DNA of 64,000 bases, taken from the NCBI GenBank assembly GCA_965213625.1, contig CBDBZU010000004.1, positions 1,344,001-1,408,000 of the forward strand, read 5' to 3'. A program made the translations under genes and the position numbers. This stretch comes from a bacterium (GTDB taxonomy: Bacteria > UBA8248). A model generated the notes under the pieces. It worked only from the letters and a program-made list of their open reading frames with translations. It ran no database searches and was not told the DNA's origin. This document shows positions 1 to 64,000 of this stretch, piece by piece; positions within the stretch are counted from its first letter, which is position 1, and each line of letters opens with the position of its first letter.

Positions 1-361
1 TCTTTCACCCGCATCCGCAAATGGATTCCGGCTTTTCGCCGGAATGACGGCAGTACCCAATACCGAGCGAGGGGGGGCTTTTTCAACAACCCTAAGAGAG
101 GGGAGTGAGCTTTACAACCCACAAGTGAAGAGTCGTTATGAAGAACGCTCCTCCTCCGGGACTTTCGACATCGCCTTCTTATTCTCGGCAATCCACGCTT
201 CGGCTTCTTCAGCGGTGTAGGCTCCGGTGACGGCTCTGCTGTTTTTCGACCAAACCATGACCGGAACCCGGTGCTTCGTTCCAGCATCTCGCGTAGTTCA
301 AGAGTGAAATCCACCAGGAGACGATGGTAGAGTAGGCCATGATCGAGAGGGAGGCGCGTCT

Positions 362-1720
362 ATGCCGAGAAGAGTCGCCATAATCGGTGCGGGAGTTTCA
401 GGACTGGGGGCGGCCTGGACGCTGAACCGCCACCCCGACAGATTCGATTTCAGGCTCTTTGAGGCGCAGTCCCAGGTGGGCGGCAACGCCGTCACCGCCG
501 ACATGCCGCAAGACGACGGCGCCTCGATTCCCTTCGATATTTCCGTCACCGCCTGCATCCCCTCGGTATACCACCACATTCTTCTTCTGATGCGGCAATA
601 CGGGGTCGAGCTTGTCGATACCCGGTTCAGCTACAGTGTGAAGTATCGAGGCGGTGTTTATGCGCACGATTTTGACTCCGACATCAGGCGGCAGCTTCAA
701 CCGGAAATCGAGAAATTCCAGAAACTGTTAAAACGCCTCAAGTGGTTCGGCGCTCTCAGCCGCTCGCGCTCCAGGTTCCTGGCCGCCCTGAACCCGTTCA
801 ACTACGTGAGCATGGGCGCGGTTCTGAACCTGGGCAAATTTTCAGGCGATTTCATGTACAAGATCCTGAAGCCCATGTTCGTCAACTTCCTGATGGCCAC
901 GAATGTGTTCGATATGCCCGCGTCCCTGTTTTCGAGGTACCTGGAGTTCTTCGACATAGAATCAGCCACGCCCATGCAAACCTGGGGCGGCTGTACGCGC
1001 CGCATCTACGAGGAACTTTCAGCGGACTTCCAAGAGAAGATTTACCTCGAGCGGCCGGTCCGAAAGGTGTATAGAAGTTCATCCGAAGTCGTCGTGGAGG
1101 ATGAAGAGGGGAAAACGGAGAAGTTCGATGACGTCGTTTTCGCGTGCAACGCGAACCAGACGCTGATGATGCTGGATGCGCCGACGCGCTTCGAGAACTG
1201 GCTCCTCTCCTCGATAAGGTATGAGAGCGAACTGCACAATCACACGATCGTTCATTCGGACGCTTCGGTGCTGCCGGAGAGCGACGTCAAGGCGCTCGAA
1301 ACCCGGAGCAACCACATCGAGCAGTACAGCGTGCGGCCCGACAACTACGAGATTACCTACATCATGCACAACCAGCAGCCCTGGGCGAAGCGCTCGGACA
1401 AGCCGTGCCTGGTGACCTACAATCCCATCAGTCCTATTGATGAGAGGAAGATCGTCAAGAAGTGGTGGTTCCAGCACATCGTGCACGACGTGCCGCACGT
1501 GGCCTTGCTCATGCCGATGTTCCGCTTCGCTCAGGGCAGGAGGCGGACTTGGCACTGCGGTGCCCACACGCTCATCAACAGCCAGGAGACCTGTTTCGTG
1601 ACAGGCCTCGCCGCGGCAAGACAATTGGGAGCGGACTATCCGTTTCAAGATATTGAGGCGAGGAAGTGGTTCAACTTCTACGGGCGCACGATGTACGGCC
1701 GGCGTTTCAAGAAGGCGTGA
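362..1720 (+). CDS. FAD-dependent oxidoreductase (COG2907/amine-oxidase-like), probably lipid-modifying
   Basis: N-terminal Rossmann motif VAIIGAGVSGLGAA followed by LFEAQSQVGGN; GAGGGAGG RBS upstream; 452 aa. Confidence 0.8.
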   Translation: MPRRVAIIGAGVSGLGAAWTLNRHPDRFDFRLFEAQSQVGGNAVTADMPQDDGASIPFDISVTACIPSVYHHILLLMRQYGVELVDTRFSYSVKYRGGVYAHDFDSDIRRQLQPEIEKFQKLLKRLKWFGALSRSRSRFLAALNPFNYVSMGAVLNLGKFSGDFMYKILKPMFVNFLMATNVFDMPASLFSRYLEFFDIESATPMQTWGGCTRRIYEELSADFQEKIYLERPVRKVYRSSSEVVVEDEEGKTEKFDDVVFACNANQTLMMLDAPTRFENWLLSSIRYESELHNHTIVHSDASVLPESDVKALETRSNHIEQYSVRPDNYEITYIMHNQQPWAKRSDKPCLVTYNPISPIDERKIVKKWWFQHIVHDVPHVALLMPMFRFAQGRRRTWHCGAHTLINSQETCFVTGLAAARQLGADYPFQDIEARKWFNFYGRTMYGRRFKKA

Positions 1721-1848
1721 ACCGGGGCTTTCTTTGCGCGGATGAGTTGGCGAAGATTGGCGCGGCAACCTTGGGCGAGGCCGCCGATAGCGTTGCGGTG
1801 GCCATCGTGCGCGAGCCGGTATTACAATCATCCCGAATTCCTTGCTGA
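1717..1848 (+). pseudogene. Possible N-terminal remnant of an RraA/HMG-aldolase family gene
   Basis: GTGA overlap with the upstream stop; LAKIGAATLGEA resembles the LxxLG(V/A)AT(V/L)xEA start of HMG aldolases, then the frame degenerates. Confidence 0.3.
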
Positions 1849-2057
1849 TAGAGAGCAGCCATGGTCTGGTCGCGTAGTGCAGCGATTAAGATTTTCGTGA
1901 ACGGACGCGGGCAAGGAACAATTTTAAAATGGCAGGTCCGGTTTTGAGAAGAATTATCATCCGCAAACTGATAGGATATAATCATGGAAGGACGCGACAC
2001 GTATTGCTTTCTGCATCTGCCGACTCTGCTGATGGCACTCAAACGGAGGAAACTATA

Positions 2058-2873
2058 ATGCGCGCTCGTCTCGCCCGCACTGTATTCTTGCTTCTCGTAA
2101 TCTGCACGTACGCTCTGGCTCATCTCTCCACCGTGCCGCATGCGGAGAGCGCGACGCCCGAGGAGAAGGGTCTCCAGATCGCGCGCGAAACCCGCGAGAA
2201 AGCCAAAGGTTTCGGGAATTTCACGGCCGAGCAGAGCATGGTGCTTCGCAACAAGCACGGCCAGGAGAGCCGGCGTCAGCTCCGCGTGAAGGTTCTCGAG
2301 ACGGACGGAGGCGGCAACAAGAGCCTGTTCGTCTTCGATCGTCCGCGCGACGTGAGGGGCACTGCGCTGCTCGTTCACACCCATAAGAAGAAGAACGACG
2401 ACCAATGGCTCTACCTGCCCGCTCTCAAGCGGGTAAAGCGCATCAGTTCGTCGAACCAGTCGGGCTCGTTCATGGGCAGTGAATTCGCCTATGAGGACAT
2501 GGGTACGCAGGAGGTGGAGAAATATACCTACCGCTACTTGCGCGATGAGCCTTGCGGAAAGCTGACCTGCACGGTTGTCGAGCGCTTCCCGACGAGCAGG
2601 AGGTCGGGCTACAGGCGTCAAATCGTCTGGCAGGACAAGAGCGAGCTGCGCGCCTGGAAGGTGCAGTACTACGACCGGAAAAACTCACATTTAAAGACGC
2701 TCACACTGGGTAAATTCAAGAAGTATCTGGGTAAGTACTGGCAGGCCGGCGAAATGACGATGGTGAACCACCTGACGGGAAAGAGCACCGTTCTTAGCTG
2801 GAAGGATTACAAGTTCCGCACCAACCTCAAAGAGCGAGACTTCACCCGGACCGGGCTGAAACGGGTGCGCTGA
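2058..2873 (+). CDS. Outer-membrane lipoprotein-sorting (LolA-like) periplasmic carrier protein
   Basis: GGAGG RBS before ATG 2058; signal peptide; motifs PRDVRGTALL, DDQWLYLPALKRVKRI, SFMGSEFAYED. Confidence 0.85.
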   Translation: MRARLARTVFLLLVICTYALAHLSTVPHAESATPEEKGLQIARETREKAKGFGNFTAEQSMVLRNKHGQESRRQLRVKVLETDGGGNKSLFVFDRPRDVRGTALLVHTHKKKNDDQWLYLPALKRVKRISSSNQSGSFMGSEFAYEDMGTQEVEKYTYRYLRDEPCGKLTCTVVERFPTSRRSGYRRQIVWQDKSELRAWKVQYYDRKNSHLKTLTLGKFKKYLGKYWQAGEMTMVNHLTGKSTVLSWKDYKFRTNLKERDFTRTGLKRVR

Positions 2874-4129
2874 TGCCGCTGCGCGCCGCATTTTTCCGCG
2901 CGGTACTCGCCGCTGTCACGATATGGGCCGTACTCATCTTCGCCGGGGCGAGCCACGGGGCCGAAAGCATTGAGCACGAGTTTTCCGGCAGCCTGGACAT
3001 CGATGGCCGGTGGTATCCCCAACTCCAAGCCCATCCCGAACAGCGCACACACGCGAGCGGTTTGGCCGTCGAACCGAAACTCCATTTCAGGGGCGAGGGC
3101 GACTGGAGTTTCACGCTCGCGCCGTTTTTCCGCTACGACGGCGCGGACTCGCGCCGAACCCACGCCGACCTGCGCGAAGCCTACCTTCTGGTGTTCGGTG
3201 AAGCCGGCGAGGGGGAATGGGAGCTACGGCTGGGCGTGGACCGCGTGTTCTGGGGCGTCACCGAGTCGCAGCACCTGGTCGACATCATCAACCAGACCGA
3301 TCTCGTCGAACATCCGAACAAGGAAACAAAGCTGGGCCAGCCCATGGCCCACCTCACATTGTCGGCGGAGTGGGGCATCCTGGAGTTTTTCGCCCTCACC
3401 TATCACCGGGCGCGCACCTTCCCGGGCCTTCATGGCCGCCTGCGCTCCTCGATTCTCATAGACGATGAGCACGTCTCATACAAAAGCGCCGCCCAGGAGT
3501 GGCGCGTGGACCTCGCCGCCCGCTACAGCCACAGCTTCGGGCCGTTTGATTTGGGTGTCAGCGTATTCGACGGGACCAGCCGGGAGCCTTATATCATGCC
3601 GCACCTGGACTCTCTCGGCAGGCTGAGCCTGCGGCAGCACTATGAGAAAATTCGCCAGGTCAGCGTGGACGCCCAGCTCACAATCGAGTCGTGGCTGTTC
3701 AAGCTGGAAGCCCTTCAGCGCGAAGGCGCGCGAAACCTCCAGGGCGTGAAAGAGGACTTCGCCGCTTTCGTCGTCGGGGGTGAATACACCTTCAACTCCG
3801 TTTTCGGCTCGGCCGCCGACCTCGGCCTGCTAGCCGAATGGAATTACGACGAGCGGCGCGAGCGCTCGAACTCCGAGTTCCAGAACGACTTCTTCTTCGC
3901 CGTTCGCCTCGGGCTCAACGACGCCCAGAGCACGGAGCTTATCGCCGGCGTTCTGGCGGACGCGGACCACACCACGCGCACCATGAGCATCGAATTGAGA
4001 CGGCGCCTTTCGGATCAGTGGTCCATGAAGCTGGAATCGATCATTCTCATGGACGTCGACGAAGAAGACATCATCCATGACACGAGGCGGGACAGCTTCG
4101 TGGCCCTGAACGTGACGTATAATTTCTAG
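2873..4129 (+). CDS. Outer-membrane beta-barrel protein, partner of the LolA-like/MMPL system
   Basis: Signal peptide, amphipathic strands, DLREAY and VFWGVTES motifs, C-terminal YNF; translationally coupled (TGATG) to the upstream gene. Confidence 0.75.
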   Translation: MPLRAAFFRAVLAAVTIWAVLIFAGASHGAESIEHEFSGSLDIDGRWYPQLQAHPEQRTHASGLAVEPKLHFRGEGDWSFTLAPFFRYDGADSRRTHADLREAYLLVFGEAGEGEWELRLGVDRVFWGVTESQHLVDIINQTDLVEHPNKETKLGQPMAHLTLSAEWGILEFFALTYHRARTFPGLHGRLRSSILIDDEHVSYKSAAQEWRVDLAARYSHSFGPFDLGVSVFDGTSREPYIMPHLDSLGRLSLRQHYEKIRQVSVDAQLTIESWLFKLEALQREGARNLQGVKEDFAAFVVGGEYTFNSVFGSAADLGLLAEWNYDERRERSNSEFQNDFFFAVRLGLNDAQSTELIAGVLADADHTTRTMSIELRRRLSDQWSMKLESIILMDVDEEDIIHDTRRDSFVALNVTYNF

Positions 4130-4189
4130 ATCAAATTCTTTTCGTCTGCGTAACCGATAGAGTCGGGGTTTTTTAAAAATCCCTCTCCG

Positions 4190-4543
4190 CCTCATCCTGA
4201 GTAGCGGTGAAGCCGCGTATCGAAGGATGCCCTCTCGCCCGGGGTGAGGTGTTCGGAGCCCCTCGCCCCTCGAAAGGCTCAGGACGGGCCCCTTTGGTAC
4301 GCCGCCTTCGGCGGCTACTCAGGATGAGGAAAGAGGGGCAGGCGGTTTGCGAACTACCCCGTTAAGAGGGGAACAGGGGGGTTGGTTTAGTAGGGACAGG
4401 TCGCGACCCCGACCAGGCGCGGGGGCCTGTCCGGCTACGGCGGTGTCCCTCGATACGGCATTGGCGGGCCTACTCGAGATGAGGAAGTTTTTTGTTTTCC
4501 TCACCCTGAGTAGTCATGAGCCTGTAGAAGGACGCATCGAAGG
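4190..4543. repeat. Cluster of REP-like palindromic repeats
   Basis: Four CCTCA(T/C)CCTGAGTAG...GAAGG-type units in alternating orientation (4190-4226, 4291-4329, 4448-4483, 4499-4543) plus a GTAGGGACAGG...CTAC unit at 4390-4438. Confidence 0.75.
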
Positions 4544-4599
4544 ACCGTCTTCAGCGGGGCGCATGTATACGCGGGGAACGCCGCGCCGGCCGTTGCCGG

Positions 4600-6633
4600 T
4601 CAGGAAGTGAGGGCGACTGCCCGGTGGTCACTTGCCGCCCGATCAGATGAGAAGATCGGGCGCTTCGACTTGATTCGGAGCTTGAGGCTCTTGCGAGGGG
4701 TGCAGGTCGGAAACGGGTTTATCTTGACCGGGTAGCTCGATGGCAGCACTTCAAGCTCGAAGTAGTAGGCGATCATCAAAAGATTGATCGTCATTTGATA
4801 TTCCGCCACCCTCGGGCCGAGGCAGGTGTGCGTACCGAAACCGAATGCCCCGAACGCGCCGGGTTTCTTGTGCTCCTCGCGCCCGGAAAGATACCGGTCG
4901 ATGTCGAACTTCTCCGGATCCGGATAGTTCTCCTCCATGTAGTGAACGGCAGTGGACGCCAGCACGACGCGGGCATCGATGGGTAGTTCATAGCCCTCCA
5001 CGATGCAGCTGTTCATGACGGTTCTCAGCTGCAACGGTACGCTGGGATAGATCCGGAGGGTTTCTAGAATCAGCCGGTGGGCGGTGTCGATGTTCTCCTC
5101 CTTCAAGTCCTCAGGTCCCGGGTCTCCGTTCGCGAACAGCGCCTCGGCTTCCCTGCGCACACGCTGAAAGACATCCGGATGGGAGACCATCAAATAGAGC
5201 CCGAACGCGACGGCGGTGCCCATATACATGGCTGCGACGAACGGGATGATCATCATGAACCTGGTATCGGTATCCGGGAAGTACTGTGGGTCGCTGGTGT
5301 GCAGGCTGAGCAGGTCGTCGATCAGGTCGCGGGGTTGGTTTTCGCGCTGCGCAGGGGTGTGCGAGTTGCGGATCATGGAATAGACGTGGTCGATGCGCTG
5401 TCGGATGGCCTTCATCCGAGGCGTTCGCATGAAGAACTTCGGCAAAATCTTCTGGGCGTAGGTGATCAACATGCGGTTCTTGTATTTGTGGATGTCGTCC
5501 ACGTATTCTGAAAAATCCATACTGAACAGGAGCCGGGATACCTGGCCGGACATCAGAGTGCGGGTTGCGTCCTTGGCGACGAGCACGTCGCCCACGTTCC
5601 ACGAATCAAGCGCCAGCCGCATCTCTTCGAACAGGTCTCCGAGACGGTTGTTCAGGCGGCTCCGGGAGGAGGCCATCTGGAACGCCTTGCGCATGCGGAA
5701 ATGTTCGGCCCCGTCCATGCCCGGCAGGCTTCTCGATGCGCCGAGTACCTTCTCCATACCCTCCATGGTTTCCTTTGAACGCAAGTGCATCCGACCGTTC
5801 CGGTTTACCCAGATGTTGGCATCGTTCCCGGCGATGATGAAAACTCTCTTCTTGGAAAGGGGAGACTTGATTGCGAAAACGGGACCATAGTCGCGGTAAA
5901 GATCGGCCAGCAGTTTGGACGTATTCCCTTGCCAAAGCGAATCTTTGCGGAGCATTTTCCACAAGCTTACGTTGGGAATGGGTTTTGTCGCTATCGCGAT
6001 AGAGCGACTGACCGATGTCTCCACGACGGCGGCGGCGACGGAGCGGCTGATGCGGTCCAGCATGCCCAGCAGTTCGATTCGCTCGCGCGAAGCCTCGTAG
6101 TCTGCCGGCTGCAGAAGAAACCGGAACGCGTCGCAGGAATTGGCAAGTCCGATGATAATTGCGTCACGGGGGTCGGGTATGCCGTCTCCCAGGATCGTCT
6201 CGATGATTCGCCGACGTACGATTGCCCGAGACTCGCCGCTGGACATACCGTTGTCCGCTATAGCCGCGTTTCGCGAAAGAGACCAGAAGCCGCCGTTCGT
6301 ATAGTCCAGGATCCCGTTTTTCGACAACCGTCCGAGAGCATGATGCAGGATATCGTCCGACGTAGCGGCGATTTTCTCGACCCAGTAATTTATGCTGCGT
6401 GGCTCCGGATCGGCGGCAATTGCCGCCAGCACGGGGTCGAGAATATCGTCTCCCACGGGTGTGGAATCGTCCAGCGCAAACGTCTCGTGCGCGGTGTCGA
6501 GACGGGACTCGAGGTCAAGGTCCGCCAGCACGGCGCCTGCCATAACGCACGAGAGATTCCAGCCCGCAACCTGTTCGAGATAGCCGCTCTCTTCGTTCAG
6601 CAAGAGAAGCAGGAGCTCGTCAATTAGTTTCAT
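4600..6633 (-). CDS. Cytochrome P450 with N-terminal GPP34/GOLPH3-like domain
   Basis: Heme motif FGFGTHTCLG, ExxR (ETLR), PEKFDIDRY. The first ~210 aa (ELLLLLLNEESG, AGAVLADL, GDDILDPVL, PDPRDAIIIGLA) match the GPP34 pattern. Confidence 0.85.
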   Translation of the reverse strand: MKLIDELLLLLLNEESGYLEQVAGWNLSCVMAGAVLADLDLESRLDTAHETFALDDSTPVGDDILDPVLAAIAADPEPRSINYWVEKIAATSDDILHHALGRLSKNGILDYTNGGFWSLSRNAAIADNGMSSGESRAIVRRRIIETILGDGIPDPRDAIIIGLANSCDAFRFLLQPADYEASRERIELLGMLDRISRSVAAAVVETSVSRSIAIATKPIPNVSLWKMLRKDSLWQGNTSKLLADLYRDYGPVFAIKSPLSKKRVFIIAGNDANIWVNRNGRMHLRSKETMEGMEKVLGASRSLPGMDGAEHFRMRKAFQMASSRSRLNNRLGDLFEEMRLALDSWNVGDVLVAKDATRTLMSGQVSRLLFSMDFSEYVDDIHKYKNRMLITYAQKILPKFFMRTPRMKAIRQRIDHVYSMIRNSHTPAQRENQPRDLIDDLLSLHTSDPQYFPDTDTRFMMIIPFVAAMYMGTAVAFGLYLMVSHPDVFQRVRREAEALFANGDPGPEDLKEENIDTAHRLILETLRIYPSVPLQLRTVMNSCIVEGYELPIDARVVLASTAVHYMEENYPDPEKFDIDRYLSGREEHKKPGAFGAFGFGTHTCLGPRVAEYQMTINLLMIAYYFELEVLPSSYPVKINPFPTCTPRKSLKLRIKSKRPIFSSDRAASDHRAVALTS

Positions 6634-6822
6634 TGGACTACGTGCCCCAAAAATGGTGTAGGAGCATTATGCTCCACGTTGCTTCCAATACCAGGATTGC
6701 GTCGCTCGAACCACCACGGCAGGGAGCCGACGAAGTCATTATGGCCTAGTAAAACGATTGATATCAAGTATTTTGTCCCGTATCGGGTTCTCAGGATTGC
6801 CGTCAGCCGTATGAGGCCCCGT

Positions 6823-7563
6823 TTATCCGCCGTCAGGATCCGCCAGACGCTCGACCGCTTTTTTGTGAACAAGCCGCTCAAATGCGTCTTTCGGCGGCAA
6901 TCTTATCGCGCGCTCGAGTAGATTGCGCGCCTTCGCGCGGTTCTTTTCGGCATCCAGGCTCAGAAGGCCGAGCGCGTACTCGTATAAGGCCACCTTGTCC
7001 CGAGGCGTCAATTCGAGCGCCCGTTCGAAATGGACGAGTGCTTTCTCTTCGTCCGCCCCGTAGAGCAGACCGGCGAAGAATCCGCCTGCGCCGACGGCGC
7101 CCGCATGCCAGGCGGCCAGGCTTACATGGGCGGCCGCCATATTCGGCTCCAGCCGAAGCGCCTCCTCGATGGCATCGCGCACTATACCGGCGTAGCCTTC
7201 CTTGAGCGCCTGAAGCGTCCCGACCACCTGCGCCTGGCGGCCCATGGCGTGGGCTAGTTGGAGATGGGCCTCGGGGTTGACCGCGTCGAGCTTTATGGCT
7301 TCTCGTGCGGACTCCTCGGCCCGCTCGAACAAGCCCGCCTTTTCGCCTTTCGGCGCAAGGTAGTAGCCGTATATCGCCAGTGAATCGGCGGCCAATGCAT
7401 GGCCTTTGGATGTGCCGAGCGTCCGGGCGAGAGAGGCGGCCTCCATGAAGCGGCCCTCGGCGTATGCGGCGCGGGCTTCTTCTATCGACTGTGCGCATGC
7501 AGTTCCCGCCGGATCGAACGAGCACGAAATCATCAGGCACACGAGGATTATGATTTTACGCAT
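6823..7563 (-). CDS. Secreted TPR-like helical repeat protein
   Basis: Signal peptide MRKIIILVCLMISC; repeats such as AIKLDAVNPEAH, ALRLEPNMAAAH, ALELTPRD. Start re-called from 7815 to ATG 7563. Confidence 0.7.
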   Translation of the reverse strand: MRKIIILVCLMISCSFDPAGTACAQSIEEARAAYAEGRFMEAASLARTLGTSKGHALAADSLAIYGYYLAPKGEKAGLFERAEESAREAIKLDAVNPEAHLQLAHAMGRQAQVVGTLQALKEGYAGIVRDAIEEALRLEPNMAAAHVSLAAWHAGAVGAGGFFAGLLYGADEEKALVHFERALELTPRDKVALYEYALGLLSLDAEKNRAKARNLLERAIRLPPKDAFERLVHKKAVERLADPDGG

Positions 7564-7667
7564 ACCGCGTATCCCGGGGATCGGCGGATTCCATGACCGT
7601 TTCGGTTGGAAAGGGGGTTTCTTGAGCATTGCGAGAGGCGTTCGTTTCGCCAAGAAGCCGCCTGCCC

Positions 7668-8690
7668 CTAATCCGGCTTGCGGGCGAGAATGAAATACAT
7701 TGGGGTGAAAATGCCGAGGCGGCCCGTTTCGGCGAATACTTCGGCGGCGAGGTTCAGCAGGCTCGATACCCTGGTCGTCCCGCGCGGCACGATTCTCAGG
7801 AGTTCGAGAAACCATAGCGTGCTGTGCGTCAGCCGACGCCCGACGGCCGAGGAGCGGAAGCTAGCCAGGGACAGACCGGAGCCGACCAGCGGTTGATACC
7901 AGGGAATGCCGGGCGGCGCCTCGGCGGCGAGGTCGCACGATTCGAGCAACTCAAAACCTGCCTGACGCACTGCTTCTTCGATTTCCCGAGGCCGGGCGAT
8001 AAACGGCAGGCCGCCGCTATGCTCCATATCGGCCTTGAGCTTCAGCATTTTGGCATCTTGCGCATCGAAAAGGTCGGTCATGCAGTATTCGTAAACCCCC
8101 AAAAGAGCGCCGGGCTTGAGTACACGAAACGCCTCGGCATAGACACCGGCCTTGTCCGGCGCGCAGCAGGTCGCCTCGATAGAATAGGCGGCGTCGAAGC
8201 TGCCCTCCTGCGCATCCAACTGCATGAAATCGCATTCGATAAAATCGGCCAGATGGCTCAAGCCCGCCGCTTTGGTCCGTTTCGCGGCCCGTTCAATGTG
8301 CATCGCATTGTTGGTGATACCGGTAATCCGGGCACCGGAAAAACGGGCAATTTCGATCAGAGGCCCGCCTACGCCGCAACCCAGGTCGACCGCCTCCATG
8401 CCGGGCTTAAGATTCAGCCTGTGAGTGATGTAATGCTCATGGCGCGCGAGCGAGGCGGCGAAGCTCTCTCCTTCGACACGCGGCGCGAAATGGAATGAGT
8501 GTCCCCATCCGTACTCGTAGAAATCGGTGACCAAGTCGTAATAGTTGTTCGCGAAGTTCAGGTAATCAGTCTTGCGCTCGTCCAGGCCGCCGCGCTCGGC
8601 GCCTCCGTAGCGCCGGTCGTACTCCTGCGCGCTAACTTCGACACGGTCACCGGATTTTGCGTCTTTCAGGATATCAGTGAGCTTGGGCAT
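7668..8690 (-). CDS. Sterol 24-C-methyltransferase-like protein (SMT-A, ERG6/SMT1 family)
   Basis: YYDLVTDFYEYGWGHSFHFAPR, SAM motif DLGCGVGGP, YSIEATCCAP, C-terminal GIFTPMYFILARKP. Confidence 0.9.
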   Translation of the reverse strand: MPKLTDILKDAKSGDRVEVSAQEYDRRYGGAERGGLDERKTDYLNFANNYYDLVTDFYEYGWGHSFHFAPRVEGESFAASLARHEHYITHRLNLKPGMEAVDLGCGVGGPLIEIARFSGARITGITNNAMHIERAAKRTKAAGLSHLADFIECDFMQLDAQEGSFDAAYSIEATCCAPDKAGVYAEAFRVLKPGALLGVYEYCMTDLFDAQDAKMLKLKADMEHSGGLPFIARPREIEEAVRQAGFELLESCDLAAEAPPGIPWYQPLVGSGLSLASFRSSAVGRRLTHSTLWFLELLRIVPRGTTRVSSLLNLAAEVFAETGRLGIFTPMYFILARKPD

Positions 8691-8745
8691 TATTACGATG
8701 CCTTTATCGTAAGTAACTATCGTTTTGCAAAAAAGTCGCCAGCCC

Positions 8746-9771
8746 CTAATCCGGCTTGCGGGCGAGTATGAAATACATCGGGCTGAAGATGCCGAGCCGA
8801 CCGGCTTCGGCCATGGCGACGGCAGTACGGTTCAGCAGGCTCGAAACATGGGTCGTCCCGTGAGGCACGATTCTCAAGCGTTCGAGTAGCCATAGCATAT
8901 TGTGGGTCAATCGGCGTCCGACTGCCGAGGCGCGGAAGGTGGTGAAGGAAAGGCCGGAGCCGACAAGCGGCTGGTACCAGGGGATGCCGGGCGGTGCGTC
9001 GGCCTCCATGTCGCGCGCTTCGAGCAGTTCGAAGCCGACCTGTCGCAGAGCGTCGTCGACTTCGTGTGGCCGGGCGATATTCGGCATGGCGTTGCCATAT
9101 TCTACATCGGCTTTGATCTGCCGATGATCGGAATTTTCAGCGTCGAACCTATCGGTCATACACCATTCGTATGCCGCGAGAAATTTCCCGGGCTTGAGCA
9201 AGCGGAAAGCTTCGCCATATATAGCGACTTTATTGGGTGCACAGCAGGTCGACTCGACGGAGTAAATCGCGTCGAAGTAGTTGTCCGGCGCGTCGACATC
9301 CATGAAATCGCATTTCAGATATTCGGCCAGATGGCTCAGATGTTCGGCTTCAGTCAGCTCTGCGGCGCGCTTCAACTGGTATGCGTTGTTATTAACGCCG
9401 ACGATTTTTGCGCCGGAAAAGCGGGCGATCTCGCACAATGGACCGCCGACGCCGCAACCCAGATCGGCTACCACCATACCGGGCCGTAGGCCCAGCCTGT
9501 GGGCGATGTAATGTTCATGGCGCGCGAGCGAAGCGGCGAAGCCCTCCCCATCGTAACGCGGCGCGAAGTGAAAGGACTTGCCCCAGCCATACTCAAATAA
9601 GTCTGTAACCAGATCGTAATAAGTGTTCTCGTAATTCTGGTAGTCGGCCTTGCGCTCATTCCGGCCGTCGCTCTCCATGTCGCTGAAGCGGCGCTCCCAC
9701 TCCTGGATGCGCGAGGCGACGTCGTCGCCGGATTTCGCGTCTTTCAGTATCTCCGTGAGCTTGGGCTTCAC
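8746..9771 (-). CDS. Sterol 24-C-methyltransferase-like protein (SMT-B)
   Basis: YYDLVTDLFEYGWGKSFHFAPR, DLGCGVGGP, LKPGKFLAAYEW, GIFSPMYFILARKP; GTG start overlaps the MMPL stop (GTGA). Confidence 0.9.
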   Translation of the reverse strand: MKPKLTEILKDAKSGDDVASRIQEWERRFSDMESDGRNERKADYQNYENTYYDLVTDLFEYGWGKSFHFAPRYDGEGFAASLARHEHYIAHRLGLRPGMVVADLGCGVGGPLCEIARFSGAKIVGVNNNAYQLKRAAELTEAEHLSHLAEYLKCDFMDVDAPDNYFDAIYSVESTCCAPNKVAIYGEAFRLLKPGKFLAAYEWCMTDRFDAENSDHRQIKADVEYGNAMPNIARPHEVDDALRQVGFELLEARDMEADAPPGIPWYQPLVGSGLSFTTFRASAVGRRLTHNMLWLLERLRIVPHGTTHVSSLLNRTAVAMAEAGRLGIFSPMYFILARKPD

Positions 9772-12063
9772 CGCAAGTCCATACGGTCAAGGACCATCAA
9801 CAGGGGCGGGAGGAGCAGGAGGTCCAGGAACAGCGCGAAGCCGAGCGTAAGCGCAACCAGGAGGCCGAGCATCCAACTGATCGCGAATCCCGACAAAGCG
9901 AACACCAGGAAGCCCAGCACCAGCATCATGGTCGTGGTGAACAGCGCAAAGCCTACCGAACGGAAGGAATAGCGCACCGCCTCGATCGATGAAAGACCCT
10001 CCTCGCGACGTCCCTTCAGATACTTGCTCATGAAATGAATCGTGTCGTCGACGACGGTGCCGAAGGCGATTGCGGTCACGAGGGACCCGGCGGGCCCCAC
10101 CTCGACGTACAGATAACCCCAGACGCCGAAGGCCATGGCCGCGGGGATGAGGTTGGGCACGAGGCTGACGAGGCCTAAGCGCAGGCTCTTGAAAATCCCG
10201 ATCAGGATCAGCGAAATGAGGATCATGCCCGTGAGCGTGCCCCATAACATGCTCAAGGTGTTCCGTAAGGCCAGGTGGGCGAAAATGAGGCTGTACCCCG
10301 ATGCTTCGCTCGCGAGTTTGGGCGCGTTGGCGCGGAGCCAGTCCTGCCCACGCGCTTCGAGCGCGCGCAGTTCCTCGGACTTCAGTCTTTTGACCGTCAC
10401 GGTCATGCGTGTTGCGGATTTGGCGATGTTGATGCGGTTGTTGAGGTCCATGCCAAAGGGAACCGAAAGCTCGTAGAGCAGCAGGTACTGCGCGGCGAGC
10501 CGGGAGTTTTCGGGCAGCCGGTGGAAGGCCGGCTTGTCGCCGTTCATGTTCTTGTTGAGGCGCTTCATGATGTCCGTAAATACCTGCACGTGCGCGACTT
10601 CCGGCTGGGCGCGGTACCACTTGGCGAATGCTTCGACTTTGCCCAGATACTTGGGATCGGTGATGCCGCCATCGCGCCCCGAGTTCAGGGAGTACTCCAG
10701 GGTTTCCACGCCGGTCAGGTTCTCGATGACGAAGTCCGTGTCGCGCCGGAATTCGTAACGCTCATCGAGGTGCTGCGTCCAGTTGTCCGTCAACTCGACG
10801 CGGGGCACGCCGGCCACGAGCGCGATCGCGACGGCGGCCACGGACCAGAGCAGGAGCGTGCGGCGCGCGACGACGAAGGCGCCGAGGCGATCGAAGAGGT
10901 TGGAACCCCCGGCGCGTACGGCAGGCGCGCGCAACGGCAGGACCGACATCAGCGCCGGCAGAAGCGTCATGGAATAGACGTAGGCGCAGAACATGCCGAA
11001 CGCCACCAGGTTGCCGAGGATCCGGAATGGCGGAGAATCCGAGGCGTTCATGCTGAGGAAGCCGATAATCGTCGTGGCCGTCGTCAGGAACACCGGCCAG
11101 GCATTGTCGCGCAGCGATTCGGCAATTGCCGCGTCCCTGTCCAGGCCACTCCTCATACTTGAAATGATCGACTCGACGACGTGGACCGAGTGCGCGATGG
11201 CGAGCGTCATGATGATGAGGGGAACGCCGGAATTGGCGGCGTTGAGCACCAGGCCTATCCAGCCGATGACGCCCATGGTCGAGATGACGGTGAAGATGAT
11301 CACGGCGATGAGAGACAGCGTGCCGAACAGAGAGCGCAGAAGGATGGCGGCGACGAAGACGATGACGAAGAATGCGGCGGGCGCGAGTATCCCCATATCG
11401 TCCTGGGCCGCTTCGGTTAGAACCTGGTTCACGAAGACGTTGCCGGTTACGTGATATTGGATATCGGGATGCTTCGCCCGGGCTTTGGCCAGGAGTCCGC
11501 GGATATGGTGGTAAATCCGGATTTCCGCGGCGTCCGAACGCTCGGGCAAGGCGAAACTGATGACCAGCCCGGCAACGCGTCCGTCGCGGGAGACGAGACG
11601 GTCCACGATGCTGCTCTCGCTTAACGCAATCTTCTTTATCCGCGCGATATCGTCGTCGCCGAGCGACCCCGCGTCGTCGACGAGGCGCTCGACGATCAAG
11701 TCGTCCTCTTCCGCCTCTGTGTGGTTATAGTTCGTAATCGAGTCGACCCGTGTGGCCCTGGGCACGCGCCAGGCGGCTTCGGTCAACTCCTCGACGGCGC
11801 CGAGCGCCTCCCGCGTGAACACCGACCCCCCCTTTGGGCGCGACGGCGATCACCGCCGCATTGGTCGCTGAATAGGTAGCCTCCATGGCGTCGAATGCCA
11901 CGAGTTGGGGGTTGCCCACGTCCAGCATGTCGCGCCAGTCGTTGGAGATGACGATTGTGCGGAGGCCGACTGCCAGAATCAGCATGACCGCTACGCTCGC
12001 CGCGAGGACCAGCCATCTGCGGCGCAGCATGAACGTGATGTAGCGGTTCAGAGTTGCGGACAT
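9768..12063 (-). pseudogene. MMPL/RND (COG1033-type) lipid transporter, frameshifted in a G7 run
   Basis: ORFs 11725-12063 and 9768-11822 join into a full-length paralog of 20459 and 24394 if one C of the run 11826-11832 is removed (restores KGGSVFTREAL). Confidence 0.85.
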
Positions 12064-12408
12064 CTTTGCCTCTCTGTTCAGCGGCTCTTAGCCGCGGGAA
12101 ACCCGCCGGTTCCATGGGCGGTTGTTTACTTGATACGAATCCCGATCACCGCAATGCGAGTTGCGCGGTGAAAGTCCATGACGCTCGGGCCGCCACAACA
12201 GTGAGCCAAGTGGGGCCATTATGGCCAAGCGGAACGATGGGTTCAAGTTTTTTTTGTTTTGTATCGAGCATCTGGGAGACCCGTAAATCTGCCGCGTCCT
12301 TGGCGTCTTAAAAAAAACTTGACAAAGGAAAGAGCGTCTTTGAGTATAGCAGAACGGGTTCCTTGAGGCGGGTTGGCCCCATTTCGAACAACACGGTCGG
12401 GCCTGTAA

Positions 12409-13928
12409 GGGTCTGTTGAAAAACCCGGTGTTGGAAGCGGGCGTTTTGGCGGCTCACGCGGCGGCGGGGAGGCAGCCCAATCGGCGCGTGAGGGCGCCAT
12501 GTGCGCGCAGCCGGCGTCTCCGGGCGGCACAGGCCGTCCACAAGGCGAATATACGCGCCGCAAAAGCGGCGGCCAGCCGCTTGAGGTTCACCGCTATCGC
12601 CGTCAGGTAGGACTGGATCCGCATGTTCGCAAGGCCCCGGCGCACCGCCCGCCCCAGTCCGTGCCGGCTCTTCGCCTCGCCGTGGTAGCCCTCCGAGCGC
12701 CAACGGTGGCGGCCATAGAGACGCTTCTCCTCCTCCCCCCAGCGCGCATGCCGCCGACGCGCGCGCAACAGCGCCGGATACGCGTGCGGAATCAACACCG
12801 TCCTGCTCGTGCGCGACTTCGACAGACAATCGGGCCTGAGCGCGCAGCCCGCGCAATCCCGCGTCTTCGATACATAGGAGCGCCCCCGCTCCGTCGCCTG
12901 CCGGGGGCGCAGCGTCTTGCCTCCCGGACACTTCACCACCTCGTTGCGCGCGTCGTAGTGGAACAACTGCAGCGGAACACGGCTCTGGCTGGGTTCCTTC
13001 TTCGCTGGTATCAGCGCTTCCACGCCCCGCCGCTCCAATTCGCCGTAAACCTTCGAGTACGCGTACCCCGAATCCGCCGTCACCATCTCCGGCGTGCGGC
13101 CCGACAACTCGCTTACCGCCTCTATATGGGACGCCATCATCTCACGCTCGTTCCGCGTCCCCTCCGTCACTGACACGTCGAGAACAACACCCCGCTCATC
13201 GTCCACCGCCGCGTGCTGCTTGTAGCTCGGCTCGAACCCCGCCCGCGCGCTCTTGCGCGCAAGCCGCGCGTCCGGGTCCGTCCGGCTCACCGGACCCCCG
13301 CCACCGCGGCCTCCTCCCTTCTTCCCGACCTCATCATCGACGGGATTCTCCTGAATCACCTTCTCCGCGTGGTGCGCCGCCAGGCTCTCCCAGCTCACGT
13401 CCGCGCGTATCAACGAGGCGTCCACGTGCACCACTTCCCCCTTCGCCACATTCGCCTCCAGGCAAGCCTGCACCGTGCGACGGAATATCTCCTTGAACCG
13501 TGCCTCCCCCCAGCGCTGACGTATCCGCGTCAGGCTCGAATGATGCGGCAACTCCTCGTGCAGCCCGTACCCGATGAACCACCGGATCGCCAGGTGCGCA
13601 CGCGCCTCGCGAAGCAGGCGACGGTCGTGAACGTAGCCCAGCAACATACCCGCCAGCATCAAGCGGAGCGCCACCTCCGGGTCGATCCCCGGACGACCGT
13701 TATCCGCGCAATAGCAATCCGCCACCTCCTCCCGTAGCCAGCTCAAATCCAGTACGTGGTCCACGCGCATCAGGACGTGATCCTCGGGGATCAGCCGTTC
13801 CAGCGAACCGGCCACGAACAAATCCATCTGCTCGCGCCTCTTGCTGCCTATCATCGAGGGAACTCCCATCTCGGGCGAGATAGTGTCATTACACCCAATC
13901 ACAATGCCGGGGCTTTTTCAACAGCCCC
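12409..13928 (-). mobile_element. IS1182-family insertion sequence
   Basis: Imperfect terminal IRs GGGTCTGTTGAAAAACCCGG (12409-12428) and CCGGGGCTTTTTCAACAGCCCC (13907-13928); flanking 5-bp direct repeat TGTAA (12404-12408, 13929-13933). Confidence 0.85.
12454..13902 (-). CDS. IS1182-family DDE transposase (true start probably slightly downstream)
   Basis: DUF772-like N-terminus (LIPEDH, GRPGIDPE, HSSLTRIRQR); DDE motifs HVDASLI and ADSGY; C-terminal CxxCxxRxxC and NLKRL. Confidence 0.9.
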   Translation of the reverse strand: MIGCNDTISPEMGVPSMIGSKRREQMDLFVAGSLERLIPEDHVLMRVDHVLDLSWLREEVADCYCADNGRPGIDPEVALRLMLAGMLLGYVHDRRLLREARAHLAIRWFIGYGLHEELPHHSSLTRIRQRWGEARFKEIFRRTVQACLEANVAKGEVVHVDASLIRADVSWESLAAHHAEKVIQENPVDDEVGKKGGGRGGGGPVSRTDPDARLARKSARAGFEPSYKQHAAVDDERGVVLDVSVTEGTRNEREMMASHIEAVSELSGRTPEMVTADSGYAYSKVYGELERRGVEALIPAKKEPSQSRVPLQLFHYDARNEVVKCPGGKTLRPRQATERGRSYVSKTRDCAGCALRPDCLSKSRTSRTVLIPHAYPALLRARRRHARWGEEEKRLYGRHRWRSEGYHGEAKSRHGLGRAVRRGLANMRIQSYLTAIAVNLKRLAAAFAARIFALWTACAARRRRLRAHGALTRRLGCLPAAA

Positions 13929-14046
13929 TGTAAGGCTGGCTTACGACTGCTTTGATGATGTTCGAGGCGGGGAAGTCACAGAATCGCATCGTTCTTTGAG
14001 CGATTACATAGATATATTCGAGTCGACCTGAAAACGAGGAGCCGTC

Positions 14047-14970
14047 ATGAGACTGATTTCACACCGTAATAACACTTGTAATCGAATAGTCGTCGTGGCG
14101 GCCGCCCTTGCCGTCTTCCTTCTGGCGGCGTTCGCACCCGATGCGCGCGCCGCAGATTCGGGCGCGGATTCGAGATGGTACTTCGGCTTGAACGTGCCCG
14201 TCATGTTCATCGACGACTCGGACAGCGTCGAGACCGGGGAAGCCGTAAGGGCAGGGGCCCCCCTGCCAGTCCCGTACAGGGCGAACGCCGTCACGGAATA
14301 CGCTACGGGGTTCCGGGTCAGCGGCGTGGTGGGCCGTGAATTCGCCTCGGGCCTGCGCATCGACGGCGAACTGTTCTTCGCCAAGGCCGAGGTCGACAAG
14401 CTGATCTACAAAGGACGGACGACGACCGTTCCGGTACTAGGCACTATAGATGTACCGGGCGACCATTCCATCCCCGTGTCCGGCTCGGCGACCCAGGTGG
14501 GCGCCATGGTGAACCTCTGGTACGACTTCAATCCCGGCTCCAAATGGAGGCCCTACGTCGGCGGCGGCTTCGGCTTCGTCCGGGTCGACTGGGGCAACGT
14601 GAAGTATAACCGCAACGAGGTCGCGCAAGGGGCCGCGAACCAGCTTGCGCTCATCGGCGCATGCGCGCGGCTGATGCAGCCACCGGGCTGCGCTCTGCCT
14701 CCTCAGGTCGAACAAGGGGTAATCAGCCAGGCCACCCTGCCTCCGGGGACCGTGCCCGAGCTTTCCGAAACCGATACGGTGGCCGCCTTTCAATTCGGCG
14801 CGGGAGTGGGCTACCAGTATTCCGACGCCCTCACCATCCAGTTGGGCTACCGCATGCTGAAAGCCGGCGACCTGGAGTTCAGCGGCGGCAGCGCCATGGG
14901 TTCAAATGCCACGGCGACGACCGAAATGCTGGTTCATCTCTTCGAGATAGGTTTGCGCTATCGGTTCTAG
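14047..14970 (+). CDS. OmpA/OmpW/opacity-like small outer-membrane beta-barrel with long loop insertion
   Basis: Signal peptide; MVNLWYDF, PYVGGGFG, FQFGAGVGY; C-terminal IGLRYRF. Confidence 0.8.
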   Translation: MRLISHRNNTCNRIVVVAAALAVFLLAAFAPDARAADSGADSRWYFGLNVPVMFIDDSDSVETGEAVRAGAPLPVPYRANAVTEYATGFRVSGVVGREFASGLRIDGELFFAKAEVDKLIYKGRTTTVPVLGTIDVPGDHSIPVSGSATQVGAMVNLWYDFNPGSKWRPYVGGGFGFVRVDWGNVKYNRNEVAQGAANQLALIGACARLMQPPGCALPPQVEQGVISQATLPPGTVPELSETDTVAAFQFGAGVGYQYSDALTIQLGYRMLKAGDLEFSGGSAMGSNATATTEMLVHLFEIGLRYRF

Positions 14971-15102
14971 GCGCCGTGTGGACCCTGAGCGTCCCTCCGG
15001 GACGAGGAACGGGGTTGGGCGCACCTCATGCGGTTGCCGGCCGGGCATGAGGCCGGCCGTACCCGCAGACGAAGCCGCGGCCGTTGAACCAGGAAATGGC
15101 GG

Positions 15103-16140
15103 ATGCCGATGAAAACCGGCCAACAAGAGATCAAGGAACCACGCGCGCTTTATCCGTTTCCGGAAGGCTGGTACTTCGTCGCCACCCGAAAGACGATAGA
15201 AAAGAAGAAGCTGATCCAGAGAACCAGGATGGGCGAGCGAATCGTCGTCTGGTGCGACGATGAGGGGCGCATCTGCGTGGCCGAGGACCTCTGCCCGCAC
15301 CTGGGCTCCGAACTCGGTCCCGAGGTCGGCGGTATGGTGCGAAACGGCTGCCTCGTCTGTCCCTTTCACGGGTTCGAATACGACGCCACCGGGCAATGCG
15401 TCAAGACGCCCTACGCGCCCGCGCCCCGGACCGCCAGGCTGAACGTGTTCGAGACGCGCGAGATTCTGGGCCTCGTATTCGCTTGGTGGGGGGTGGGCGG
15501 ACGTCCGCCGCAATGGCGCCTGCCGGAGGAGCCGGGTGGTGACGACTGGAGCGACCTCGAAACCTGGAGCGTCAGGTTCACGGGGCATCCCCAGGAGACT
15601 ACCGAGAACTCCGTCGACGACGGACACCTGCGCTACGTGCACGGCTTCGGCAGCGTGAACCGGGTCGGAACCATCGAGGTGGACGGCTCCTACCTCAAGA
15701 GTTGCTTCGACTTCACGCCAAGCCAGACTTTCGCCGGGATCAATATATACACATACGACGTTTCCACGATCACCCACGTGCACGGGCTGGGCTATTCGTT
15801 CGTCGAGGTCCAGGAGCACGGCATCGGCATGGAAACGCGCCTGTGGGTGCTTGCGACGCCGGTCGACGGCGACCTGCTCGAAATGGTGCTGGTCAGCCAG
15901 GTGAAGCGAATGCGCAAGCCGAAGCGTGCGATCATCGGCATGCGTTTCCTGCCCGTCGGCCTGCGCACCTGGCTCATGAACAAGATCATCATATCGGCCC
16001 AGAAACGCGACGTGTTGTCGGACGTCGTCATATGGGACCGGAAACAGTATATTCCCCGCCCCCGCCTGTGCAGCTCGGACGGGGAGATTGGAACCTTCCG
16101 GCGCTATTGCGAGCAATTCTATCCGGAGCATACGGATTGA
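15103..16140 (+). CDS. Rieske [2Fe-2S] oxygenase, Neverland/DAF-36 (cholesterol 7-desaturase) or KshA-like
   Basis: CPHLG...CPFHG Rieske motif; ENSVDDGHLRYVHG mononuclear iron motif; N-terminal FPEGWY; C-terminal DVVIWDRKQY...LCSSDGEIGTFRRYCEQFY. Confidence 0.85.
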   Translation: MPMKTGQQEIKEPRALYPFPEGWYFVATRKTIEKKKLIQRTRMGERIVVWCDDEGRICVAEDLCPHLGSELGPEVGGMVRNGCLVCPFHGFEYDATGQCVKTPYAPAPRTARLNVFETREILGLVFAWWGVGGRPPQWRLPEEPGGDDWSDLETWSVRFTGHPQETTENSVDDGHLRYVHGFGSVNRVGTIEVDGSYLKSCFDFTPSQTFAGINIYTYDVSTITHVHGLGYSFVEVQEHGIGMETRLWVLATPVDGDLLEMVLVSQVKRMRKPKRAIIGMRFLPVGLRTWLMNKIIISAQKRDVLSDVVIWDRKQYIPRPRLCSSDGEIGTFRRYCEQFYPEHTD

Positions 16141-16231
16141 GTCCGGAAGAGCGAGGCCGCCGGGTGAGACGTCCACGCCATCGCCCGCGCGGGTTTCGCC
16201 GCAGACGAAGAGGGAAGGGATACGCCACGCC

Positions 16232-17266
16232 ATGGATATAGGCAAGCTATCGAAAGAACTCAAGGATGCCTACCAGGAGGGGAACGTCACCCGTCGCGTG
16301 CAGGAATTCGAGGACTGGATCGACCGGGCGACGGCGGAGACCGACGGCGCGAGCGGGTACGACCACACCGAAACGGTGAAGGCCTACTACGACCTCTGCA
16401 GCGGTTTCATGGTGTGGGGTTGGGGCGAATCCCTGCACTTCGCGCCCCTCACGCCGCATGAGAGCCTGGAGGACTCCAAAGTCCGGCATCAGCGGTGGAT
16501 GATCGACAAGCTGGAACTGGAAGAGGGCATGACGGTGGTCGACGTCGGTTGCGGCATCGGCGGCCCGATGCGCCGCGTCGTCCGTGAGGCCGGCGTGCGG
16601 GTCGTCGGGATCAACATCAACAAAATCCAGTTGGAAAGGGCGAAGAGGCTGAACGCCGAGGCGGGGCTGGACAACATGATCGATTTCGAGGCGTGCAGCT
16701 TCATGGATATGAGCGCCATCGAGAACGAAACGTTCGACCGGGGCTACGCCATCGAGTCGACGTGCCATGCGCCGGACAAGCAACGCGCGTTCGCGGAGAT
16801 ATACCGCGTGCTGAAACCCGGCGCCCTGTTCTGGGGTCAGGAGATGTGCCTGACGGACAAGTACGACCCGAACGACAGCCGGCATCAGGCCATCAAGCGC
16901 GAACTCATGCGCGGCATCGCGCTGAAAGACGTCGCGACGTTCGGGGAAGTGAACCAGGCGCTCGAAGCGGCGGGATTCCACGTCATCGAGGGAATGGACC
17001 GGGACGTCCAGGAGGGACCGTCCACGCCATGGTATCAACCCATGGAGAGCCGGCACGGGACGTTGGGCAACGCCTTGCGCAGGCTACCGCAGGGCCGCAA
17101 AGCGTTCCTCGCGGGATCGAAGCTGGCCGAGGTGGTTCGGCTGTTTCCAAAAGGCTCCGCGGAAGTCGTCCGGCTCCTGGACCGGACGGCGGACGCCTAT
17201 GTCGCGGGCGGCAAATCGGGTATCTTCACGCCGCTGTACTGTTTCCTGGCGCGCAAACCCCTTTAG
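16232..17266 (+). CDS. Divergent sterol C-methyltransferase-like protein (SMT-C)
   Basis: YYDLCSGFMVWGWGESLHFAP, DVGCGIGGP, YAIESTCHAP, GIFTPLYCFLARKP; start re-called to ATG 16232. Confidence 0.85.
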   Translation: MDIGKLSKELKDAYQEGNVTRRVQEFEDWIDRATAETDGASGYDHTETVKAYYDLCSGFMVWGWGESLHFAPLTPHESLEDSKVRHQRWMIDKLELEEGMTVVDVGCGIGGPMRRVVREAGVRVVGININKIQLERAKRLNAEAGLDNMIDFEACSFMDMSAIENETFDRGYAIESTCHAPDKQRAFAEIYRVLKPGALFWGQEMCLTDKYDPNDSRHQAIKRELMRGIALKDVATFGEVNQALEAAGFHVIEGMDRDVQEGPSTPWYQPMESRHGTLGNALRRLPQGRKAFLAGSKLAEVVRLFPKGSAEVVRLLDRTADAYVAGGKSGIFTPLYCFLARKPL

Positions 17267-17630
17267 CCCCGACTAGCGCCGCGCCCGCCGCTCCACGCTG
17301 GCGGCTACTCAGGGTGAGGTCGATTAAGTAGCCAAAAATGACGAGGGGTACGCGCTCGCTACCAGAACCGGGTTTTTCAACAACCCCTTGCCAGGGGGGC
17401 TTATTCACCATCCCCAAGGAGGGGGGGATTGCGCGCCCCTCCCCTGAAAGCGCACGTCGAGAATCGATCCCGCCCGTTCGGGAAAGGCTGGTTCCGACCA
17501 GACGATAAGATGAGATGCCCGGTAACGCCGACCCCTCGATTTCGTGGACAAACGATGCACGAGCATGTAGATTGACGGCTCTTTCAACGACTTTACTCTT
17601 TCGCGGTTCTCTTATCATTTGGAGTATGCC

Positions 17631-19931
17631 ATGGCGGAAGCCAAAGACATGGGCGGCGCCGTAGTCGGCGGTTCTCTACCCTTTCTGGACGACCCCGAAA
17701 AGGCGGCGGGCGCCGCGGATTATCTCGACGACCTCCAGCTTCCGGGGATGCTGGTCGGCAAGGCGCTTCGCAGCGAACACGCGCACGCCGAGATAGTATC
17801 GGTCGATGCGAGCGAGGCGCTGCGCGTTCCGGGCGTCGTCTCCGTTCTCACGGGAGAGGACCTGCCGAACCATCCCTGCATCACCGCCCATAATAGGGCC
17901 ATGCCCATCATCGCCCGCGACAGGGTGCGCTACATGGGCGAGGTGGTCGCCCTCGTCGCGGCGGAAACGCTCGAGGCGGCCGAGGCGGCGACGCGGCTCA
18001 TCGAGGTCGAATACCGGCCCCTGCCCGTCATCTCCTGTCCGCGCGAGGCGATGAAAGAAGACGTAGAAATCATTTTCCCCGGCGGGAACGTGCTCAACCA
18101 GGCCAAGATACGAAAAGGGGACGTCGAGGAGGGCTTCGAGCAGGCCGACGTGATCATCGAGAACGAATACTCCACACCCTCCATCGATCACCTATATCTC
18201 GAAGTGGAGGCGGCTTGCGCGAGTCCGAACCCCGGCGGCGGAATACAAATCTGGGGCTCGACCCAGCAGCCCTTTCTGGTGAGACAGAATGTCGCCCGCA
18301 TACTGGGCCTCAAGGGCGAGAGTTCGGTTCGTTTCGTCCAGACGACCACCGGCGGAGCTTTCGGCGGAAAGAGTGAAGCGAGTCTCGACGTGTGCCTGCG
18401 CGTAGCAGTCCTTGCCCGCGCCGCCGGCAGGCCCGTAAAGCTCGTGTATTCGCGCGAGGAAAGCATGATTGCCTCAACCAAGCGCCACGCCTCTTTCATC
18501 CGCTCCAAAACCGGGGCGACGAAGGACGGACGCCTGGTGGCCGTCGAGGTGGAAGTATGGCTGGACAAGGGGGCGTATGTGGCAAACGGGGGAGACAACC
18601 CGCCCGCCTTCAAGCGCGCAACCTACCATGCCGCAGGTCCCTACCAGGCGCCCAACGTGAAGGTGGACGTTCATTGCGTGCACACGAATCACCCCTACGG
18701 GGGACAGATGCGCGGGCCGGGATGTCCCCAGGTTCACTTCGCGGGCGAGCAGCAGATGGACGAACTCGCCAGTGTATTGGGAATGGACCCCATCGAGATC
18801 AGGCGTTTGAACGGGTTGCGGGTTGGTACCCGGACGGCCTGGAACCAGCACCTGCCCGAGAGCGTGGGATTTCTCGATACGCTGAAGGAAGTGGAGCAGG
18901 CCTCATCCTGGGGTAGTGCGGGCAATGGGGACCGAAGGGCCGAGGATGGCCGCTTGCGCGGGCGCGGCGTGGCGAGTTGTCTCTACGGGACGGGCAACGC
19001 CTACTCCCCGGCCGAGGCGCACGTCTTCCTCACGGCAGAAGGAAAGGTGCAGGTGGCCGCCGGGGTCGTGGATTTCGGCCAGGGCAGTAAGACGGTGCTT
19101 TGCCAGATCGCCGCCGAAACGCTGGACGTTCCCTATTCGGAGTTCCTGATGGATAGCGTGGATACCGCCATCGACCCGTTCGGCGGCACGAGTTCGAGTT
19201 CGCGCATCACCATGCAGGGCGGCAAGGCGGTCTACAACGCTTCACTCAAGGCGCGGGACGAGTTGCTGCGTTTGGGCGGGATTCTGTTGGAGGCGGACCC
19301 CGAAGACTTGGAATTGCGCGGCGGCGTGGTTCGCTCGCGGTCGCATGAGGAAACGAGTATTACGCTTGCCGAGATAGCTGGAGCTTTCGTCGCCGATGAA
19401 CTCAAGCAGATCGGCGCTGCGGACAGCATTCCGCCGCCCGCCAAGACCGACAAGGAAACCGGCTTGGGCGAGCCGTATGAAATTTACGGGTTCGGCAGCC
19501 AGGTGGCCGAAGTGTTGGTGGACGAAGAGACGGGCGAGGTGGAGGTCACCGGCGTCTGGGCCGCGCACGACGTGGGCCGGGCCATCAGCCCAATGGGCGT
19601 GGAGCAGCAGATCGAGGGTGGCGTCTACATGGGCATCGGTTTTTGCATGATGGAGGAAGTCGTTCAGAGCGAGGGCATGATGCAGAACCCCGACATGCAC
19701 GGCTATCTCGCGCCCACGGTGGAGGACGTACCGGACCGGGTGGCGTCCCTCATCGTGGAGGATGCATATTCGAACGGCCCTTACGGGGCCAAGGGAGTCG
19801 GGGAGCAAGTGACCGTTCCCACGGCGGCGGCCATCGCCAACGCGGTTTATAACGCCACGGGCGTACGGTTCCACGACCTGCCCCTGACGCCGGACAGGGT
19901 CGCCATGGCGCTTTTGAAGAAGAGGTCATGA
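17631..19931 (+). CDS. Xanthine dehydrogenase-family molybdopterin-binding subunit
   Basis: GGAFGGK, MRGPG, GQGSKT, QQIEGG, GAKGVGE, AIANAVYNATG motifs. Confidence 0.9.
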   Translation: MAEAKDMGGAVVGGSLPFLDDPEKAAGAADYLDDLQLPGMLVGKALRSEHAHAEIVSVDASEALRVPGVVSVLTGEDLPNHPCITAHNRAMPIIARDRVRYMGEVVALVAAETLEAAEAATRLIEVEYRPLPVISCPREAMKEDVEIIFPGGNVLNQAKIRKGDVEEGFEQADVIIENEYSTPSIDHLYLEVEAACASPNPGGGIQIWGSTQQPFLVRQNVARILGLKGESSVRFVQTTTGGAFGGKSEASLDVCLRVAVLARAAGRPVKLVYSREESMIASTKRHASFIRSKTGATKDGRLVAVEVEVWLDKGAYVANGGDNPPAFKRATYHAAGPYQAPNVKVDVHCVHTNHPYGGQMRGPGCPQVHFAGEQQMDELASVLGMDPIEIRRLNGLRVGTRTAWNQHLPESVGFLDTLKEVEQASSWGSAGNGDRRAEDGRLRGRGVASCLYGTGNAYSPAEAHVFLTAEGKVQVAAGVVDFGQGSKTVLCQIAAETLDVPYSEFLMDSVDTAIDPFGGTSSSSRITMQGGKAVYNASLKARDELLRLGGILLEADPEDLELRGGVVRSRSHEETSITLAEIAGAFVADELKQIGAADSIPPPAKTDKETGLGEPYEIYGFGSQVAEVLVDEETGEVEVTGVWAAHDVGRAISPMGVEQQIEGGVYMGIGFCMMEEVVQSEGMMQNPDMHGYLAPTVEDVPDRVASLIVEDAYSNGPYGAKGVGEQVTVPTAAAIANAVYNATGVRFHDLPLTPDRVAMALLKKRS

Positions 19932-19971
19932 TTCTTCGCTCCAAAACTACTCCCTCAAGCCTGGTTTTTTC

Positions 19972-20364
19972 TCACTCCCCCCTTGAGGGAACCGTTGAAA
20001 AAATACTGATTCCGTGATTTGTCGAATGGAACCAACTGGGTAGGAGAGTCCGTAGGGACAGGTCGCGACCTTGTCCCTACATTCTTGTTTATCGACCGAG
20101 CAAAGGCATCGTCATTCCGGTGTCGGAGCCGATTGATGAATGAGGGTTCAACGGAATCCATTTGTTTTGCCTTTGTTTTTTATCTGATTGGTTCTCGCCA
20201 ATAATGGGGAGATGAAAAGCCGACGTATTGTCATTCTGCTTTAGAATGGATTCCGGCTTTCACCGGAATTGACCCCTGACAAGGGGGGGTAAGGGGTTGG
20301 TTTTCAAGGCAGGGGGAGGACGAGCAGGGCGGGTTTTTCAACAAGCCCCTCAAGGGGGGAGTGA
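19972..20364. mobile_element. Composite MITE/REP element
   Basis: Terminal IRs TCACTCCCCCCTTGAGGG-AACCGTTGAAAAA and TTTTTCAACAAGC-CCCTCAAGGGGGGAGTGA; internal GTAG palindrome 20052-20080 and GATTCCGGCTTTCACCGGAAT unit. Confidence 0.65.
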
Positions 20365-20458
20365 AATTCAGTGCGCTCCTTCTGTGGGGTTTTTCAAAAA
20401 CCCCGTCTGCTACCCCTACAGTCCCTTCACTTCGCGCGGGTGAGACGAGCGCGCCCCG

Positions 20459-22747
20459 TCACTTCTTCCGGTCGAGAGCCATCAGCAAGGGCGGCAGAAG
20501 CAGGAAGTCGGTGAGGAGCCCAAAGATGATCGTGATCGAAACCATGAGACCGAGTGTCCAACTCCCCTCGTAGCCCGATAACGTGAACATCAGGAAGCCC
20601 GCCGACAAAACCACGGTCGTTGTCCATAGCGCATGTCCTACGGTGCGAAAGACGGCGCCTACGGCCTCGGGCGCGGTAAGGCCCTCGCGGCGGCTCTTCA
20701 GGTATTTGCTCAGAAAATGAATCGTGTCGTCCACGATAATGCCGAAAGCGATTATGGTCATCACGGAGGCTGCTAGACTCACGCGGCTTACCAGATAACC
20801 CCACAGGCCGAAGGTCATGGCGGCGGGAATGAAGTTGGGCACGAGGCTGATGAGGCCCAGGCGCACGTTTTTGAAAACCAGGATCAATATGAGCGAAATG
20901 AGGGTCATGCCGATGAACGTTCCGCGCAGCATGCTTTTCATGTTTCGTTGCGTGAGGTGAGCGAAGATCATGCTGATACCCGATGCTTCGGCTGCGAATT
21001 CGGGTATGTTGGCGCGCAGCCAGGTCTGCGCGCGCAGATCGAGCGCACGTAAGCCTCGAGCCGAGACGCCCTGGACCGTTACAGTCATTCGTGTTGCGGA
21101 TTTCCCGACATCGATGCGGTCGTTGAGGTCGCTGCCGAACGGAAGGGAAAACTCATAAAGCAGCAGATATTGCGCGGAGAGCCTGGAATTCCCAGGCAGG
21201 CGATAAAAGGCCGGGTCGTCGCCATGCATGTTCTTGTTCAAGCGCTTCATGATATTCGTGAACGCCCGGACGTGGGTGACTTCGGGCTGTTTTCGGTACC
21301 AATCGGCGAAGGCCTCTACTTTTTTCAGGTATCCGGGGTCGGTAATGCCGCCTTCGCGCCCCGCTTTCAACGAGTATTCCAGCGAATTCAAGCCGGTCAG
21401 GTTTTTGATCACGAAATCCGTGTCGCGCCGGAACTGGTAACGATCATCGAACTGCTTCGTCCAATCTTCGCTCAGTTCATTCCGGGGAATACCGGTGAGC
21501 AAAAGGATCGTCAATATGGAGACGAACCAAAACAGGGGCGTGCGGCGCGCGACGACGAAAGCGCCGAAACGATCGAAAAAGCCGGACACTCCGTTGTGGC
21601 GACGAGGCGCGCGCAGCGGCAGGATTGAAAGCAGCGTGGGTAGAAGTGTGATGGAATAGAAAAAAACGGATAAAACCCCGAACGCCACCAGATTGCCCAG
21701 TTCCTGAAAAGGCGGTGAATCTGAGGTGTTCAGGCTCAGGAAACCGATCGCCGTCGTGAGCGAGGTGAGAAACACCGGCCAGATGTTGCTGCGAAGCGAT
21801 TCCATGATCGCCCCGTTTCTGTCCAGACCTTTTCGCATGGCGATAAGAGTGGTCGAGACGATGTGGATTGAATGGGCAACGGCAATCACCATGACGATGA
21901 TCGGGAGGCCGGCGGTGATGGGGCTGAACACCAGGCCTACCCACCCTGTGAATCCCATGGTGGTGTTGATGGAGAATATAATAACGAAAACGATAGCCAG
22001 GGTGCCGAGCAGCGAGCGCAGTAGAAGGGCCGTACCGATGATGACGACGAAAAACGCGATAAGCCCGATGTTCTCCATCGTACTCGCGGTGGCGTCGGCG
22101 ACGGTGCGGTTCAAAACGACGTTGCCGGTCAGGTAGTACGTGATATCGGGATGGCTCGTGCGGGCCTTGCTCAGAACGGCGTTCAGATAATCGGTTATCT
22201 CGACTACCACATTTTCTTGTTTTTCAGGCAAGACGAAAGTGATCACCAGCCCGCCCACGCGTCCACCCTGAGAGACCAGACGACCGGAAAGATCGGCCGA
22301 ATTCAGCGCGACCTCCCTGATGCGCGCGAGGTCGGTGTCGCTGAGCGCGCTCGCTTCATCGACGAGCGGCTCGACTATCAGATCATCCCCCTCCGCCCGG
22401 CTGTGGTTGTAGTTCGTGAGGGAGTCGACCCGGCTCGAATGCGGCGTCTTCCAGGCGGCTTCGGTCAACTCCTCGATGGCGCCGAGCGCCTCACGTGTGA
22501 ACACCGAGCCCTCGCGAGTCGCAATGGCGATGAGCGCCGTATCGGATTTGGAGTAGGTATCCTGCAAAATGTCGAAAGCAGCGAGTTGGGGATTGTCTTT
22601 GCCCAATAAAATACGGTAGTCATCCGAGACGGTGATGTAGCGGGTTCCCGCCGTCATCAGCAGCATGAGCAGAGAAACCAGCCCGACGATCAGCCAACGG
22701 CGGCGCAGAACAACATCTAGGTAGTGGTCCACATGCAAAAGAGTCAT
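20459..22747 (-). CDS. MMPL/RND family lipid transporter
   Basis: Two-repeat RND architecture; TSLTTAIGFLSL, FGIIVDDTIHF; GAGG RBS before ATG 22747. Confidence 0.9.
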   Translation of the reverse strand: MTLLHVDHYLDVVLRRRWLIVGLVSLLMLLMTAGTRYITVSDDYRILLGKDNPQLAAFDILQDTYSKSDTALIAIATREGSVFTREALGAIEELTEAAWKTPHSSRVDSLTNYNHSRAEGDDLIVEPLVDEASALSDTDLARIREVALNSADLSGRLVSQGGRVGGLVITFVLPEKQENVVVEITDYLNAVLSKARTSHPDITYYLTGNVVLNRTVADATASTMENIGLIAFFVVIIGTALLLRSLLGTLAIVFVIIFSINTTMGFTGWVGLVFSPITAGLPIIVMVIAVAHSIHIVSTTLIAMRKGLDRNGAIMESLRSNIWPVFLTSLTTAIGFLSLNTSDSPPFQELGNLVAFGVLSVFFYSITLLPTLLSILPLRAPRRHNGVSGFFDRFGAFVVARRTPLFWFVSILTILLLTGIPRNELSEDWTKQFDDRYQFRRDTDFVIKNLTGLNSLEYSLKAGREGGITDPGYLKKVEAFADWYRKQPEVTHVRAFTNIMKRLNKNMHGDDPAFYRLPGNSRLSAQYLLLYEFSLPFGSDLNDRIDVGKSATRMTVTVQGVSARGLRALDLRAQTWLRANIPEFAAEASGISMIFAHLTQRNMKSMLRGTFIGMTLISLILILVFKNVRLGLISLVPNFIPAAMTFGLWGYLVSRVSLAASVMTIIAFGIIVDDTIHFLSKYLKSRREGLTAPEAVGAVFRTVGHALWTTTVVLSAGFLMFTLSGYEGSWTLGLMVSITIIFGLLTDFLLLPPLLMALDRKK

Positions 22748-22848
22748 CGCCTCAGTGTGAAAGGTTCGGTACCGCTTCACGGACACCGATTCCAGCGCTA
22801 AGCGTTCATTTCATGGTTATGTAATGCGTGTCTCTGAGCGAACATCGT

Positions 22849-24022
22849 TTACCATTCGCTCTGTTTCGTCGCGCGTACGTGGTCAGGCATCCTGTAGCTG
22901 ATGCCTCCCCTGTCGTACTGCGCAGCGTCGAAAATCTGGGAGAACGCGTCTTCTCGAAAGAGTTTGGTGCCTCTCAACAATTGGAAGAGGCGTTCCCTGA
23001 CCCGGTAGTAGCCCAGCACCAGGGTTCTGCTTCTCAATGTCTTCGGATATTGGTAGGTGTCGGCGAGTTCGTTGCCTATGAGCGCTCGTGAAAGGCGGTA
23101 GGCGTACTTTTCCAGAGATTTTATTTCTGCTTCGCTCGTCAGCCCCGACATTATCGGAATGGCCTTGAATACCGTATTCGCCACGGCCAGACAATCAGAG
23201 TCCGGCGGCGGCTCGCACATGGAGGCGATATTGCGAAGCTCCCTCGCCTCTTGCTCGTTGGTGAAGAGGATGGTTTCGGGAACTCCGAGCAGATAGCCGG
23301 CGTAGCGCCAGATACTGACGATGCTTTCTTTTTCCTCCTGCGTGAGCTTGCCGCCCAGCGCGATTGCGTGTTCGAACTGACGTATGGAAAAAGTGTACAA
23401 GGAAACTCCGCCCAGGTGCGCCGCGCTCAGAGGCGTTCCCCACGCTTCGTGATCCCAGGCGTCGGAATTCGCCATCAGATGCCTGATCCGGGCATGGACG
23501 AAGCGAATGCGCATGGATATCTTCCATCCGTCGCCGTCTCTATCCAGCCCACCGGGATAATAAATTTCGACCATGTGGCGGTTATTCTGCCTGAGGCGTC
23601 TGATGGCTCCGTCATCCAGTCCGGTCACGCGCCCGGTGATGAAGAAAGATTTGGCGACGAGCGTCCCGAAGCCTTCCACCGCGCTGCCGACGGCGTATGC
23701 GATGAGCATGTTGGTCATGTTTTCGAAGAAGGCGCGCATGCCCGGCTTGAAGGCCTCGAAGTCGACCCAGGGAGGCACGTCGGAATCGACTTTCTCGAAG
23801 AAGTCGCGCAAGACTTTCGGAGCTTCGCGCAGAACGCCGTGGTGCTGCTCTATACCGGCCTCGATGAATGCGTGCAGGTCGTAGGCAGGGAGGGAGGATA
23901 TCTCCTCCATCACCCAGTTCGGCATCGCCTATGGTGGTGTGCCGGATGTAGTTGTCTACTGATTCTTGATCGAATTGATGATTGTTCTGATAACCTTCAA
24001 CGTATGCGGATGGTATTTGCAT
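22849..24022 (-). pseudogene. DUF2236/MpaB(Lcp)-like heme oxygenase, apparently frameshifted near 23914
   Basis: PPWVDF, RIRFVHARIR, WGTPL, WRYAGYLLGVP. The N-terminal segment MQIPSAY...HTTIGDAEL (ATG 24022 with RBS) is in a different frame from VMEEISS... Confidence 0.7.
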
Positions 24023-24393
24023 TGCCAAAAGGCCCCCTTCTAAGCCTATGCAGTGCTTACGCGAATCTCCCGGTGAGACGAAGTATGAATTCATCCGTAA
24101 AAGACAAGTCCGTCTATTCATTGGGTCACACCGGAACTAAGCGATGAGTAGACACTATCCAAAAGTAGTCAAAATATCCTCGCAACCTTGATGGCTCCTG
24201 ATAACTATTTGTTTCACCATTCTTTATGATATCAATATAATTACTTTAACATATTATCAAATTCATTTGGCTGCGCAAGAATTTTTTCAGACAACCCCGG
24301 ATGGGTTGCCTGTCCACATTCACCCGCAATCTCCGGCGGAAACAACTCGCAATCTCGAATCACTTGCCTGATGGGCGAGGCTGAATGGCGACG

Positions 24394-26682
24394 TCACTTC
24401 TTCCGGTCGAGAGCCATCAGCAGGGTCGGCAGAAGCAGGAAATCGGCCAGGAGCGCGAATACGAGCGTGATCGCCACCATCAGGCCGAGCGTCCTGCTGC
24501 CGTGGAACCCCGATGTGGCGAACACCAGGAAGCTCAGTGACAATACCGCCGTCGTCGTCCATAGCGCCTGGCCCACAATTCGAAAGGCGGCGCGCACGGC
24601 TCCAGGCGCGGGGATGCCCATCCGGCGGGCTTTTTGATATCGGCTCATAAAGTGAATGGTATCGTCCACGATGATTCCGAACGCGATGGCGGTCATCAAC
24701 GAGCCGGCAAAGTCCACCTGGCCGACCATATAGCCCCACAGGCCGAAGGTCATGGCGGCGGGGAGAAAGTTGGGCACGAGGCTGATGAGCCCCAGCCGAA
24801 CGCTTTTGAAAACCAAGATCAGGAGTAAAGAGATAATCAGCATGGCGATGATCGTGCCGCGCAGCATGCCATGGATGTTTCTAATCGATAGATGCGCGAA
24901 GATCATGGTGATGCCGGATGCCTCGGCCGCGAATTCGGGTATGTTGGCGCGGAGCCAGGCTTTGGCGTGCTCGTCGAGTTCGCGCTGGTCCTTGGAGGAT
25001 CGGTTGCGAACCATGACGCTCATTCGCGTCGTGGATTTGGCGACGTCGATGCGGTCGTTGAGGTCCATGCCGAAGGGAAGCGAGAACTCATACAGCAGAA
25101 GATACTGCGCGGCGAGCTTCGGATCCTCAGGGAGCCGGTAGTAGGCCGGGTCGTCTCCGTGCATGTTCTTGTTCAGACGCTTCATGATGTTCGTAAAAGC
25201 TTGGACGTGGCTCACTTCCGGCTGCTCCCGGTACCAATTGGCGAAGGTCTCGACTTTTTTCAGGTATTCAGGCTCGGTGATGCCGCCTTCGCGCCCCGCC
25301 TTGAGCGCGTATTCCAGGAAATTCATGCTGTTCAGGTTATCAAAGATGAAATCCGAATCGCGGCGGAACCGGTAGCGCTCGTCAAAATAGTGCGCCCATC
25401 TGTCGGTCAACTCGTTGCGTGGAATGCCTGTGATGAGAACAGCCGTCAGAACGGCGACGAAACAGAGCAGAAACACCCGGCGCTTGACCACGAAAGCGCC
25501 GAATCGGACGAAAAAAGGGGATTTGCCGGAGGGGATTCGGCGTGCGCGCAACGGCAGAACCGAAAGTACGGCCGGCAGCAGGGTCATCGAGTAGACGAAG
25601 GCCCACAGAACGCCGAGCGCCACGAGATTTCCCAGAATACGGGCTGGAGGCGAATCGGAGTAGTTCAGGCTCAGGAATCCGATCGCGGTCGTGATCGAAG
25701 TCAGGAACACCGGCCATGCGTTGCTCCGAAGCGATTCGGCAATCGCCGCATCCTTGTCCAACCCATGGTCCATGCCCAGCAGCGTGGTCGTGATGATGTG
25801 GATTGAGTGGGCGACGCATGTCGCCATGACAATGGTCGGTACGCCGGCATTTGTGGGGCTGAACACCGTACCGAGCCAGCCCGCAATCCCCATCGTGTTG
25901 AAGATGACGAACCCGATCACGACGATGATGGAAAACGTGCCGAGAAACGAGCGCAAAAGAAGTGTGCTGATGACGACAATCATGATGAACACGATTGGAG
26001 CCAGGAAGACGAAATCATTGTAAGTCGCCACGGAGAAGGTGCGGTTACTGATCACGTCACCGCTCAGGTAGTAGGCGATTTCCGGGTATCTGGCCCCGGC
26101 TTTCTTCAAGATAGCGTTCAGGTAATCGTTTATAGAGACCACCGCAGCGTCCATGTCGTCGGGCAGAACGAAAGTGACCGCCAGCCCGGCCACATGCCCC
26201 TCCCGGGAGACCAGACGACCGGGCAGATCGCGCGACTCGAGCGCGATTTTCCTGATTCGCGCGAGATCGGCATCGCTCAGCGAGCGCGCATCATCGACGA
26301 GCGGCTCGACGATCAACTCATCTCCCTTCGCCCAGCTATGGGTATAGTTCGTAAGTGAGTCGACCCGTCTGGAATGGGGTGTTCGCCACGCGGCTTCGGT
26401 TAATTCCTCGAGAGCGGCGAGCGCTTCTCGGGTGAACACCGAGCCCCCACGCGGAGCGATGGCGATGAACGCCATGTTGGATGTGGAAAAAATGTTCTCG
26501 AGAGCCTTGAAATCGGCGTACTGTGGATTTTCTTCGCTGAACAAGATGCGGTAGTCGTTCGTGACGCCGATGAAGAGCGCGCCGGTACCCGTGAGCAGCA
26601 TGATCAGCGTGGCGATCGCGATAACCGGCCAACGATAGCGTAGAACGGCGTTGGTATAGCGGTCCAATAGTATGGAAATCAT
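24394..26682 (-). CDS. MMPL/RND family lipid transporter
   Basis: Close paralog of 20459-22747 with identical C-terminus LLMALDRKK; FGIIVDDTIHF. Confidence 0.9.
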   Translation of the reverse strand: MISILLDRYTNAVLRYRWPVIAIATLIMLLTGTGALFIGVTNDYRILFSEENPQYADFKALENIFSTSNMAFIAIAPRGGSVFTREALAALEELTEAAWRTPHSRRVDSLTNYTHSWAKGDELIVEPLVDDARSLSDADLARIRKIALESRDLPGRLVSREGHVAGLAVTFVLPDDMDAAVVSINDYLNAILKKAGARYPEIAYYLSGDVISNRTFSVATYNDFVFLAPIVFIMIVVISTLLLRSFLGTFSIIVVIGFVIFNTMGIAGWLGTVFSPTNAGVPTIVMATCVAHSIHIITTTLLGMDHGLDKDAAIAESLRSNAWPVFLTSITTAIGFLSLNYSDSPPARILGNLVALGVLWAFVYSMTLLPAVLSVLPLRARRIPSGKSPFFVRFGAFVVKRRVFLLCFVAVLTAVLITGIPRNELTDRWAHYFDERYRFRRDSDFIFDNLNSMNFLEYALKAGREGGITEPEYLKKVETFANWYREQPEVSHVQAFTNIMKRLNKNMHGDDPAYYRLPEDPKLAAQYLLLYEFSLPFGMDLNDRIDVAKSTTRMSVMVRNRSSKDQRELDEHAKAWLRANIPEFAAEASGITMIFAHLSIRNIHGMLRGTIIAMLIISLLLILVFKSVRLGLISLVPNFLPAAMTFGLWGYMVGQVDFAGSLMTAIAFGIIVDDTIHFMSRYQKARRMGIPAPGAVRAAFRIVGQALWTTTAVLSLSFLVFATSGFHGSRTLGLMVAITLVFALLADFLLLPTLLMALDRKK

Positions 26683-26902
26683 CGTCTTGGAATTTCCGTA
26701 GAGTATGGCGGCGGGTTCGTCAATTCAGGTCCACGGCGCCCTCGTCAAGACCGGGCTTCCTTCGGATGATGGGGAGAGACGCGGCAAGTGTTCTGCCTCA
26801 TCTCTTTATGTGAAAATCGGGACACCTCTTCATTTGTAGTTTTACTTTCCGTCACAACGACACAAGAATACTATGAATGGATTCTGCTGCGCGAGGGTTT
26901 TT

Positions 26903-27613
26903 TCAGCCGATTCCCAAGTGGGTTTTCCTGACTTCCTCGTTCGCCCACAATTCCTGCGGCAAGGATTCATGGACGACTTTTCCGTTCGCGATGACGCAAA
27001 CCCTGTCCACCGTCTTGACGGCGAAGGCGGCGTTCTGCTCCACGAGTACGACGGCGAGTCCTTCGGCCTTGAGCGACTGTATGGCGTTTCCGATGTCCTG
27101 GATGATCATCGGCGCGAGTCCCTCGGAGGGTTCATCCATGATGAGGCAGCTCGGGTTGGTCATCAGGGCGCGGCCCACGGCCAGCATCTGCTGCTCGCCT
27201 CCCGAGAGGGAACCCGCCCGCTGGTTGGCGCGCTCGCCGAGACGGGGGAAGAGTTCGTAGACTTCCTTGAAATCCCAGCGATAGCCCACGTCGTGCTCCT
27301 GTTGGGCCACCAGCAGGTTTTCGCGCACCGAGAGAGTCGGGAACACGCGCCTGCCCTGCGGGCACAAGCCGATTCCCATCTTGGAGATGTCGAAGCTGTT
27401 TGTGGTGGTGATGTCCTCTCCCCGGAAATGGATGGCGCCTTGCCTTGGCGGCACGAAACCCATGATCGAGTTGATCAGCGTTGTCTTGCCCATGCCGTTT
27501 CTGCCGAGAATGCCCAGCGTCTCCCCCTCATCGACGTGGATGCTCAAGCCCTGCAGGACGTAGGATTCGCCGTAGTAGGTGTGGATATCGTTCACGCTCA
27601 GAAGGGTCGACAC
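26903..27613 (-). CDS. livF: Branched-chain amino acid-type ABC transporter ATP-binding subunit
   Basis: GRNGMGKTT, LSGGEQQMLA, MDEPSEGLAP; GTG start 27613. Confidence 0.85.
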   Translation of the reverse strand: MSTLLSVNDIHTYYGESYVLQGLSIHVDEGETLGILGRNGMGKTTLINSIMGFVPPRQGAIHFRGEDITTTNSFDISKMGIGLCPQGRRVFPTLSVRENLLVAQQEHDVGYRWDFKEVYELFPRLGERANQRAGSLSGGEQQMLAVGRALMTNPSCLIMDEPSEGLAPMIIQDIGNAIQSLKAEGLAVVLVEQNAAFAVKTVDRVCVIANGKVVHESLPQELWANEEVRKTHLGIG

Positions 27614-27614
27614 G

Positions 27615-28373
27615 TCAATCCGCCTTTCCGAGATAGATTTCCTGCACCTTGGGGTCGTTGCGGATGTCGTCACTCGGCCCCTCGGCGAGAACCTCGCCGT
27701 AGTGCAGAACGCTGATGTGGGAGACGACCCCGAAAATGACGTCCAGATCGTGCTCGATGATGAGAATGGCGATCTCGGGGTCGAGCGATTTCAGGAAATT
27801 GGCCATCTCGTGGGATTCTCCCGTGGCCAGGCCGGCGGAAGGTTCGTCGAGAAGCAAAACCTTGGGTTCACTTGCCAGGGCGAGGACGATTTCGAGCTGG
27901 CGCTGCTCCCCATGGGAGAGGTTGCGGACCTCCTGATCCCTCAAATGCCAGAAGTTCACGTCACTCAGAAGCTTTTCGGCTTTTTCGTACACGTCCTTGT
28001 ACTTGAAAAGCGGTTTCAGCATCATCATTTTCATCTTCCGCAAGCCCTGCACGGCGAGCAGAACGTTCTCGAGCACGGTGAGCTTGGGGAAAAGGCTGGT
28101 GATCTGGAAGGTGCGCGCCATGCCTAAGGCCACGCGTTTGTGGGTGGGCCACCCCGAGACATCCTGGCCGAAAAGACGGATGCGGCCCGAGGTAAGCGGG
28201 AGAACGCCCGTTATCAGATGAAACAGCGTGGTCTTCCCCGCTCCGTTCGGCCCCAGGATTCCCCGCCGTTCTCCGAGGTTCAGGCGTAGATTTACGTCCT
28301 CGACGGCGTGAAGGCCGCCGAAATGTTTCGTTACGCCATCCAGTTCCAGCCCTGGTTGCTGCTCGTTCGCCAA
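27615..28373 (-). CDS. livG: Branched-chain amino acid-type ABC transporter ATP-binding subunit
   Basis: GPNGAGKTT, RTFQI, LSHGEQR, LLDEP, EHD, VQEIYLG. Confidence 0.85.
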   Translation of the reverse strand: MANEQQPGLELDGVTKHFGGLHAVEDVNLRLNLGERRGILGPNGAGKTTLFHLITGVLPLTSGRIRLFGQDVSGWPTHKRVALGMARTFQITSLFPKLTVLENVLLAVQGLRKMKMMMLKPLFKYKDVYEKAEKLLSDVNFWHLRDQEVRNLSHGEQRQLEIVLALASEPKVLLLDEPSAGLATGESHEMANFLKSLDPEIAILIIEHDLDVIFGVVSHISVLHYGEVLAEGPSDDIRNDPKVQEIYLGKAD

Positions 28374-28410
28374 ACCTGATAACTCCTACGGAAAGTCCAC
28401 CGGCGCGAAT

Positions 28411-28442
28411 CCGCCGCCCGGGCCGTGAAACCCGGACGGCGG
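28411..28442 (-). terminator. GC-rich stem-loop after the substrate-binding protein gene (stabiliser or attenuator)
   Basis: CCGCCGCCCGGG-N8-CCCGGACGGCGG imperfect hairpin with no U-tract. Confidence 0.35.
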
Positions 28443-28454
28443 GAACATGCGCCC

Positions 28455-29708
28455 TTACTTACAATGTTTGCACGGCGGGAACTTCTTGCTGTACACGGGG
28501 TCTTTCAGGAATTCCTTATCCGTCCACTTCCAGAACTGCCCCACGGCCGGGTAGGTCTTTATCACCATGTTCCACAGCGAGTTCGGCTTCACGCCCAGAC
28601 CCATGCGGTCGCCCTTCACGCGAGACACCTTGCGGATGTAGCTGTTCTGCACCGGGTTTCCGTATGCATCCAGATACACCGGCCCTCTGATGGCGTTGAT
28701 GCGAATGGTCTTGAACGCCTTCAGGAACGCATCGGTGTTCTCCGGCTTGTAGCCGATTTTCTTGAGAGTCAGGTCTATCCACTGGCCCGTGGTGTAGCAG
28801 GTCTCCGAGTAGTAGGAGGCCATCTTCCCGTAGCGCTGCTGATATTCCTTGACGAACGCCTTGTTCTTGTCCGTCGTGAGGGCGGCGCTGTACTGCGCGG
28901 CCGTCACGTAGCCGAGCGCCTCGTCGCCCATGCTGGGCAGGATGAACTCATCCGCGCTCGTCACACCGCCGAGCATGGGCATCTTGAATCCTGCTGCCCG
29001 GAACTGTTTCGGGAAGGCCAGGGACATGGGGCCGACCATCAGCGTAAAGATGGCGTCGGCGTCCTTGGGGATTTGCGGCAGGTAGGGGCCGAAGTCCTTC
29101 GTGCCGAGTTTCGCCCATATCTTCTTGACGACCTTGCCGCCGCGCGCCTCGAAGGCCTTCTGGAAGCCGCCCACGGTCTCGTAGCCGAACGCGTAGTCCG
29201 CGCCGATGGTGACCACGTTGCGGTAGCCCTGGTCGTATGCCCACTCTCCGAGCGGATGGCTGTTCTGGCTGCTCGTGAACCCGCTGCGCAGGAAGTGCTT
29301 GAAGAGCTTGCGCTGGGTGAGGTCGTCCGCCGCAGGCACGGGCGAGATATAGGGCACCTTGAAGCGGTCGCCCACCGGAGCGAGCGCGTATCCGGTGCTT
29401 GCGAGCAGGCCGCCGATGAACATGTGCACCTTGTCGCGCTTGATGAGTTTGAGCGCCTTGCGCACGTTCACGGCCGGTTTGCCGGTGGAGTCCTCGAGGA
29501 TGAACTTGACGTCCAGGGGACCCATCTTGTTCTTCGTGTGCGCCATGTACATCTTGAAGCCGTTGCTCATGTCCTTGCCGATCTGGGCGAAGATGCCCGT
29601 CATCGGCGCGATGAACCCGATGCGCACCTCGGCCGCCTGGGCGCTGCCGAAGCTGGCGGAGAAGGTGAGGCCGAGCACTGCGATAATGGTGATAAATTTC
29701 CGTTTCAT
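28455..29708 (-). CDS. ABC substrate-binding protein (LivJ/K-like, Peripla_BP_6)
   Basis: Signal peptide MKRKFITIIAVLG after GGAGG RBS; RIGFIAPMTG, DYAFGYE; start re-called to 29708. Confidence 0.85.
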   Translation of the reverse strand: MKRKFITIIAVLGLTFSASFGSAQAAEVRIGFIAPMTGIFAQIGKDMSNGFKMYMAHTKNKMGPLDVKFILEDSTGKPAVNVRKALKLIKRDKVHMFIGGLLASTGYALAPVGDRFKVPYISPVPAADDLTQRKLFKHFLRSGFTSSQNSHPLGEWAYDQGYRNVVTIGADYAFGYETVGGFQKAFEARGGKVVKKIWAKLGTKDFGPYLPQIPKDADAIFTLMVGPMSLAFPKQFRAAGFKMPMLGGVTSADEFILPSMGDEALGYVTAAQYSAALTTDKNKAFVKEYQQRYGKMASYYSETCYTTGQWIDLTLKKIGYKPENTDAFLKAFKTIRINAIRGPVYLDAYGNPVQNSYIRKVSRVKGDRMGLGVKPNSLWNMVIKTYPAVGQFWKWTDKEFLKDPVYSKKFPPCKHCK

Positions 29709-29761
29709 CTGTTTTCCTCCCTCATTTCGTCTCAACGAAGAGACGCGGTGCCGCGCCGTCC

Positions 29762-30787
29762 TCAACCCTCCGGGGTTTCCGACGGGGCGGCGGGTTTGCG
29801 GAACTTGCTGAACAATCCGAGTATTCCCTCGACGCCGTAGAGGCGCCCCAACATGATGGTGATAATGTAGATGGCGCCCAGAATCAGCGGCCAGCGCTCC
29901 ACGTAGATGCTGATGAACTGCTGCAGAGAGCGGATGATGGCCGAGCCGATTACCGGGCCGATCAGCGTGGCGGGTCCGCCCAGCGCCACCATGAAGAGCG
30001 CCTCGGCCGAGGTGATGAGTTCGATGTCCGGCGGACTCACGAAGAGGTTGAACAGCGTCCACATCACGCCCGCCACGCCGCTGAATACGCCCGCGATGAT
30101 GAACGCGAGATATTTGTGGAGCCAGATGTTGTAGCCGAGCATTTGCATGCGCTCCTCGCGCTCCCTGATGCCGACCAGCGTTTTTCCAAAAGGGCTTCTC
30201 ACGAACAGGTACATCAGACCCAGGCAGATGAGGAACACGGTGAGCGTGAAGTAGAAGAACGGCATTTCCGATTCCAACGATATGCCGAACAAAGAAGGTC
30301 TTCCCAGCACGTTGATGCCGTTGTCTCCCTCCGTCACGGCGCTCCAGCGGTACGCTAGGCCCCAAACGACCATGGCGAGGGAGAGGGTGATCATCAAAAA
30401 ATACACGCCCACCGCGCGTATTGCCAGAAAACCGAAGAACGCGGCGAAGGCCAGGGCCACGATCAGTGCGAAGATGAAGATATAGAAAAGGCCCAGTCCC
30501 AGCGAGTCCGCCCACTGGAAGGCGGCGAAGGTCCACGTCCAGTCTTCTTTCGTCATGATGATGGCCGTGGTGTAGGAGGCGACGCCGAAATAGGCGGCGT
30601 GTCCCAGAGAGGCCAGTCCGGTGAATCCCAGCAGGAGGTCCAGGCTCATGGCCAAGATGCCGAACACGAGGATCTCCGTCACCAGACTCTGCATGAAGAG
30701 ATCGAGAAACGGCGTTATGACTCCGAGAGCGACGAAGACGCCCAGCACGATGAGCACTCTTCTTTTTTCCGCCAGGTTCTCCAGCAA
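29762..30787 (-). CDS. livM: Branched-chain amino acid-type ABC permease
   Basis: SLGHAAYFG, GVYFLMITL, SPFGKTLVGIRE, GPVIG. Confidence 0.85.
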   Translation of the reverse strand: MLENLAEKRRVLIVLGVFVALGVITPFLDLFMQSLVTEILVFGILAMSLDLLLGFTGLASLGHAAYFGVASYTTAIIMTKEDWTWTFAAFQWADSLGLGLFYIFIFALIVALAFAAFFGFLAIRAVGVYFLMITLSLAMVVWGLAYRWSAVTEGDNGINVLGRPSLFGISLESEMPFFYFTLTVFLICLGLMYLFVRSPFGKTLVGIREREERMQMLGYNIWLHKYLAFIIAGVFSGVAGVMWTLFNLFVSPPDIELITSAEALFMVALGGPATLIGPVIGSAIIRSLQQFISIYVERWPLILGAIYIITIMLGRLYGVEGILGLFSKFRKPAAPSETPEG

Positions 30788-30790
30788 GTC

Positions 30791-31888
30791 TTAACCCTTT
30801 CCGAACAGGCCGGTCGGCTTGATCGCCAGAATGATGGCCATGGGCGCGAAGAGCGCGAAATAGGAGAGTTCGGGAAACAGAGCGGTCCCGAAGTTCTCGA
30901 TGAAACCGACTACGATGCTGCCGAGGACGGCGCCGCCCAGGCTGCCGAGTCCCCCGATGATCACCACGGCGAACGCGTAGGGGAGTATCTCGAAGTCGAG
31001 CCCCGGGTAGACGCCGAAGAACGCGCCGCCCACCACGCCACCCGTGGCGGCGAGCAGCGCCCCGATGGCGAATATTGACATTTGCACGACGTTTGTGTTG
31101 ATGCCGATGCCGCGCGCCATCTCGGGGTCGTCCACCGCCGCGCGCATGATGGCGCCGAGACGGGTGCGTTCTATCCCGAGGAACAGGGCCGCGGCCACCA
31201 CGACGGCGATGACGATCATGAAGCCGCGGTACTGGGGCAGCGAGAGGCCCCCGACAACGGCGCTGAAGTTGAGCGGCCAGGGTTGTTTGAGCATGAAGTT
31301 GTCACCGCCCCAGGTGTAGAGCGAGCCGTCTTGCAAGATGAATGCGAAGCCGATGGTCACCAGCACTTGCGCGAGCGTGTCCTGTCCGAGAAGGCGCAGG
31401 AAGAATCGCTCGATGAACATTCCGCACAGCGCCGCAATGGCGATGGCGACGACGATGGCGGCCATCATGCCCGGGAAATTTATCCTGTCGACCGGTTTGA
31501 CGGGCACGTGCGGGAAGAAGAGCTCAAAGAATCTGAAGCCCCATATCAGGCTGCACAAGGCTTCCATTACGATGTATGCGAGGAGTAGCGCAAGTGCTGC
31601 GTGTTTGGGAGCGATGTATAGCGTGAGTCCCCGCCATGCGAAATAGAGTAGAGCCCACGAAGCGAGTTGGATGATACGAGGCATCAGGCTCAGAGAGCCG
31701 AAAATGATATTGTAGAATTCCAGAGCGAGGTAACCGGCGAAGAGGAAAAAAGCGGCGTGCGCAAGATTCACGATGCGCATCACGCCGAATATGAGCGAGA
31801 GTCCGCTCGCCAGTAGGAACAAAATTGCGGCGTATGAGAGCGAATTATAGCTTAGAACGAGAATGTTCGCGAAGCTGAGGGTGGTCAT
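30791..31888 (-). CDS. livH: Branched-chain amino acid-type ABC permease, with hydrophobic insertion
   Basis: ASGLSLIFGVMRIVNLAH, GGLGSLGGA, KPTGLFG. Confidence 0.85.
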   Translation of the reverse strand: MTTLSFANILVLSYNSLSYAAILFLLASGLSLIFGVMRIVNLAHAAFFLFAGYLALEFYNIIFGSLSLMPRIIQLASWALLYFAWRGLTLYIAPKHAALALLLAYIVMEALCSLIWGFRFFELFFPHVPVKPVDRINFPGMMAAIVVAIAIAALCGMFIERFFLRLLGQDTLAQVLVTIGFAFILQDGSLYTWGGDNFMLKQPWPLNFSAVVGGLSLPQYRGFMIVIAVVVAAALFLGIERTRLGAIMRAAVDDPEMARGIGINTNVVQMSIFAIGALLAATGGVVGGAFFGVYPGLDFEILPYAFAVVIIGGLGSLGGAVLGSIVVGFIENFGTALFPELSYFALFAPMAIILAIKPTGLFGKG

Positions 31889-32192
31889 TCAGGTCTCGCT
31901 TTTATCCGCTGACGGCGCACCTTAAAAGCAAATCTCCCACTGCGCGTTACCGGGTCTTCAAGCCGCACAGAAACCCGGATGATATATGATCCTGAGGCTT
32001 TCATTATGTTCACGATTCCCGGTGTGGGTCAAGTTGACGTGAAACGGAGTTTTTCCTGTTTCCGCCTTTTTCGCTGGCGAAAATCCACGCGGAAAGATAG
32101 AGTTCGCAGTGTCAAGCTTTTCCATTATTACGACTGTGGGCGATGCGCGTTTCGTATCTGTTAGGGTGATGTTTCATTCCGGTTAAATTGTC

Positions 32193-33446
32193 ATGAGCGC
32201 TGAGATGACGGACGAAAGAATTTTTAGGAACGCCAGGATCGGCTCAGGCGGCCCGTTCGTGGACTTGCGCGTCGCCGGGGGCCGGTTTTCGAGTATATCG
32301 TCGGGGCTTAAGAACGAGGCAGGGTGTGAGGAGATCGACTTGGGCGCCCGCGTCGTGCTGCCCGCGTTCGTGGAGAGCCACATTCATCTGGATAAGGCGT
32401 TTCTGGAAGAGCGTGAGCCCAATCTTTCCGGTACGCTCGAGGACGCCATATCCATCACGTTCGCCCTCAAGAAAAGCGTCACGGAACAAGACATCATGGA
32501 GCGCGCCGAGCGTGCGCTGCGCATGTGCATCCGGAATGGCGCCACCTGGTTTCGCGCGCAGGTGGAGGTCGACCCCATCGTCGGTCTCAAGGGAGTGGAA
32601 GTCGCCCTCGCGCTCAAGGAGAAATACGCAGGCCTTGCGGATTTTCAACTCGTCATTTTTCCGCAGGAAGGCATCGAGCAGCAGCCGGGCACGGAGGATT
32701 TGATGCGCGAGGCCATGCGGATGGGCGGGGACCTCATTGGCGGAATTCCGTATAACGACCTGGATCCAGAGCGGCACCTGGATATCGTCTTCGCAATGGC
32801 CGAGGCGTTCGGCTGCGGACTGGATTTTCATCTCGATTTCGCGGACGACCCCCGGGTGAGGAAAGTCGAATCCGTGGCCGCCCGCACGATGGCCGCAGGC
32901 TTGCAGGGCAGGGTGGCCGTCGGTCATCTCACCTCCCTGGGCGCGATGTCGCCGGATGAGGCCGCGACGGTCATCGAGAAGATTCTCGAGGCGGATATCT
33001 CCGTCCTGCCCCTGCCGGCGACGGATTTGTTCCTGGGCGGCAGGGGGGAGGCGCCGCCTCGCTTTAGAAGCCTGGCGCCCGTGAAGGACCTGCTGAGCGC
33101 AGGCGTCAACGTGGCCGTTTCATCGAACAACATCCGCAACGCCTTTACGCCCTCTGGGCGCGGCGATTTGCTGGAAATCGGTCTTCTCCTCGCCCACACG
33201 CTCCACATGAGCGGCGCATCGGACAGAGGTCTGGTGCCTAAGCTTTTCACGACGAACGCTGCCAGGGCCTTGGGGGTGGAGGAGGGCTACGGCTTGCGGC
33301 AAGGCTGCGCGGCCGATTTCGTGGTTCTTGATTCGGTGAATTACGACGACATTCTCATCGATCAGCCCGAGAAGCGATTCGTGGTGAAGGGCGGGCGAAT
33401 TATCGTGGAGAACATTACGCAAACGACCTGGCGGGAGATGGAATAG
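32193..33446 (+). CDS. Cytosine deaminase/AtzC-like metal-dependent amidohydrolase
   Basis: ESHIHLDKA, FPQEG, DFHLD, VGHLTSL, GCAADFVVLD. Confidence 0.85.
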   Translation: MSAEMTDERIFRNARIGSGGPFVDLRVAGGRFSSISSGLKNEAGCEEIDLGARVVLPAFVESHIHLDKAFLEEREPNLSGTLEDAISITFALKKSVTEQDIMERAERALRMCIRNGATWFRAQVEVDPIVGLKGVEVALALKEKYAGLADFQLVIFPQEGIEQQPGTEDLMREAMRMGGDLIGGIPYNDLDPERHLDIVFAMAEAFGCGLDFHLDFADDPRVRKVESVAARTMAAGLQGRVAVGHLTSLGAMSPDEAATVIEKILEADISVLPLPATDLFLGGRGEAPPRFRSLAPVKDLLSAGVNVAVSSNNIRNAFTPSGRGDLLEIGLLLAHTLHMSGASDRGLVPKLFTTNAARALGVEEGYGLRQGCAADFVVLDSVNYDDILIDQPEKRFVVKGGRIIVENITQTTWREME

Positions 33447-34697
33447 ATGGGTGTGATCACGGACGCGAATGCAGAGGCGCTCACCCGCATCACCGAAGCG
33501 GAACCCGTCCTGGTGGACGTGCGCCCGGCGGGCGAGGTGATACCGGGTCTGGAAGATGGCGTTCTTCTCCATGCCGGTCCCCCGATCGAGTGGGAGCGGA
33601 TGTGCGGTCCCCTGCGCGGAGCGATAGCCGGAGCAGCCGTCCTGGAAGGCTGGGCGGAAGATTTGGCCTCGGGCGAGGCGCTTGCCGCCTCGGGCGAGGT
33701 CGCCTTCCATCCGAATCATCATTTCGACGCCGTCGGTCCCATGACGGGTATCACCACGCGCTCGATGCCGGTGATGGTCGTGGAGAACAATAAATTCGGA
33801 AACCGCGCCTATTGCACCCTGAACGAGGGTCTGGGAAAGGTGATGCGCTTCGGCGGAAACGACGAGGAGGTGCTGAACCGGCTTCGTTGGCTTGCGGAGC
33901 GTCTCGCGCCCGCGCTCTCGGACGCCCTGCAGGCCACGGGAGGGTTGCCGCTCAAGAGCATCATCGCGCGGGGACTTTCGATGGGGGATGAGATGCACCA
34001 GCGCAACGTGGCCTGTACGAGCCTCTTCATGCGAGAGGCGGCGCCTGCGCTGGCGCGTGTGGTGAGGGAAAGCAAGGCGCTGGAGGAGGCTTTGTCCTTC
34101 ATTGGTGGAAATGATCAGTTCTTCCTGAACATCGTGATGGCTACCGGGAAGGCGGTGATGGACCCGGTGCGCGGTATCGAGGCGTCGAGCATCGTCACGG
34201 CGATGTGCCGCAACGGAACGGATTTCGGCATCCGGGTGAGCGCGACGGGGGATGAGTGGTTCACCGCGCCGGTGGAAATGCCCGAGGGGCTGTATTTCCC
34301 GGGCTTCGGTGAGGAAGACGCCAACCCGGACATGGGCGATTCCACGATCATCGAGACGATGGGGCTGGGGGGATTCGCCATGGCGGCGGCGCCGGCCGTC
34401 GTCGGGTTCGTGGGGGCGGGGAGCGCTGCGGATGCGCTGAATTATTCACGCGCCATGTACGAGATCACCCAGGGCCGAAACCCCGAGTGGACGATTCCCG
34501 CACTCGATTTTCAGGGGGTTCCTACAGGGATAGACATCACCAAGGTGGTGAAACTCGGCGTTACGCCCGTCATCAACACAGGAATCGCCCACAAGGAACC
34601 GGGTGTCGGCCAGGTGGGCGCGGGCGTGGTGCGCGCGCCGCTCGCCTGTTTCGAACAGGCGCTCGAAGCCTATGGCGAGAAGATGGGTGTGGCCTGA
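33447..34697 (+). CDS. DUF1116 (YlbE/YahG, AllG-like) protein
   Basis: LLHAGPP, LNEGLGKVMRFG, MGDEMHQRN, RNGTDFGI, DMGDSTI, INTGIAHK. Confidence 0.85.
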   Translation: MGVITDANAEALTRITEAEPVLVDVRPAGEVIPGLEDGVLLHAGPPIEWERMCGPLRGAIAGAAVLEGWAEDLASGEALAASGEVAFHPNHHFDAVGPMTGITTRSMPVMVVENNKFGNRAYCTLNEGLGKVMRFGGNDEEVLNRLRWLAERLAPALSDALQATGGLPLKSIIARGLSMGDEMHQRNVACTSLFMREAAPALARVVRESKALEEALSFIGGNDQFFLNIVMATGKAVMDPVRGIEASSIVTAMCRNGTDFGIRVSATGDEWFTAPVEMPEGLYFPGFGEEDANPDMGDSTIIETMGLGGFAMAAAPAVVGFVGAGSAADALNYSRAMYEITQGRNPEWTIPALDFQGVPTGIDITKVVKLGVTPVINTGIAHKEPGVGQVGAGVVRAPLACFEQALEAYGEKMGVA

Positions 34698-34703
34698 ACC
34701 CGT

Positions 34704-36377
34704 TTAGTTCTCCAGGCGCTCGTATTCGATATGGGCGTCGATCAGATACGGCTTGCCGCTCGCCAGTCCTTTTTCCATGGCCTCTTTGAGTTCCGCCGGC
34801 GTTTTCGCCCGTGTGGCGTACACGCCCATGGATTGCGCCATCTGGATGAAGTCGAGTTCGGGCTCCTTGAAATCCATGGCGACGAATTGCCGGTGCTCCT
34901 GCGTTTTGCCGTCGAGCCGCAAGACTCTCTCTTTTAGAATCCGGTAGCTCTTGTTGTTGAGAATCACGAACACGGCGTCCAGGTCGTATTTCGCGGCGCT
35001 CCAGAGCGCCTGGATGGCGTACATGGCGGAACCGTCGCCGGAGAGGCAGACCACGGGCGTATCGGGCAGGGCTTTTTTCACTCCCAGCGCGCTGGGCAGG
35101 CCCAGGCCGATGCCGCCTCCCTTCATGCCGAAAAGTGAATCTATCTTCCCCGCTATCGCGCTTTTTAATCCGCCCCCGTGCCCCATGGTGAGGGATTCAT
35201 CCACCAGCGCCGTTCCTTGAGGGATAGCCTCACCGAATGCGGCCTGGAAGGTCTCTTTCGTCAAAAGGCCGCCATCCTCACCTGCTTTTGGGGCGATCTC
35301 TTTTCTCGATGCCGCCAGTTCCTTTTCGATCCACACACGGCGCTCCGCGGCGCTTTGAAGGCCAGGTTCTCCCATTTTCTTCTCCACCGCCTCTGTGAGT
35401 TCGACGAGCGTGGTCTTGGGGTCTCCCAGCATGGCGACGTCGACGGGGAAGTTCTTGCCGATCTCCCAGGGGTCCAGGTCCAGATGAATGATTCGCGCGC
35501 TGCGCGGGGCCAGCGGACCTTCCGGCGGGAAGGAGAAGGTGTAGGTTTCCGTGCCGATGAAGAACACGACGTCAGCGTCCTCTATCTGGTCCAGCAGAGG
35601 CTCGATGGTGTTCAGTAGTTCTCCCGCATAGAGAGGATGAGTTAGGGAGACCGAGAGGGAATTTGGGCGGTTGTCGGAAAACACCTTCGCCCCGATGCGC
35701 TCCGCCAGCCGGGCGACTTCGTTCACCGCGCCCGAGCGGGTGACGCGCGAACCGGTGACGATGTAGGGGTTCTCGGCTTGGGCGAGCGTCTGCGCCGCGC
35801 GTTCGATGGATTCCGCAGGCGCGGGAAACGCGCTCGAAAGCCGCGTGGGGCGACCCGTGAGGCCTCCCGTCTCGGCGAGCATGACGTCGCCGGGCAGTGA
35901 CAGGAAGACCGGACCCGTGGGCGGCGTGAGCGCGTATTTTATCGCCCGTCGGACGCTTTGCTCCAGATCCTCCACCCGACGCACCTCGTAGGACCATTTC
36001 GTGAGCGGCTCCGCCATGCGCGGCAGATCGTCCCAGAGCACGGGTTCCGAGAGTTGGCCGCGCTGGCCCTGGTTACCTGCCGTGACGATCAAGGGGGTGC
36101 CGGCACGTTTGATGTTGTAGAGCATACCCATGGCGTTGCCGAGACCCGGAGCGACGTGGAGGTTCACCACGCCCACACCGCCTGTGGCGTAGGCGTAGCC
36201 CTCGGCCGCGCCGATGGTGACGGATTCCTGAAGGCAGAGGATGTAATCGAGCCTGCTCTCGTTCACCAGCGCGTCCATGAGAGGCAGTTCGGTGGTCCCC
36301 GGGTTGCCGAACATGCAATAGACACCCTCGTCGATGAGTGTTTCCAGGAACAGATCCGAGCCGTTTCCGCTATTCAT
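34704..36377 (-). CDS. ThDP-dependent decarboxylase, benzoylformate decarboxylase-like
   Basis: FGNPGTTELP, NLHVAPGLGNA, ThDP motif GDGSAMY...NN. Confidence 0.85.
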   Translation of the reverse strand: MNSGNGSDLFLETLIDEGVYCMFGNPGTTELPLMDALVNESRLDYILCLQESVTIGAAEGYAYATGGVGVVNLHVAPGLGNAMGMLYNIKRAGTPLIVTAGNQGQRGQLSEPVLWDDLPRMAEPLTKWSYEVRRVEDLEQSVRRAIKYALTPPTGPVFLSLPGDVMLAETGGLTGRPTRLSSAFPAPAESIERAAQTLAQAENPYIVTGSRVTRSGAVNEVARLAERIGAKVFSDNRPNSLSVSLTHPLYAGELLNTIEPLLDQIEDADVVFFIGTETYTFSFPPEGPLAPRSARIIHLDLDPWEIGKNFPVDVAMLGDPKTTLVELTEAVEKKMGEPGLQSAAERRVWIEKELAASRKEIAPKAGEDGGLLTKETFQAAFGEAIPQGTALVDESLTMGHGGGLKSAIAGKIDSLFGMKGGGIGLGLPSALGVKKALPDTPVVCLSGDGSAMYAIQALWSAAKYDLDAVFVILNNKSYRILKERVLRLDGKTQEHRQFVAMDFKEPELDFIQMAQSMGVYATRAKTPAELKEAMEKGLASGKPYLIDAHIEYERLEN

Positions 36378-36407
36378 GCGCTTTCCCTCATGAGAATTTT
36401 TTTGGAC

Positions 36408-37583
36408 TTAGAAGATGGATGCCGCCTCATTTTGACTCAAAACGAAGTTCGACGCCATTTGCAGGCACTTCTCCGTGCTGGGCGGCATCACCAGCGCGGC
36501 CCTGGCGTCGCGATGAAAACGCTGGAGCGGCTTGTCGTTCAGCAGGCCGGGTCCGCCTGCGATCTTGAGCGCCTTTTCCGTCATGGAAGCCGCCGCTTCG
36601 GAAGCGGTGTATTTCGCTTCATTGATGAAAGGAATGGCCTTGGCCGCGTCCCGGGTCTCCAGCACCCAGGCGGCTTTTTGGATCATGATGAGCGCGGTTT
36701 CGTAAGCAATTTTCATCTCCCCGATCTGGCGCTGAATCGCCGGATAGCTTGCGATGGGCACGTTGTCTGGCAGGAGTTTGCGCTTGAGCGCGTAGTCCAC
36801 AACCCAGTCCAGCGCGGCAGCGCCCGCGCCCAGATAGACGGCGGAGTAGCCCAGGCCGAACCGGGGGACGAAATCGGGCTGGAGTATGCCCTCGCCCGTG
36901 CCAACGATGTTGCGCGCCGGAACCCTCACGTCCGCATAGGCGAGCGAGTGGCTGGCTGTGCCTCGCATAGCGAAGGCGTCCCAGCGGCTTGGGATGGTGA
37001 TCCCGGCGAGGTTTTTATCCAGCACCGCCCAACGCAGGCCGGCTTGGAGTTCCTCCACTCCTTCGAGCAGACACCAGAGGACATAATAATTCGCCTCACC
37101 GGCCATGGAGCAAAAATACTTCTGGCCGTTGATGACGTATTCATCCCCCTCTTTGCGGGCGCGTGTTGTTATGGTGCGGTTCCACTGGGGGCTTGAGGCC
37201 GCCTCGCCCGCGTGGCTACCGAATATGGCGCCGTTTTGGGCCGCCTCGGCGAAGCGGTGTTTTTGCTCTTCATCGGAGAGTGTGAGGAGAAAGTATAGGA
37301 TCGAGCTGTGCATGTGCAGCGTCATGGCGGTGTTCGTGCAGCCCTTGCTCAGTTCGTGAAACACCATGGCGTAGCAGACAGGGTCGCTCCAGAGCTCCCG
37401 CCCGCCGTAGGACTCGGGCAGCGTAAGGCGCGTGAATCCTTCCCGGATCAGGGCGGCGAAACTCTCGCGGGGAAAACGTTGTTCCTGATCGCATTGGTCC
37501 GCATGCGCAGCCAGTACGTTTTGGGCGAGTTCTCTGGCCTGTTCGATCAGGGTCTCGTTTTTCGGGTTTTGGCTTAGGTCCAT
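36408..37583 (-). CDS. Acyl-CoA dehydrogenase-superfamily flavoprotein
   Basis: INGQKYFCS, MRGTASH, LQRFHRDARA. Confidence 0.85.
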   Translation of the reverse strand: MDLSQNPKNETLIEQARELAQNVLAAHADQCDQEQRFPRESFAALIREGFTRLTLPESYGGRELWSDPVCYAMVFHELSKGCTNTAMTLHMHSSILYFLLTLSDEEQKHRFAEAAQNGAIFGSHAGEAASSPQWNRTITTRARKEGDEYVINGQKYFCSMAGEANYYVLWCLLEGVEELQAGLRWAVLDKNLAGITIPSRWDAFAMRGTASHSLAYADVRVPARNIVGTGEGILQPDFVPRFGLGYSAVYLGAGAAALDWVVDYALKRKLLPDNVPIASYPAIQRQIGEMKIAYETALIMIQKAAWVLETRDAAKAIPFINEAKYTASEAAASMTEKALKIAGGPGLLNDKPLQRFHRDARAALVMPPSTEKCLQMASNFVLSQNEAASIF

Positions 37584-37621
37584 GAAATCTCGTTCAAGCG
37601 TTCTAATATAATAATGATTGG

Positions 37622-39193
37622 TTACGTTTTTTCTTTCAGCAAACGACGCAGTATTTTCCCGCTGCCGGATTTCGGGATAGCGTCGATGAAGGCCACCGCG
37701 CGAATATGCTTGTAACCCGCGACATTTTCGTTCACGAATTCCATTAACGCTTCTTCGTCGATCTGGACGTCTTCTTTAGGAACCACGAAGGCAATGGGGA
37801 TTTCGCCCGCCTCGGGATCCTCGCGGGGAACGACGGCGGCGTCCGCAACGTCGGGGTGTAGGTGCAGACAGGCTTCGAGTTCGGCGGGCGCAACGGCGAA
37901 GCCCTTGTACTTGATCATCTCCTTTTTCCTGTCCACCAGATAGACGTAGCCCTGCTCGTCCACCCGGCCGATGTCGCCCGTATGGAGCCAGCCGTCACGC
38001 AGCGCCTCGGCCGTGGCCTCGGGCGCGTTCCAGTAGCCTTTCATGATGTGGGGGCCCTTGATGATCAGCTCACCCGTCTCGCCCACGGGTAATTCCTTAG
38101 TCCCCGTTTCCACGTCCACGATTTTTTGTTCCTGATCGGAGACAGGAGGCCCTACGGACTCCTCCTGAACGAGAGCCTCCACCGGAGGGTTCAGGTGCGT
38201 GAGCGGCGAGGCTTCGGTCAGCCCGTAGCCCATGAATGTGAGTACGCCCGTCTTCTCCTGCACGATGCGTCTCACTTCGGACGGCAGGGGCGCCGCCCCG
38301 CTCATGATGTACCTCAGGGAAGAAAGGTCGTAGTCGCCCAGGTTCTCATGGTGCGCGATCGCCAGGAGCGCAGGCGGTACGCCAAAGAAAAGAGTGAGCT
38401 TGTGCTCCTGCACGAGATGCAGGGCGTCGGGCACGGTGAAGCGATTCATCAGTACTTGGGTGGCGCCTGCGAGAATCAGCGAACCCATGATCAGCGCGCC
38501 GTAGATGTGATAGAGGGGCAGGAACAAGAGACCCGAATCCCGGTCCGTTATGTGATGGTTCGCCACGCACTGGTGGTAGTTCGATACCAGGTTCCTGTGG
38601 GTCAGCATCACGCCTTTCGGGAGACCCGTCGTGCCGCTCGAATAGGGCAGGGCGATTAAATCCTGGGCAAAGTCGATTTCAGGCTCTGGCAGGCTCTCCG
38701 CTGAGTGCGAGCCTATCCATTCCTCAAAGCGTGCGTCTCCTCCTTCCTCATCCGTGACGATGATGGCTTCGAGTGTCGGCAACTCTTTTCGCACTTCTCG
38801 AACCACGGCGGCGCCCTCGGCCGTCGTGATCAGAATCTTCGCGCCCGAATCGCCCAGCTGGTACGCGGCTTCTGCTTCCTTGTAGGCGGGGTTCATCGGC
38901 GTGAAGACGGCGCCTATCTTCGATGCGCCGAAAGCGGCGATTTCGAATTCGGCTGAATTCGGCAGGAAAAGGCCGACGCGGTCCCCAATCCCCACGCCTT
39001 CGGCGAGCATGGCGCGAGCGCAGGCGTTCGAGAGCACGTCGAGTTCCCGGTAACTCATTTGGATATCCCCGTCCACCAGGGCGATTGCGTCCGGGCGGCG
39101 CGTGCATGCCGTCTTGAGCAGGCCGTGAAACGCGTAATCAGGATATTCGAGAGGGGGACGGAAATAAGGAGGAAGGTTGACGCTTTCACTCAT
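37622..39193 (-). CDS. AMP-dependent acyl/aryl-CoA ligase
   Basis: YSSGTTGLPKG, GYGLTE, TGDIG, DRKKEMIKYKG, PKSGSGKILRR. Confidence 0.9.
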   Translation of the reverse strand: MSESVNLPPYFRPPLEYPDYAFHGLLKTACTRRPDAIALVDGDIQMSYRELDVLSNACARAMLAEGVGIGDRVGLFLPNSAEFEIAAFGASKIGAVFTPMNPAYKEAEAAYQLGDSGAKILITTAEGAAVVREVRKELPTLEAIIVTDEEGGDARFEEWIGSHSAESLPEPEIDFAQDLIALPYSSGTTGLPKGVMLTHRNLVSNYHQCVANHHITDRDSGLLFLPLYHIYGALIMGSLILAGATQVLMNRFTVPDALHLVQEHKLTLFFGVPPALLAIAHHENLGDYDLSSLRYIMSGAAPLPSEVRRIVQEKTGVLTFMGYGLTEASPLTHLNPPVEALVQEESVGPPVSDQEQKIVDVETGTKELPVGETGELIIKGPHIMKGYWNAPEATAEALRDGWLHTGDIGRVDEQGYVYLVDRKKEMIKYKGFAVAPAELEACLHLHPDVADAAVVPREDPEAGEIPIAFVVPKEDVQIDEEALMEFVNENVAGYKHIRAVAFIDAIPKSGSGKILRRLLKEKT

Positions 39194-39213
39194 CGGCGAT
39201 GTTCCTCCATGGG

Positions 39214-40389
39214 TTATGATCCCAGGACGTTCGCGCTGCCCTCGAGCACGGTTTTAGCTGTGAGTTCCAGGCACTTTTCCGTGTTGGGCGGCATAATGAG
39301 GCCCGCTCTCGCTTCGCGGTGATAGCGCTGGAGCGGATTATGCCGGAACAGTCCCGGGCCGCCGGCGACTTTAATCGCTTTTTCCGTGATGAAGGCCGAA
39401 GCTTCCGCGCAAACGAATTTCGCCTCGTTGATGGCGCCGTACGCCTTGTCCGCACCGTGGGCGTTGATCATCCAGCCCGCTCTCTGGAGCATGAGAATAG
39501 CGCCCTCGAGCGCAATTTTCATCTCCCCTATCTGGCGTTGTATGGCGGGATAAGAGGCGATGGGCACGTTATCGGGCATGAGCTTTCGGGTTTGCGCGTA
39601 GTTGACCACCCAGTCGAAAGCGCCTCCCCCCGCGCCGAGGTAGACGGCGGAATAGCCGAAACCGAACTTGGGAAGAACGTCGGGGCGTATCGGGTCTCCG
39701 CCCCGGCCCACCAAGTCCTCCACCGGTATCTTCACGTCGTCGTAAATCATCGAGTGGCTCATCGTTCCGCGCATGGCGAAGGAGTTCCACTCCTGATCTA
39801 TCTTGAAGCCGGGATTGTCCGAGGGCGCGATGAGCAGCCCAAGGCTTTTCGTGAGGTCTTCCTCGTCTTCAAGCTGCACCCAAAGCACGTAGTAATCCGC
39901 CTCGCCGGCCATGGAGCAGAAGTATTTTCTTCCGTTGATCCTGTAGACGTCGCCGTCCCGAATCGCCTTCGTCTCCATGCGCCACACGCCGTGAAGGCTC
40001 GAGGTGTTCTCGCTCGCATAACTCGCGATAATTTTTCCGCCACGTATGATTTCGCTGTACCTGCGCTTTTGCTCATCCGTTCCCAGGTAGGTGATGACGT
40101 GCGATATGGAGCTGTGCATGTGAAAGAGCATGGCCGTGTTCGTGCAGCCCTTGGAGAGCTCGTATAGGACCATCGAGTAGGTGGCCGTGTCCTCGTAGAG
40201 GTCCCTGCCACCCTGGTCTTTCGGAAGCGTCAGGGAGGTGAAGCCCTCCCTCGCCAGATCGTTGAAATTCTCGCGGGGAAAAATACCGTCCTGGTCGATT
40301 TTCTCGGCTCTCGGGGCCAGAATTTCCTTCGCGTAGATTTTCGCGCGTTCGAGCAAATCTTCATTTTCAGGGTTGATACGAAAATCCAC
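39214..40389 (-). CDS. Acyl-CoA dehydrogenase-superfamily flavoprotein, paralog of 36408-37583
   Basis: Shares ELSKGCTNTAM, YFCSMAGEA, YPAIQRQIGEMKIA and MPPxTEKCL with the paralog. Confidence 0.85.
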   Translation of the reverse strand: MDFRINPENEDLLERAKIYAKEILAPRAEKIDQDGIFPRENFNDLAREGFTSLTLPKDQGGRDLYEDTATYSMVLYELSKGCTNTAMLFHMHSSISHVITYLGTDEQKRRYSEIIRGGKIIASYASENTSSLHGVWRMETKAIRDGDVYRINGRKYFCSMAGEADYYVLWVQLEDEEDLTKSLGLLIAPSDNPGFKIDQEWNSFAMRGTMSHSMIYDDVKIPVEDLVGRGGDPIRPDVLPKFGFGYSAVYLGAGGGAFDWVVNYAQTRKLMPDNVPIASYPAIQRQIGEMKIALEGAILMLQRAGWMINAHGADKAYGAINEAKFVCAEASAFITEKAIKVAGGPGLFRHNPLQRYHREARAGLIMPPNTEKCLELTAKTVLEGSANVLGS

Positions 40390-40421
40390 CTGCTTCTTCC
40401 TTACCGTTCACGAAATGGAAT

Positions 40422-41579
40422 CTATGCGCCGCCGATGTTCCAGCCCCGTCCTTCGTCGCCGTAGCCAACCGAGCCGTCTTCGGTGACGACCACGGTGTCC
40501 TCGAGTTTCACGAAGCCGACTTCGGGGTTTTTAATGTCGGTTTCGATGGACACCACCATCCCGGGTTCGAGTCCCCTGGTTTCGTAGGTGGCGGGGTAGG
40601 GCACGACGCCAGAGGAGGTGAGGTGCGGCGCTTCGTGCTGGATGATGCCCATGCCGTGCGCGAGGAAGACCATCTGATCGTCGTGTTCGCATCTGGCCTG
40701 CTCTTTGAGGGCGGCATCATAGATTTCCTGTCCAGTGACGCCCGGACGTACAACCGCGCGTGCGGCCGTTTGCACGGCTTGGATTTCACCGAGCAAATCC
40801 TCCATGAGCTGCGTGGGTTCGCCCAAAACGGCCATGCGGCAAAGATCGCCCAGGTATCCCTGCTTGTTCCCGCCCGAATCGAGCGAGAGGATGTTTCCTT
40901 CATCCCAAGTGGCGTTCGAGGGAGCGCGGTTAAAGCTCGGCCCCGTGCAGGTCAGGCAATACTCGAAGTCGAGTCCCCTTTGGGTCTCGAGTTTCTTCAT
41001 CTCGTCCGCCACCTCGTACATGGTGGTGCCCGGAGGCGTGCTCTTCATGACGTCGAGCATGCACTCGACGATGGTTTCCGAAGCCTCCTTGAGCAAGGTG
41101 AGTTCGTGGGGCTGCTTCACGGCCCGGAGCTCCTCGAGCAGGTAGACGGCGTCGATGAATTTCGCGTCGGGCAATTCCTCCTGAAGCGCCTCGTATGAGT
41201 CCGCCGGAAGGAAGCATTTCTCAACCGCCACGGTGCCTTTCTCGTGGCCGAGCCTGCGGATGAAATCGGCCGCGTCCTTGCCTGCCTGATCGGTGTGCCA
41301 CTGGTTGTTTCTCTTCTCGGGCACCCACAGGGGTTCGACTTCCTGCTGCCAGCCCTCCATGATGTTTCCGATGTAGAATGCTTTGTCGGGTGCGCCCTTC
41401 GGGAGGCCCACAATCGGCTGGTAGCGGCTTACGCCTATGGCGTCCTTGTGGGCGAAGAAAAAGAATTGATAGCCGCCGAGCAGGTACCGGACGTTTTCCT
41501 TTGAAGTGGCGAGAACGACGTCCGCTCCCTGATCATCCATCAAAGCGCTGAGCTTGTTGTCATCAAAGGGCAGGTTCAT
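40422..41579 (-). CDS. M24 (Xaa-Pro peptidase/creatinase-like) family protein
   Basis: LRAVKQPHE, GYLGDLCR, HGMG, LEPGMVVSIE, KLEDTVVVT. Confidence 0.8.
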   Translation of the reverse strand: MNLPFDDNKLSALMDDQGADVVLATSKENVRYLLGGYQFFFFAHKDAIGVSRYQPIVGLPKGAPDKAFYIGNIMEGWQQEVEPLWVPEKRNNQWHTDQAGKDAADFIRRLGHEKGTVAVEKCFLPADSYEALQEELPDAKFIDAVYLLEELRAVKQPHELTLLKEASETIVECMLDVMKSTPPGTTMYEVADEMKKLETQRGLDFEYCLTCTGPSFNRAPSNATWDEGNILSLDSGGNKQGYLGDLCRMAVLGEPTQLMEDLLGEIQAVQTAARAVVRPGVTGQEIYDAALKEQARCEHDDQMVFLAHGMGIIQHEAPHLTSSGVVPYPATYETRGLEPGMVVSIETDIKNPEVGFVKLEDTVVVTEDGSVGYGDEGRGWNIGGA

Positions 41580-41851
41580 GGCGGTTTCCTCTCCAATATG
41601 TGATATCCCGGATTCGGTTTTCTGAATTTATGTCGAGAACGTGTCGCTACTCATCTCCCCGAATTCAATGAGACGGCGGGGAATGCGCTGTCTCGACGAA
41701 TGCTCGAACAATGATTCATGAACAAAAAAAGGGTGTCATGCAGGGGGGAAAATTGCAAGCGAAGGGTTTTGAAAATAGAGGCGTTTCGGCTGGGTGAGCA
41801 AGAAAGAGACAGACTTGGAGAAGCTGGTATTTATTGCTCACTTATTTGGGC

Positions 41852-42601
41852 TCAACCACCCATGGCGATGCCGCCGTTCACATCCAGGCAGATGCCCGTG
41901 ATGTATTCCGCTTCGTCCGAGGCCAGGAATAGCGCGGCGTTGGCTACATCGAAAGGCCTGCCCACGCGGCCGAGCGGAACCTGTTTGACTATCTCTTCTT
42001 GTCGGGCGGGGAGCCATTCGTCTGTGAGCGGCGTGGCCGTGGGGCCGGGCGCGATGGCGTTCACGGTGATACCGTACGGCCCAAGCGTCTTGGCGAGCGA
42101 GCGCGTGAGGCCGATGACGCCGGCTTTCGCCGATGTGTAGGGGATTCCGCCCGCGAAGCCGCCCGAACGCCATGCGGATGATGAGAGATTAACGATGCGG
42201 CCATAGCGCCTCTCCATCATGTGCTCCGAGACGGCTCGGGCGCAGAGGTATTCTCCCTTCAGGTTCACGTCGATCACCGCGTCCCAGTCATCTTCGGTGT
42301 ATTCGAGATATCCCTTCTTGGGAGAGATGCCCGCGTTGTTGATGAGAATGTCGATTCGCCCAAATGCTTTCAGGCAGGACTCGGCCATCTCCCCCACGGC
42401 GGCGGAATTCGAAACGTCGGCCTCATGCCCGAGAATGCCGGGTGCGCGCACGGATAGCTCGTCCGAGAGAACCCGGACGGCACGGGCGTTTTTGTCGCAG
42501 ATGAGTAAAGACGCGCCCTCAGCCGCGAAACGCCTGGCGATGGCCTCGCCCAGACCGCTGCCCGCTCCCGTGATGATGGCCGCCTTGTCCTTGAGCCGCA
42601 T
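41852..42601 (-). CDS. Short-chain dehydrogenase/reductase (FabG-like)
   Basis: TGAGSGLG, NNAG, YTSAK; start re-called to 42601. Confidence 0.9.
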   Translation of the reverse strand: MRLKDKAAIITGAGSGLGEAIARRFAAEGASLLICDKNARAVRVLSDELSVRAPGILGHEADVSNSAAVGEMAESCLKAFGRIDILINNAGISPKKGYLEYTEDDWDAVIDVNLKGEYLCARAVSEHMMERRYGRIVNLSSSAWRSGGFAGGIPYTSAKAGVIGLTRSLAKTLGPYGITVNAIAPGPTATPLTDEWLPARQEEIVKQVPLGRVGRPFDVANAALFLASDEAEYITGICLDVNGGIAMGG

Positions 42602-42614
42602 GCGGGTCTCCCGT

Positions 42615-43391
42615 TTAGAATTGAACGAAGCCGCCGTCCACGTTGATGGCCTGGCCAGTAATGCCGCCTGAGTCCTCACACGCCAGAAGAAGCGCAAGCG
42701 GAGCGCATTCTTCTGAATCGATGAAGCGCTTCATCGGCACCCTGTTCCTGAGCTCCTCCGACTGTTCCTCGAAAGTTTTGCCCGTTTCGTCGGCCCATTT
42801 CTGGATACTTTCCTCGAACATGCCGGTAGAGACGAAGGTGGGGCAGATGCAGTTCGCGGTGATGCCGAACGGGGCGACCTCGGCCGAAAGCGCCTTGGTG
42901 AGACCCAGAACGGCGTGTTTCGACGCCGCATAGGCGCTCCTGTAAGCCAGGCCGATTTTCCCCGAAACCGAGGCGACGTTAATGATTTTTCCGGATTTGC
43001 GCTCAAGCATCGAGGGCAGAACCTCGCGGATCGCCGTGAACGGCGCCTTCGCGTTGATTTGCATGGTGCGCTCCCACACCTCGTCGGGAAGCTCATGGAC
43101 CGCCTCGAAGCTCACGATGCCCGCGTTGTTCACGAGAATGTCGATGGGCCCGAGCGCGTCGACCGTTTTGCGCAGCGAATCGAGAATGTCCTCGTCCTTC
43201 ATGACATCGCAAGGACAGACGAGCGCCTTTCGCCCCATGGCCTCTATCTCCCCGGCGAGCGCTTCGAGTTTGTCCACGGAGCGGGCGGCCAGGGCGAGGT
43301 TCGCGCCCTCGCTGGCGTAAATGCGCGCAATGGCGCCGCCGATGCCGCCGGATGCGCCCGTGATGAATGCGACTTTGCCTTCGAGTTTCAT
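42615..43391 (-). CDS. Short-chain dehydrogenase/reductase
   Basis: TGASGGIG, NNAG, YAASK. Confidence 0.9.
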   Translation of the reverse strand: MKLEGKVAFITGASGGIGGAIARIYASEGANLALAARSVDKLEALAGEIEAMGRKALVCPCDVMKDEDILDSLRKTVDALGPIDILVNNAGIVSFEAVHELPDEVWERTMQINAKAPFTAIREVLPSMLERKSGKIINVASVSGKIGLAYRSAYAASKHAVLGLTKALSAEVAPFGITANCICPTFVSTGMFEESIQKWADETGKTFEEQSEELRNRVPMKRFIDSEECAPLALLLACEDSGGITGQAINVDGGFVQF

Positions 43392-43458
43392 GTCTTCTCC
43401 TTATCAGGGTAATCATTCCCCGGAATTCATGTGTACTTCGATGAAATGGCGTTTTTCC

Positions 43459-44721
43459 TCAGCAAACTTCACGGACAATGGCCTCGAATTCCTCGTTTCC
43501 CAGTTGCCGCTTGCGCCAGCGGATTTCGGTGCGGACCCTCTCGACCACGTCTTTTTCCTTTTCCTGAGGGAGGTCGAGACCCAACTCCCGCGCCTTGGTG
43601 CGTATGGCCCAGTTGCCCGAATAATGGCCCAGGAGATTGTGCATGCCGTTACCGAACATCTCGGGCTTCATGCACGAATACGCCCAGAAGCCCTCCTCCG
43701 TATCGGGCACGCAATAATGCACTTCGACCAAATGCGAGAACGCCGTTTTGCCGACGAAGGGCATGGTATCCGTCATGGGCCACTTCATGATGTCTGAGAC
43801 GAGTCTCGAGAGTTCATACATTTTATCGAGTTTAATCCCGCAGTCGATGCCGTAATAAATCTGAATCACGGCGGCGACTTCCGCCAGGGGCGCAATGTGA
43901 GCGCGCTCGCCCAGCCCGTTTACGCAGGCGTCTATGAGGTCTGCTCCGCCTTCTAGTCCCGCATACAAAGCGGCGCATGCCATGCCGATGTCGTTGTGGG
44001 TGTGGAGGCCGATTTGCGTGCCGGGCAGCAGGCGCTTCATCTCGCGAACGACGTAAGTATATACCGGCGTGATCGCCATGCCGTTGATGTCGTCGAGCTT
44101 AATCATGTCCGCGCCTGAATCCACGAGTTTGCCGCATACTTCGGCGAGTCGTTCGATGGGTATTCGCGTGCAGTCCTGGATCAGGCAGCCCACTTTCCTG
44201 TCGGGGCCTGATTTCTCCCGGGCGTAGGCCACGGAGCCGCAGGCGCGCTCGATGGCCTGCTCAATGGTGATATTCGGGTCTCCGGCCATCGATTCGAACA
44301 GGCACATCTGGTTCGGCGAGAAGGAAAAGCAAAGGGTCGTGTAATCCGCGCCGTGCTCCACGTTCATGTCGACTTCCACCTTGGCGAGTTCGGGATTCAG
44401 CACCGCAGTGGGATGCACGAGAGCTTCCACGATGAGGTCCGGATGCCGCTTTTTCACTTCCTCGATTTCCAAAGGGTCATCATGGTGCATCTGCACCATG
44501 CTCACGCCGGCGTCGACGAGCGCATCGGCGATGCGGATTACCTCATCCCGCCTCAAAGACACGCCGGGCAGCTGCCTGCCTTCCCTCAGGGTGATGTCGC
44601 AAAGCTGGAAATTCTCCGGCAGCGTCATCTGCGAGCGGATTTCGTCTGAGAAACAATGCTGCGATATCCGCCAATTATCGGTGGTGGGCTCCAAGTTGCT
44701 GTTTACGGGGTAGCCTGGCAT
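43459..44721 (-). CDS. DRE-TIM metallolyase, homocitrate/isopropylmalate synthase-like
   Basis: DITLREGRQ, HTHNDIG, NGLGERA. Confidence 0.8.
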   Translation of the reverse strand: MPGYPVNSNLEPTTDNWRISQHCFSDEIRSQMTLPENFQLCDITLREGRQLPGVSLRRDEVIRIADALVDAGVSMVQMHHDDPLEIEEVKKRHPDLIVEALVHPTAVLNPELAKVEVDMNVEHGADYTTLCFSFSPNQMCLFESMAGDPNITIEQAIERACGSVAYAREKSGPDRKVGCLIQDCTRIPIERLAEVCGKLVDSGADMIKLDDINGMAITPVYTYVVREMKRLLPGTQIGLHTHNDIGMACAALYAGLEGGADLIDACVNGLGERAHIAPLAEVAAVIQIYYGIDCGIKLDKMYELSRLVSDIMKWPMTDTMPFVGKTAFSHLVEVHYCVPDTEEGFWAYSCMKPEMFGNGMHNLLGHYSGNWAIRTKARELGLDLPQEKEKDVVERVRTEIRWRKRQLGNEEFEAIVREVC

Positions 44722-44843
44722 TACAACCTCCTTTTATGGAATTTCATCGCCTATTTCGGGATCGGCGAAAACGAGAACCTCAAAACAATCTCGGCTTTAC
44801 GCATACTGGTATGACATACCAATGAATGGTTTTATCCAGTTCC

Positions 44844-45935
44844 TCAGGGATCGGGCAGAATCACCGGCTCCACATCCTTGAGAAGCGGCAAAACCTCGCG
44901 ACCGAAAATCTGCACTTCTTCCAGGTAAGGCCAGCCGTGCATGATGAAATGCGTTACGCCGGCGTTAACGTATTCACGGAATTGGTCCGCCACCATCTGC
45001 GGTGTGCCCACGAACGTGGTGGCCCCGCCGGCTCTCACCTTGTTCACGCCCATCCAGATGGTGTCGGTGAGCCAGAGGGATTCTCTCGAGGCCATCTCGT
45101 TGATGCGCGACTGGCTCGTGGATTCACTCAGTCGAACGGAATCAGCCCAGGTAGCGGTATTGCCGATGTCGCTGTCATCCAGCCAGCGCTCCACCGTGCG
45201 CCTTGCTTCTTGTTTTGTCTCCCGTACGCAGACGCAGTGGCGAACTCCGAATTCGAGGGGGGCTTCGCGCTCGAACTCTTTTTCCAGTTTTTTGACCTCT
45301 TTGATTTCCTTCTCCACGGTTTCGGGTTCATAGGCGAAGAAGACGTGAACGTCACCGAAGCGCGCGGCGGTGCGTTTTCCTCCGGGAGAACTACCCGCCA
45401 AAAAGATGGTCGGATGGGGGTCCGAATAGCGTTTCGGCCAGACGTGTGCGTCTTCTACGTGGAAAAAGCGGCCTTCATAGTCGACAGGCCCTTCTTCCGC
45501 CCAAAGTTGGTGCACAAGGTCCAGAAATTCCTCGGTCACCTCGTATCTTTCGTCATGAGGGGCGTGGTAGCCGTAACGTCTGAGGTCTGCGGAGTTCGCG
45601 CCCGAGACGACGTTCAAGGATAAGCGGCCTTTCGTGAAGTAATCGAGCGTATTCGCCTGCTGGGCGGCATAGACCGGACCCACCAGACCGGGGCGGAAGG
45701 CAACCAGAAATTTGATTTTCTTCGTTTGGGTCGCCAGGGCGGACGCCGTTTGCCAGGCATCCAGGCAATGCGTACCCGTAGGCACCAGAATGTTGACGCA
45801 ACCGGCGTCTTCGGCCGCTTGGGTGACCCGGGCCAGATAATCCAGCTCCGCGGGACGCTCGGGGACGACGGGATTGATTTGGTGGCCATCGCCCGCGTTG
45901 AAAGAACACAAAGCCCAATGAAATTGAACGGCCAA
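44844..45935 (-). CDS. Luciferase-like (SsuD-type) flavin-dependent monooxygenase
   Basis: FLVAFRPG, GRLSLNVVSG, HDERY, AGSSPGG; probable TTG start 45935 after GGAG. Confidence 0.85.
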   Translation of the reverse strand: MAVQFHWALCSFNAGDGHQINPVVPERPAELDYLARVTQAAEDAGCVNILVPTGTHCLDAWQTASALATQTKKIKFLVAFRPGLVGPVYAAQQANTLDYFTKGRLSLNVVSGANSADLRRYGYHAPHDERYEVTEEFLDLVHQLWAEEGPVDYEGRFFHVEDAHVWPKRYSDPHPTIFLAGSSPGGKRTAARFGDVHVFFAYEPETVEKEIKEVKKLEKEFEREAPLEFGVRHCVCVRETKQEARRTVERWLDDSDIGNTATWADSVRLSESTSQSRINEMASRESLWLTDTIWMGVNKVRAGGATTFVGTPQMVADQFREYVNAGVTHFIMHGWPYLEEVQIFGREVLPLLKDVEPVILPDP

Positions 45936-46021
45936 GTCGTCTCCAGCATGGTGAATGCGCGCCGGATTTTTCAAAAGCCTATAATTGGAAGGCTCGGTTT
46001 TAAGAGCGAATCCGGCGTTAT

Positions 46022-46060
46022 GTTTTATATAATGAAACTATGTTGCATAATTTGGTTTCA
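46022..46060. promoter_or_regulatory. Putative IclR operator palindromes in the divergent promoter
   Basis: GTTTTAT-ATA-ATGAAAC (46022-46038) and TGAAAC-N16-GTTTCA (46033-46060) in an AT-rich gap. Confidence 0.45.
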
Positions 46061-46174
46061 AGGAAGATAATGGATTTGAAAACAGAAGTCAACGGATTTC
46101 GAATCGCTTGTAATGAATGCAGTTACTGAGCAATTGCGAAGTATTGAATTAGTGGATTGCGCGGGAGTTTGGGG

Positions 46175-46942
46175 ATGAATCGATCGCTCATGAAAACAGC
46201 GCAGATATTCGACACCCTTATGGCGGAGAACAAACCGGTTGGCGTAAATGAATTCGCGCGCAAGCTCGATATGCCCAAAAGCACGGTTTCACGCTTTCTC
46301 TCCACCATGGAAGTCCTGGGTTTCGTGCGAAGAGAACCGGGAAGCGGGAAATTTCGCCTGGGCCTGAAACTCTTCGAGTTGGGTTGCAGGGCCATCGAGG
46401 ACATGGATTTAAGAGAAATCGCGATTCCGCACATGGCGAAACTGAGAGACGCTATCAACGAGAATGTTCTTTTGACGGTGTTGGAGGGTGATCGGATCAC
46501 TTATCTGGAGAAGTTGGAGAGTACGCAAGCGGTGGTCACCCAAATGAACGTAGGGGCGACGGCTCCCGCGCATTGCGTCTCAAGTGGCAAGGCGATGCTT
46601 GCGCATCATCCAGAACTGGCGGAACGCGTTCTGGCATCAGAATTAACGAGGTATTCGCCTCACACGATTGTCAATCCCCAAAGCATGCGTGAAGAACTCG
46701 AAGCGATTCGAGCAAGCGGATTTGCGCTCAACAAGGGGGAATTCAGAGAAGACGTGTGCGGCGTGGCCGCCCCGATATTCGATGCAAGGAGTCTGGCGGT
46801 AGGCGCCATCAGCACGGCCACCCCAGCTTCTCGTATGAGTGAAGCGAGGTGGGAGGAACACATCGAAGCCGTTTTGGAAGTGTCGCGCGCTATATCGAAG
46901 GTGCTCGGTGCTTCCGTGAATCAGTCATCAACGGCTCGTTAA
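46175..46942 (+). CDS. IclR family transcriptional regulator
   Basis: HTH LDMPKSTVSRFL, FRLGLKLFELG, SSGKAMLA, GVAAPIFD. Confidence 0.9.
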   Translation: MNRSLMKTAQIFDTLMAENKPVGVNEFARKLDMPKSTVSRFLSTMEVLGFVRREPGSGKFRLGLKLFELGCRAIEDMDLREIAIPHMAKLRDAINENVLLTVLEGDRITYLEKLESTQAVVTQMNVGATAPAHCVSSGKAMLAHHPELAERVLASELTRYSPHTIVNPQSMREELEAIRASGFALNKGEFREDVCGVAAPIFDARSLAVGAISTATPASRMSEARWEEHIEAVLEVSRAISKVLGASVNQSSTAR

Positions 46943-46959
46943 TTCCCCCCTGGGTGGAT

Positions 46960-48165
46960 TTACCATCGTTTGGGATGATCGTCCGGAATGGGGCCGCTCA
47001 GGGCGCCGCGGCCCTTTTTTTGTCTGATGTAGACGGTCTTGTTGTGATCGTCGGGAATTTCTCCGTTTAGCGCTTTTTTCAGCCAATCCACGGCCCATGG
47101 GTTCAGGTCCAGGTTGCCGAGTCCCTGCATTCCCCACACCCTGTGGAACTCGTTTTCAAGCACCCACAATTCCTTGGGCGCCGTGATCTCGTCGAAAAAG
47201 CGGAGAGCATCTTCCAAATGGCTCAGCGGGTCGAATTCCCCGGTGGCCAATAGCGTCGGGCAGGTGATTTTCTCCCCGCAGCCCTTGAGCGTCATCTTCG
47301 AAGCCATCTCATCGAAGGCGTCTTCGTCCGTGTATCCGGCCATGTACATGAAGATTTGCTTGAAGCGCGGGGAGGCTTCACCGAATATCACGTGCTTGTC
47401 CGAAAAAGTGGCGCTGCCTCCTGCGCAAGCCTTGATCCTCTCGTCAATCGCTGCGGCGAGCGGCGCCCAGTAAGAACCCATGCTGATGCCGAAGACGCCG
47501 ATTTTTTCCGGGTCGATTTCCTCGCGGGTGACCAGATAATCGACAACCGCCGAAACGGCGCGCTCATAATTGTTCTCGGTCACGCGGATTTTACGCATGT
47601 TGGATATCCCTTGTCCGGGGCCGTCGATGGCGCAGGCGTGCATGCCCCGCCGAATCATGTCGTTCTGCAGTATGTAGGGATAAAACTCTTTTGTCTGGTC
47701 CATGCCTGGAATGTAGATGATGCAGGGGGCTTTTCTCCCCTCCGGCAGTAGGTGGAGAATGATTTGAATCTCCTGGCCCTCGAAGGGGACTTCGACGCGC
47801 TCCACCGGGTAATCGGCCAAAGCCATGGCGCGGTCATAGCAGCGTATCAACCCGGCGTGGAGCTTGAGCTTCTGCGGGTGGTCGTCTTCAAAGATGACGT
47901 GTTGTCCTTTGCGGTATGATTCCGACGCCTGGATGTAGAGTTCGAGCGCCGTTTCCCGCATGCCTGCTTCTTCCGCCGCCCGGGCGATTTCTTCTTTGTG
48001 CTCTGCATCCTCGCCCTGGAGCTTGCTGATCATCTTGTAGTTCTTCACACCCTTGGGAAGCTCGAACTTGTCGTCTTCAAAGTTCTGGACCATACCGGCC
48101 GTCTTGGCGATGTAATCGAGAATCCACTGCTGGTTGTCACGGTGCCGAACGTGTTTCAATGACAT
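46960..48165 (-). CDS. Alpha/beta hydrolase, 2,6-dihydroxypseudooxynicotine hydrolase-like
   Basis: PGMDQTKE, DGPGQG, nucleophile motif GISMG. Confidence 0.75.
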   Translation of the reverse strand: MSLKHVRHRDNQQWILDYIAKTAGMVQNFEDDKFELPKGVKNYKMISKLQGEDAEHKEEIARAAEEAGMRETALELYIQASESYRKGQHVIFEDDHPQKLKLHAGLIRCYDRAMALADYPVERVEVPFEGQEIQIILHLLPEGRKAPCIIYIPGMDQTKEFYPYILQNDMIRRGMHACAIDGPGQGISNMRKIRVTENNYERAVSAVVDYLVTREEIDPEKIGVFGISMGSYWAPLAAAIDERIKACAGGSATFSDKHVIFGEASPRFKQIFMYMAGYTDEDAFDEMASKMTLKGCGEKITCPTLLATGEFDPLSHLEDALRFFDEITAPKELWVLENEFHRVWGMQGLGNLDLNPWAVDWLKKALNGEIPDDHNKTVYIRQKKGRGALSGPIPDDHPKRW

Positions 48166-48226
48166 ATGATTATCCTCGCTTGTTCAGGTTGTATGATTTC
48201 CTATGTTTATCGGGATATCCAGAAGC

Positions 48227-49324
48227 TCAGCATCCGCTTTTTTCTTCCTGCTTGATAGTGAGAATTTCCGCTGATTTCAGGACCTCGTTGTCGGTTGCGC
48301 CCCCTGTAATGAGAACCCGCCCTCCTCCCAGCCAAGTGGCCGTATGAAGGCGTCTGGGAAATTTCATCTCCACACCCACTAGCCAGAAGCATCTTTTCTC
48401 GGGTTCATACACTTCTGCGCTGGCGAGGGTCCGCCCCTCGCCGCCCCAGCCGCCGACCAGCACGACTCTGCCGTCTGAGAGCAATGTGGCGGTATGTTGC
48501 TGGCGGTTGACGCGCAGTTTGCTTTCCAGCGATGTGAATTTCTCCGTCGCCGGGTCGTAGATTTCAGCGCGATCAAGCGTTTTTTCCTTGCCCAGGCCGC
48601 CTGCAATGAGAACTCTCCCGTCCTTGAGCCGTGTGGCGCTGTGGCGGCTTCTCTGCGTCGTCAGGCTTCGAACCAAGCGCGTTCTTCGCTGGGAGGGCTG
48701 GAAAAGCTCCGCATATCGCGCCCCTTTTCCTTCCGCTCCGCCGAGAATGAGGACATTGCCTCCAGATAGTGCAGTGGCGCTGTGCTGCTGGCGCGCCATG
48801 AGCATGGGTCTGCGCGCCGGGATAAAATGCCCCTTGTCGGTTGCGTATATTTCCAGATGGCGAATGGCGCGTTTCCCGTCGTTTCCGCCGGCGATGAGCA
48901 CGTCTCCGGTGGGCAGCTTCGTCATCGTGTGGTCGTAGCGGCCATACTTCATCATGGAGCGAGAGCTGATCCCTCCGCCTCGTATGAGAAAAGAGTCTCT
49001 CAGCGCCTTCCCTCCATTCGTCCAGCCCCCGGAAATCAGCACCGTGTCTTTCAGGAGAATCGCCTTGTGCCAGCCTCGGGTCCTAAGGCCTTGAATCTTA
49101 TAGGGTTTGAATTTCTCTAGGGCCGGGTCGAATATCTCGAAATCATCGAGGGGTGAAGTTTTCGTAAGACCCGCGGCGATGAGTATTTCGCCTGATTCGA
49201 GTTTGGTGGCCGTATGCCCGTGCCGTGGGGTGTTCAAGTTTCCCGTCGGGGAGAATTCCCCCTCGCCGCTGCAGGCGGACAGGACGATGCCGAGCAGAAA
49301 ACAGAAAATCGTTCGCTTTCCCAT
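48227..49324 (-). CDS. Kelch-repeat lipoprotein
   Basis: Lipobox LSAC; about seven RxxH(T/S)ATxLxxGxVLIxGG repeats; start re-called to 49324. Confidence 0.85.
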   Translation of the reverse strand: MGKRTIFCFLLGIVLSACSGEGEFSPTGNLNTPRHGHTATKLESGEILIAAGLTKTSPLDDFEIFDPALEKFKPYKIQGLRTRGWHKAILLKDTVLISGGWTNGGKALRDSFLIRGGGISSRSMMKYGRYDHTMTKLPTGDVLIAGGNDGKRAIRHLEIYATDKGHFIPARRPMLMARQQHSATALSGGNVLILGGAEGKGARYAELFQPSQRRTRLVRSLTTQRSRHSATRLKDGRVLIAGGLGKEKTLDRAEIYDPATEKFTSLESKLRVNRQQHTATLLSDGRVVLVGGWGGEGRTLASAEVYEPEKRCFWLVGVEMKFPRRLHTATWLGGGRVLITGGATDNEVLKSAEILTIKQEEKSGC

Positions 49325-49446
49325 CGATACTCCCTTGGCTATCCGTAATTCGCACGGCGGATTTAGAATAGCTCTCATGGCCCCGGAAACGCGCCTGTGA
49401 TACATTTTCACTCATACCTCGAGTCCATTCCATACCGGGAGCCATT

Positions 49447-50400
49447 ATGCGCGAGACTAGCGATATTCGAAACGTCGCAGTCATCGGGGGTGGATATGTG
49501 GGCCGGGGCGTGGCGTTGCAGTTCGCCTTGGCGGATTTTCGCGTTCAGATGTACAACCGAAGCCCTGAGAGCGCGGCCCGGGCGCGCGCTGAAATCGCTA
49601 AAAGCCTTGATATTCTTGTCGATGCGGAAGCGTTGGACAAAAAAGACGCGCTCGATATTTCAGAGCGCATCGCCCTCACGCAGGACTTTCACGAAGCCGT
49701 TCACGGCGGTGATTTCGTCGTCGAGGCGGTGAGTGAAATTTTGCCGCTCAAGCAGGAAGTTTTCGAGAGGATGGACGCGATAGCCCCGCCCGACGTGATT
49801 TTGGCGAGCGAGACCTCGGGCCTGGGGATGACGGATATATCCGCGCGAACGACTCACCCCGAGCGCTGCGTCGTCACGCACAATTACACCCCCCCGCATC
49901 TCATCCCCGTCGTGGAGGTGGCGGCCGGCCGCCGAACGAGTCCGGACACGACGAGAATCACGTGCGAGTTACTCGAAATAGCGGGAAAAGAGCCCATCGT
50001 GTGCGGGGAAGTGCCCGGACACATCGGGGTGAGGCTCACGACGGCGCTCAGGCGCGAGGCCTTTCATATCGTGGAAAAAGGCTATGCGCGCCCCGAGGAC
50101 GTCGATATCGTATGGCGCTCGATAGCCCCTCTCTTTCCGGCCTTGGGGTTGTGTAAGCTCAACGATTTCTCGGGAATGGACGTTTTGCGCGACGTGCACC
50201 GGAATATCCAGCCCTCACTCGATCACCGCCCCGAGCCCTCACCCTTGATGGACGAGATGATCGAGAAGAACCTGCTTGGCATCAAGAGCGGCGAGGGGTT
50301 TTATGAATGGACGGCGGAATCGGCCCGGGAGGCGGCGCGGGCCCGGGATTCGGCATTGATTCGTATATACCGGAAAAACAAAGGGTTGGAGAAGACATAG
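49447..50400 (+). CDS. 3-hydroxyacyl-CoA dehydrogenase family protein
   Basis: VIGGGYVG, VVEAVSE, ILASETS, PPHLIPVVEV, GIKSGEGFY. Confidence 0.85.
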   Translation: MRETSDIRNVAVIGGGYVGRGVALQFALADFRVQMYNRSPESAARARAEIAKSLDILVDAEALDKKDALDISERIALTQDFHEAVHGGDFVVEAVSEILPLKQEVFERMDAIAPPDVILASETSGLGMTDISARTTHPERCVVTHNYTPPHLIPVVEVAAGRRTSPDTTRITCELLEIAGKEPIVCGEVPGHIGVRLTTALRREAFHIVEKGYARPEDVDIVWRSIAPLFPALGLCKLNDFSGMDVLRDVHRNIQPSLDHRPEPSPLMDEMIEKNLLGIKSGEGFYEWTAESAREAARARDSALIRIYRKNKGLEKT

Positions 50401-50443
50401 GTGTAAAATTCAGGTTCGTGAACCTTCTTGCGAGGGAGCCGAC

Positions 50444-51661
50444 ATGGTTGATTACATTCTGGACGATGAACTGAAAGCCTGGCAGAGCAAGATTGCTGAA
50501 TTCTCGAAAAACGAGTTGAGACCCTATGCGGCCGAGTGGGACCGCCAGAACGGCATCGATCCGACGAGTCCTTTTCCCCTGGATGCGCTCAAAAAGGCCT
50601 CGGCGGCGGGCATCCGGACGCTCACGACGCCCAAGGAGATGGGCGGGGAGGGTTTCGGCATATTCGCGCATGTGGTCTTACTGGAGGAGCTTTTTCAGGG
50701 TGAGGCGGGCTTCGCCTCCGTCATCCACCAGAACTGGAAGCTCGCCAAGATGCTCTGCCACTTCACCACCGAGGAGCAGCGCGCGGAGTTCCTGCCCCGC
50801 TATATGGATGTGGACACCTCCACCATGGCCATCGGCATGACGGAGCCCCAGGCGGGTACGGACAACATCATGCCGGCCACGAACATCGACGGCGGCGCGC
50901 GGCTCTCGGCCGTCAGGCAGGGCGATACCTGGATACTGAACGGCAAGAAGCACTTCATCGCCTGCGCGTCGATGAGCAACATCAATTTCATCGTGGCGAG
51001 AACCAACCCGAACGTTCCCGTGAACGAGGGAACCACCATGTTCATCATGACGGACGAGATACCCGGCTTCCGGCACGGAATCATCCACGGAAAGCTCGGC
51101 GCGCGCCTTTTGATGAACGGCGAACTCATCTTCGAGAATGCTGAAGTGCCTGAAAAATGGCGCCTTAGCGAGGTGGACGGCGGCCTGCCCTATATGGCCC
51201 GCGTCTTCTCGCGCCACTCGCCGACCACGGCCACCTTCGGCGTCGGCATCGCGCGCGCCGCCTTCGAGGACGCCCACGCCTACGCGAGGGAGCGCGTCCA
51301 AGGCGGAAAGCCCATCATCGAGCACGCGCGGATTCGCGAGATTCTCGCCGACATGTACGTGAACATCACCGTCGCGCGGGACACCGTCTGGCGCGCGGCC
51401 TGGCATGCGGATACGGCGGGAGACGACGAATACGACCACAAGGAGGGCATGCGCGCCGCCCTGTTCGCCTCAGAGATGGCGCCCCAGGTCTGCATCAAGG
51501 GGATGAACATCTTCGGCGGCAACGGCTATATGGACACCCACCCGGCCGAGCGCCACCTGCGCGACGCGATGATGTGCTACCACATCGACGGGCTGAACGA
51601 CACCACGCGCTTGAAGCTCGGCGGACTCCTCGCGGGAGAGGCCTTCGCGGGCGCCATGTAG
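50444..51661 (+). CDS. Acyl-CoA dehydrogenase
   Basis: MTEPQAGTD, LNGKKHFI, RVQGGKPI, FGGNGYM, ERHLRDA. Confidence 0.9.
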   Translation: MVDYILDDELKAWQSKIAEFSKNELRPYAAEWDRQNGIDPTSPFPLDALKKASAAGIRTLTTPKEMGGEGFGIFAHVVLLEELFQGEAGFASVIHQNWKLAKMLCHFTTEEQRAEFLPRYMDVDTSTMAIGMTEPQAGTDNIMPATNIDGGARLSAVRQGDTWILNGKKHFIACASMSNINFIVARTNPNVPVNEGTTMFIMTDEIPGFRHGIIHGKLGARLLMNGELIFENAEVPEKWRLSEVDGGLPYMARVFSRHSPTTATFGVGIARAAFEDAHAYARERVQGGKPIIEHARIREILADMYVNITVARDTVWRAAWHADTAGDDEYDHKEGMRAALFASEMAPQVCIKGMNIFGGNGYMDTHPAERHLRDAMMCYHIDGLNDTTRLKLGGLLAGEAFAGAM

Positions 51662-51850
51662 ACCCTTCTCTCGCCGGGTGGGGGCGCACGCAACTCCCCG
51701 CATTTGCCGTTATCGCAATAGTCGCGGTTCATGGCAGAATTCCCCTGCGCCACACTTCCGCGGCGTCATTTCCTAAAGAATTTAATTGTCTGAAATTTAA
51801 CGATAAACCCCGTGAATTTATCGATATTTATCGAATTTTTCAGATATAAA

Positions 51851-51946
51851 ACCCGAGCGATGAGCGAGGGTTTGACCCGATCGAGGAGGAAGGGTTTCAC
51901 GCAAGCGATGGGCGAGCGTTTGACTCGAGCGATGAGGGAGGGTTTC
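51851..51946. repeat. Four degenerate 24-bp tandem repeats
   Basis: ACCCGAGCGATGAGCGAGGGTTTG / ACCCGATCGAGGAGGAAGGGTTTC / ACGCAAGCGATGGGCGAGCGTTTG / ACTCGAGCGATGAGGGAGGGTTTC. Confidence 0.8.
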
Positions 51947-52251
51947 CTTATTCCCGAACGCGCCGTGCCGCCCCGCCATCATACGCGGAATCTTCCTCCA
52001 GCCCATGACCGCATTGCGGGCAAATGCGCGCGCCGAACGCTCGAATCCGACCTGAGAAGAAGGGGCTGCAACGCCCCCGGTAAGGGAAATCCTGCGGCGC
52101 GCCAACCCCTCAGAATACCTCCTTGCGATTCATCCCGGCGCACCGCAAATGCGGGGAAATGCGCACACTTGGATTTATTGACAAATCCATGCCGTGTGGG
52201 ATGATGAACGATGCCCGATGCGGATGAAGGATTTTCGACGTTGTGAGGCGC

Positions 52252-52671
52252 ATGATGGTCGAGTACGACAATTTTCGTATGTCACTCAAAAGGCTGGGCG
52301 AGCAGTATGAGAATTACCGGGAACTTGATGCAGCGCTTCCCGCATTGCTCCAGGAAGCCGTCGCCGAGTCAGTTATTCAGCGCTTCGAAACCTGCTACGA
52401 CTGCCTCTGGAAAGTGCTCAAGAGATACCTGGTAGAGGAACTGGGCGTCGCGGACTCTCCGAACAGTCCCAAGCCCGTTTTCAGGCTTGCCTTCGAGAAC
52501 GACTTGATACCCGCTCCTGTGGAGCGATGGCTGGGCTATGCGGACAGGCGCGTCGATACCGCCCACGCCTACAGTGGCGAGAAGGCGCGAGCCGCTTTGG
52601 AAATAGTGGGCGACTTCATTGAGGACGCAGCGGCCCTTTACCGAACCATGAGCGGGCGGAGTTGGGAATGA
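52252..52671 (+). CDS. HI0074-like HEPN (nucleotidyltransferase substrate-binding) toxin
   Basis: IQRFETCY, SPKPVFRLA, RxxxxH motif RVDTAH. Confidence 0.85.
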   Translation: MMVEYDNFRMSLKRLGEQYENYRELDAALPALLQEAVAESVIQRFETCYDCLWKVLKRYLVEELGVADSPNSPKPVFRLAFENDLIPAPVERWLGYADRRVDTAHAYSGEKARAALEIVGDFIEDAAALYRTMSGRSWE

Positions 52672-52997
52672 GCGTACGGGTCGACATCACCGAGGCGCAG
52701 CGTGCGCTCATTCTGGATTTGCTCGATAAGCATCTGCCGAACACCACTGCCTGGGTGTACGGTTCCCGTGCGAAGGGAGAGGCGCGTCCCAAATCCGATC
52801 TCGATATGGTCGTGTTCGCTGGTCACGCCCAAAGCCGCCGGGTTTACGATCTCAAGGAAGCCTTCGAGGAGAGCAACCTGCCGTTTCGTGTGGACGTTTT
52901 CATTTGGGATTCCATGCCCGAGCGCTTCCGCGAGCGCGTCCTGTCTGATCACGTCGTTCTCGTAGCGGGGGAATCGGCTCTTGAGAACAAGACTTGA
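52668..52997 (+). CDS. Minimal nucleotidyltransferase (MNT) antitoxin
   Basis: YGSRAKG...SDLD, LPFRVD; ATGA overlap with the HEPN gene. Confidence 0.85.
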   Translation: MSVRVDITEAQRALILDLLDKHLPNTTAWVYGSRAKGEARPKSDLDMVVFAGHAQSRRVYDLKEAFEESNLPFRVDVFIWDSMPERFRERVLSDHVVLVAGESALENKT

Positions 52998-53235
52998 TTT
53001 TCTGTATCCCATGAGCAGACGCTGCGATATCTTAAGTCGTTCACCAGTGGGGATGACCCCGCGCGGTTTGGTAGAAGTCGTCTTGGCTCAGAGTCGCTGA
53101 AAAATGGATTCCGCATTCCCTCCCGCCTTGGTCGAAAATGACACCGGTATGACGATACCTTTTCTCGCTCGACAAACGTAATTGTAGCGGACAGGCTCCT
53201 GTGCCTGTCCAAGGTCGCGCCCTTCATGGCCGACC

Positions 53236-53583
53236 TCAGACATGCACGAGTTCCCTTTCAACGTAGGGACGTATTTCAGACCGCAACTCCTGGTCGGTCG
53301 CCAAATCCACAGGTCGTCCCAGTAGGTCCTCGATGTAAAACTGCGCGCCGAAGTAGCGGTGATAGCCGGGCGGCTCGTCGAAGCGCACCAGGACATCGAG
53401 GTCGCTGTCCTCCTCCGCCTCGTCTCGGGCGAAGGAGCCGAAAATGGCGAGTTCGGCGATGCCGAAGCGCTCCGCGAGGATCCCCTTGTGCGCCCGGAGA
53501 ATCTTCAGGACTTCGTCGCGCTTCGTCGGGGCGTCCGTGGATTCAATAAAAAGAGTCCTGTGGTTCTTCCGTTTTTGCGTCAT
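53236..53583 (-). CDS. Minimal nucleotidyltransferase (MNT) antitoxin
   Basis: FGSFARDEAEEDSDLDVLV, LLGRPVDL. Confidence 0.85.
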   Translation of the reverse strand: MTQKRKNHRTLFIESTDAPTKRDEVLKILRAHKGILAERFGIAELAIFGSFARDEAEEDSDLDVLVRFDEPPGYHRYFGAQFYIEDLLGRPVDLATDQELRSEIRPYVERELVHV

Positions 53584-53787
53584 GATCTATCCCTTCCGAA
53601 TCTCCGGTCGCGGCAGGCGGTCGCGCGCGCCCATAATACCGCGTCGTCCTCATATGTTATCGTATTCGAGAAGAAAGCCGTCCACAAGTTCGCCGAACGC
53701 GGCTTCTGTCTCGTAATAGTCGGTCAACTCGGCGAACGCCCGGAGCTCGAGCCCGCCGGGTCTTCGAGCCCGATGAAGCCCTCAAAA

Positions 53788-53874
53788 GAGCAGCCCCCGT
53801 ATCGCGTAGACTTTTTCACGCGGGATGCCACCCACGAACGCGTCCTGTCCGATCATTTCGTTTTTGTGGCGGGA
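53788..53874 (+). pseudogene. Degraded fragment homologous to the 3' end of MNT 52668-52997
   Basis: PYRVDFFTRDATHERVLSDHFVFVAG versus PFRVDVFIWDSMPERFRERVLSDHVVLVAG. Confidence 0.6.
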
Positions 53875-53961
53875 AGCGATTCGATTCCGCAGCGGATACA
53901 GAAGTCTCCCTTCACCTATCAAGATTGTCCCTCCTCGCTTCAATCGGAATTGGCTTCTTTC

Positions 53962-54351
53962 GGGGTTGTTAAAAAAGTCCTCTCCGCCTCGCCCTTCGAT
54001 ACGCGGCTTCGCCGCTACTCAGGGTGAGGGAAAGAGGTGTTAGCGAATTCCAGGGGATGCATACTGGGATGTTGCAAACCCCTCATATCGCGGATTCTGC
54101 GTTTGAAACCAAACGGGGAGAATGGTCCGGTAGGGACAGGCCCCCGTGCCTGTCCTGGGTCGCGACCTGTCCCTACGGAAGATGACTTTTCAAGAGAGTA
54201 ACCCCCCTGTCCCCCCTTGTCAGGGGGGCCTTTCTTTCACCTCTCGTCGGGGGGTATCGCCTTTGCCCCCTGACAAGGGGGGTTGGGGGGTTGCTTTTCC
54301 AGTCGAGAGGGGTGTCATCTCTATCCCCTGAAAAGGGGACTTTACACCCCC
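53962..54351. repeat. Composite REP/MITE cluster
   Basis: Starts with GGGGTTGTTAAAAAAGTCC; 53993-54029 is the reverse complement of 4190-4226 with 2 mismatches; GTAG palindrome 54130-54176; CCCCCTTGTCAGGGG/CCCCTGACAAGGGGG pair also seen near 20273. Confidence 0.7.
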
Positions 54352-54645
54352 TCATGCAGGCTGCGGCTCGTAACGCTCGACCTCGGTTTCATCCTCACGC
54401 TCGAGCGCCCGCGCGATGTCGTGGGCCGTCTGAAGGCGTATCCATGTCTCCGTCGTCGAGCCGAAGGCCTTGGCGAGGCGTATCGCCATCTCGGCGGACA
54501 CCCGCGCGCGCCCGTTCACCAGGTTCGAGAGCGCCTGGCGGCTGACGCCGAGAACTTTCGCGCCCTCGGTCACGCTCAGGCCCAGCGGCTCCAGGCACGA
54601 GACGCGCACGACCTTGCCGGGATGCGGCGGATTCTTCATGGGCAT
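54352..54645 (-). CDS. higA: HigA-family antitoxin (XRE HTH), orphan
   Basis: [42 protein letters not shown]; AGGAG RBS. Confidence 0.85.
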
Positions 54646-55020
54646 GGGGCGTTCTCCTTTGTTCGGTGATAGTCGACTGTCAAGCGACACTTGGCAATCG
54701 TTCCCCTGCGCCGGTTAATCCCTTCTCATTGGATCGGGGAGAGAGACATTTCCCTTGCAGGTCGGTATGGCGCATATACGGCCGAGCTCGCGGTCACAGC
54801 CTTCGGACGCAAAGTTTCGGGAAACGGCGCGTTGGCTATATGAGCGCCGGGTTACTGGAAGTGAGCGTCGCCATCACGAACTTCGTAGTGGAGGATGAGA
54901 GGGAAGAATGATTGCTGATAAGGCACCGGTGTGTCCCGCCCGACCATGCCGCCCTTACAGAGAGGAAGGGGAGAGTCCGAATAGGGTGATTCGTTGATTT
55001 GATCGTTAAGCCCCCGCGGA

Positions 55021-56118
55021 TCACGAGGGCCCGGATTCCCCCTCAGAATCGACGAACAGCCGGAAGTAGGCGAGGGCGGCGTAGGCCTTGGCCTCGATGT
55101 CGTCGCCCTCGATCGAGAGCTTGAAGTGGTTGATTCCCTTGTAGAGGATGGACATGCCCTTTTCCTCGAAGAGCCGCTCGATTCCCGGGAAGGCGCGCAG
55201 GCCGTCTCCCTTCTCCGGCAGGCACCATTTCATCTCTTCTAAGTAGTCGATGACGGGACGCCAGGCGTTGCGCCCCGACGTCAGCCAGTAGTCGAGGTTC
55301 GAGGGTTTTCTCGGCCTGTACATCTCGAGGCCCAGGCGCGGCCCCACGCCGCTTGCGGAGACGTTCAGCGCCAGCCGGAAGACGGGTGTCACATCGCGCA
55401 TCTCTTCCAATACCTCCATCACCTTCCGGGCGGGGCCGTCCCATTTCAGGCGCTTCAGGAATGCCGGCACGTTGCGCTGCTTCAACCCGTCCACGATGAG
55501 GCGGACCGAGCGCGCGCCGCGCTCGGGGACGGCGCCAATCTGGTCCACCTCGCCGCTGCGTGGCAGGGCGGCGAAGGCCCGCTCCACGGCGAGCCGCTCC
55601 TCCTCGTCCGCCTCCCACCCGACCGCGCTCGCCATGGTGGCGGCGAGGTTATAGGGGGTTCGCGAACCGGCGACTTTTTCGTCCAGTTCGGACTGAGGCT
55701 GGAGCGCCAGGAACACGCCCGGGGGTGGGTGCAGGTTCCGGGGAACCTCCGCGATGTCGTATTCGAGCATCGACGCCCTGAACCAGCCGTCGAGAGACGG
55801 TTCGGAGGGAGGAGCCGCCCCGTTCATGAGGGAGTAGACGCGGGCGAGGGCCGCCTCCGCGGTGTCGGGTTTTGCGTCCTCGCCCAGGCGGACGAAATAG
55901 TCCATGGACGGACGCCCCGGCGCAACGGAGACGAAATAATCCGCGGCGGGCGCGGGGTCGCCCAGCCGGAACTCGAAGGCCGCGTAATTGAGTGTCAGCC
56001 AACTCGGCAGTTCGCCGACGCGCTCCACCAGGCGATCCCGCCACGGGTCGTCGAGCAAGACCGATGGAACGAAGCGGCGCAACCTTGGGAAGACGTCTCC
56101 GAAATTCTCAGACATCAT
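55021..56118 (-). CDS. NHLP-associated hypothetical protein, putative ABBA-fold peptide prenyltransferase
   Basis: Directly downstream of the NHLP precursor. Motifs FEFRL, LEYD, GPRLGLEMY and INHFKL...AKAY recall ABBA/DMATS barrel strands; the function is inferred. Confidence 0.5.
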   Translation of the reverse strand: MMSENFGDVFPRLRRFVPSVLLDDPWRDRLVERVGELPSWLTLNYAAFEFRLGDPAPAADYFVSVAPGRPSMDYFVRLGEDAKPDTAEAALARVYSLMNGAAPPSEPSLDGWFRASMLEYDIAEVPRNLHPPPGVFLALQPQSELDEKVAGSRTPYNLAATMASAVGWEADEEERLAVERAFAALPRSGEVDQIGAVPERGARSVRLIVDGLKQRNVPAFLKRLKWDGPARKVMEVLEEMRDVTPVFRLALNVSASGVGPRLGLEMYRPRKPSNLDYWLTSGRNAWRPVIDYLEEMKWCLPEKGDGLRAFPGIERLFEEKGMSILYKGINHFKLSIEGDDIEAKAYAALAYFRLFVDSEGESGPS

Positions 56119-56299
56119 CGAATCCTGTTGTTGAGCGGGATGCGCGCATTGGGGCTGAGGCGGCGACGAACAGGTTCGCTATCACGCCTTCATCTGCAAA
56201 GCCGAGTAAAACCACAAAACGGTATCCCGCACCAATCCCCTCTCGGGGTTTTCCGGCAAACCTGTCGAACAGATTATGGAGCTTTTTCAGTATACCGCA

Positions 56300-56587
56300 T
56301 CAGGAGTTCTGGTTCAAGCTGTTCCATGCGTTGGCGAAGTCTAGCATCGTCTGCGACCCGGCCACGACGGCGCTCAGGTCCGCCTCGCTCAACTCGGCCG
56401 GCGGCAGGACCAGGTGAATGCTCATGATGTTGTCCTGGTGCACGCCTATCTTGAACCCTTCGGGAATGGTGACCCCCAGTTCCTTCTCGATGGCCGCCTT
56501 GGGGTCTGTCAGCAACTCGGTGCGGAACGCCTCGTTCACGCTCGCCTTTCTGATAATCTCCTCGCGTACTTCTTCAACTGTTTTCAC
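56300..56587 (-). CDS. NHLP (nitrile hydratase-like leader) RiPP precursor
   Basis: IIRKASVNEAFRTELLTDPKAAIEKELG...IHLVLP...ELSEADLSAVVAG leader, then the 18-aa core SQTMLDFANAWNSLNQNS; GTG start 56587 after GGAG. Confidence 0.85.
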   Translation of the reverse strand: MKTVEEVREEIIRKASVNEAFRTELLTDPKAAIEKELGVTIPEGFKIGVHQDNIMSIHLVLPPAELSEADLSAVVAGSQTMLDFANAWNSLNQNS

Positions 56588-57005
56588 TGCTTCGAGTTCT
56601 CCACATGATGTCCCTGGCCGGAAAGGGGGCGATGTACCTTCACCCTCCGATGCCGGGGCGCCGCAACGCTTTGTGCGGGGGAGAGTGATTGTTTCGCCAT
56701 CCCTCCTCCCGGGCAATAGACGATGCCGCTAATGAAAAAAGTATATATGGGGAGTACTTTTCGTCAACAAAATTGCAACCATGCGTCGAATAAATACGCA
56801 TTTTCCGCTACAAAACCCCTCGAAACCCCGTCAATTGCATGAAAATGCCGCAAACCTGCCGGTTTTCTCCCATGGATGTCCTTCGCGGGCCTTTTTTCTT
56901 GAGAGGGCAAAATGAAGTGTGCGAAACTTCCGATCTATTGCCAGGTCGAAGAACGCAGGTTTCCGCTCCACCGAAGGTCCGCTTACCAGCCGGGAAGGAT
57001 GTGAC

Positions 57006-58778
57006 ATGAGGGATGAGGAGTCAGGACAGCACACGAATACGGACGTACGCTACGAAGCCGACGAAAAGCCGCCGCCCCTGCTTGCTTTCGGCCTGGGCTT
57101 GCAGCTCGCCGTCCTCTGCGTGGGCGGCATCGTGTTCACGCCATTTATCGTGGTGCGGGCCGCCGGAGGAACGGAGGATTATCTCTCTTGGGCCGTGTTC
57201 GCCGCCTTGGCGATCTGCGGCTTGACCACGATGCTCCAGGCGTACCGGATCGGTCACTTCGGCGCGGGCTACGTGCTCATCATGGGCACCTCGGGCGCTT
57301 TTATCGCGGTCTGTATCGCGGCGCTCGCCAGGGGGGGGCCGGGGATGCTCGCCACGCTGGTCCTCGCATCCTCGCTGTTTCAGTTCGTGCTCTCCGAACG
57401 CCTCTCGCTGTTCCGGCGGGTGCTGACGCCGACTGTCGCGGGAACCGTCATCATGCTGATAGCGGTGACGGTGATGCCCATCGTCTTCAAGATGTTGAGT
57501 GACGTGCCGAAGGGCGCTCCCGCGCTCGCCGCTCCGCTGAGCGCTTTTGCGACGGTGGTAGTCATCGTCGGCATCGCGCTCAAGGCGACGGGCGCGCTGC
57601 GTCTGTGGGCGCCGGTGATCGGCGTGGTCGCGGGTTCGCTCATGGGCCTCTATTTCGGCATCTACGATACGGCCCGCGTCGCTGGGGCTTCGTGGATCGG
57701 CCTTCCCCAGGGCGCGTGGCCAGGCCTGGACCTGAGCTTCGGGCCGGTTTTCTGGACGCTTCTTCCCGGGTTCGTGTTCGTGACCCTTATCGGCGCCATC
57801 GAAACCGTGGGCGACGGCGCGGCCATCCAGCGCGTATCCTGGCGTCGGCCCCGGGCGGTGGATTTCAAAGCGGTGCAGGGCGCGGTGGCCGCCGACGGGG
57901 TGGGCAACCTGCTCTCCGGCCTTTTGGCGACGGTGCCGAACACGACTTATTCGACGAGTGTGTCCGTCACCGAACTCACCGGCGTCGGCGCGCGCACCGT
58001 GGGGGTCGCCGCAGGACTGGTGTTTCTCTCCCTGGCGTTTATTCCCAAGCTGGTGGCCGTGGTGCTGGCGATACCGGCTCCGGTCGCCTCGGCCTACATC
58101 ACCGTGTTGCTGGCGATGCTCTTCATCGTCGGCATGCGGATGGTCATTCAGGACGGAATCGACTACCGCAAGGGGCTGGTGGCGGGTATCGCGTTCTGGG
58201 CGGGCGTCGGCTTCCAGAACGGCGTCATTTACCCTGAGTATTTCTCCACGTTCGCGGGCGGCCTCCTGAACAACGGTATGACGGCCGGCGGCCTCGTCGC
58301 CATGATCATGACGCTGTTCGTGGAACTCACCGAACCGCGCCGCAGTCGGCTCGAGGTGGCGTTCGACCTCTCGGCCCTGGAAAAAATCAGGGAGTTTCTC
58401 GGTGAATTCGCCTCGGCCGGCGGCTGGGACGAAGCGATGGCGCACCGCTTGGACGCCGCGGGCGAGGAGACGCTGCTGACGCTTCTGCGCCAGGATGAAG
58501 CAGACGAGGGGTGCGAGCGCAGGCGCCTTCTCGTGGTGGCGCACAAAGAAGACGGCGGCGCGGTGTTGGAGTTCGTCGCAGCGGGCGGGGAGGAGAACTT
58601 ACAGGACAAAATCGCGCTATTGGGCGAGCAGGCCGCAGGCGCGCCGCTCGAGCGCGAGGTCTCGCTCAGGCTGCTGCGCCACCTCGCTTCTTCGGTTCGC
58701 CACCAGCAATACCACGACACGGACATCGTGACCGTTCGCGTGGAAGCCGCAGGCGCGCCGCGCGGCGGGGGGAGTTGA
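57006..58778 (+). CDS. NCS2 (xanthine/uracil permease-like) transporter fused to a C-terminal degenerate RsbW/HATPase-like domain
   Basis: YEADEKPP, MGTSGAF, TPTVAGTVI, IETVGD, ADGVGN, PKL. The last ~140 aa align with the RsbW at 61618. Confidence 0.8.
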   Translation: MRDEESGQHTNTDVRYEADEKPPPLLAFGLGLQLAVLCVGGIVFTPFIVVRAAGGTEDYLSWAVFAALAICGLTTMLQAYRIGHFGAGYVLIMGTSGAFIAVCIAALARGGPGMLATLVLASSLFQFVLSERLSLFRRVLTPTVAGTVIMLIAVTVMPIVFKMLSDVPKGAPALAAPLSAFATVVVIVGIALKATGALRLWAPVIGVVAGSLMGLYFGIYDTARVAGASWIGLPQGAWPGLDLSFGPVFWTLLPGFVFVTLIGAIETVGDGAAIQRVSWRRPRAVDFKAVQGAVAADGVGNLLSGLLATVPNTTYSTSVSVTELTGVGARTVGVAAGLVFLSLAFIPKLVAVVLAIPAPVASAYITVLLAMLFIVGMRMVIQDGIDYRKGLVAGIAFWAGVGFQNGVIYPEYFSTFAGGLLNNGMTAGGLVAMIMTLFVELTEPRRSRLEVAFDLSALEKIREFLGEFASAGGWDEAMAHRLDAAGEETLLTLLRQDEADEGCERRRLLVVAHKEDGGAVLEFVAAGGEENLQDKIALLGEQAAGAPLEREVSLRLLRHLASSVRHQQYHDTDIVTVRVEAAGAPRGGGS

Positions 58779-58849
58779 GCAGCACTCTCGTACGCGCTTC
58801 GGCAGTGTCCCGGACGCATCGCGCGCAGGCGTAAACCGTCCGCCGTTCC

Positions 58850-59032
58850 GGGGTTGCTGTATAAGCCCCCGAAGCGGTGGGGGTGCGATGGTTTTGTAGG
58901 GACAGGCCTCCGTGCCTGTCCTGACGTAGGAGAACCACAGAGGGCCGGACAGGCACGGAGGCCTGTCCCTACGCCCCCCCCCGATTGGTTCCATTCGCCA
59001 ACTCACGGAATCAGGGCTTTTTCAACAACCCC
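58850..59032. mobile_element. 183-bp MITE with IS1182-like ends
   Basis: IRs GGGGTTGCTGTATAAGCCC and GGGCTTTTTCAACAACCCC; TTCC direct repeat on both sides; internal perfect 26-bp inverted GTAG-REP pair (58896-58921, 58947-58972). Confidence 0.75.
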
Positions 59033-59045
59033 TTCCCGGGAAACC

Positions 59046-59633
59046 CTATCTCCTCCCCCGCGGGTGGTGGTCGAGGCCGCGATAGGCGTTGATGAAGGCG
59101 GTGATGCGCTTCTCGTCAAAGGCCTCAAGCGTGTCTATCTTCCCCCAGGCGGTGAGCGCGATCTTGTGCTTCATGGCGGGATAGGGAGCGAGAATGACGT
59201 ACTTCGAGTAGCCGCGCACCAGGTTTTCGAGCTTTTTCACGAGTTCGGGACAATCGCTGCAGCCATACTGCACCAGAACGCCGCCGTCTTCCAGGTTGTG
59301 CACCTGGAAGCCCCTGTCGATCGGCTTCCGGTGGACGCCCCAGGGGACGATGGTCGGATAGTGCGGCCCCGAGGTGGGTGGGTCCGTGTTGTAGGAGATG
59401 GCGCCGCTCGTTCCGACGCGGATGTGGCGGTTGCCGAGGGAGGGCACGTCGCGCACCTTGTTCGCGCTTGCGCCTGTAAAGTAGTAAATGCCGATGACGA
59501 CCGCCGCGATGACGATCACCCACACGAACGATGCGGTGCGCTTGTTCCTGGAGCCTTTGGCTTTGGCCTGACGCGAAGGGCCGCGTTTCGTGGAACCGGG
59601 GGATTTCCTTTTTCCTTTGGATTTTCTGGACAA
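59046..59633 (-). CDS. DUF3105 domain membrane-anchored protein
   Basis: One TM helix, YNTDPPTSGPHY, VHNLEDGGV, IALTAWG; start uncertain. Confidence 0.8.
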   Translation of the reverse strand: MSRKSKGKRKSPGSTKRGPSRQAKAKGSRNKRTASFVWVIVIAAVVIGIYYFTGASANKVRDVPSLGNRHIRVGTSGAISYNTDPPTSGPHYPTIVPWGVHRKPIDRGFQVHNLEDGGVLVQYGCSDCPELVKKLENLVRGYSKYVILAPYPAMKHKIALTAWGKIDTLEAFDEKRITAFINAYRGLDHHPRGRR

Positions 59634-59966
59634 GGCGGGACCTTTCTCGATGTTGCGGTGGTCGGCGGCGTCTGGATACCCCGAGGGGTCGCGCCTCAAG
59701 ATACGTAATCGCGAGAGTCGGGACAAGCGGGCGTCGGGTGAAATTTTCGAGGTTTCATTCCCCTTCGGCGCAGATTTGATTCACGCGCACGCGCTCGTGA
59801 AGCCCGGGTTTTAGGGGAGTTGCAGGCCGCCGCACCGGATTCCACCGGTCATACGAGAACGAAAAAATCAGTTGCGCGACGCGTGAGTCTTATATACATT
59901 TAGCAGGCGTTCGAATATGCTTGGGCGTTCATTGAGCAAAGTCAGGGCAATGGAGAGGTAGGGACG

Positions 59967-60407
59967 ATGGATTCGTGCAGGATACTCGTAGTCGATGATG
60001 AAGCCGACCTGGAAGACCTCGTGAATCAGCGCATGCGGCGCGATATTCGCAGCGGCCGCTATTCGTTCGTGTTCGCCCGCAACGGAGTCGAAGCGCTTGA
60101 AAGACTGAGTGAAGACAGTGACATCGACATCGTCATCACCGACATCAACATGCCGGAGATGGACGGCCTCACCCTGCTCGAGCAAATCCCGGCTTATGAC
60201 CCCAAACTCCGCTGCGTCATCGTCTCCGCGTATGGAGACATGAAAAACATCCGCACGGCGATGAACCGGGGCGCATTCGATTTCCTCAACAAGCCGATCG
60301 ATTTCCAGGACTTGCGGCAGACCATTGAAAAATCTCTGGAGCATCTCGCGAATATACGGGAGGCTTTTGAGGCGCGCGACAAGATGCTGACGGAAGGGAG
60401 GTCGTGA
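59967..60407 (+). CDS. Single-domain response regulator
   Basis: ILVVDDE, TDINMPEMDG, SAYGD, KPIDF. Confidence 0.9.
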   Translation: MDSCRILVVDDEADLEDLVNQRMRRDIRSGRYSFVFARNGVEALERLSEDSDIDIVITDINMPEMDGLTLLEQIPAYDPKLRCVIVSAYGDMKNIRTAMNRGAFDFLNKPIDFQDLRQTIEKSLEHLANIREAFEARDKMLTEGRS

Positions 60408-61621
60408 TGGAAGAGCCCCACAGGATACTCGTGGTGGACGATGAGCCCGATCTCGAGCAACTCGTTCTCCAGAGAATGCGGCGCGAGATACGAAGAGGCC
60501 GCTATTCGTTCGTGTTCGCCCGCAACGGGGTCGAGGCGCTCGAGCGCTTAAACGATAACAATGGCGGCGATACTATCGACATGGTGCTCACCGACATCAA
60601 TATGCCCGAGATGGACGGTCTTACGCTGCTCAAGCAAATCCCCTCGGTCGACCCCAACGTGCGCTCCGTGGTCGTCTCGGCGTATGGAGACATGAAGAAC
60701 ATCCGCACGGCGATGAACCGGGGCGCATTCGATTTCGTCACCAAGCCGATCGACTTCGAGGATTTGCGGATCACCATAGAACGGACCCTGGAGCATCTCG
60801 TCATGCTGCGCGAAGCGCTGGAAGCGCGCGACAAGCTGGTCGCCCTGAGAAGCGACCTCGACCTGGCCAGCAAGATGCAGCAATCGATTCTGCCGACCAA
60901 ATTCCCCGAAAGCCCCCACTACGAGATATTCGCGGGCATGGTGCCCGCCCGGGACGTGGGAGGCGATTTCTTCGACGTGATAGACCTGGGCGACGGCCGC
61001 ATCGGCATCACGGTCGCCGACGTTTCGGGCAAGGGGGTGCCCGCCGCGCTTTTCATGATGTCGAGCCGCACGCTGCTCAACAGCGTCGCTGTCGCGCGCG
61101 CCAATCCGGGCGACGTGCTCGGCGAGGTGAACCGTCTGCTCAGGCCCGGCGAAGTGCTGAGCGAGGTGAACCGCCTGCTCCAGGAGAACAACGACGCTGC
61201 GATGTTCGTCACCGTCTTCTTCGCTATTTTCGATTCCAATACCGGGGAACTCGTTTATTCCAACGGCGGGCACAATCCTCCGGTCATCCTTCATGCCGAC
61301 GGCTCATCGAGCCTGCTTCCCCAGCAACCGGGAGTCGCCCTCGGGATCGCGCCGGAATTCAGCTACGACATGTACAATGCGACACTCGGGCCCGGTGACG
61401 CCCTCATCCTCTACACCGACGGCGTGACGGAAGCCGAAAACGAGAAGACCGAGCAGTTCGGCCTCGATCGCCTCCAGAGTATTCTCGGGGGTTCGCCGCC
61501 AAGCTCCGCCCGGGAGATCAACACGAAGATTTTCGAGGAGGTGAAAGAGTTTGCGGGCAGGGCGCCTCAATTCGATGACATTACCTGCCTGACCCTATTT
61601 CGCCGCGGAGTGAGTGGATGA
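60404..61621 (+). CDS. Response regulator fused to a PP2C/SpoIIE (RsbU-like) phosphatase
   Basis: Receiver domain plus VGGDFFD, ADVSGKGVPAA, FVT, NGGH, YTDGVTEA, DDIT. Confidence 0.9.
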   Translation: MMEEPHRILVVDDEPDLEQLVLQRMRREIRRGRYSFVFARNGVEALERLNDNNGGDTIDMVLTDINMPEMDGLTLLKQIPSVDPNVRSVVVSAYGDMKNIRTAMNRGAFDFVTKPIDFEDLRITIERTLEHLVMLREALEARDKLVALRSDLDLASKMQQSILPTKFPESPHYEIFAGMVPARDVGGDFFDVIDLGDGRIGITVADVSGKGVPAALFMMSSRTLLNSVAVARANPGDVLGEVNRLLRPGEVLSEVNRLLQENNDAAMFVTVFFAIFDSNTGELVYSNGGHNPPVILHADGSSSLLPQQPGVALGIAPEFSYDMYNATLGPGDALILYTDGVTEAENEKTEQFGLDRLQSILGGSPPSSAREINTKIFEEVKEFAGRAPQFDDITCLTLFRRGVSG

Positions 61622-62040
61622 GCGCGAAACTTTCTTTGAAAATGGGATTCGATGCCACTGAGCTGCCACGTATCCAGTCCGCCATCGGGGAATTCAGCCG
61701 GGAGCAGGATTGGCCGCCGGACATCGAATTCCAGGTCGACCTCGTGCTAGAAGAACTCGTTCTCAACGTCGTACACCACGGCAGCAGCGACGGAGAAGAA
61801 GGTGAAATCAAAATCGAACTCGTCTCGGACGCGGAAACGGTGGTCATCGATATCATCGACGACGGCCGTCCGTTCGATCCCCTGACGGACGCACCCGAAC
61901 CGGACACCGAATCGACCATCGAAGACCGCGCCGTAGGCGGACTCGGCATTCACCTGGTGCGGACGATGATGGACGACGTGACCTATCAACGGGAGGAGAA
62001 CAAGAACCACATACGCCTTGTAAAGCGGAGGAGTGAATGA
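61618..62040 (+). CDS. RsbW-like anti-sigma factor / Ser kinase
   Basis: EELVLNVVHHG, DDGRPFDP, GGLGIHLV. Confidence 0.9.
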   Translation: MSAKLSLKMGFDATELPRIQSAIGEFSREQDWPPDIEFQVDLVLEELVLNVVHHGSSDGEEGEIKIELVSDAETVVIDIIDDGRPFDPLTDAPEPDTESTIEDRAVGGLGIHLVRTMMDDVTYQREENKNHIRLVKRRSE

Positions 62041-63218
62041 GCCTGCCGCTCCGAATCCGCCGGGCGTTTTTCCTCCTTGCTGCAGTGATATTCTGCTCGG
62101 TGTCGGGAGCGCAGGCGGCCGTGCCCGGGGTTTCCCCCCACCGTATCCTTTTCGGACAATCCGCCGCTTTCACCGGGCCTGCGAGGGCCTTGGGGGAGGA
62201 GATGCGCCTCGGCATCGAAGCCGCCTTTCGCGCATCGAACGTGCGCGGCGGCGTTCACGGGCGCCGGCTCGAACTCACCTCACTCGACGATGCGTATGAA
62301 CCCGAAGCCGCCATCCTGAATACCCGCCGGTTGATAGAACAGAGCAAGGTCTTCGCGCTCATCGGGGCCGTCGGCACGCCCCCCTCGCGCTCGGCCACGC
62401 CGGTGGCCGCAAAAGCGGGCGTCCCCTATATCGCGCCCTTCACCGGCGCCGCCTTCTTGCGCAATCCCAAATGGAAAAACATCATCAACCTGCGCGCCTC
62501 CTACTTCCAGGAGACCGAGGAGATGGTGAACCGGCTGATCAAGGACTTGGGCGTCAAGAAGATCGCCGTGCTCTACCAGGACGATTCTTTCGGCTTGGCG
62601 GGCTACCGGGGCGTTCGCCGCGCACTCGAGCGGCGCAAACTGAAGCCTGCGGTCACGGGCGTTTATCCACGGAATACGACGGCGGTCAAAACGGCCCTGC
62701 TCGACATCAGGCGCGCAAACCCCGGCGCCGTGATCCTCGTGGGAGCCTATAAACCCGTTGCTTCCTTTATCGCCTGGGCTCGCCACACGGGGTTCAATCC
62801 GATTTTCGTGACGCTCTCCTTCGTGGGAAGCAATGCGCTCGTGCATGAACTCGGCCCCGCCGGCGTCGGCATCTACGTCACCCAGGTGGTCCCGTTCCCG
62901 ACGACGAAGAATCTCAAGGTCGCGGCGGACTACAGACGGGATCTGGAGACTCACAAGCCCGGCGCGGTTCCGAGCTTCGTCTCCTTCGAGGGTTACATGG
63001 CCGGCAGGCTGGCCACCCGCGCCCTCGAACTGTGCGGGCGCAAGCCCGACCGCGCCTGTCTTCTCAAGGGCCTTCGCCGCGTGGCCACCGTCGACCTGGG
63101 CGGGTTCAAGCTCCGCTACGGCAAGGACGACAACCAGGGTTCGGACGCCGTTTTTCTCACCGTCATCGGCGAGGGCGGACGCTACATCCCGACTGAAAAA
63201 ATCCGGCGTCCGGAGTAG
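62037..63218 (+). CDS. Periplasmic ligand-binding protein (LivJ-like), probably a sensor accessory
   Basis: Signal peptide, FGQSAAFTGP, DDAYEP, NLRASY, YQDDSFG; no ABC permease adjacent. Confidence 0.8.
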   Translation: MSLPLRIRRAFFLLAAVIFCSVSGAQAAVPGVSPHRILFGQSAAFTGPARALGEEMRLGIEAAFRASNVRGGVHGRRLELTSLDDAYEPEAAILNTRRLIEQSKVFALIGAVGTPPSRSATPVAAKAGVPYIAPFTGAAFLRNPKWKNIINLRASYFQETEEMVNRLIKDLGVKKIAVLYQDDSFGLAGYRGVRRALERRKLKPAVTGVYPRNTTAVKTALLDIRRANPGAVILVGAYKPVASFIAWARHTGFNPIFVTLSFVGSNALVHELGPAGVGIYVTQVVPFPTTKNLKVAADYRRDLETHKPGAVPSFVSFEGYMAGRLATRALELCGRKPDRACLLKGLRRVATVDLGGFKLRYGKDDNQGSDAVFLTVIGEGGRYIPTEKIRRPE

Positions 63219-63220
63219 TG

Positions 63221-64000
63221 ATGAAAAGCGCGCTCAAAAACCTTCTGGACAAGCGTTACAAGATATCGACGCAGCTCTACCTCAGCATCGGCGCCGCCGC
63301 TTCGCTCACCGTCATCGCGAGCGTGGTCGCATGGGTATCGTTCGCTTTCGTGGGAGGGGTGCAGAACCGCGTGAACGAGGGCACCGTTCCATTCCTGGCG
63401 AGCGCCTTTGGCACCGCTCAGCATAGCAGCGCCCTGGTGGCCGCGGCGCCTCGCCTGGCCGCGGTGGTGAATCCGGACAACCTGGAGCAGATAGCCACCG
63501 AGGTCGCAAAGGACCAGGAGGCGTTCGAGAAAGCGCTGGCGGATCTGATACGCCAGGGCGGCAACCAGGAGATTTCCCTGCGCATCAAGAAACTCGGCGA
63601 CGTGCTGATCGAGAACCTCACCGCCATCAAACGATTGGTGCTGCAGCGCTTCGACCTCACCGATTCGCACGATACGCTCCAGCTCCAGCTCACTTGGGTG
63701 CGCAAGGAGTTGAGCAACGTCATGGTTCCCGCCATCGACGACCAACTGTTCTTCGCAATGACGGGTTTCGGCAAAATCGACAAGCCGTCCGTCCCGCGTG
63801 AGGAACACTTCTCGGAAGAGGGAATCAACCTCTACCGCTACATCGCCGGTCTGAGGTCGGACGCCACCGTCGCGGCGCAGCTTCTCACCACCGCCTTCAG
63901 CGTATCGGACGCCGCCCTGCTCGAGCCGCTGCGCGAGCGTTTCGAGGCCACGGTGCGCGGCATCAGGCGGCGCCTCGATGCGCTCGGAAAGGTTCCGGTG
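63221..64000 (+). CDS. Membrane sensor protein with TorS-like helical periplasmic domain (partial, runs off the window)
   Basis: Open frame from ATG 63221: MKSALK..., TM helix LYLSIGAAASLTVIASVVAWVSF, then a long helical region (LVAAAPRL). Confidence 0.65.
   Translation, partial: MKSALKNLLDKRYKISTQLYLSIGAAASLTVIASVVAWVSFAFVGGVQNRVNEGTVPFLASAFGTAQHSSALVAAAPRLAAVVNPDNLEQIATEVAKDQEAFEKALADLIRQGGNQEISLRIKKLGDVLIENLTAIKRLVLQRFDLTDSHDTLQLQLTWVRKELSNVMVPAIDDQLFFAMTGFGKIDKPSVPREEHFSEEGINLYRYIAGLRSDATVAAQLLTTAFSVSDAALLEPLRERFEATVRGIRRRLDALGKVPV

Follow-up and report, generated by a model that had tools for sequence, protein, structure and literature searches.

The examined island (positions 362-26682) lies in a window of 64 kb, the whole stretch of DNA that was analysed, in the 4.15-Mb genome of a bacterium that is a relative of sponge-associated Nitrospinota. 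Families were assigned by Pfam profile searches of the window proteins, which confirmed every family named for the island in an earlier sequence-only reading. That reading did not list the GPP34 part of the P450, the TPR lipoprotein, a frameshift in one RND gene, an IS1182 copy and a repeat-bounded molybdoenzyme gene. The features are:

362..1720, + strand: FAD flavoenzyme of the amine-oxidase family (Pfam Amino_oxidase, 62 bits)
2058..2873, + strand: LolA-like periplasmic carrier with signal peptide (Pfam LolA_like, 207 bits)
2873..4129, + strand: probable outer-membrane (OM) β-barrel, DUF1302-like (signal peptide; C-terminal ...VTYNF)
4600..6633, - strand: GPP34-P450 fusion, GPP34_L type (Pfam GPP34, 95 bits; p450, 149 bits)
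6823..7563, - strand: TPR lipoprotein (TPR Pfam matches; lipobox-like N-terminus)
7668..8690, - strand: SMT_A, canonical sterol methyltransferase (Sterol_MT_C, 80.5 bits)
8746..9771, - strand: SMT_B, second canonical sterol methyltransferase (Sterol_MT_C, 82.3 bits)
9768..12063, - strand: MMPL1, SSD-type RND transporter, frameshifted (MMPL, 104 bits; Sterol-sensing, 31 bits)
about 12408..13929, - strand: IS1182-family insertion sequence between divergent operons (NCBIfam transpos_IS1182, 361 bits)
14047..14970, + strand: OM β-barrel protein (OMP_b-brl, 50.9 bits; signal peptide; C-terminal ...LRYRF)
15103..16140, + strand: KshA-type Rieske non-heme iron oxygenase (Rieske, 68 bits; KshA_C, 81 bits)
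16232..17266, + strand: SMT_C, divergent SMT-family methyltransferase (Sterol_MT_C, 57.6 bits)
17619..19931, + strand: large subunit of a xanthine-dehydrogenase-family molybdoenzyme (MoCoBD_1/2 and Ald_Xan_dh_C)
20459..22786, - strand: MMPL2, SSD-type RND transporter (MMPL, 110 bits; Sterol-sensing, 45 bits)
22849..23925, - strand: putative oxygenase of the MpaB/Lcp family (DUF2236), paired with MMPL2 (MPAB_Lcp_cat, 65 bits)
24394..26682, - strand: MMPL3, SSD-type RND transporter (MMPL, 101 bits; Sterol-sensing, 34 bits)

The conserved core of the island comprises approximately 16 kb (2058-17266), or 362-17266 when the flanking flavoenzyme gene is counted, and is laid out as two divergent operons and a convergent pair. 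Its three methyltransferase genes, all scoring above the Sterol_MT_C cut-off of 21.7 bits, are the only matches to this model in the genome, and the model finds no match in 14 control genomes; their clustering is thus not due to chance. In a phylogenetic tree all three branch with Sterol_MT_C proteins, apart from the other methyltransferases of the genome (SH-aLRT 99). SMT_A and SMT_B, which share 66% identity, fall inside a clade of 84 rows (SH-aLRT 100) made up of MAG proteins from nine or more phyla. The nearest relative of SMT_A among the matches listed is found in locus L009 (81% identity), whereas SMT_B is sister to an alphaproteobacterial MAG protein (locus L010; 80% identity, SH-aLRT 99) and is therefore not a recent tandem copy. 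SMT_C, the reading frame of which opens at 16088 with a likely start at 16232, belongs to a separate clade with a long stem (SH-aLRT 99). Each of its best 120 listed clusters shows at least 77% identity, and most have a length of 344 residues; the few with names come from Nitrospira sp. and Gemmatimonadota MAGs. Judged by these comparisons, SMT_C is a member of a tightly conserved divergent clade.

According to the preprint of Brown & Welander, 25 residues are conserved across all functional SMTs, and residues of this kind are changed in 7 out of 11 inactive SMTs. SMT_B has a canonical Region I (LFEYGWGKSFHF, with Phe at 81) and retains all 25 residues. In SMT_A Region I is likewise canonical (FYEYGWGHSFHF) and 24 of the 25 residues are kept, the exception being a histidine at Q154. 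SMT_C retains 23 (T78S, F89L), and its Region I (FMVWGWGESLHF) is altered at positions 81-83, with MVW replacing YEY. The position mapped to 249 is occupied by Gly in SMT_A, Asn in SMT_B and Ile in SMT_C. The histidine of SMT_A, and the two substitutions and altered 81-83 segment of SMT_C, count against the proposed roles of these two proteins.

For the flavoenzyme the closest solved structure is LkcE (PDB, E 8e-25); it is without paralogues in this genome, since the HpnE-like gene mentioned below encodes a different protein. The GPP34-P450 contains the heme motif FGFGTHTCLG, with its cysteine motif intact, and ExxR; the I-helix motif (A/G)Gx(D/E)T(T/S) was not found on motif inspection. An assignment as CYP51 was rejected, since the best CYP51 match (E 1.8e-19) covers residues 409-635 only. 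The Rieske oxygenase has intact CPH...CPFH cluster ligands and an intact DDGHLRYVH iron motif, and among PDB entries it matches KshA best (E 2e-23, residues 9-183 only). It was rejected as an SdmA, scoring 36 bits with the SdmA equivalog model against a cut-off of 600. With the Rieske and iron ligands and the heme cysteine motif intact, both the Rieske oxygenase and the P450 are predicted to be active.

None of the transport proteins is an orthologue of BstA, BstC or HpnN. The LolA-like reading frame opens at 1929, with a likely start at 2058 and the N-terminus MRARLARTVFLLLVICTYA; the protein matches PDB entry 3bk5, a "putative outer membrane lipoprotein-sorting protein", with E 2e-80. The adjoining barrel (2873..4129) scores 19.6 bits with DUF1302, under the cut-off of 23.2. 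For the TPR lipoprotein, the frame of which opens at 7815 with a likely start (MRKIIILVCLMISC) at 7563, a PDB search gave no sequence match to BstC. A +1 frameshift near 11780 separates the main reading frame of MMPL1 (9768-11822) from an N-terminal frame (11725-12063, 112 residues) that matches residues 19-91 of the paralogues. Compared with loci L009 and L069, where the counterpart is a single 805-residue frame, an A/G homopolymer is longer by one base. Over 10547-11948, Logan contigs from 4 runs of a single sample agree with this sequence (0 differences); MMPL1 is thus frameshifted in the DNA of this population.

Related genomes share the core gene set. Seven congeners carry the ~16-kb core with protein identities of 64-94%, this range being found in G002, G003, G013, G014, G016 and G020, and in loci L009 and L069 the core is present with unchanged gene order (46-89% identity). 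Orthologues of the LolA-like protein in L009, L069, G003 and G016 are 80-86% identical. Among congeners the values are 84-99% for the barrel 2873..4129, 67-81% for the TPR lipoprotein (at the same position), 46-82% for the second barrel (upstream of the Rieske gene) and 85-94% for the Rieske oxygenase. In 6 of the 7 island-bearing congeners the SMT_C gene directly follows the Rieske gene, and G016 has a flavoenzyme homologue (91%) at the same island end. In G002, G013 and G014 only a short decayed remnant of the canonical SMT is left, and G020 has none. In other phyla (e.g., L015, L017, L023 and L082) the same families occur in different orders. Within 10 kb of SMT genes in 80 loci of other genomes, the Rieske family was found 13 times, GPP34-P450 12, MMPL 10, TPR 8, LolA 7, the flavoenzyme 7 (beside canonical SMTs, at 71-79% identity, in several phyla) and a fused squalene epoxidase-oxidosqualene cyclase (SE-OSC) 4 times; the other island families thus accompany SMTs in a minority of loci only. 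A flavoenzyme homologue adjoins SE-OSC in loci L048 and L088.

The 26 kb do not form a single unit. The IS1182 copy is repeated across the genome: apart from the self-match a search gave 33 rows, representing at least 32 other matches, of which 25 reach 95% identity or more. It is absent from the matching site in L009 and L069. The molybdoenzyme, which has at least nine paralogues in the genome, is flanked on both sides by dispersed repeats (17300-17400 and 20013-20400); no counterpart was found near the SMTs in 79 of the 80 loci, and the remaining match is 25% identical. It is probably a passenger. MMPL2 shares 59-65% identity with the other MMPL paralogues, and the MMPL2/3 family is present in 17 of 22 congeners, 7 of which have neither SMT nor OSC. 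Its MpaB/Lcp-family partner matches rubber oxygenase with E 1e-5, and MpaB-MMPL pairs or remnants occur at three further places in the genome. MMPL3, which was rejected as a BstA (31 bits with the equivalog model against a cut-off of 1400), adjoins liv ABC-transporter genes, with liv-type genes at 27615-31888. The later additions are thus the IS1182 copy, inserted where the divergent promoters lie, the molybdoenzyme gene with its flanking repeats, and two MpaB-RND modules in tandem next to liv genes; they are linked to sterols only by paralogy. The bounding of the molybdoenzyme by repeats and the presence of MpaB-MMPL modules in congeners without SMT and OSC indicate that the region is a mosaic.

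The sequence-only reading had noted that neither an epoxidase nor a cyclase is present, which is true of the window but misleading, as the contig carries genes for both at another place. An SE-OSC reading frame of 1188 residues with the OSC DCTAE motif scores 727 bits with TIGR03463, against 265 for hopene cyclase. It lies 1.28 Mb from the SMT genes and is followed by a second GPP34-P450, 38.6% identical to that of the island, and an SSD-RND gene. For squalene synthesis the genome further encodes a NUDIX-HpnC-HpnD fusion with an amine-oxidase neighbour, the HpnE-like enzyme; it also has one ERG4/ERG24 homologue. Canonical CYP51, SdmA and SdmB were not found in the genome by searches that detect all three in congener G012, where the SE-OSC locus includes CYP51 (E 3e-102), SdmA (381 bits) and SdmB (306 bits).

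From the observed gene content, motifs, synteny and distribution we infer substrates, products, order of steps and direction of transport as follows. The NUDIX-HpnC-HpnD and HpnE-like proteins would produce squalene, which SE-OSC would convert into protosterol inside the cell. Given the missing CYP51 and SdmA/B, the endogenous substrate would be an unusual 4,4,14-methylated protosterol, provided that the atypical P450s and the Rieske oxygenase do not stand in for the absent enzymes. SMT_A and SMT_B would alkylate the sterol side chain in a SAM-dependent manner, while the GPP34-P450, kept at the membrane by its lipid-binding GPP34 domain, the Rieske oxygenase, the flavoenzyme and SMT_C would introduce further oxidative and methyl changes. 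The proposed route of the products between the inner and outer membranes begins at the RND pump, continues with the LolA-like carrier and ends at the OM barrels; the TPR lipoprotein would be an accessory. The island probably works on outside sterols as well, since it is kept by cyclase-less relatives. In line with the SMT motifs, the branching and the recurrence of the core, the earlier proposal of a locus for sterol side-chain methylation, oxidative tailoring and envelope trafficking is plausible, and sterol methylation, oxidation and movement through the envelope are most likely what the island serves. The best explanation, which we hold to be somewhat probable, is a mosaic region with a sterol-tailoring and trafficking core and later additions, for which an endogenous substrate is possible and external sterols too.

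The earlier claim that the island takes up exogenous (host) sterols was drawn from the missing genes, and as an exclusive reading it is weakened by SE-OSC and squalene synthesis genes on the same chromosome. In such a scheme host or neighbour sterols would be imported via the OM barrels, the LolA-like carrier and RND proteins, remodelled by the SMTs and oxygenases, and returned to the envelope or host. A cyclase of any kind was not found in 5 of the 7 island-bearing congeners (G002, G003, G011, G013 and G014), three of which are 1-2-contig assemblies of 94-95% completeness; the island is thus not dependent on de novo synthesis. G011, which lacks SE-OSC, has the nearest copy of the SMT_A operon among the matches listed (81-89%), and the distance between SMTs and SE-OSC in the present genome points the same way. 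A Chlamydiae MAG without other sterol genes was described to have a propylating SMT (Brown et al.). The intact DCTAE motif of the SE-OSC encoded here, the same-family SSD-RND and GPP34-P450 genes adjoining it and the placement of SE-OSC directly next to an SMT and a flavoenzyme gene in G005 and G012 argue against an exclusively external supply. Pumps of the HpnN/MmpL kind are, moreover, known as exporters. Exclusive dependence on outside sterols is thus considered rather unlikely, although exogenous sterol use by the island as such is a live option.

It is more doubtful still that the substrates are not sterols but acyclic or other triterpenoids (for example HpnCDE-derived squalene) or another membrane lipid, with the SMT-like enzymes, SMT_C above all, acting as triterpene methyltransferases and the RND/LolA-like set moving the lipid. 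The rebuilt Region I, the changed conserved residues and the separate long-stemmed clade of SMT_C would fit this, as would the lack of the usual oxygen-activation motif in the P450s; SMT-family enzymes of Botryococcus methylate squalene, and SSD-type RND proteins, by their PDB names, also carry hopanoids and mycobacterial lipids. NUDIX-HpnC-HpnD is kept in all five cyclase-less island congeners checked, but its presence is not discriminating, these island-bearing congeners being the only ones covered. Every tested motif is canonical in SMT_A and SMT_B, and SMTs, flavoenzyme and GPP34-P450 adjoin SE-OSC in several phyla. Sterol degradation, in which the KshA-type oxygenase, P450 and flavoenzyme would open the steroid and an acyl-CoA dehydrogenase, CoA-ligase and hydroxyacyl-CoA dehydrogenase (36-52 kb) would shorten the side chain, is highly improbable: among solved structures KshA is closest to the Rieske protein, and acyl-CoA dehydrogenases, an AMP-binding ligase, SDRs, 3HCDH and an HMGL-like lyase are present at 36408-51661, but the KshA match is limited to the N-terminal half, three methyltransferases have no catabolic role, and the β-oxidation-like genes lie at least 10 kb away beside branched-chain amino-acid transporter genes, where amino-acid catabolism fits equally.

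Bacterial SMTs, described as rare in the sequence-only reading, are not so in this habitat, as at least 503 relatives were confirmed in a scan of species-representative genomes. SMT clusters of this kind have already been published (PMC10070321, PMC9531527), as have GPP34-P450 fusions from sponge symbionts, and PMC10070321 demonstrates sterol methylation in vitro for members of SMT clusters from sponge symbionts. Islands of this type are thus known in outline; what the present region adds is that its genome can also produce a sterol skeleton of its own and that several cyclase-less close relatives keep the island, so that its normal substrate need not be home-made.

The gene families that the sequence-only reading had listed at 362-26682 are all borne out by Pfam, namely an amine-oxidase-type flavoenzyme, a LolA-like protein, a P450, three Sterol_MT_C methyltransferases, a Rieske/KshA_C protein, an MpaB/Lcp (DUF2236) protein, three MMPL proteins with sterol-sensing matches and one clear outer-membrane β-barrel. 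Evidence for a second barrel comes from its signal peptide, its OMP-type C-terminus and a DUF1302 match below threshold. Five features can be added to that inventory: a GPP34 domain at the N-terminus of the P450; a TPR protein whose N-terminus is of the lipoprotein type, encoded between the P450 and SMT_A; an IS1182 element, which separates two divergent operons; a xanthine-dehydrogenase-family gene; and a frameshift in the first MMPL gene. The main features with assigned positions are:

2873-4129, second outer-membrane barrel
4600-6633, GPP34-P450
7668-8690, minus strand, methyltransferase SMT_A
8746-9771, minus strand, methyltransferase SMT_B
9768-12063, minus strand, MMPL1
12408-13929, IS1182 element
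16232-17266, plus strand, methyltransferase SMT_C
17619-19931, xanthine-dehydrogenase-family gene
20459-22786, minus strand, MMPL2
24394-26682, minus strand, MMPL3

The xanthine-dehydrogenase-family molybdoenzyme gene, which has dispersed repeats on both sides and at least nine paralogues in the genome, probably lies outside the sterol island proper. The same probably holds for the MpaB-MMPL modules, whose link to sterols is one of paralogy only: such modules occur at three further sites in the genome, and 17 of the 22 congeners have a member of the MMPL2/3-type family, among them seven with neither SMT nor oxidosqualene cyclase (OSC). The modules of the island are separated by intergenic gaps (4160-4565, 17300-17400 and 20013-20400) filled with short dispersed repeats of ~90-190 bp, which have tens of copies in the genome at 72-99% identity. 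In sequencing run X3 one contig connects the end of the IS1182 element (13928) with position 4390. The genome (4.15 Mb, four contigs) contains at least 32 further matches to this IS1182-family element, of which 25 reach ≥95% identity, and this points to a recent transposition burst. Such bursts are common in host-restricted bacteria.

In MMPL1 a single additional base in an A/G homopolymer divides a gene that is one 805-codon ORF in two relatives. An assembly slip is not supported, because the covering contigs of four runs, all from one sample, match the window with zero differences; the frameshift is thus a real feature of the DNA. Within the flavoenzyme gene, the summed contig depth at 871-1441 is ~8-fold that of the flanks (~560-1990 versus 60-160; four runs), and no repeat of this stretch is present in the genome. 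Copies at least 95% identical to it seem to occur in other organisms of the same sample, which hints at recent gene transfer. Farther along the window, 36408-51661 encodes three acyl-CoA dehydrogenases, an AMP-binding ligase, two SDRs, an HMGL-like lyase, a 3-hydroxyacyl-CoA dehydrogenase and an IclR regulator, adjoining liv-type transporter genes; the likely role of this β-oxidation-like set is the catabolism of branched-chain amino acids or of fatty acids. A Kelch-repeat protein, of a eukaryote-like repeat family, is encoded at 48227-49411 on the minus strand.

The three Sterol_MT_C proteins score 80.5 (SMT_A), 82.3 (SMT_B) and 57.6 bits (SMT_C) against a Pfam gathering cut-off of 21.7 and qualify as class I SAM methyltransferases; they are the only matches to this model in the genome, and 14 control genomes contain none. 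SMT_A and SMT_B are 66% identical to each other, and SMT_C is 37% identical to both. The sterol-binding Region I, with the consensus Y/F-E-Y/F-G-W-G-x-x-F-H-F (yeast residues 81-91), is canonical in SMT_A (YEYGWGHSFHF) and SMT_B (FEYGWGKSFHF); the equivalent stretch of SMT_C, MVWGWGESLHF, departs from it. Brown & Welander (2025 preprint, 10.64898/2025.12.19.695621) list 25 residues that every functional SMT shares. When these are mapped via motifs and motif spacing, without the yeast sequence, SMT_B has 25 of 25, SMT_A 24 (His for Gln154) and SMT_C 23 (T78S, F89L). As a check, the mapping was applied to the tested, inactive enzyme of S. foetidus LXNI01016685 (locus L102), in which the Region III proline insertion is visible. 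Because four inactive SMTs in the preprint retain all 25 residues, these are necessary marks and no proof of activity. The preprint also gives marks for propylation (24-isopropyl), necessary and not sufficient, which comprise Gly249 together with Phe81 and/or Phe83. At the mapped positions SMT_A has Gly249 with Tyr81 and Tyr83, SMT_B has Phe81 with Asn249, and SMT_C has Ile249, where position 249 was placed by a 168-residue spacing and is possibly off by one. Since the marks are divided between the two proteins, neither SMT_A nor SMT_B alone is predicted to make 24-isopropyl sterols. The propylating SMT of Brown et al. (contig JGIcombinedJ30088_10000835) is not among the 79 loci of the metagenome scan; of their tested enzymes, the inactive S. 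foetidus protein was the only one recovered.

Branching with non-sterol methyltransferases, which the sequence-only reading had named as evidence against its proposal, is not seen. A tree of 147 rows was built from 144 SMT-like proteins (from loci and searches) and three other methyltransferases of this genome as outgroup, without named eukaryotic or assayed reference SMTs; all 144 Sterol_MT_C rows split from the outgroup (SH-aLRT 99). SMT_A and SMT_B fall within a 20-row group of Pseudomonadota, Nitrospirota, Binatota and Thermodesulfobacteriota (SH-aLRT 95), in which the sister of SMT_B is an alphaproteobacterial protein and not SMT_A. The SMT_C clade has a long stem and branches outside the main clade of 130 rows, a placement open to long-branch effects. 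The SMT_C family is uniform: the best 120 listed clusters are all ≥77% identical, most have a length of 344 residues, and those few that carry names come from Nitrospira sp. and Gemmatimonadota MAGs. One 477-residue cluster representative (P0149), 84% identical to SMT_C, also contains a KshA_C domain; it is a fusion of Rieske protein and SMT, or else two adjacent genes were merged in gene calling.

Two ORFs of the genome combine an N-terminal GPP34 domain with a P450 domain, one in the island (4600-6633) and one at locus L002 (11457-13487 of that locus), and the two products are 38.6% identical. This two-domain architecture is that of GPP34_L, which has been reported as exclusive to sponge symbionts of many phyla and proposed to manipulate host phagocytosis; the word 'sterol' occurs zero times in that report (PMC11706023). 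Here one copy is part of the SMT operon and the other directly follows a fused squalene epoxidase-oxidosqualene cyclase (SE-OSC) gene, and their positions therefore point to a role in lipid chemistry. The island protein has an intact heme cysteine motif and no acid-alcohol motif in the I-helix; identification as CYP51 was rejected by sequence search. A stand-alone P450 (182 bits; nearest to PDB entry 7wzl and CYP97-type proteins) is encoded next to an outer-membrane barrel on the 3.6-kb contig C3 (L091, 26-1231), whose membership of this genome is uncertain because contamination is estimated at 5%.

Like KshA, the Rieske oxygenase of the island contains a Rieske [2Fe-2S] and a KshA_C domain with all metal ligands intact. 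The match to KshA, its best solved relative (PDB entries 2zyl and 4qdc), is limited to residues 9-183 (E 2e-23), and a Protein Atlas search returned only generic Rieske clusters, the one labelled 'cholesterol 7-desaturase family' coming last (rank 30 of 30). Unlike that of KshA, its setting is biosynthetic rather than catabolic, and no KshB-type reductase is encoded in the island. Assignment as SdmA was rejected (37 bits at most, in the Rieske domain only, against a cut-off of 600). The enzyme may perform a hydroxylation, desaturation or demethylation. The flavoenzyme is LkcE-like; it was rejected as HpnE, since TIGR03467 gives it 25 bits where the cut-off is 283 and the HpnE-like gene of the genome is a different one, next to HpnCD.

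The transport proteins resemble BstABC, the sterol transporter of Methylococcus capsulatus (PMC10942540), and HpnN, the RND transporter of hopanoids. Genes for an RND protein of the inner membrane, a carrier in the periplasm and a TPR-like protein lie next to sterol genes, and the shared logic is one of moving a polycyclic lipid from the inner to the outer membrane. They are not orthologues, however: the BstA equivalog model NF045600 gives 31 bits against a cut-off of 1400, and the HpnN models, whose cut-offs are 752 and 1100, give 30-104 bits. The periplasmic protein is LolA-like (E 2e-80 to PDB entry 3bk5) and not a binding protein of the BstB type (PF12974), and a PDB sequence search with the TPR protein gave no match to BstC.

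A search of the whole genome for squalene epoxidase and oxidosqualene cyclase, proposed as a check by the sequence-only reading, revealed the SE-OSC as a fused 1188-codon ORF on the same contig, 1.28 Mb from the SMTs. It scores 727 bits with the oxidosqualene-cyclase model TIGR03463, versus 265 with the hopene-cyclase model, and 72 bits for squalene epoxidase, and it contains the motif DCTAE. It is followed by the second GPP34-P450 and then by a fifth SSD-type RND gene. Squalene would be supplied by a NUDIX-HpnC-HpnD fusion with an amine-oxidase neighbour, both encoded in the genome. The NUDIX domain and two SQS_PSY (HpnC/HpnD-like) domains occupy a single 719-codon ORF on the minus strand (contig C4, 3631491-3633650; L093, 7491-9650), and a NUDIX-SQS_PSY frame of 719-724 codons is also found in five congeners. 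As for later steps, the genome contains one ERG4/ERG24 homologue, none of its five p450 matches is CYP51-like, the best SdmA match is the island Rieske protein, and the 3Beta_HSD matches considered for SdmB reach at most 57 bits. The absence of CYP51, SdmA and SdmB is meaningful because the same searches detect all three in the congener G012 (CYP51, E 3e-102 to the Methylococcus enzyme; SdmA, 381 bits; SdmB, 306 bits), where they adjoin the SE-OSC.

Within the genus, the island is not tied to the cyclase. Among the 22 congeners, ten have SMT genes and four a fused SE-OSC; SMT genes were found in none of 18 more distant relatives. Two types of OSC locus can be distinguished, a canonical one in G012 (flavoenzyme, SMT, SE-OSC, CYP51, SdmA, SdmB), the start of which is shared by G005, and another, composed of SE-OSC, GPP34-P450 and SSD-RND, in this genome, G016 and G020. 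The latter two are the only ones of the seven core-bearing congeners with an SE-OSC. In the other five (G002, G003, G011, G013 and G014) no cyclase of any kind was found, as confirmed with the SE-OSC protein as query, and all five have kept the HpnCD fusion. These results bear on the earlier proposal that the island acts on sterols taken up from a host. As a statement about this genome it is weakened by the genome's own SE-OSC outside the window; for the island as such it is still viable, because five core-bearing congeners have no cyclase.

Conservation of the gene order, another check proposed at the outset, was observed between the window and related genomes and is tighter within the genus. 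The core order there is outer-membrane barrel/LolA-like protein; GPP34-P450, TPR protein, (SMT), MMPL1; outer-membrane barrel, Rieske protein, (SMT_C). It is present in L009 (a locus of G011), locus L069, G002, G003, G013, G014, G016 and G020, with protein identities of 64-94% save for an outer-membrane barrel at 46-48% in L009 and L069. SMT_C directly follows the Rieske gene in six of the seven core-bearing congeners. A canonical SMT is intact in three of the seven, survives as no more than a C-terminal remnant in G002, G013 and G014, and is absent in G020; SMT_B and the IS1182 copy occur in the island of this genome only. At a second locus of the cyclase-less congener G011 (L176, contig C1, 2269000-2288999), two more SMT-like genes, 42-43% identical to SMT_B, adjoin a distant Rieske gene (25% identity).

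Beyond the genus, a scan of one genome per species confirmed at least 503 relatives of SMT_A and SMT_B, nearly all in MAGs. In the neighbourhoods of the best 80 of these loci (up to 10 kb on each side) the other island families are a minority: Rieske 13, GPP34-P450 12, MMPL 10, TPR 8, LolA-like 7, flavoenzyme 7, outer-membrane barrel 4, SE-OSC 4 and MpaB 0 of 80. Where found, they recur as a set, in varied order and phyla (e.g. L015, L017, L023 and L082).

Brown, Olagunju, Giner & Welander (2023, PMC10070321) described SMT-containing sterol gene clusters in metagenomes of sponge symbionts and of environmental samples. Their findings show several similarities to the present genome: uncultured bacteria that encode SMTs of the ERG6 type, an SMO-OSC fusion (a single gene ID stands for ERG1 and ERG7, Supplementary Data 1), and SMT pairs comprising a canonical member (~41-42% identity to ERG6) and a more distant one (~35%; Supplementary Data 1). 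Region I and 24-25 of the 25 residues are common to SMT_A, SMT_B and the functional SMTs of Brown & Welander. In contrast, the published clusters have CYP51, ERG24, sdmA and sdmB next to the OSC, whereas this genome has no CYP51, SdmA or SdmB and its SMTs are 1.28 Mb from the OSC. The GPP34-P450, the KshA-type Rieske protein, the flavoenzyme and the RND/LolA-like/outer-membrane barrel set are not named in the results, discussion or Supplementary Data 1 of PMC10070321. In Ircinia sponges, symbiont MAGs of 10 phyla are described as carrying clusters of steroid genes (CSGs), with ERG24-CYP51-LSS flanked by SMT or FDFT1, and with horizontal transfer, purifying selection and SMT enrichment (PMC9531527). 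The SMT_A/B clade shows a similar mixing of phyla, but the ERG24-CYP51-LSS core of the CSGs is not clustered here, and the island is centred instead on SMTs, oxygenases and transport proteins.

From gene content, motifs, synteny and distribution we infer the following scheme. SMT_A and SMT_B would methylate the Δ24 side chain of a sterol or protosterol, and SMT_C would contribute a methyl group of another kind. Oxidative changes would be made by the GPP34-P450, the Rieske oxygenase and the LkcE-like flavoenzyme, and the lipid would be moved across the envelope by the SSD-RND pump, the LolA-like carrier, the TPR lipoprotein and the outer-membrane barrels. A more specific and rather improbable reading concerns the SMT_C-type enzyme, which almost always lies right behind the KshA-type Rieske gene and near the GPP34-P450. 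Rather than a C-24 enzyme, it might be the missing catalyst of unconventional sponge sterol alkylation, acting on host-supplied sterols at C-26 (aplysterol, 26-methylstigmastane precursors) or at another non-C-24 position. A C-26 methyltransferase is called for by Brown et al. (PMC10070321), and our literature search found no report of one. If this reading were true, a horizontally spreading bacterial cassette would account for some of the 'sponge-specific' sterol record, and the published GPP34-P450 'symbiosis factor' would be a sterol enzyme.

The EF-G of the organism is 94-95% identical to that of MAGs labelled Nitrospinae/Nitrospinota. A sponge-associated lifestyle is suggested by the reported restriction of GPP34_L to sponge symbionts and by the nearest homologues, which come from MAGs titled as sponge bins. 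Ten sequencing runs, with labels including sponge, marine or viral metagenome and metagenome, share only 0.05-0.06 of the words of the sequence and are not used as evidence of habitat; the sequencing-run search found no RNA run containing it.

Side-chain alkylated steranes (24-isopropylcholestane, 26-methylstigmastane) are used as the oldest chemical evidence for animals, and whether sponge-dwelling bacteria can make their precursors is disputed (PMC10070321, PMC12541326). SMT sterol clusters of sponge symbionts (PMC10070321), CSGs in Ircinia MAGs (PMC9531527) and GPP34-P450 fusions (PMC11706023) are already published. New here are the joining of a full envelope set to an SMT operon, a single island with three SMTs of two kinds, a genome with a cyclase and without CYP51 or SdmAB, and the decoupling of island and cyclase at the genus level. 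The locus offers a compact set of two canonical and one divergent methyltransferase, three oxidative enzymes and a complete envelope-spanning transport system, and it connects the GPP34-P450, published as a host-manipulation factor, with lipid chemistry. The genus constitutes a natural experiment, in which sterol-making members can be set against members that keep the island without a cyclase; because it holds both kinds, the choice between own and host sterols is directly answerable.

Follow-up and report, generated by a model that had tools for sequence, protein, structure and literature searches.

A GPP34-cytochrome P450 fusion with a tyrosine in place of the acid-alcohol pair, linked to predicted sterol-tailoring genes in bacteria

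In the window (the whole 64,000-nucleotide stretch of bacterial DNA that was analysed), a GPP34 domain and a cytochrome P450 are encoded together by one gene. This fusion is confirmed as a real, conserved bacterial gene; it is a member of the published GPP34_L family, and the fusion itself is not new. The alignments show a P450 in which the Asp-Thr acid-alcohol pair has been lost through a one-residue deletion, with a near-invariant tyrosine in its place and the heme ligands intact. The gene also has a conserved linkage to genes for sterol methyltransferase-like (SMT) proteins, KshA-like Rieske oxygenases and RND/MMPL transporters. Within the open literature that was covered, we found neither the active-site split nor the link to a sterol cassette in print. 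We favour, with modest confidence, a cytoplasmic, non-canonical sterol-tailoring P450 with an accessory domain that does not read PI4P, its substrate and reaction being predictions; an unusual sterol enzyme is considered more likely than the published host-manipulating protein. The gene and its parts are as follows.

4600..6633, minus strand: GPP34-P450 fusion gene (GPP34_L, Tyr/deletion clade), 677 aa; one open frame, Pfam
6019..6627, minus strand: GPP34 domain, residues 3-205, Vps74/GOLPH3 fold; Pfam and fold match
5980..6018, minus strand: short linker between the Pfam domains, residues 206-218
4702..5979, minus strand: cytochrome P450 domain, residues 219-644, with E524-x-x-R527 and the heme motif around C604; Pfam and fold
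5224..5226, minus strand: Y470 codon, the I-helix Tyr where relatives carry Asp-Thr; helix one residue shorter
4822..4824, minus strand: C604 codon, heme thiolate ligand position (208 of 208 family members)

The original prediction was of a single 677-aa frame with a GPP34-like part followed by a P450, and it proposed as checks an HMM search with PF05719 and PF00067 and a census of domain architectures. This layout was confirmed. The frame runs uninterrupted from ATG to stop; PF05719 (GPP34) matches residues 3-205 over model positions 1-200 of 201, with 95.4 bits against a cut-off of 29.1, and PF00067 (P450) matches residues 219-644 with 149.3 bits against a cut-off of 22.8. For the census, a search that gave 707 homologs among 7999 scored candidates was used, and of the 120 homologs listed, at identities of 45-99%, 118 contained both Pfam domains, the remaining two being shorter, with one domain each. 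Positions 4300-7000 lie within a single contig, with zero differences, in two runs, made on different samples within one study, that may be where this DNA comes from. In addition, the domain junction is spanned by a 948-base contig from a sponge-metagenome run, with 54 differences (a copy about 94% identical). An assembly artefact or a chance read-through is ruled out by the 118 two-domain homologs together with the junction-spanning contigs. In the same genus, a near full-length match was found in 13 of 23 genomes, and Nitrospirales records hold proteins that are 72-76% identical to the fusion; we infer that this patchy distribution fits a mobile cassette. The source genome (4.1 Mb, 96.6% complete) carries three GPP34 genes, i.e., two P450 fusions and one short form.

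No further Pfam family matched the 677-aa protein up to E 0.1, the GPP34 and P450 domains spanning the chain, and neither a fused flavin nor a fused Fe-S domain (BM3 type, CYP51-ferredoxin) was found in it by Pfam, the fold of the N-domain being that of Vps74. The span from A202 to P220 measures 17-20 residues throughout the GPP34-P450 family. The full-length predicted structure had a mean pLDDT of 83 and a pTM of 0.74. Since P450s filled the matches of whole-chain fold searches, the N-domain was folded alone (pLDDT 89.8). The C-domain model matched P450 folds with Z up to 36.0 (rmsd 3.0, 427 aligned); the top structural match was CYP184A1, solved with oleic acid, and among the solved structures fatty-acid, sterol and drug P450s tie, so that no substrate class is favoured. 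Names were general: Atlas clusters for the C-domain were generic P450 only, NCBIfam gave no above-cut-off name for the fusion or for 19 related and neighbouring proteins, and cluster look-ups yielded names for 2 of 10 clusters. The strongest hydrophobic stretch of the protein is the I helix and no signal peptide was visible by eye at the N-terminus; the protein is predicted to be cytoplasmic, with the modest confidence that applies to the preferred reading as a whole.

The family was described by Ferreira et al. (Microbiome 2025;13:4; PMC11706023), which supersedes the original statement that no characterised fusion of this kind was known. According to the available portions of that paper, GPP34 plus P450 is the architecture of 656 of 663 multi-domain GPP34 proteins, this GPP34_L form occurs in sponge symbionts only, and the GPP34 family is enriched in sponge symbionts and expressed. 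The gene studied here shares with GPP34_L the combination of PF05719 and PF00067 in one chain, the occurrence in many phyla, and the coexistence of short and long GPP34 forms, in several copies, within a genome. Conversely, GPP34 is modelled there as a secreted PI4P-binding effector, whereas a sterol enzyme is preferred here. The word "sterol" has zero occurrences in the main text and the spreadsheet supplement of PMC11706023 (the flanking-gene figure, a PDF, lies outside this scope), and active-site residues, PI4P residues and two P450 types are not treated in the portions of its Results and Discussion that were covered. In our literature search, which covered mainly open-access papers, no paper ties GPP34-P450 proteins to sterol genes or describes the Tyr replacement.

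The active site was compared across 208 full-length family members, which correspond to 43 groups at 70% identity. C604, E524, R527, R537, H602 and R315 are invariant in all 208. Y470 is present in 207 of them, Asp or Glu at positions 466-472 in none, and Thr at positions 469-472 in eight. The I helix reads A-A-M-Y-M-G-T here and A-S-I-Y-L-G-S in the family, and one subgroup retains the Thr (A-G-H-Y-T); a profile search over 1.84 billion representatives gave close P450 relatives that carry A-G-L-D-T. In the alignment, the stretch between P464 and P486, both included, covers 23 residues in 17/17 deletion-type rows and 24 residues in 107/108 others. An alignment-free regular expression for helix length matched 169 of the 208 deletion-type proteins but only 13 of 89 others; therefore, the helix-length figures rest on the alignment count. 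The aligners differ on where the gap falls, one position directly preceding the Tyr and the other lying a few residues downstream of it, and the pair is missing either way. The original description of the P450 as complete overlooked the missing acid-alcohol pair. Normally this pair supplies the protons with which O2 is activated (PMC12937128, in its available part). P450s that function without the canonical pair have been described (PMC10988616, likewise in part).

A tree of P450 domains was built from 117 rows (126 aligned rows minus nine probable fragments, a CYP51-like row having been added) by a quick IQ-TREE run with SH-aLRT support only. All 50 GPP34-fused rows fall inside one branch of 53 (support 96), in which three rows are without GPP34, and this branch nests among stand-alone P450s; the gene of the window thereby falls in the single fused lineage of GPP34_L, for which the tree in PMC11706023 was based on the GPP34 domain. 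The 14 deletion-type rows, seven of which were added to the set, form one branch (support 100) within the fused branch; 12 of the 14 have Tyr and two have Asn. GPP34_L contains at least two active-site types, and the gene of the window is of the derived one. The nearest P450 relatives are stand-alone bacterial A-G-L-D-T proteins, among them a cluster named from Herpetosiphon; they differ from the fusion in being without GPP34 and in mostly retaining the acid-alcohol pair, which is kept in 65 of the 74 aligned rows without GPP34. For these stand-alone proteins we found no characterised function.

The genes around the fusion in the window are the following.

362..1720, plus strand: flavin amine-oxidase-like oxidoreductase; family in 27 of 80 related loci
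1929..2873, plus strand: LolA-like outer-membrane lipoprotein-sorting protein
2873..4129, plus strand: probable outer-membrane protein; weak DUF1302/porin matches, under cut-off
6823..7815, minus strand: TPR protein directly upstream of the fusion; translation probably starts further into the ORF; family in 13 of 80 loci
7668..8690, minus strand: sterol methyltransferase-like protein (PF08498, 80.5 bits)
8746..9771, minus strand: sterol methyltransferase-like protein (PF08498, 82.3 bits)
9768..12063, minus strand: MMPL/sterol-sensing-domain transporter; gene split by a frameshift within a run of G near 11830
14047..14970, plus strand: outer-membrane beta-barrel protein
15103..16140, plus strand: Rieske oxygenase with a KshA_C domain; best solved relative 3-ketosteroid 9alpha-hydroxylase
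16088..17266, plus strand: third sterol methyltransferase-like protein (PF08498, 57.6 bits)
20459..26682, minus strand: two more MMPL-family transporters (BLAST clustering), flanking an MpaB/Lcp-like oxygenase (22849-23925)

All three PF08498 matches and the sole PF19298 (KshA_C) match of the source genome lie within about 11 kb of the fusion. The SMT-like proteins were typed by Pfam alone, their activities being predictions, and they also match cyclopropane-synthase models, under cut-off. The Rieske protein scores 36 bits against the SdmA model, for which the cut-off is 600, and the MMPL transporters match the sterol-sensing model. A paralogous fusion of the source genome (G000:C4:61457) follows a squalene epoxidase-cyclase fusion. 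A simple motif scan of the first 30 kb of the window found no ferredoxin-type motif.

We then compared neighbourhoods in the best 80 of 514 confirmed loci, which were found with deletion-clade patterns, include close kin and come from records of nine phyla; flanks of 8 kb were taken where the contig allowed, and shadow frames were filtered before clustering. Rieske genes are present in 48 loci, RND in 41, SMT in 40, MMPL in 28 and the amine-oxidase-like flavoprotein in 27. A Rieske or SMT gene is found within 8 kb in 63/80 loci, an RND or MMPL gene in 69/80, and any of these in 75/80; gene order around the fusion changes freely. No redox partner recurs beside the fusion among the 80 loci. The canonical Asp-Thr fusions have another neighbour: a sulfotransferase is adjacent in 5/6 loci and SMT or Rieske genes are present in 0/6, this contrast set consisting of six loci only, obtained by searching 50 of the 80 carrier genomes. 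The sterol link made in the original prediction is borne out in this respect, as SMT, KshA-like Rieske and RND/MMPL genes adjoin the fusion here and in most relatives. Only 17 of the 80 carrier genomes match the sterol-cyclase half with an identity of at least 66%; another 14 have cyclase matches of 26-33% only, which probably represent hopene cyclases, and 49 have no cyclase match at all. The msb locus (PMC7074536) and the SMT clusters (PMC10070321) of sponge-associated bacteria similarly comprise, in the available parts of these papers, an epoxidase-cyclase fusion, a sterol reductase, a Rieske gene and an SMT gene; the cassette described here differs in occurring mostly in genomes without a cyclase. 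Bacterial SMTs of sponge symbionts methylate sterols in vitro (PMC10070321, in part). The term "P450" is absent from the main texts of both papers as available, and GPP34 is absent from the seven supplements of PMC10070321 that were searched.

The original prediction also saw in the GPP34 domain a lipid-targeting module. The N-domain model matches Vps74 with Z 18.4 (rmsd 2.4, 191 aligned) and GOLPH3 with Z 17.8 (PDB entries 3KN1, 9QPQ and 2ZIH for these two proteins), the next match being at Z 5.3, and the family profile aligns to full-length GOLPH3 with E 2.7e-11. The PI4P pocket is formed by W81, R90, R171 and R174, a beta hairpin is also needed for binding, and mutation of the pocket residues served as the test of the pocket (PMC2806290, available in part). 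In the profile alignment, W81 corresponds, across a small gap, to W25, which is present in 205/208 family members, and the G-Y..W motif is shared; in contrast to GOLPH3, R90, R171 and R174 correspond to A32, D93 and L96, respectively, and the ten residues W161-L170 of GOLPH3, before the pocket, have no counterpart. Among the 208 members, Arg or Lys occurs zero times at positions 31-33 and once at positions 92-97. The domain further differs from GOLPH3/Vps74 in being joined to an enzyme and in being acidic, with a net charge of -16 here (mean -17.6 in 43 sequences) versus +11 for the P450 half. Because the GPP34 fold comes without the basic pocket residues, the domain, as judged from its residues, fails as a PI4P reader in spite of its GOLPH3 fold. 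The lipid-targeting proposal survives in a weaker form only: the absence of the PI4P basic residues and the net charge of -16 count against it, and what is kept by sequence is just the hydrophobic hairpin tip, F116-W117-S118-L119 aligning with F194-L195-L196-F197 of GOLPH3. In the structure model, F116-L119 lie in a short second strand, after which come a helix and a loop of low confidence, and the hairpin may not project as it does in GOLPH3. The short GPP34 of the source genome keeps the R174 equivalent only among the pocket arginines, and 17/29 canonical-type fusions likewise keep this equivalent only.

In the reading that we prefer, the fusion would be a heme-thiolate enzyme within a mobile sterol-tailoring cassette. 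The RND/MMPL transporters would move sterol, mostly of host or community origin because most carriers are without a close sterol-cyclase homolog; the methyltransferases would alkylate the sterol side chain, and the Rieske enzyme and the GPP34-P450 would oxidise the product. As the customary relay of protons is missing, the P450 probably does not carry out a simple hydroxylation in the standard way; candidate steps are desaturation, radical rearrangement, and substrate- or peroxide-assisted chemistry with Y470. Further P450s that operate without the canonical acid-alcohol pair exist. The GPP34 accessory module would help the enzyme to reach its membrane-held substrate through the hydrophobic hairpin tip, or dock a partner protein, with no reading of PI4P, and electrons, if required, would come from a partner encoded elsewhere. 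It should be noted that gene neighbourhood does not prove a shared pathway, and that the activities of the neighbours are predicted from domains. A broader proposal, which we put forward tentatively and regard as rather doubtful, is that the Tyr/deletion clade represents an undescribed P450 catalytic class, the pair being reduced to one tyrosine, that travels with a sterol-tailoring cassette among sponge-associated bacteria of nine or more phyla, where it desaturates sterols taken from the host or acts on them by radical chemistry. If so, some of the unusual sterols of sponges would owe their structures to bacteria, and the GOLPH3 fold would ancestrally have served to support a lipid enzyme without PI4P. 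The clade would offer a soluble, expressible enzyme with a sharp oddity (Asp-Thr changed to one Tyr), for which its own cassette names candidate substrates; if active, it would bear on the makers of unusual sponge sterols, on the reading of sterane biomarkers and on how P450s work when the standard proton relay is missing.

The same active site can be read as that of a non-catalytic heme protein, in which Y470 occupies the distal site or acts as a ligand there. Such a protein would not oxidise sterol; it would bind, carry or sense it on behalf of the transporter and the methyltransferases. The acid-alcohol pair is missing in 208/208 members (by the Asp/Glu test) with a bulky Tyr fixed, a redox partner is neither fused nor recurrent nearby, and the RND/MMPL neighbours (69/80) are steadier than any single enzyme; however, every heme-binding residue is invariant, the A-G-H-Y-T subgroup retains Thr, and P450s active without the pair are known (PMC10988616, in part). 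We regard this as unlikely. It is more unlikely still that the GPP34 domain is a redox docking tag, whose GPP34-GPP34 contacts would bring the P450 to a GPP34-tagged ferredoxin or membrane cytochrome. Such contacts would be consistent with the self-association of Vps74/GOLPH3 through the hairpin (PMC2806290, in part) and with the opposite charges of the acidic GPP34 and basic P450 halves. Other fusions of GPP34 exist as well: the partner is a Rieske ferredoxin-type domain in one case (L015) and, in four loci, a membrane domain in which two His pairs are spaced by 14 residues, these membrane fusions adjoining a multiheme cytochrome c and a Tll0287-like gene. Conversely, none of the three GPP34 genes of the source genome is a tagged donor, no family matches the membrane domain (nothing at or above 0.9 in the Atlas), its heme binding being suggested by the His spacing, and in most genus-mates examined by eye the short form comes after a STAS-like gene rather than a redox gene.

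With respect to the substrate, the cassette might make or modify a non-sterol lipid, i.e., a fatty acyl chain or another terpenoid, as 63/80 carriers are without a close sterol-cyclase-half match, the methyltransferases have their sub-threshold cyclopropane-synthase matches, and the structure of CYP184A1 contains oleic acid. The sterol-specific C-terminal domain of the methyltransferases is nevertheless well over cut-off, the Rieske protein is nearest to KshA and the transporters match the sterol-sensing model, and we consider a non-sterol substrate quite improbable. Least probable of all is the proposal made for GPP34 proteins in PMC11706023, by which the protein would be a secreted effector that binds PI4P and slows the maturation of phagosomes in the sponge host. 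The true GOLPH3 fold with W25 at the place of W81, and the enrichment and expression of the family in sponge symbionts reported in the available part of that paper, agree with it. The replaced arginines, the missing W161-L170 segment, the near absence of Arg/Lys, the acidic charge and the incomplete pocket of the short GPP34 do not, and FHIPEP, VipB and VirB4-type proteins had no match in the 96.6% complete source genome; the residue and neighbourhood results speak against this model for the Tyr/deletion clade. Somewhat less remote, yet highly improbable, is that the fusion substitutes for CYP51 as a sterol 14alpha-demethylase. The best solved match of the family profile is Methylococcus capsulatus CYP51 (PDB 6MI0, 7JJ1, 6MCW; 115 bits, the next non-CYP51 match having 102), which shares the sterol-pathway context; the source genome, to which the CYP51 survey was confined, has an epoxidase-cyclase and an ERG4/ERG24 gene and no CYP51-like match above 48 bits, and the paralogous fusion adjoins the cyclase. 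However, identity to this CYP51 in the structural alignment is 18-19%, the CYP51 I-helix motif A-G-[Q/H]-H-T (A-G-H-H-T in the Methylococcus enzyme), with its Thr, is absent from the fusion, and most carriers are without a cyclase. A CYP51 origin of the fusion P450, hinted at by the profile search, found no support in either the tree or the co-occurrence of genes: in the tree the fusions sit among stand-alone A-G-L-D-T P450s, the single CYP51-like row lies outside the fused branch on a long branch, and one carrier genome (G012) clusters a CYP51-like gene (A-G-Q-H-T), ERG4/ERG24, a cyclase and the fusion together.

The two domains of the GPP34-P450 fusion (P0001; 677 aa, window 4600-6633, minus strand) appear to have changed together. 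Residues E14, G17, Y18, W25 and C29 (P0001 residues 14-29) are near-invariant across the deletion clade, i.e., the fusions that share the Tyr/deletion-type P450 of P0001, whereas the positions of Y18, W25 and C29 vary among the canonical-type fusions, which carry the Asp-Thr pair in the I helix. This near-invariance in one type and variability in the other suggest a joint change of the GPP34 and P450 domains. In the canonical type, sulfotransferase genes directly adjoin the fusion in five of six loci (L151, L152, L153, L156 and L158), and in the sixth, L154, a sulfatase lies upstream of it. The other genes and clusters considered, in the genome with the window (G000) and in other genomes, are as follows; L numbers denote loci.

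G000:C4:57822-66007 (L021), cyclase cluster: squalene epoxidase-cyclase fusion, second GPP34-P450, MMPL
G000:C3:26-1231, C4:69420-70306 and C4:1935139-1935435, P450 gene and P450 pieces
L161:9294-10601 and L162:8915-10222, stand-alone P450 showing a further unusual I helix
G000:C4:3615789-3616897, short GPP34 gene region (loci L011, L022)
L026:9901-11076, L031:6389-7564, L163:8284-9570 and L164:1228-2373, GPP34-membrane domain fusion genes
Window 12454-13902, DUF772 + DDE transposase, within the cassette, with the MMPL gene on one side and the outer-membrane genes on the other

The epoxidase-cyclase fusion of L021 is 1188 aa long, and the heme motif of its GPP34-P450, the paralogue of P0001, is degenerate around the Cys. 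L159 and L160 have an arrangement resembling this cluster. In another carrier genome, genes for an epoxidase-cyclase, a CYP51-like protein, ERG4/ERG24, GPP34-P450 and a sterol methyltransferase form a single cluster (G012:C23, L030:37-11516 and beyond).

Contig C3 of G000 (3.6 kb) carries a canonical non-CYP51 P450, and broken P450 pieces occur on the chromosome, one of them close to the cyclase cluster. The stand-alone P450s of L161 and L162 are identical in the segment compared, and their genomes belong to different classes.

Read by eye, a STAS-like gene of the anti-anti-sigma type lies 11 bases upstream of the short GPP34 gene in G000, a pairing common to most genus-mates examined. In the GPP34-membrane domain fusions, the membrane domain contains four invariant His residues, in two pairs with 14-residue spacing, and genes for a multiheme cytochrome c and a Tll0287-like protein come after the fusion gene; in the consulted sections of PMC11706023, the paper describing GPP34_L of sponge symbionts, this fusion does not figure among the architectures.

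Within the window, a frameshift in a G run near 11830 splits the MMPL frame (9768-12063), and may be either an assembly error or a real inactivation. Short palindromic repeats occupy 4190-4545, downstream of the GPP34-P450 fusion and between convergent genes, where coverage depth is several-fold raised, as expected of a dispersed repeat.

Follow-up and report, generated by a model that had tools for sequence, protein, structure and literature searches.

What does the third member of the sterol methyltransferase (SMT) family at this locus do, with a sterol-binding motif that has been rewritten? The window, that is the whole 64,000-nucleotide stretch that was analysed, carries this gene, here called SMT-C (16232..17266, plus strand), along with SMT-A (7668..8690, minus strand) and SMT-B (8746..9771, minus strand). 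The SMT-C frame opens with the ATG at 16232, behind a purine-rich tract resembling a ribosome-binding site, and runs to the TAG at 17266 with zero internal stops, encoding 344 amino acids. A contig from an independent read set (run X3, possibly of the same sample) spans 14786-16966 with 0 differences to the window. The protein is 38% identical to SMT-A and 38% to SMT-B; SMT-A and SMT-B agree with one another at 224 of 340 residues. An earlier note on this DNA had reported a rewritten Region I, LCSGFMVWGWGESLHF, with QEM in Region IV, in an otherwise intact and uninterrupted gene, and these readings were borne out: Region I is YYDLCSGFMVWGWGESLHFAP in SMT-C, LVTDFYEYGWGHSFHF in SMT-A and LVTDLFEYGWGKSFHF in SMT-B, Region IV reads WGQEMC as against YEYC/YEWC in SMT-A/B, the SAM motif is DVGCGIGGP, and the C-terminal Sterol_MT_C domain is present (PF08498, E 1e-15, 58 bits for a cut-off of 21.7) beside PF08241 (E 9e-18). 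Structure prediction, which the note had proposed as a check, gave a class I SAM-methyltransferase fold in AlphaFold (pLDDT 82.9 for the top model and 46-52 for the remaining four), and Foldseek matches agreed; the PDB/Foldseek search returned no full-length SMT relative at E <= 1e-8, the top matches being of the RebM/MitM/TleD type. Scores against NCBIfam models of cyclopropane fatty acid/mycolic acid synthases were 40-57 bits, far under the family cut-offs of 390-650, and that identity was rejected. Comparison of two RNA runs with the window gave 5% of words, as scattered pieces from related strains, and a promoter/terminator scan gave 2 and 4 sites for 1.0 and 3.1 expected by chance.

By alignment, Region I covers residues 52-72 (16385..16447), the SAM-binding Region II D104-P112 (16541..16567), Region III with E175 lies at 16739..16774 and Region IV at 16817..16849, Regions II and III being intact. 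Residues are given below in yeast numbering, inferred from motif offsets without the yeast sequence itself, so that M60 is position 81, L68 is 89, H69 is 90, E175 is 195, Q203 is 223, M205 is 225 and I229 (16916..16918) is 249, the gate of repeated methylation in tested SMTs. To see which changes are fixed, we used the best 120 of 1,799 homologues (77-94% identical to SMT-C), the best 80 of at least 491 confirmed relatives from a genome scan (73-94% identity; the genome loci) and 63 further loci from a metagenome scan, whose patterns came from a deep-branching relative and which returned clade members only. Met81, Leu89, Gln223 and Met225 occur in 80/80 genome loci (best 80 of at least 491) and in all covered metagenome loci (60-63 of 63), and Ile249 in 76 of the same best 80; 109 other SMTs have mostly Tyr, Phe, Tyr, Trp and Asn/Asp at these positions. 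The signature of the clade is thus Y81M, F89L, Y223Q and W225M, and the E204 between the last two is kept. Of 121 aligned sequences, 41 (SMT-C itself among them) have exactly the Region I string of SMT-C, and together with the fixed residues this places the motif changes beyond chance drift. The earlier emphasis on a lost Asp and Glu held only in part: Asp79 and Glu82 are absent from SMT-C, but across the best 80 loci position 79 is Gly in 51, Glu in 18, Ala in 6, Pro in 3, Asp in 1 and Lys in 1, position 82 is Val in 70 and another residue in 10, and outside the clade Asp79 is found in 67 and Glu82 in 88 of the 109 SMTs. We therefore rejected their loss as the key change in favour of the aromatic losses. 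In Region I, Y81 and F89 are lost, and W85, F91 and an aromatic at 83 (Trp83) are kept. A 2025 preprint by Brown and Welander (10.64898/2025.12.19.695621) lists five residues as essential in yeast, H90, D125, G129, P133 and E195, but not D79 or E82, and all five are kept in 80/80 genome loci (best of at least 491), as expected of a 24-C-SMT. The same source describes 25 residues, T78 and F89 included, as conserved in all functional SMTs; SMT-C keeps 23 of them (T78 is Ser and F89 is Leu) and so lacks the full set of a functional 24-C-SMT (EC 2.1.1.41/143).

A rewritten motif could also mark an enzyme that has died, either a decaying gene or a pseudo-enzyme kept for binding or as a scaffold. 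Pairwise dN/dS of SMT-C against the 80 loci (Nei-Gojobori; the query is in every pair, so the pairs are not independent) was 0.09-0.31 with a median of 0.20, none of the 80 loci (best of at least 491) had an internal stop, and dN was 0 across Regions I and IV among the closest relatives. The gene is thus not decaying, and the relaxed selection (dN/dS near 1) that the earlier note had named as a refutation was not seen. Pseudogene decay is excluded by these values together with the invariant SAM-binding and catalytic residues; since pure binding would not need H90, a dead enzyme is very improbable, even with a homologue that, by the deduction set out below, gave no product. Judged from its sequence, SMT-C is real, conserved and probably active as a methyltransferase.

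The phylogeny that had been suggested as a further check gives SMT-C a clade of its own. In a FastTree of 128 sequences (8 of an initial 136 were discarded for poor coverage, and representatives were limited to 290-480 amino acids), this clade has a support of 1.00 and a long stem (0.57) and sits among bacterial SMT branches; the deeper nodes are weak (0.86-0.90), and the nesting is tentative because all rows are SMT-like matches and the root is a midpoint. Identity of SMT-C to the canonical SMTs of this set is 33-43%. With ERG6, SMT1, SMT2 and functional bacterial SMTs it shares PF08241 and PF08498, Regions II and III, H90 and E195 and the 23 residues above, and it differs from 24-C-SMTs by T78S, by the four signature changes and Ile249, and by usually lacking a genomic cyclase or a second SMT. 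Titles of the best 80 of at least 491 loci come from at least ten phylum-level groups of sponge and coral symbionts: Nitrospinota, Nitrospirales, Chloroflexota, Gemmatimonadota, Latescibacterota, Actinomycetes, Bacteroidota, Acidobacteria, Binatia, Dadabacteria/Thermodesulfobacteriota and Gammaproteobacteria. By the accession prefixes that Brown et al. give for sponge metagenomes, 25 of the 63 metagenome loci belong to Petrosia ficiformis (12), Sarcotragus foetidus (9) and Aplysina aerophoba (4), and the others were not assigned to a host. The dS of SMT-C pairs is mostly 0.4-1.0 even across phyla, implying horizontal spread. SMT-C is a conserved separate clade of the SMT family in sponge and coral symbionts. 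In Ircinia symbionts, SMT/ERG6 genes were reported as enriched and sterol clusters as transferred across 10 phyla (PMC9531527), a study that, in the parts at hand, does not separate SMT-C from true C24 SMTs. Two variants were observed: a deeper-branching paralogue (L135:7542-8573; 57% identity) that genome G018 carries in addition to the usual copy, and a cluster (P0013, 9 members of 473-477 amino acids) with the C-terminal part of a Rieske protein in frame with SMT-C, either a genuine fusion or, following a deletion, an artefact of start calling.

One member of the clade has already been expressed, which limits its newness. The protein 'Nitrospira sp., coral reef SMT 2 of 2' (IMG 2682229270) of Brown et al. 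2023 (PMC10070321) is 83% identical to SMT-C, and the gene order of our locus L125 (SMT-C, Rieske, OMP, flavoprotein, SMT, SdmB, SdmA, ERG24, CYP51, SMO-OSC) fits ids 270 and 274-279 of Supplementary Data 1 of that paper, which identifies '2 of 2' as SMT-C. There, 2/10 sponge-symbiont and 2/14 environmental SMTs were inactive on desmosterol and 24-methylenecholesterol, the only substrates in the assay of the Nitrospira protein; the supplements at hand have no wording on its inactivity, and the available text does not describe the clade, its signature or its cassette. Of the 25 residues common to all functional SMTs, 4 are altered in the Nitrospira protein (2 in SMT-C), which, if the numbering is right, marks the Nitrospira protein as one of the inactive ones; by deduction, then, it would be inactive on both sterols. 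Poor expression might be the cause: inactivity was also seen in four SMTs that have every conserved residue, and the authors consider it possible that other substrates are required (10.64898/2025.12.19.695621).

SMT-C might accordingly be read as an ordinary C24 methyltransferase that needs other rings, such as those of lanosterol, cycloartenol, Delta7/Delta8 or 3-oxo sterols. Its 23 conserved residues would suit this, only two Delta5 sterols were assayed by authors who allow for other substrate needs, and the source genome, with an SMO-OSC fusion and no CYP51 or SdmA/B match, could supply a protosterol. However, most carriers cannot make such a substrate, sterol-making carriers usually have a canonical SMT too, and the long stem with its fixed side-chain-pocket changes suggests an altered reaction, so that we hold this explanation to be rather improbable. 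Methylation at C28, one of the reactions put forward in the earlier note, is unlikely as well. G249I in Chl_SMT abolished the C29/C30 products and SMT-C has Ile249, the homologue was also given 24-methylenecholesterol, and enzymes of the propylating or C28-methylating type combine a small residue (Gly) at 249 with Phe at 81 or 83, where SMT-C has Met81 and Trp83.

SMT-B is canonical (25/25 residues, F81, N249) and SMT-A near-canonical (24/25, with Q154H, and Gly249); close relatives have zero or one SMT in this slot, so both are accessory. The proposal that SMT-C takes the third step after SMT-A/B is not supported, since it is the sole SMT-like match in 34 of 50 carrier genomes and a second SMT lies near it in only 6 of 80 genome loci (best 80 of at least 491), which rules out an obligate partnership. 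These 50 carriers were picked out of the 80 for long contigs, about 7 are of the same genus as the source, and their completeness is not given. An OSC-type cyclase was found in 6 of them (about 185 bits, frames of 1,130-1,270 amino acids) and SHC-type scores in 11, the other 44 lacking an OSC-type match; 47 have the Rieske gene, 40 the flavoprotein, and 29 a full-length ERG4/ERG24-family reductase, which occurs in 0 of 14 control genomes. In L125 and L128 the SMT-C cassette adjoins a de novo sterol cluster, and the cassette of L130, from a small genome with no cyclase match, is accompanied by an SMT of canonical type, by an ERG24-like reductase and by MMPL/LolA/OMP genes. The source genome has the SMO-OSC fusion and an ERG24-like gene, and tblastn found no CYP51 or SdmA/B orthologue in it, so its sterol pathway may be truncated. 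Its SMO-OSC fusion (G000:C4:57822-63487) is followed by a second GPP34-P450 with a degenerate-looking heme-binding loop.

The neighbourhood of SMT-C, counted up to 10 kb around each locus, is recurrent. Among the 80 genome loci (best 80 of at least 491), a GPP34-P450 occurs near SMT-C in 71, a KshA-type Rieske gene in 64 (65 on a looser count) and a flavoprotein in 33 (looser, 35); the shorter metagenome loci have the P450 in 36/63, the Rieske gene in 18/63, the flavoprotein in 5/63 and another SMT in 1/63. Gene order and orientation vary among loci, and an RND pump recurs at 52 of the 143 SMT-C loci. Spearman distance correlations of SMT-C with the P450, Rieske protein and flavoprotein were 0.60, 0.66 and 0.27, values that are confounded by host kinship. 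In the window, the KshA-type Rieske oxygenase (15103..16140, plus strand; Pfam Rieske and KshA_C; best PDB matches KshA, E 2e-23) lies directly upstream of SMT-C, and an outer-membrane beta-barrel gene (14047..14970, plus strand; 8/80 loci, best of at least 491) precedes the Rieske gene. The GPP34-cytochrome P450 fusion lies at 4600..6633 (minus strand) and the flavin oxidoreductase (PF01593) at 362..1720 (plus strand). The usual P450 I-helix motif is AGxET; this family, of at least 2 subfamilies about 40-45% apart, has a conserved AxxYxG(D/T) instead, which suggests non-standard chemistry. The P450 domain of the window had a single distant match in the PDB, and that of L125 none at E <= 1e-25. 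The window also has an MMPL/RND transporter with a sterol-sensing domain (9768..12063, minus strand) and a LolA-like periplasmic protein with a 418-amino-acid outer-membrane protein (1929..4129, plus strand), which may work with the MMPL proteins in lipid uptake. One extra base in a poly-C run near 11826 interrupts the MMPL frame, and the X3 contig lacks this base, so the split is probably a homopolymer error of the assembly and not a pseudogene. The MMPL-SMT block is separated from the OMP-Rieske-SMT-C block by a DDE transposase (12454-13902, minus strand).

The cassette does not depend on SMT-C. In 51 genomes of the same phylum as the source, all four genes are limited to one genus, with SMT-C in 10, each partner in 13 and none in 37; these genomes are kin and not independent. 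Two near-complete, single-contig genomes (G081 and G085) have the P450, the Rieske gene and the flavoprotein with SMT-C absent, which makes SMT-C dispensable to the cassette. An optional gene beside two oxygenases is what a capping step would look like, and SMT-C might then methylate a nucleophile made by its partners, either on carbon, at the enol of a 3-oxo steroid (the reaction of the nematode 4-SMT), or on oxygen, at a hydroxyl or carboxyl that the P450 or the Rieske enzyme had introduced. KshA works on 3-ketosteroids, the fixed changes strip four aromatics from the protein, and the nematode STRM-1/4-SMT (PMC6997595) is a precedent for an SMT with a remodelled Region I and new chemistry: it has been argued off carbocation chemistry because its Region I is without the signature aromatics, and its pathway uses an imported sterol and a Rieske enzyme, DAF-36. 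Compared by description only, the nematode enzyme is far more diverged (21% identity to Erg6, as against 33-43% to canonical SMTs for SMT-C), and unlike it SMT-C appears to arise among bacterial SMTs. Moreover, W-G-W and H-F are still present in Region I of SMT-C, and in the partly annotated clusters of recurrent neighbours no 3-hydroxysteroid oxidase family is prominent. We consider methylation of such a nucleophile unlikely.

The substrate could also be a hydrophobic olefin that is no steroid, such as a polyprenyl chain, squalene or a fatty acyl chain, which the cassette would methylate, desaturate and oxygenate. The flavoprotein leads in this direction, with PDB matches to LkcE (E 8e-25, over its length) and to 2b9w (E 7e-6), a fatty-acid isomerase. 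Its matches in the protein atlas are only FAD oxidoreductases without names. Similar flavoproteins partner fatty-acyl methyltransferases, a pairing on which our search found no usable paper, and the squalene methyltransferases of Botryococcus are SMT relatives. The 44 of 50 carriers without an OSC-type match fit as well. However, SMT-C still has its Sterol_MT_C domain, its Rieske partner resembles KshA, and genes of sterol synthesis, canonical SMTs and ERG24-like reductases turn up repeatedly with the cassette; a non-steroid substrate is accordingly quite unlikely.

We lean, by a little, towards SMT-C as an active C-methyltransferase for an unusual and probably host-derived steroid, and the clade as a whole would, with slightly better than even chances, be a candidate steroid C-methyltransferase that is catalytically intact and neofunctionalised. 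We infer a steroid substrate of host origin, C-methyl chemistry and one shared pathway. The symbiont would import host sterol through the MMPL, LolA and outer-membrane proteins, the P450, Rieske protein and flavoprotein would alter it, and SMT-C would move a methyl group from SAM to a steroid carbon outside the standard C24/C28 positions. The substrate would be some steroid other than desmosterol and 24-methylenecholesterol, with either a side-chain olefin (Delta25, giving C26 extension, Delta22, or one made by the partners) or an alteration by the partners. SAM binding and the His base (H90) would be kept in a re-shaped side-chain pocket, and SMT-C would add a non-essential tailoring step to a symbiont cassette that has spread horizontally and that takes up and modifies host-derived sterols. 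This reading draws support from the place of the clade among bacterial SMTs, the purifying selection, the 23 of 25 residues kept, the KshA-like Rieske partner, the 29/50 carriers with a sterol reductase homologue, and the retention of H90, the proposed base, and of E195, which binds the sterol. Against it, the four lost aromatics are those thought to stabilise the carbocation, which fits a non-carbocation mechanism too, 21/50 carriers are without a full-length sterol reductase homologue, and the characterised relatives of the flavoprotein are not steroid enzymes. Of the new chemistry that the earlier note had proposed, a new substrate or reaction is thus favoured over decay by the dN/dS of 0.20, the residues kept and the deduced inactivity of the homologue; the third step is not supported, C28 is unlikely, and none of the results singles out C26/C27 methylation or cyclopropanation.

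More specifically, SMT-C may be the missing sterol C26 methyltransferase or a SAM-dependent side-chain cyclopropanase, a possibility we regard as doubtful although attractive. Symbionts of many phyla would import host Delta25 sterols such as epicodisterol, and SMT-C and its partners would build skeletons of the aplysterol, petrosterol or 26-methylstigmastane type. Petrosterol shares the C26-extended skeleton. The attraction lies in the facts that (epi)codisterol, which would be the C26 substrate, is a product of sponge and bacterial SMTs, that no 26-SMT is known, and that aplysterol or petrosterol is a major sterol in two of the three named hosts (PMC10070321). On the other side, SMT-C is equally common in symbionts of Sarcotragus, a genus for which the same paper, in the parts at hand, tables no such major sterol. 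Spread as it is over dozens of symbionts, SMT-C resembles a general adaptation to life in sponges more than a maker of host-specific sterols. If the C26 reading were true, the 'sponge' biomarker for the earliest animals would be partly bacterial.

According to the literature, the enzymes of C26 methylation have yet to be discovered and matter for the debate on the sponge biomarker, and in 2025 the question of which partner alkylates, host or symbiont, was still called unresolved; the SMT-C clade offers a short candidate list for this question. Many sponge-symbiont genes named 'sterol 24-C-methyltransferase' belong to it and should not be counted as evidence for C24 alkylation. The GPP34-P450 fusion, reported as exclusive to sponge symbionts, gains a metabolic context in steroid tailoring, unlike the published idea of a phagocytosis modulator (anti-phagocytosis) in PMC11706023, whose main text, as available, has 0 occurrences of 'methyltransferase'. 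Our search of the open literature found no characterisation of the clade or of a 26-SMT; the available part of PMC13277303 had nothing bearing on SMT-C, and 10.1101/2022.05.16.491679 and PMC12541326 were also drawn on in part. Our contributions are the dN/dS test, the split between fixed and variable residues, and the genomes with the cassette but without SMT-C.

Other genes of the window were also recorded. At 55021-56118 (minus strand) lies a gene for a 365-amino-acid protein without a Pfam match. Downstream of SMT-C, a molybdenum subunit of the xanthine dehydrogenase family (17619-19931, plus strand) adjoins the cassette in L206 too, at 90% identity. An MpaB/Lcp-type oxygenase (22849-23925, minus strand) is flanked by two more MMPL genes and also adjoins the cassette in L031, L082 and L206; it could cleave an isoprenoid double bond.

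Follow-up and report, generated by a model that had tools for sequence, protein, structure and literature searches.

An NCS2-type permease fused to a pseudo-RsbW tail and its genomic link to partner switching

Introduction

Partner switching is known mainly as a form of sigma-factor control. The window, the whole stretch of 64,000 nucleotides of bacterial DNA analysed here, encodes a permease of the NCS2 fold that ends in a degenerate RsbW-like domain and lies near a partner-switching cassette. This architecture is real, conserved and apparently undescribed: neither an NCS2-RsbW fusion nor the associated cassette was found described in the literature covered, most subscription papers and all supplements being outside that coverage. 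The link of the fusion to partner switching has good genomic support. The reading preferred here is a transporter gated by docking of a STAS protein on the tail, which would be the missing output of the cassette; judged from sequence and predicted structure, it is about evenly balanced between right and wrong.

Architecture of the permease fusion

The open reading frame and its two parts are as follows.

57006..58778, + strand: permease open reading frame (NCS2 plus pseudo-RsbW tail), ATG at 57006, TGA at 58778, 590 amino acids
57006..58331, + strand: permease domain of the NCS2/SLC23 fold, residues 1-442, 14 transmembrane segments (PF00860, model and Foldseek)
58332..58778, + strand: C-terminal pseudo-RsbW domain, residues ~445-580, RsbW topology, with a predicted helix replacing the ATP lid

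A ribosome-binding-like stretch, GGAAGGA, stands immediately 5' of the ATG at 57006. An alternative GTG start at 56919 is also possible, giving a longer protein. The promoter scan returned one site against 0.5 by chance, and the terminator scan five sites against 3.6 by chance, numbers too near to chance to be informative.

PF00860 matches residues 30-402 (E 3e-45, 155 bits against a Pfam gathering score of 27), and the curated NCBIfam cut-offs for ncs2 and pbuX are both missed (174.9 against 291.8 bits and 195.3 against 414.15 bits, respectively). The full-length AlphaFold model (pLDDT 84) has a 14-TM fold with a 7+7 inverted repeat. When this model was searched with Foldseek, UapA came first (5i6c, E 9.5e-18) and the top 13 rows were UapA, SVCT1 and UraA; a full-length search of the ESM Atlas likewise led to PF00860 clusters.

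Fold and descent of the tail

The predicted structure, Foldseek and an exhaustive chain comparison all agree that the tail adopts an RsbW-type GHKL fold, as the initial annotation had supposed. Modelled by AlphaFold from 123 alignment rows (pLDDT 84), it shows the topology β-α-α-β-β-α-β-β, and its best Foldseek matches are UsfX, RsbW and SpoIIAB, with E 7.6e-7 to UsfX. Against 48,161 chains, the top six matches are all RsbW-type (Z 10.8-15.7), and histidine-kinase domains score Z 7.5 or less. The superpositions reach Z 15.7 with 8ih8 (rmsd 2.4 over 114 residues) and Z 15.1 with 6m36 (rmsd 2.2 over 103 residues).

The same annotation had drawn a parallel between the tail and the RsbW encoded at 61618, and the motif pairs that it quoted are in register in profile-profile alignments (probability 88.6 and 92.8). 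BLASTP between both sequences gives E 1e-6 over 52 amino acids, the best part being β1-α1-α2. The last 150 residues alone have no Pfam or NCBIfam match at E<=0.1, and PF13581 is matched by 20 of the 123 tail relatives (best E 8.9e-6). With a profile of the tail, 17 of 19 cassette RsbWs score higher than any of 380 shuffles, of which the best reaches 5.6 bits. As the same profile finds the cassette RsbW in its own genome (E 4e-5) and not the second RsbW, the pattern is consistent with a descent of the tail from the cassette RsbW lineage. A search of the ESM Atlas with the tail gave unnamed clusters, one of them with PF13581 on 15% of its members, which is only a lead.

A chance gene fusion or an assembly error is ruled out by the presence of PF00860 on 119 of the best 120 tail matches. 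Short matches that might be stand-alone tails are mostly fragments, as 106 of 114 additional ones retain transmembrane remnants; among the others, five start at residues 437-450 and three within the tail.

Residues lost and kept in the tail

Conservation was followed in 45 full-length members, which were left from 284 after dereplication at 70%. The loss of the ATP-binding residues, already proposed from the sequence, is confirmed by the profile alignments, where the N-box Asn is replaced by Thr492, the Asp of DDG by Ala525 and the GGLG box by REVS. Only two of the 45 members have Asn at 492 and none has Asp at 525, and another sequence stands in place of the G box. Considering that these are the established GHKL motifs, ATP binding by the tail is unlikely. 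The initial annotation needs a correction here, as the catalytic Glu (E488) is retained. A partial LGL persists in the two most divergent members, resembling an intermediate stage.

The mean identity is alike for the tail and the membrane part (0.40-0.46), the contrast being confined to the motif level. E487, E488 and H566 are conserved in all 45 members, followed by E522 (98%), D534 (93%) and N531, R481 and R555 (91% each). In the available text of PMC7340262, the RsbW residues R23, D42, K44/S48, E49 and Y118 are described as hydrogen-bonding RsbV, E49 being the one in contact with the phospho-acceptor Ser56. Through the profile of the cassette RsbW, R481, E487, E488 and R555 of the tail align to D42, S48, E49 and Y118 of Bacillus subtilis RsbW, respectively. 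Thus, four of the six contact positions named in that text are conserved at 91-100% in the tail and the equivalents of R23 and K44 are variable, a statement about conservation only. Co-folding of the tail with the STAS protein of its own genome, both entered as alignments and run without controls, scored 0.11 against a mark of 0.32, which speaks neither for nor against an interaction.

The tail could instead be a structural domain serving dimerisation or stability, as STAS does in SLC26, domesticated from a neighbouring RsbW gene; it would have lost its contact with the cassette, and the two would go together as accessory genes of a shared habitat. The conservation of L458, F464 and W474 of α1 (87-96% among the 45 members) would suit such a role, as would the function of SLC23 proteins as dimers, reported in the available part of PMC6308229. 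However, the best-conserved residues are polar and stand at STAS-contact positions, beyond the dimer face alone, and this explanation seems rather improbable. The tail might also be a small-molecule sensor, whose remodelled nucleotide pocket (E522, N531, D534 and H566) would bind a metabolite and regulate transport allosterically, with no protein partners. These four residues, conserved at 91-100%, have no counterpart among the RsbV contacts named in the text cited above, and a helix is predicted at the former ATP lid; however, the tail could also use them to pack onto the membrane domain, and the co-occurrence and adjacency of the cassette would be left unexplained, making this the least probable explanation and a very unlikely one.

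The permease pocket

The residues below were mapped onto UapA.

Q33-L34, T95-S96-G97, E266, D270 and D297: residues of the permease pocket
T314-Y315-S316-T317-S318-x-S320...T325-G326: TM10 signature

The positions kept are Q85, the acidic residues E356, D360 and D388 of TM8/TM9 (E266, D270 and D297 in the window copy) and signature positions 1-3, 12 and 13, corresponding to five of the eight positions of the NAT signature. The UapA residues H86, F155, Q408, N409 and G411 are missing. The QL in place of QH in TM1 and the TSVS in TM10 where UapA has QNxG, both pointed out in the initial annotation, are borne out, and they characterize the family: QH occurs in one of the 45 members and the (Q/E)N signature in none.

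Compared to subfamily 1 of NAT/NCS2 (COG2233; UapA, UraA, XanQ and SVCT1), in the SLC23/NCS2 scheme given in the available text of PMC6308229, the permease shares the predicted 7+7 fold, PF00860, the acidic TM8/TM9 residues and signature positions 1-3, 12 and 13. The differences are the QL for QH, the T-S-x-S for Q/E-N-x-G, the scores below the NCBIfam cut-offs and the extra C-terminal cytoplasmic domain, which the solved bacterial and fungal members do not have. Ascorbate and nucleobase carriers can be told apart by changes at positions 2 and 4 of the signature, as described in the accessible part of PMC5972032; consequently, the loss of the motif hints at another substrate as readily as at a loss of transport. 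The window copy looks transport-competent, and its substrate is probably not a canonical nucleobase. No purine-catabolism neighbours are present among the 104 neighbour proteins scanned (104 of 143 neighbour families).

The pocket varies among the 45 members. Position 266 is E in 29%, R in 22%, K in 22% and Q in 18%, with K or R in 20 of the 45, and the E/D/D/Y pocket of the window copy (E266, D270, D297 and Y315) is found in 12, the deepest branches among them. An R/S/D pocket is present in five of six sup-linked copies examined, and a Q/A/A pocket, with all three acidic residues gone, in three Nitrospira-type copies adjoining RsbW. The pocket type therefore goes with the neighbourhood, as expected if the transporters differ in substrate.

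The same variation bears on a second mode of action, also raised in the initial annotation, in which the fusion is a transceptor: the membrane domain would sense a ligand, whether or not it also transports, and the tail would act on the switch by sequestering the STAS protein or by heterodimerising with the active RsbW. A widely varying pocket combined with nearly fixed tail motifs is the pattern of receptor families, the (Q/E)N signature is absent throughout, and the Q/A/A copies next to RsbW fit a sensor role best. In addition, the most RsbW-like part of the tail covers β1/α1, which forms the dimer face of RsbW (PMC7340262, available text). Nevertheless, E266, D270, D297 and Y315 are kept in the window copy, as they are in the members that diverge most; a sensor kinase and a binding protein already belong to the cassette, in which no output is evident; and the genes around many copies encode catabolic enzymes, TRAP transporters or PKS. 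A transceptor is therefore considered unlikely, though more probable than the structural or metabolite-binding tail discussed above, and the STAS-gated transporter fits better, as the equivalents of E356, D360 and D388 and five of eight signature positions are kept.

Family and distribution

The tail family comprises at least 3,487 clusters among 8,000 candidates scored (324-1,033 amino acids), and 592 representatives at 50% identity match the tail. The 73 genome loci compared here come from the best 80 of 545 confirmed stretches and have identities of 55-93%. Their titles name Nitrospinota, Alpha- and Gammaproteobacteria, Dehalococcoidia, Binatia, Latescibacterota, Nitrospirales, Verrucomicrobia and others, and such identities across many phyla point to a horizontal spread of the family. 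Each genome has one to eight family matches, annotated at the source as 'hypothetical protein' or 'purine/pyrimidine permease'.

Genomic link between the fusion and partner switching

An association of the fusion with rsb-type genes, as expected in the initial annotation, is found mostly as co-occurrence within genomes. Among the 73 loci (from the best 80 of 545 stretches), RsbW or STAS lies within 8 kb in 11, and the same holds for one of 28 neighbourhood groups; genes for dehydrogenases, hydrolases, TRAP transporters and PKS, as well as mobile genes, are also found nearby. STAS (best E<=6.8e-15) and RsbW (<=2.3e-17) are present in all 50 carrier genomes tested, which are 50 of the 73 loci after exclusion of the window lineage, short contigs and duplicate genomes.

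Carriers and non-carriers of the same groups differ in RsbW content. In the order of genome G063, RsbW is present in 14/14 carriers and 2/42 non-carriers; in the Dehalococcoidia-class (G042), in 46/46, three weak matches included, and 12/205; in the Nitrospira-class (G073), in 21/21 and 42/180, the cassette-type RsbW (E<1e-40) being restricted to 7 of these 180 non-carriers; and among the relatives of the window, in 20/21 and 8/20. These counts overstate independence, because carriers within samples are kin and probably share a habitat. The presence of the cassette without the fusion in 12/205, 7/180 and 2/42 genomes implies other outputs or incomplete genomes. The only carrier seen without RsbW is G030 (96% complete, 6% contamination), where an intact copy of 88% identity lies among transposases, with neither RsbW nor STAS.

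Adjacency is harder than co-occurrence to explain by habitat. In the Nitrospira-class, 17 of 21 carriers have RsbW less than 1 kb from the copy, and in the Dehalococcoidia-class, 9 of 46 have it within ~6 kb (one copy truncated; six loci inspected); in loci L083 and L084 the permease is located ~100 bp upstream of the RR-PP2C gene. The cassette-adjacent permeases, 40-76% identical to the window copy, fall in four separate clades with different gene orders. The deep nodes of the FastTree trees are weak, so that an ancestral linkage and a repeated gain look the same in them. For the explanation of the tail as a structural domain, it is favourable that most copies are unlinked to the cassette and that G030 has none; however, the recurrence of the adjacency in four clades, and the fact that G030 is a single exception, argue against it.

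The neighbouring cassette

Downstream of the permease, the window encodes the following genes, the last one listed lying beyond its end.

59046..59726, - strand: DUF3105 gene (PF11303, E 2.6e-27), between the permease and the cassette
59967..60407, + strand: stand-alone receiver-domain protein (PF00072, E 2e-26), paralogous to the receiver of 60404..61621
60404..61621, + strand: receiver-PP2C phosphatase of the SpoIIE type (PF00072, PF07228)
61618..62040, + strand: RsbW-type serine kinase (PF13581, E 1.7e-28), with intact E46, N50, D81 and G107-G108-x-G110
62037..63218, + strand: periplasmic binding protein of family 6, branched-chain amino acid/amide type (PF13458, E 1.9e-56)
63218..64000, + strand: start of a TorS-like HAMP histidine kinase of 729 amino acids, from domain matches, extending past the window
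1409558-1409893 of contig C4 (genome G000), 1.6 kb past the end of the window: STAS gene in convergent orientation, its phospho-acceptor motif being ISSAGLR

The distance of 1.2 kb to an RR/RR-PP2C/RsbW operon, given in the initial annotation, holds as a gap of 1,188 bp; however, the DUF3105 gene lies inside it on the opposite strand, so the proximity of permease and RR genes is no demonstration of co-transcription, and the cassette is larger than had been noted. The DUF3105 gene is missing at the same place in several relatives and is probably unrelated. The parts beyond the earlier description are the binding protein, the HAMP histidine kinase and the STAS gene.

By sequence, the partner-switching set is complete, having a STAS protein with a phospho-acceptor Ser, a kinase with intact motifs and a PP2C phosphatase. 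Neither the kinase motifs of RsbW nor the serine motif of STAS varies among the cassette copies compared, 19 for each. When 16 RsbW-centred stretches were surveyed, one per genome and chosen regardless of neighbours, the set of receiver-PP2C, binding protein and kinase was found in eight and a HAMP-PP2C/MFS variant in three. A SigB/F/G-type sigma factor was found in none of five genomes over the TIGR02980 cut-off, which the B. subtilis control passes; thus, an input chain can be recognised in the cassette and a standard output cannot. ECF and RpoH/RpoS-type sigma factors do occur and may be targets.

The neighbours of the cassette in other genomes suggest a nitrogen-related input. An ammonium transporter gene (amt) is present in 7 of the 16 RsbW-centred stretches, one of which is flanked by glnA and one by glutamate synthase (gltBD). 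Two further Dehalococcoidia-class loci show the order STAS, receiver-PP2C, RsbW, one gene, amt, one gene and permease. Moreover, five small gammaproteobacterial loci have the permease close to glnK-amt, and in L036 it adjoins amt. In the window genome, the amt genes are far from the cassette.

Proposed mechanism and comparison to known systems

In the STAS-gated transporter, the permease would act as a proton-coupled importer of the SLC23/NCS2 type, and its kinase-dead RsbW tail as the docking site for the STAS protein of the cassette. The binding protein and the histidine kinase would sense a solute outside the cell, the phosphorylated receiver would switch the PP2C domain, and the opposing RsbW kinase and PP2C phosphatase would set the phosphorylation of STAS, one form of which would bind the tail, turning transport on or off. 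One cassette per genome would thus serve between one and eight permeases whose pockets differ, although several permeases for a single switch would also be expected if many sensors fed one hub. The gated transporter is the simplest reading because the cassette has no standard output, the tail seems to be STAS-facing and non-catalytic, and the window copy looks transport-competent.

With RsbW, SpoIIAB and UsfX (PF13581; 6m36, 1l0o and 8ih8; also SiaB, 6kko), the tail shares the fold, the topology, the catalytic Glu and three more STAS-contact positions. Meanwhile, it lacks the N-box Asn, the D-box Asp and the G box and is fused to a 14-TM permease; besides, the RsbW kinases have a SigB-type partner, for which no counterpart was found in the five genomes searched. 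Partner switches with outputs other than sigma factors exist, such as SypA/SypE and SiaB/SiaC.

The SLC26/SulP transporters combine a related membrane fold with a cytoplasmic domain from the partner-switching toolkit, as described in the available text of PMC8256260. They differ in fusing STAS itself, whereas in the present fusion the kinase-fold partner is attached and STAS is separate and phosphorylatable. MlaB, of the ABC transporter MlaFEDB, is a STAS protein proposed as a transporter regulator, for which phospho-control has been hypothesised (PMC7367683, available text). MlaB binds the ABC ATPase and no kinase is known for it, whereas a kinase, a phosphatase and a putative RsbW-like docking domain are all encoded here.

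Should STAS dock on the tail, an inactive copy of the kinase would serve as a portable tag placing a transporter under phospho-control, and a widespread cassette would gain a direct target where none was evident before. In the bacterial SLC23/NCS2 carriers, the tail would also be the first cytoplasmic domain with a regulatory role, a mirror image of STAS in SLC26. A broader and more tentative view, leaning towards doubtful, would be a sigma-less partner switch, in which one STAS protein, set by the RsbW kinase and a phosphatase under two-component control, docks on the pseudo-RsbW tags of up to eight paralogous SLC23-type transporters with differing pockets. Its main output would be the post-translational control of uptake, as a nitrogen-tied counterpart of the GlnK-AmtB gate, and horizontal transfer would have carried it through many phyla of a symbiotic community. 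The tail, STAS, RsbW and PP2C are small and soluble, making the idea testable without culture of the host.

Relatives in sup-type PKS cassettes

Some relatives of the fusion belong to cassettes of PKS, ACP, PPTase and hydrolase genes (loci L017, L030, L033, L048, L076-L079 and L126), being 62-64% identical to the window copy. The sup-type PKS cassettes are genes of sponge symbionts according to the available text of PMC3908369, and on the basis of context and size these relatives are probably the published SupE permease (ABE03914). The window copy differs in lying outside any PKS cassette and in having a pocket unlike that of the sup-linked copies. In Table 1 of the same source, a SupE-like permease of the sponge fosmid pPS11G3, a homolog of 557 amino acids, is located 82 bp upstream of an anti-anti-sigma gene. 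The fusion would offer a pointer to the function of the long-unexplained permease of these cassettes.

Genes upstream of the permease

Two genes on the reverse strand accompany the NCS2-fold permease on its upstream side in the window:

56300-56716 (-): NHLP-leader RiPP precursor, matching TIGR03793 above cut-off
55021-56118 (-): 365-aa protein without a Pfam match, coming after the precursor gene

As seen by locus comparison, this pair is conserved upstream of the permease at 10 related loci, and no modifying enzyme was recognised for the NHLP-leader precursor. Also upstream of the permease locus, 52243-54690 holds nucleotidyltransferase/HEPN-like pairs along with a gene for a HigA-like antitoxin, all labelled by reading the sequences; they are the mark of a variable region.

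Relatives of the permease and its tail

The window's genome (G000) holds a second, tail-less PF00860 permease (C4:591220-592335), as well as a frameshifted fragment of the pseudo-RsbW tail, 73-79% identical and without the membrane domain. This fragment (C3, L091, 1258-1588) lies on a 3.6-kb contig adjoining a P450-like gene and is a pseudogene or assembly debris. A very distant relative of 547 aa (L074:8006-9646; 19-22% identity), whose tail-like end is further degenerate, is encoded about 18 kb away from the orthologue in G014, and has no match in G000.

Variants of the partner-switching cassette

In some carriers of the Dehalococcoidia class, one PP2C-RsbW fusion, a membrane protein of about 690 aa, makes up the switch and is followed by STAS (L122:6305-8751; L123:6508-8930). 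Three loci carry a variant cassette of alphaproteobacterial type:

L101, L104, L106: RsbW, HAMP-PP2C, ABC-type binding protein, MFS-domain protein and 265-aa uncharacterised membrane protein

Several genomes have GPP34 genes adjacent to the cassette, to STAS genes or to the permease (G000:C4:3615897-3616891, L111; L095, L100, L101 and L028), and GPP34 is possibly a further component of the cassette.

Putative lipid or sterol-type island

A putative lipid or sterol-type island occupies 362-26682 of the window, labelled by eye from the sequences, with a tblastn check covering GPP34 alone:

4600-6633: GPP34-cytochrome P450-like fusion (GPP34 part also by tblastn)
within 362-26682: three methyltransferase-like genes
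within 362-26682: Rieske oxygenase
within 362-26682: three MMPL-like exporters
within 362-26682: LolA-like and outer-membrane proteins
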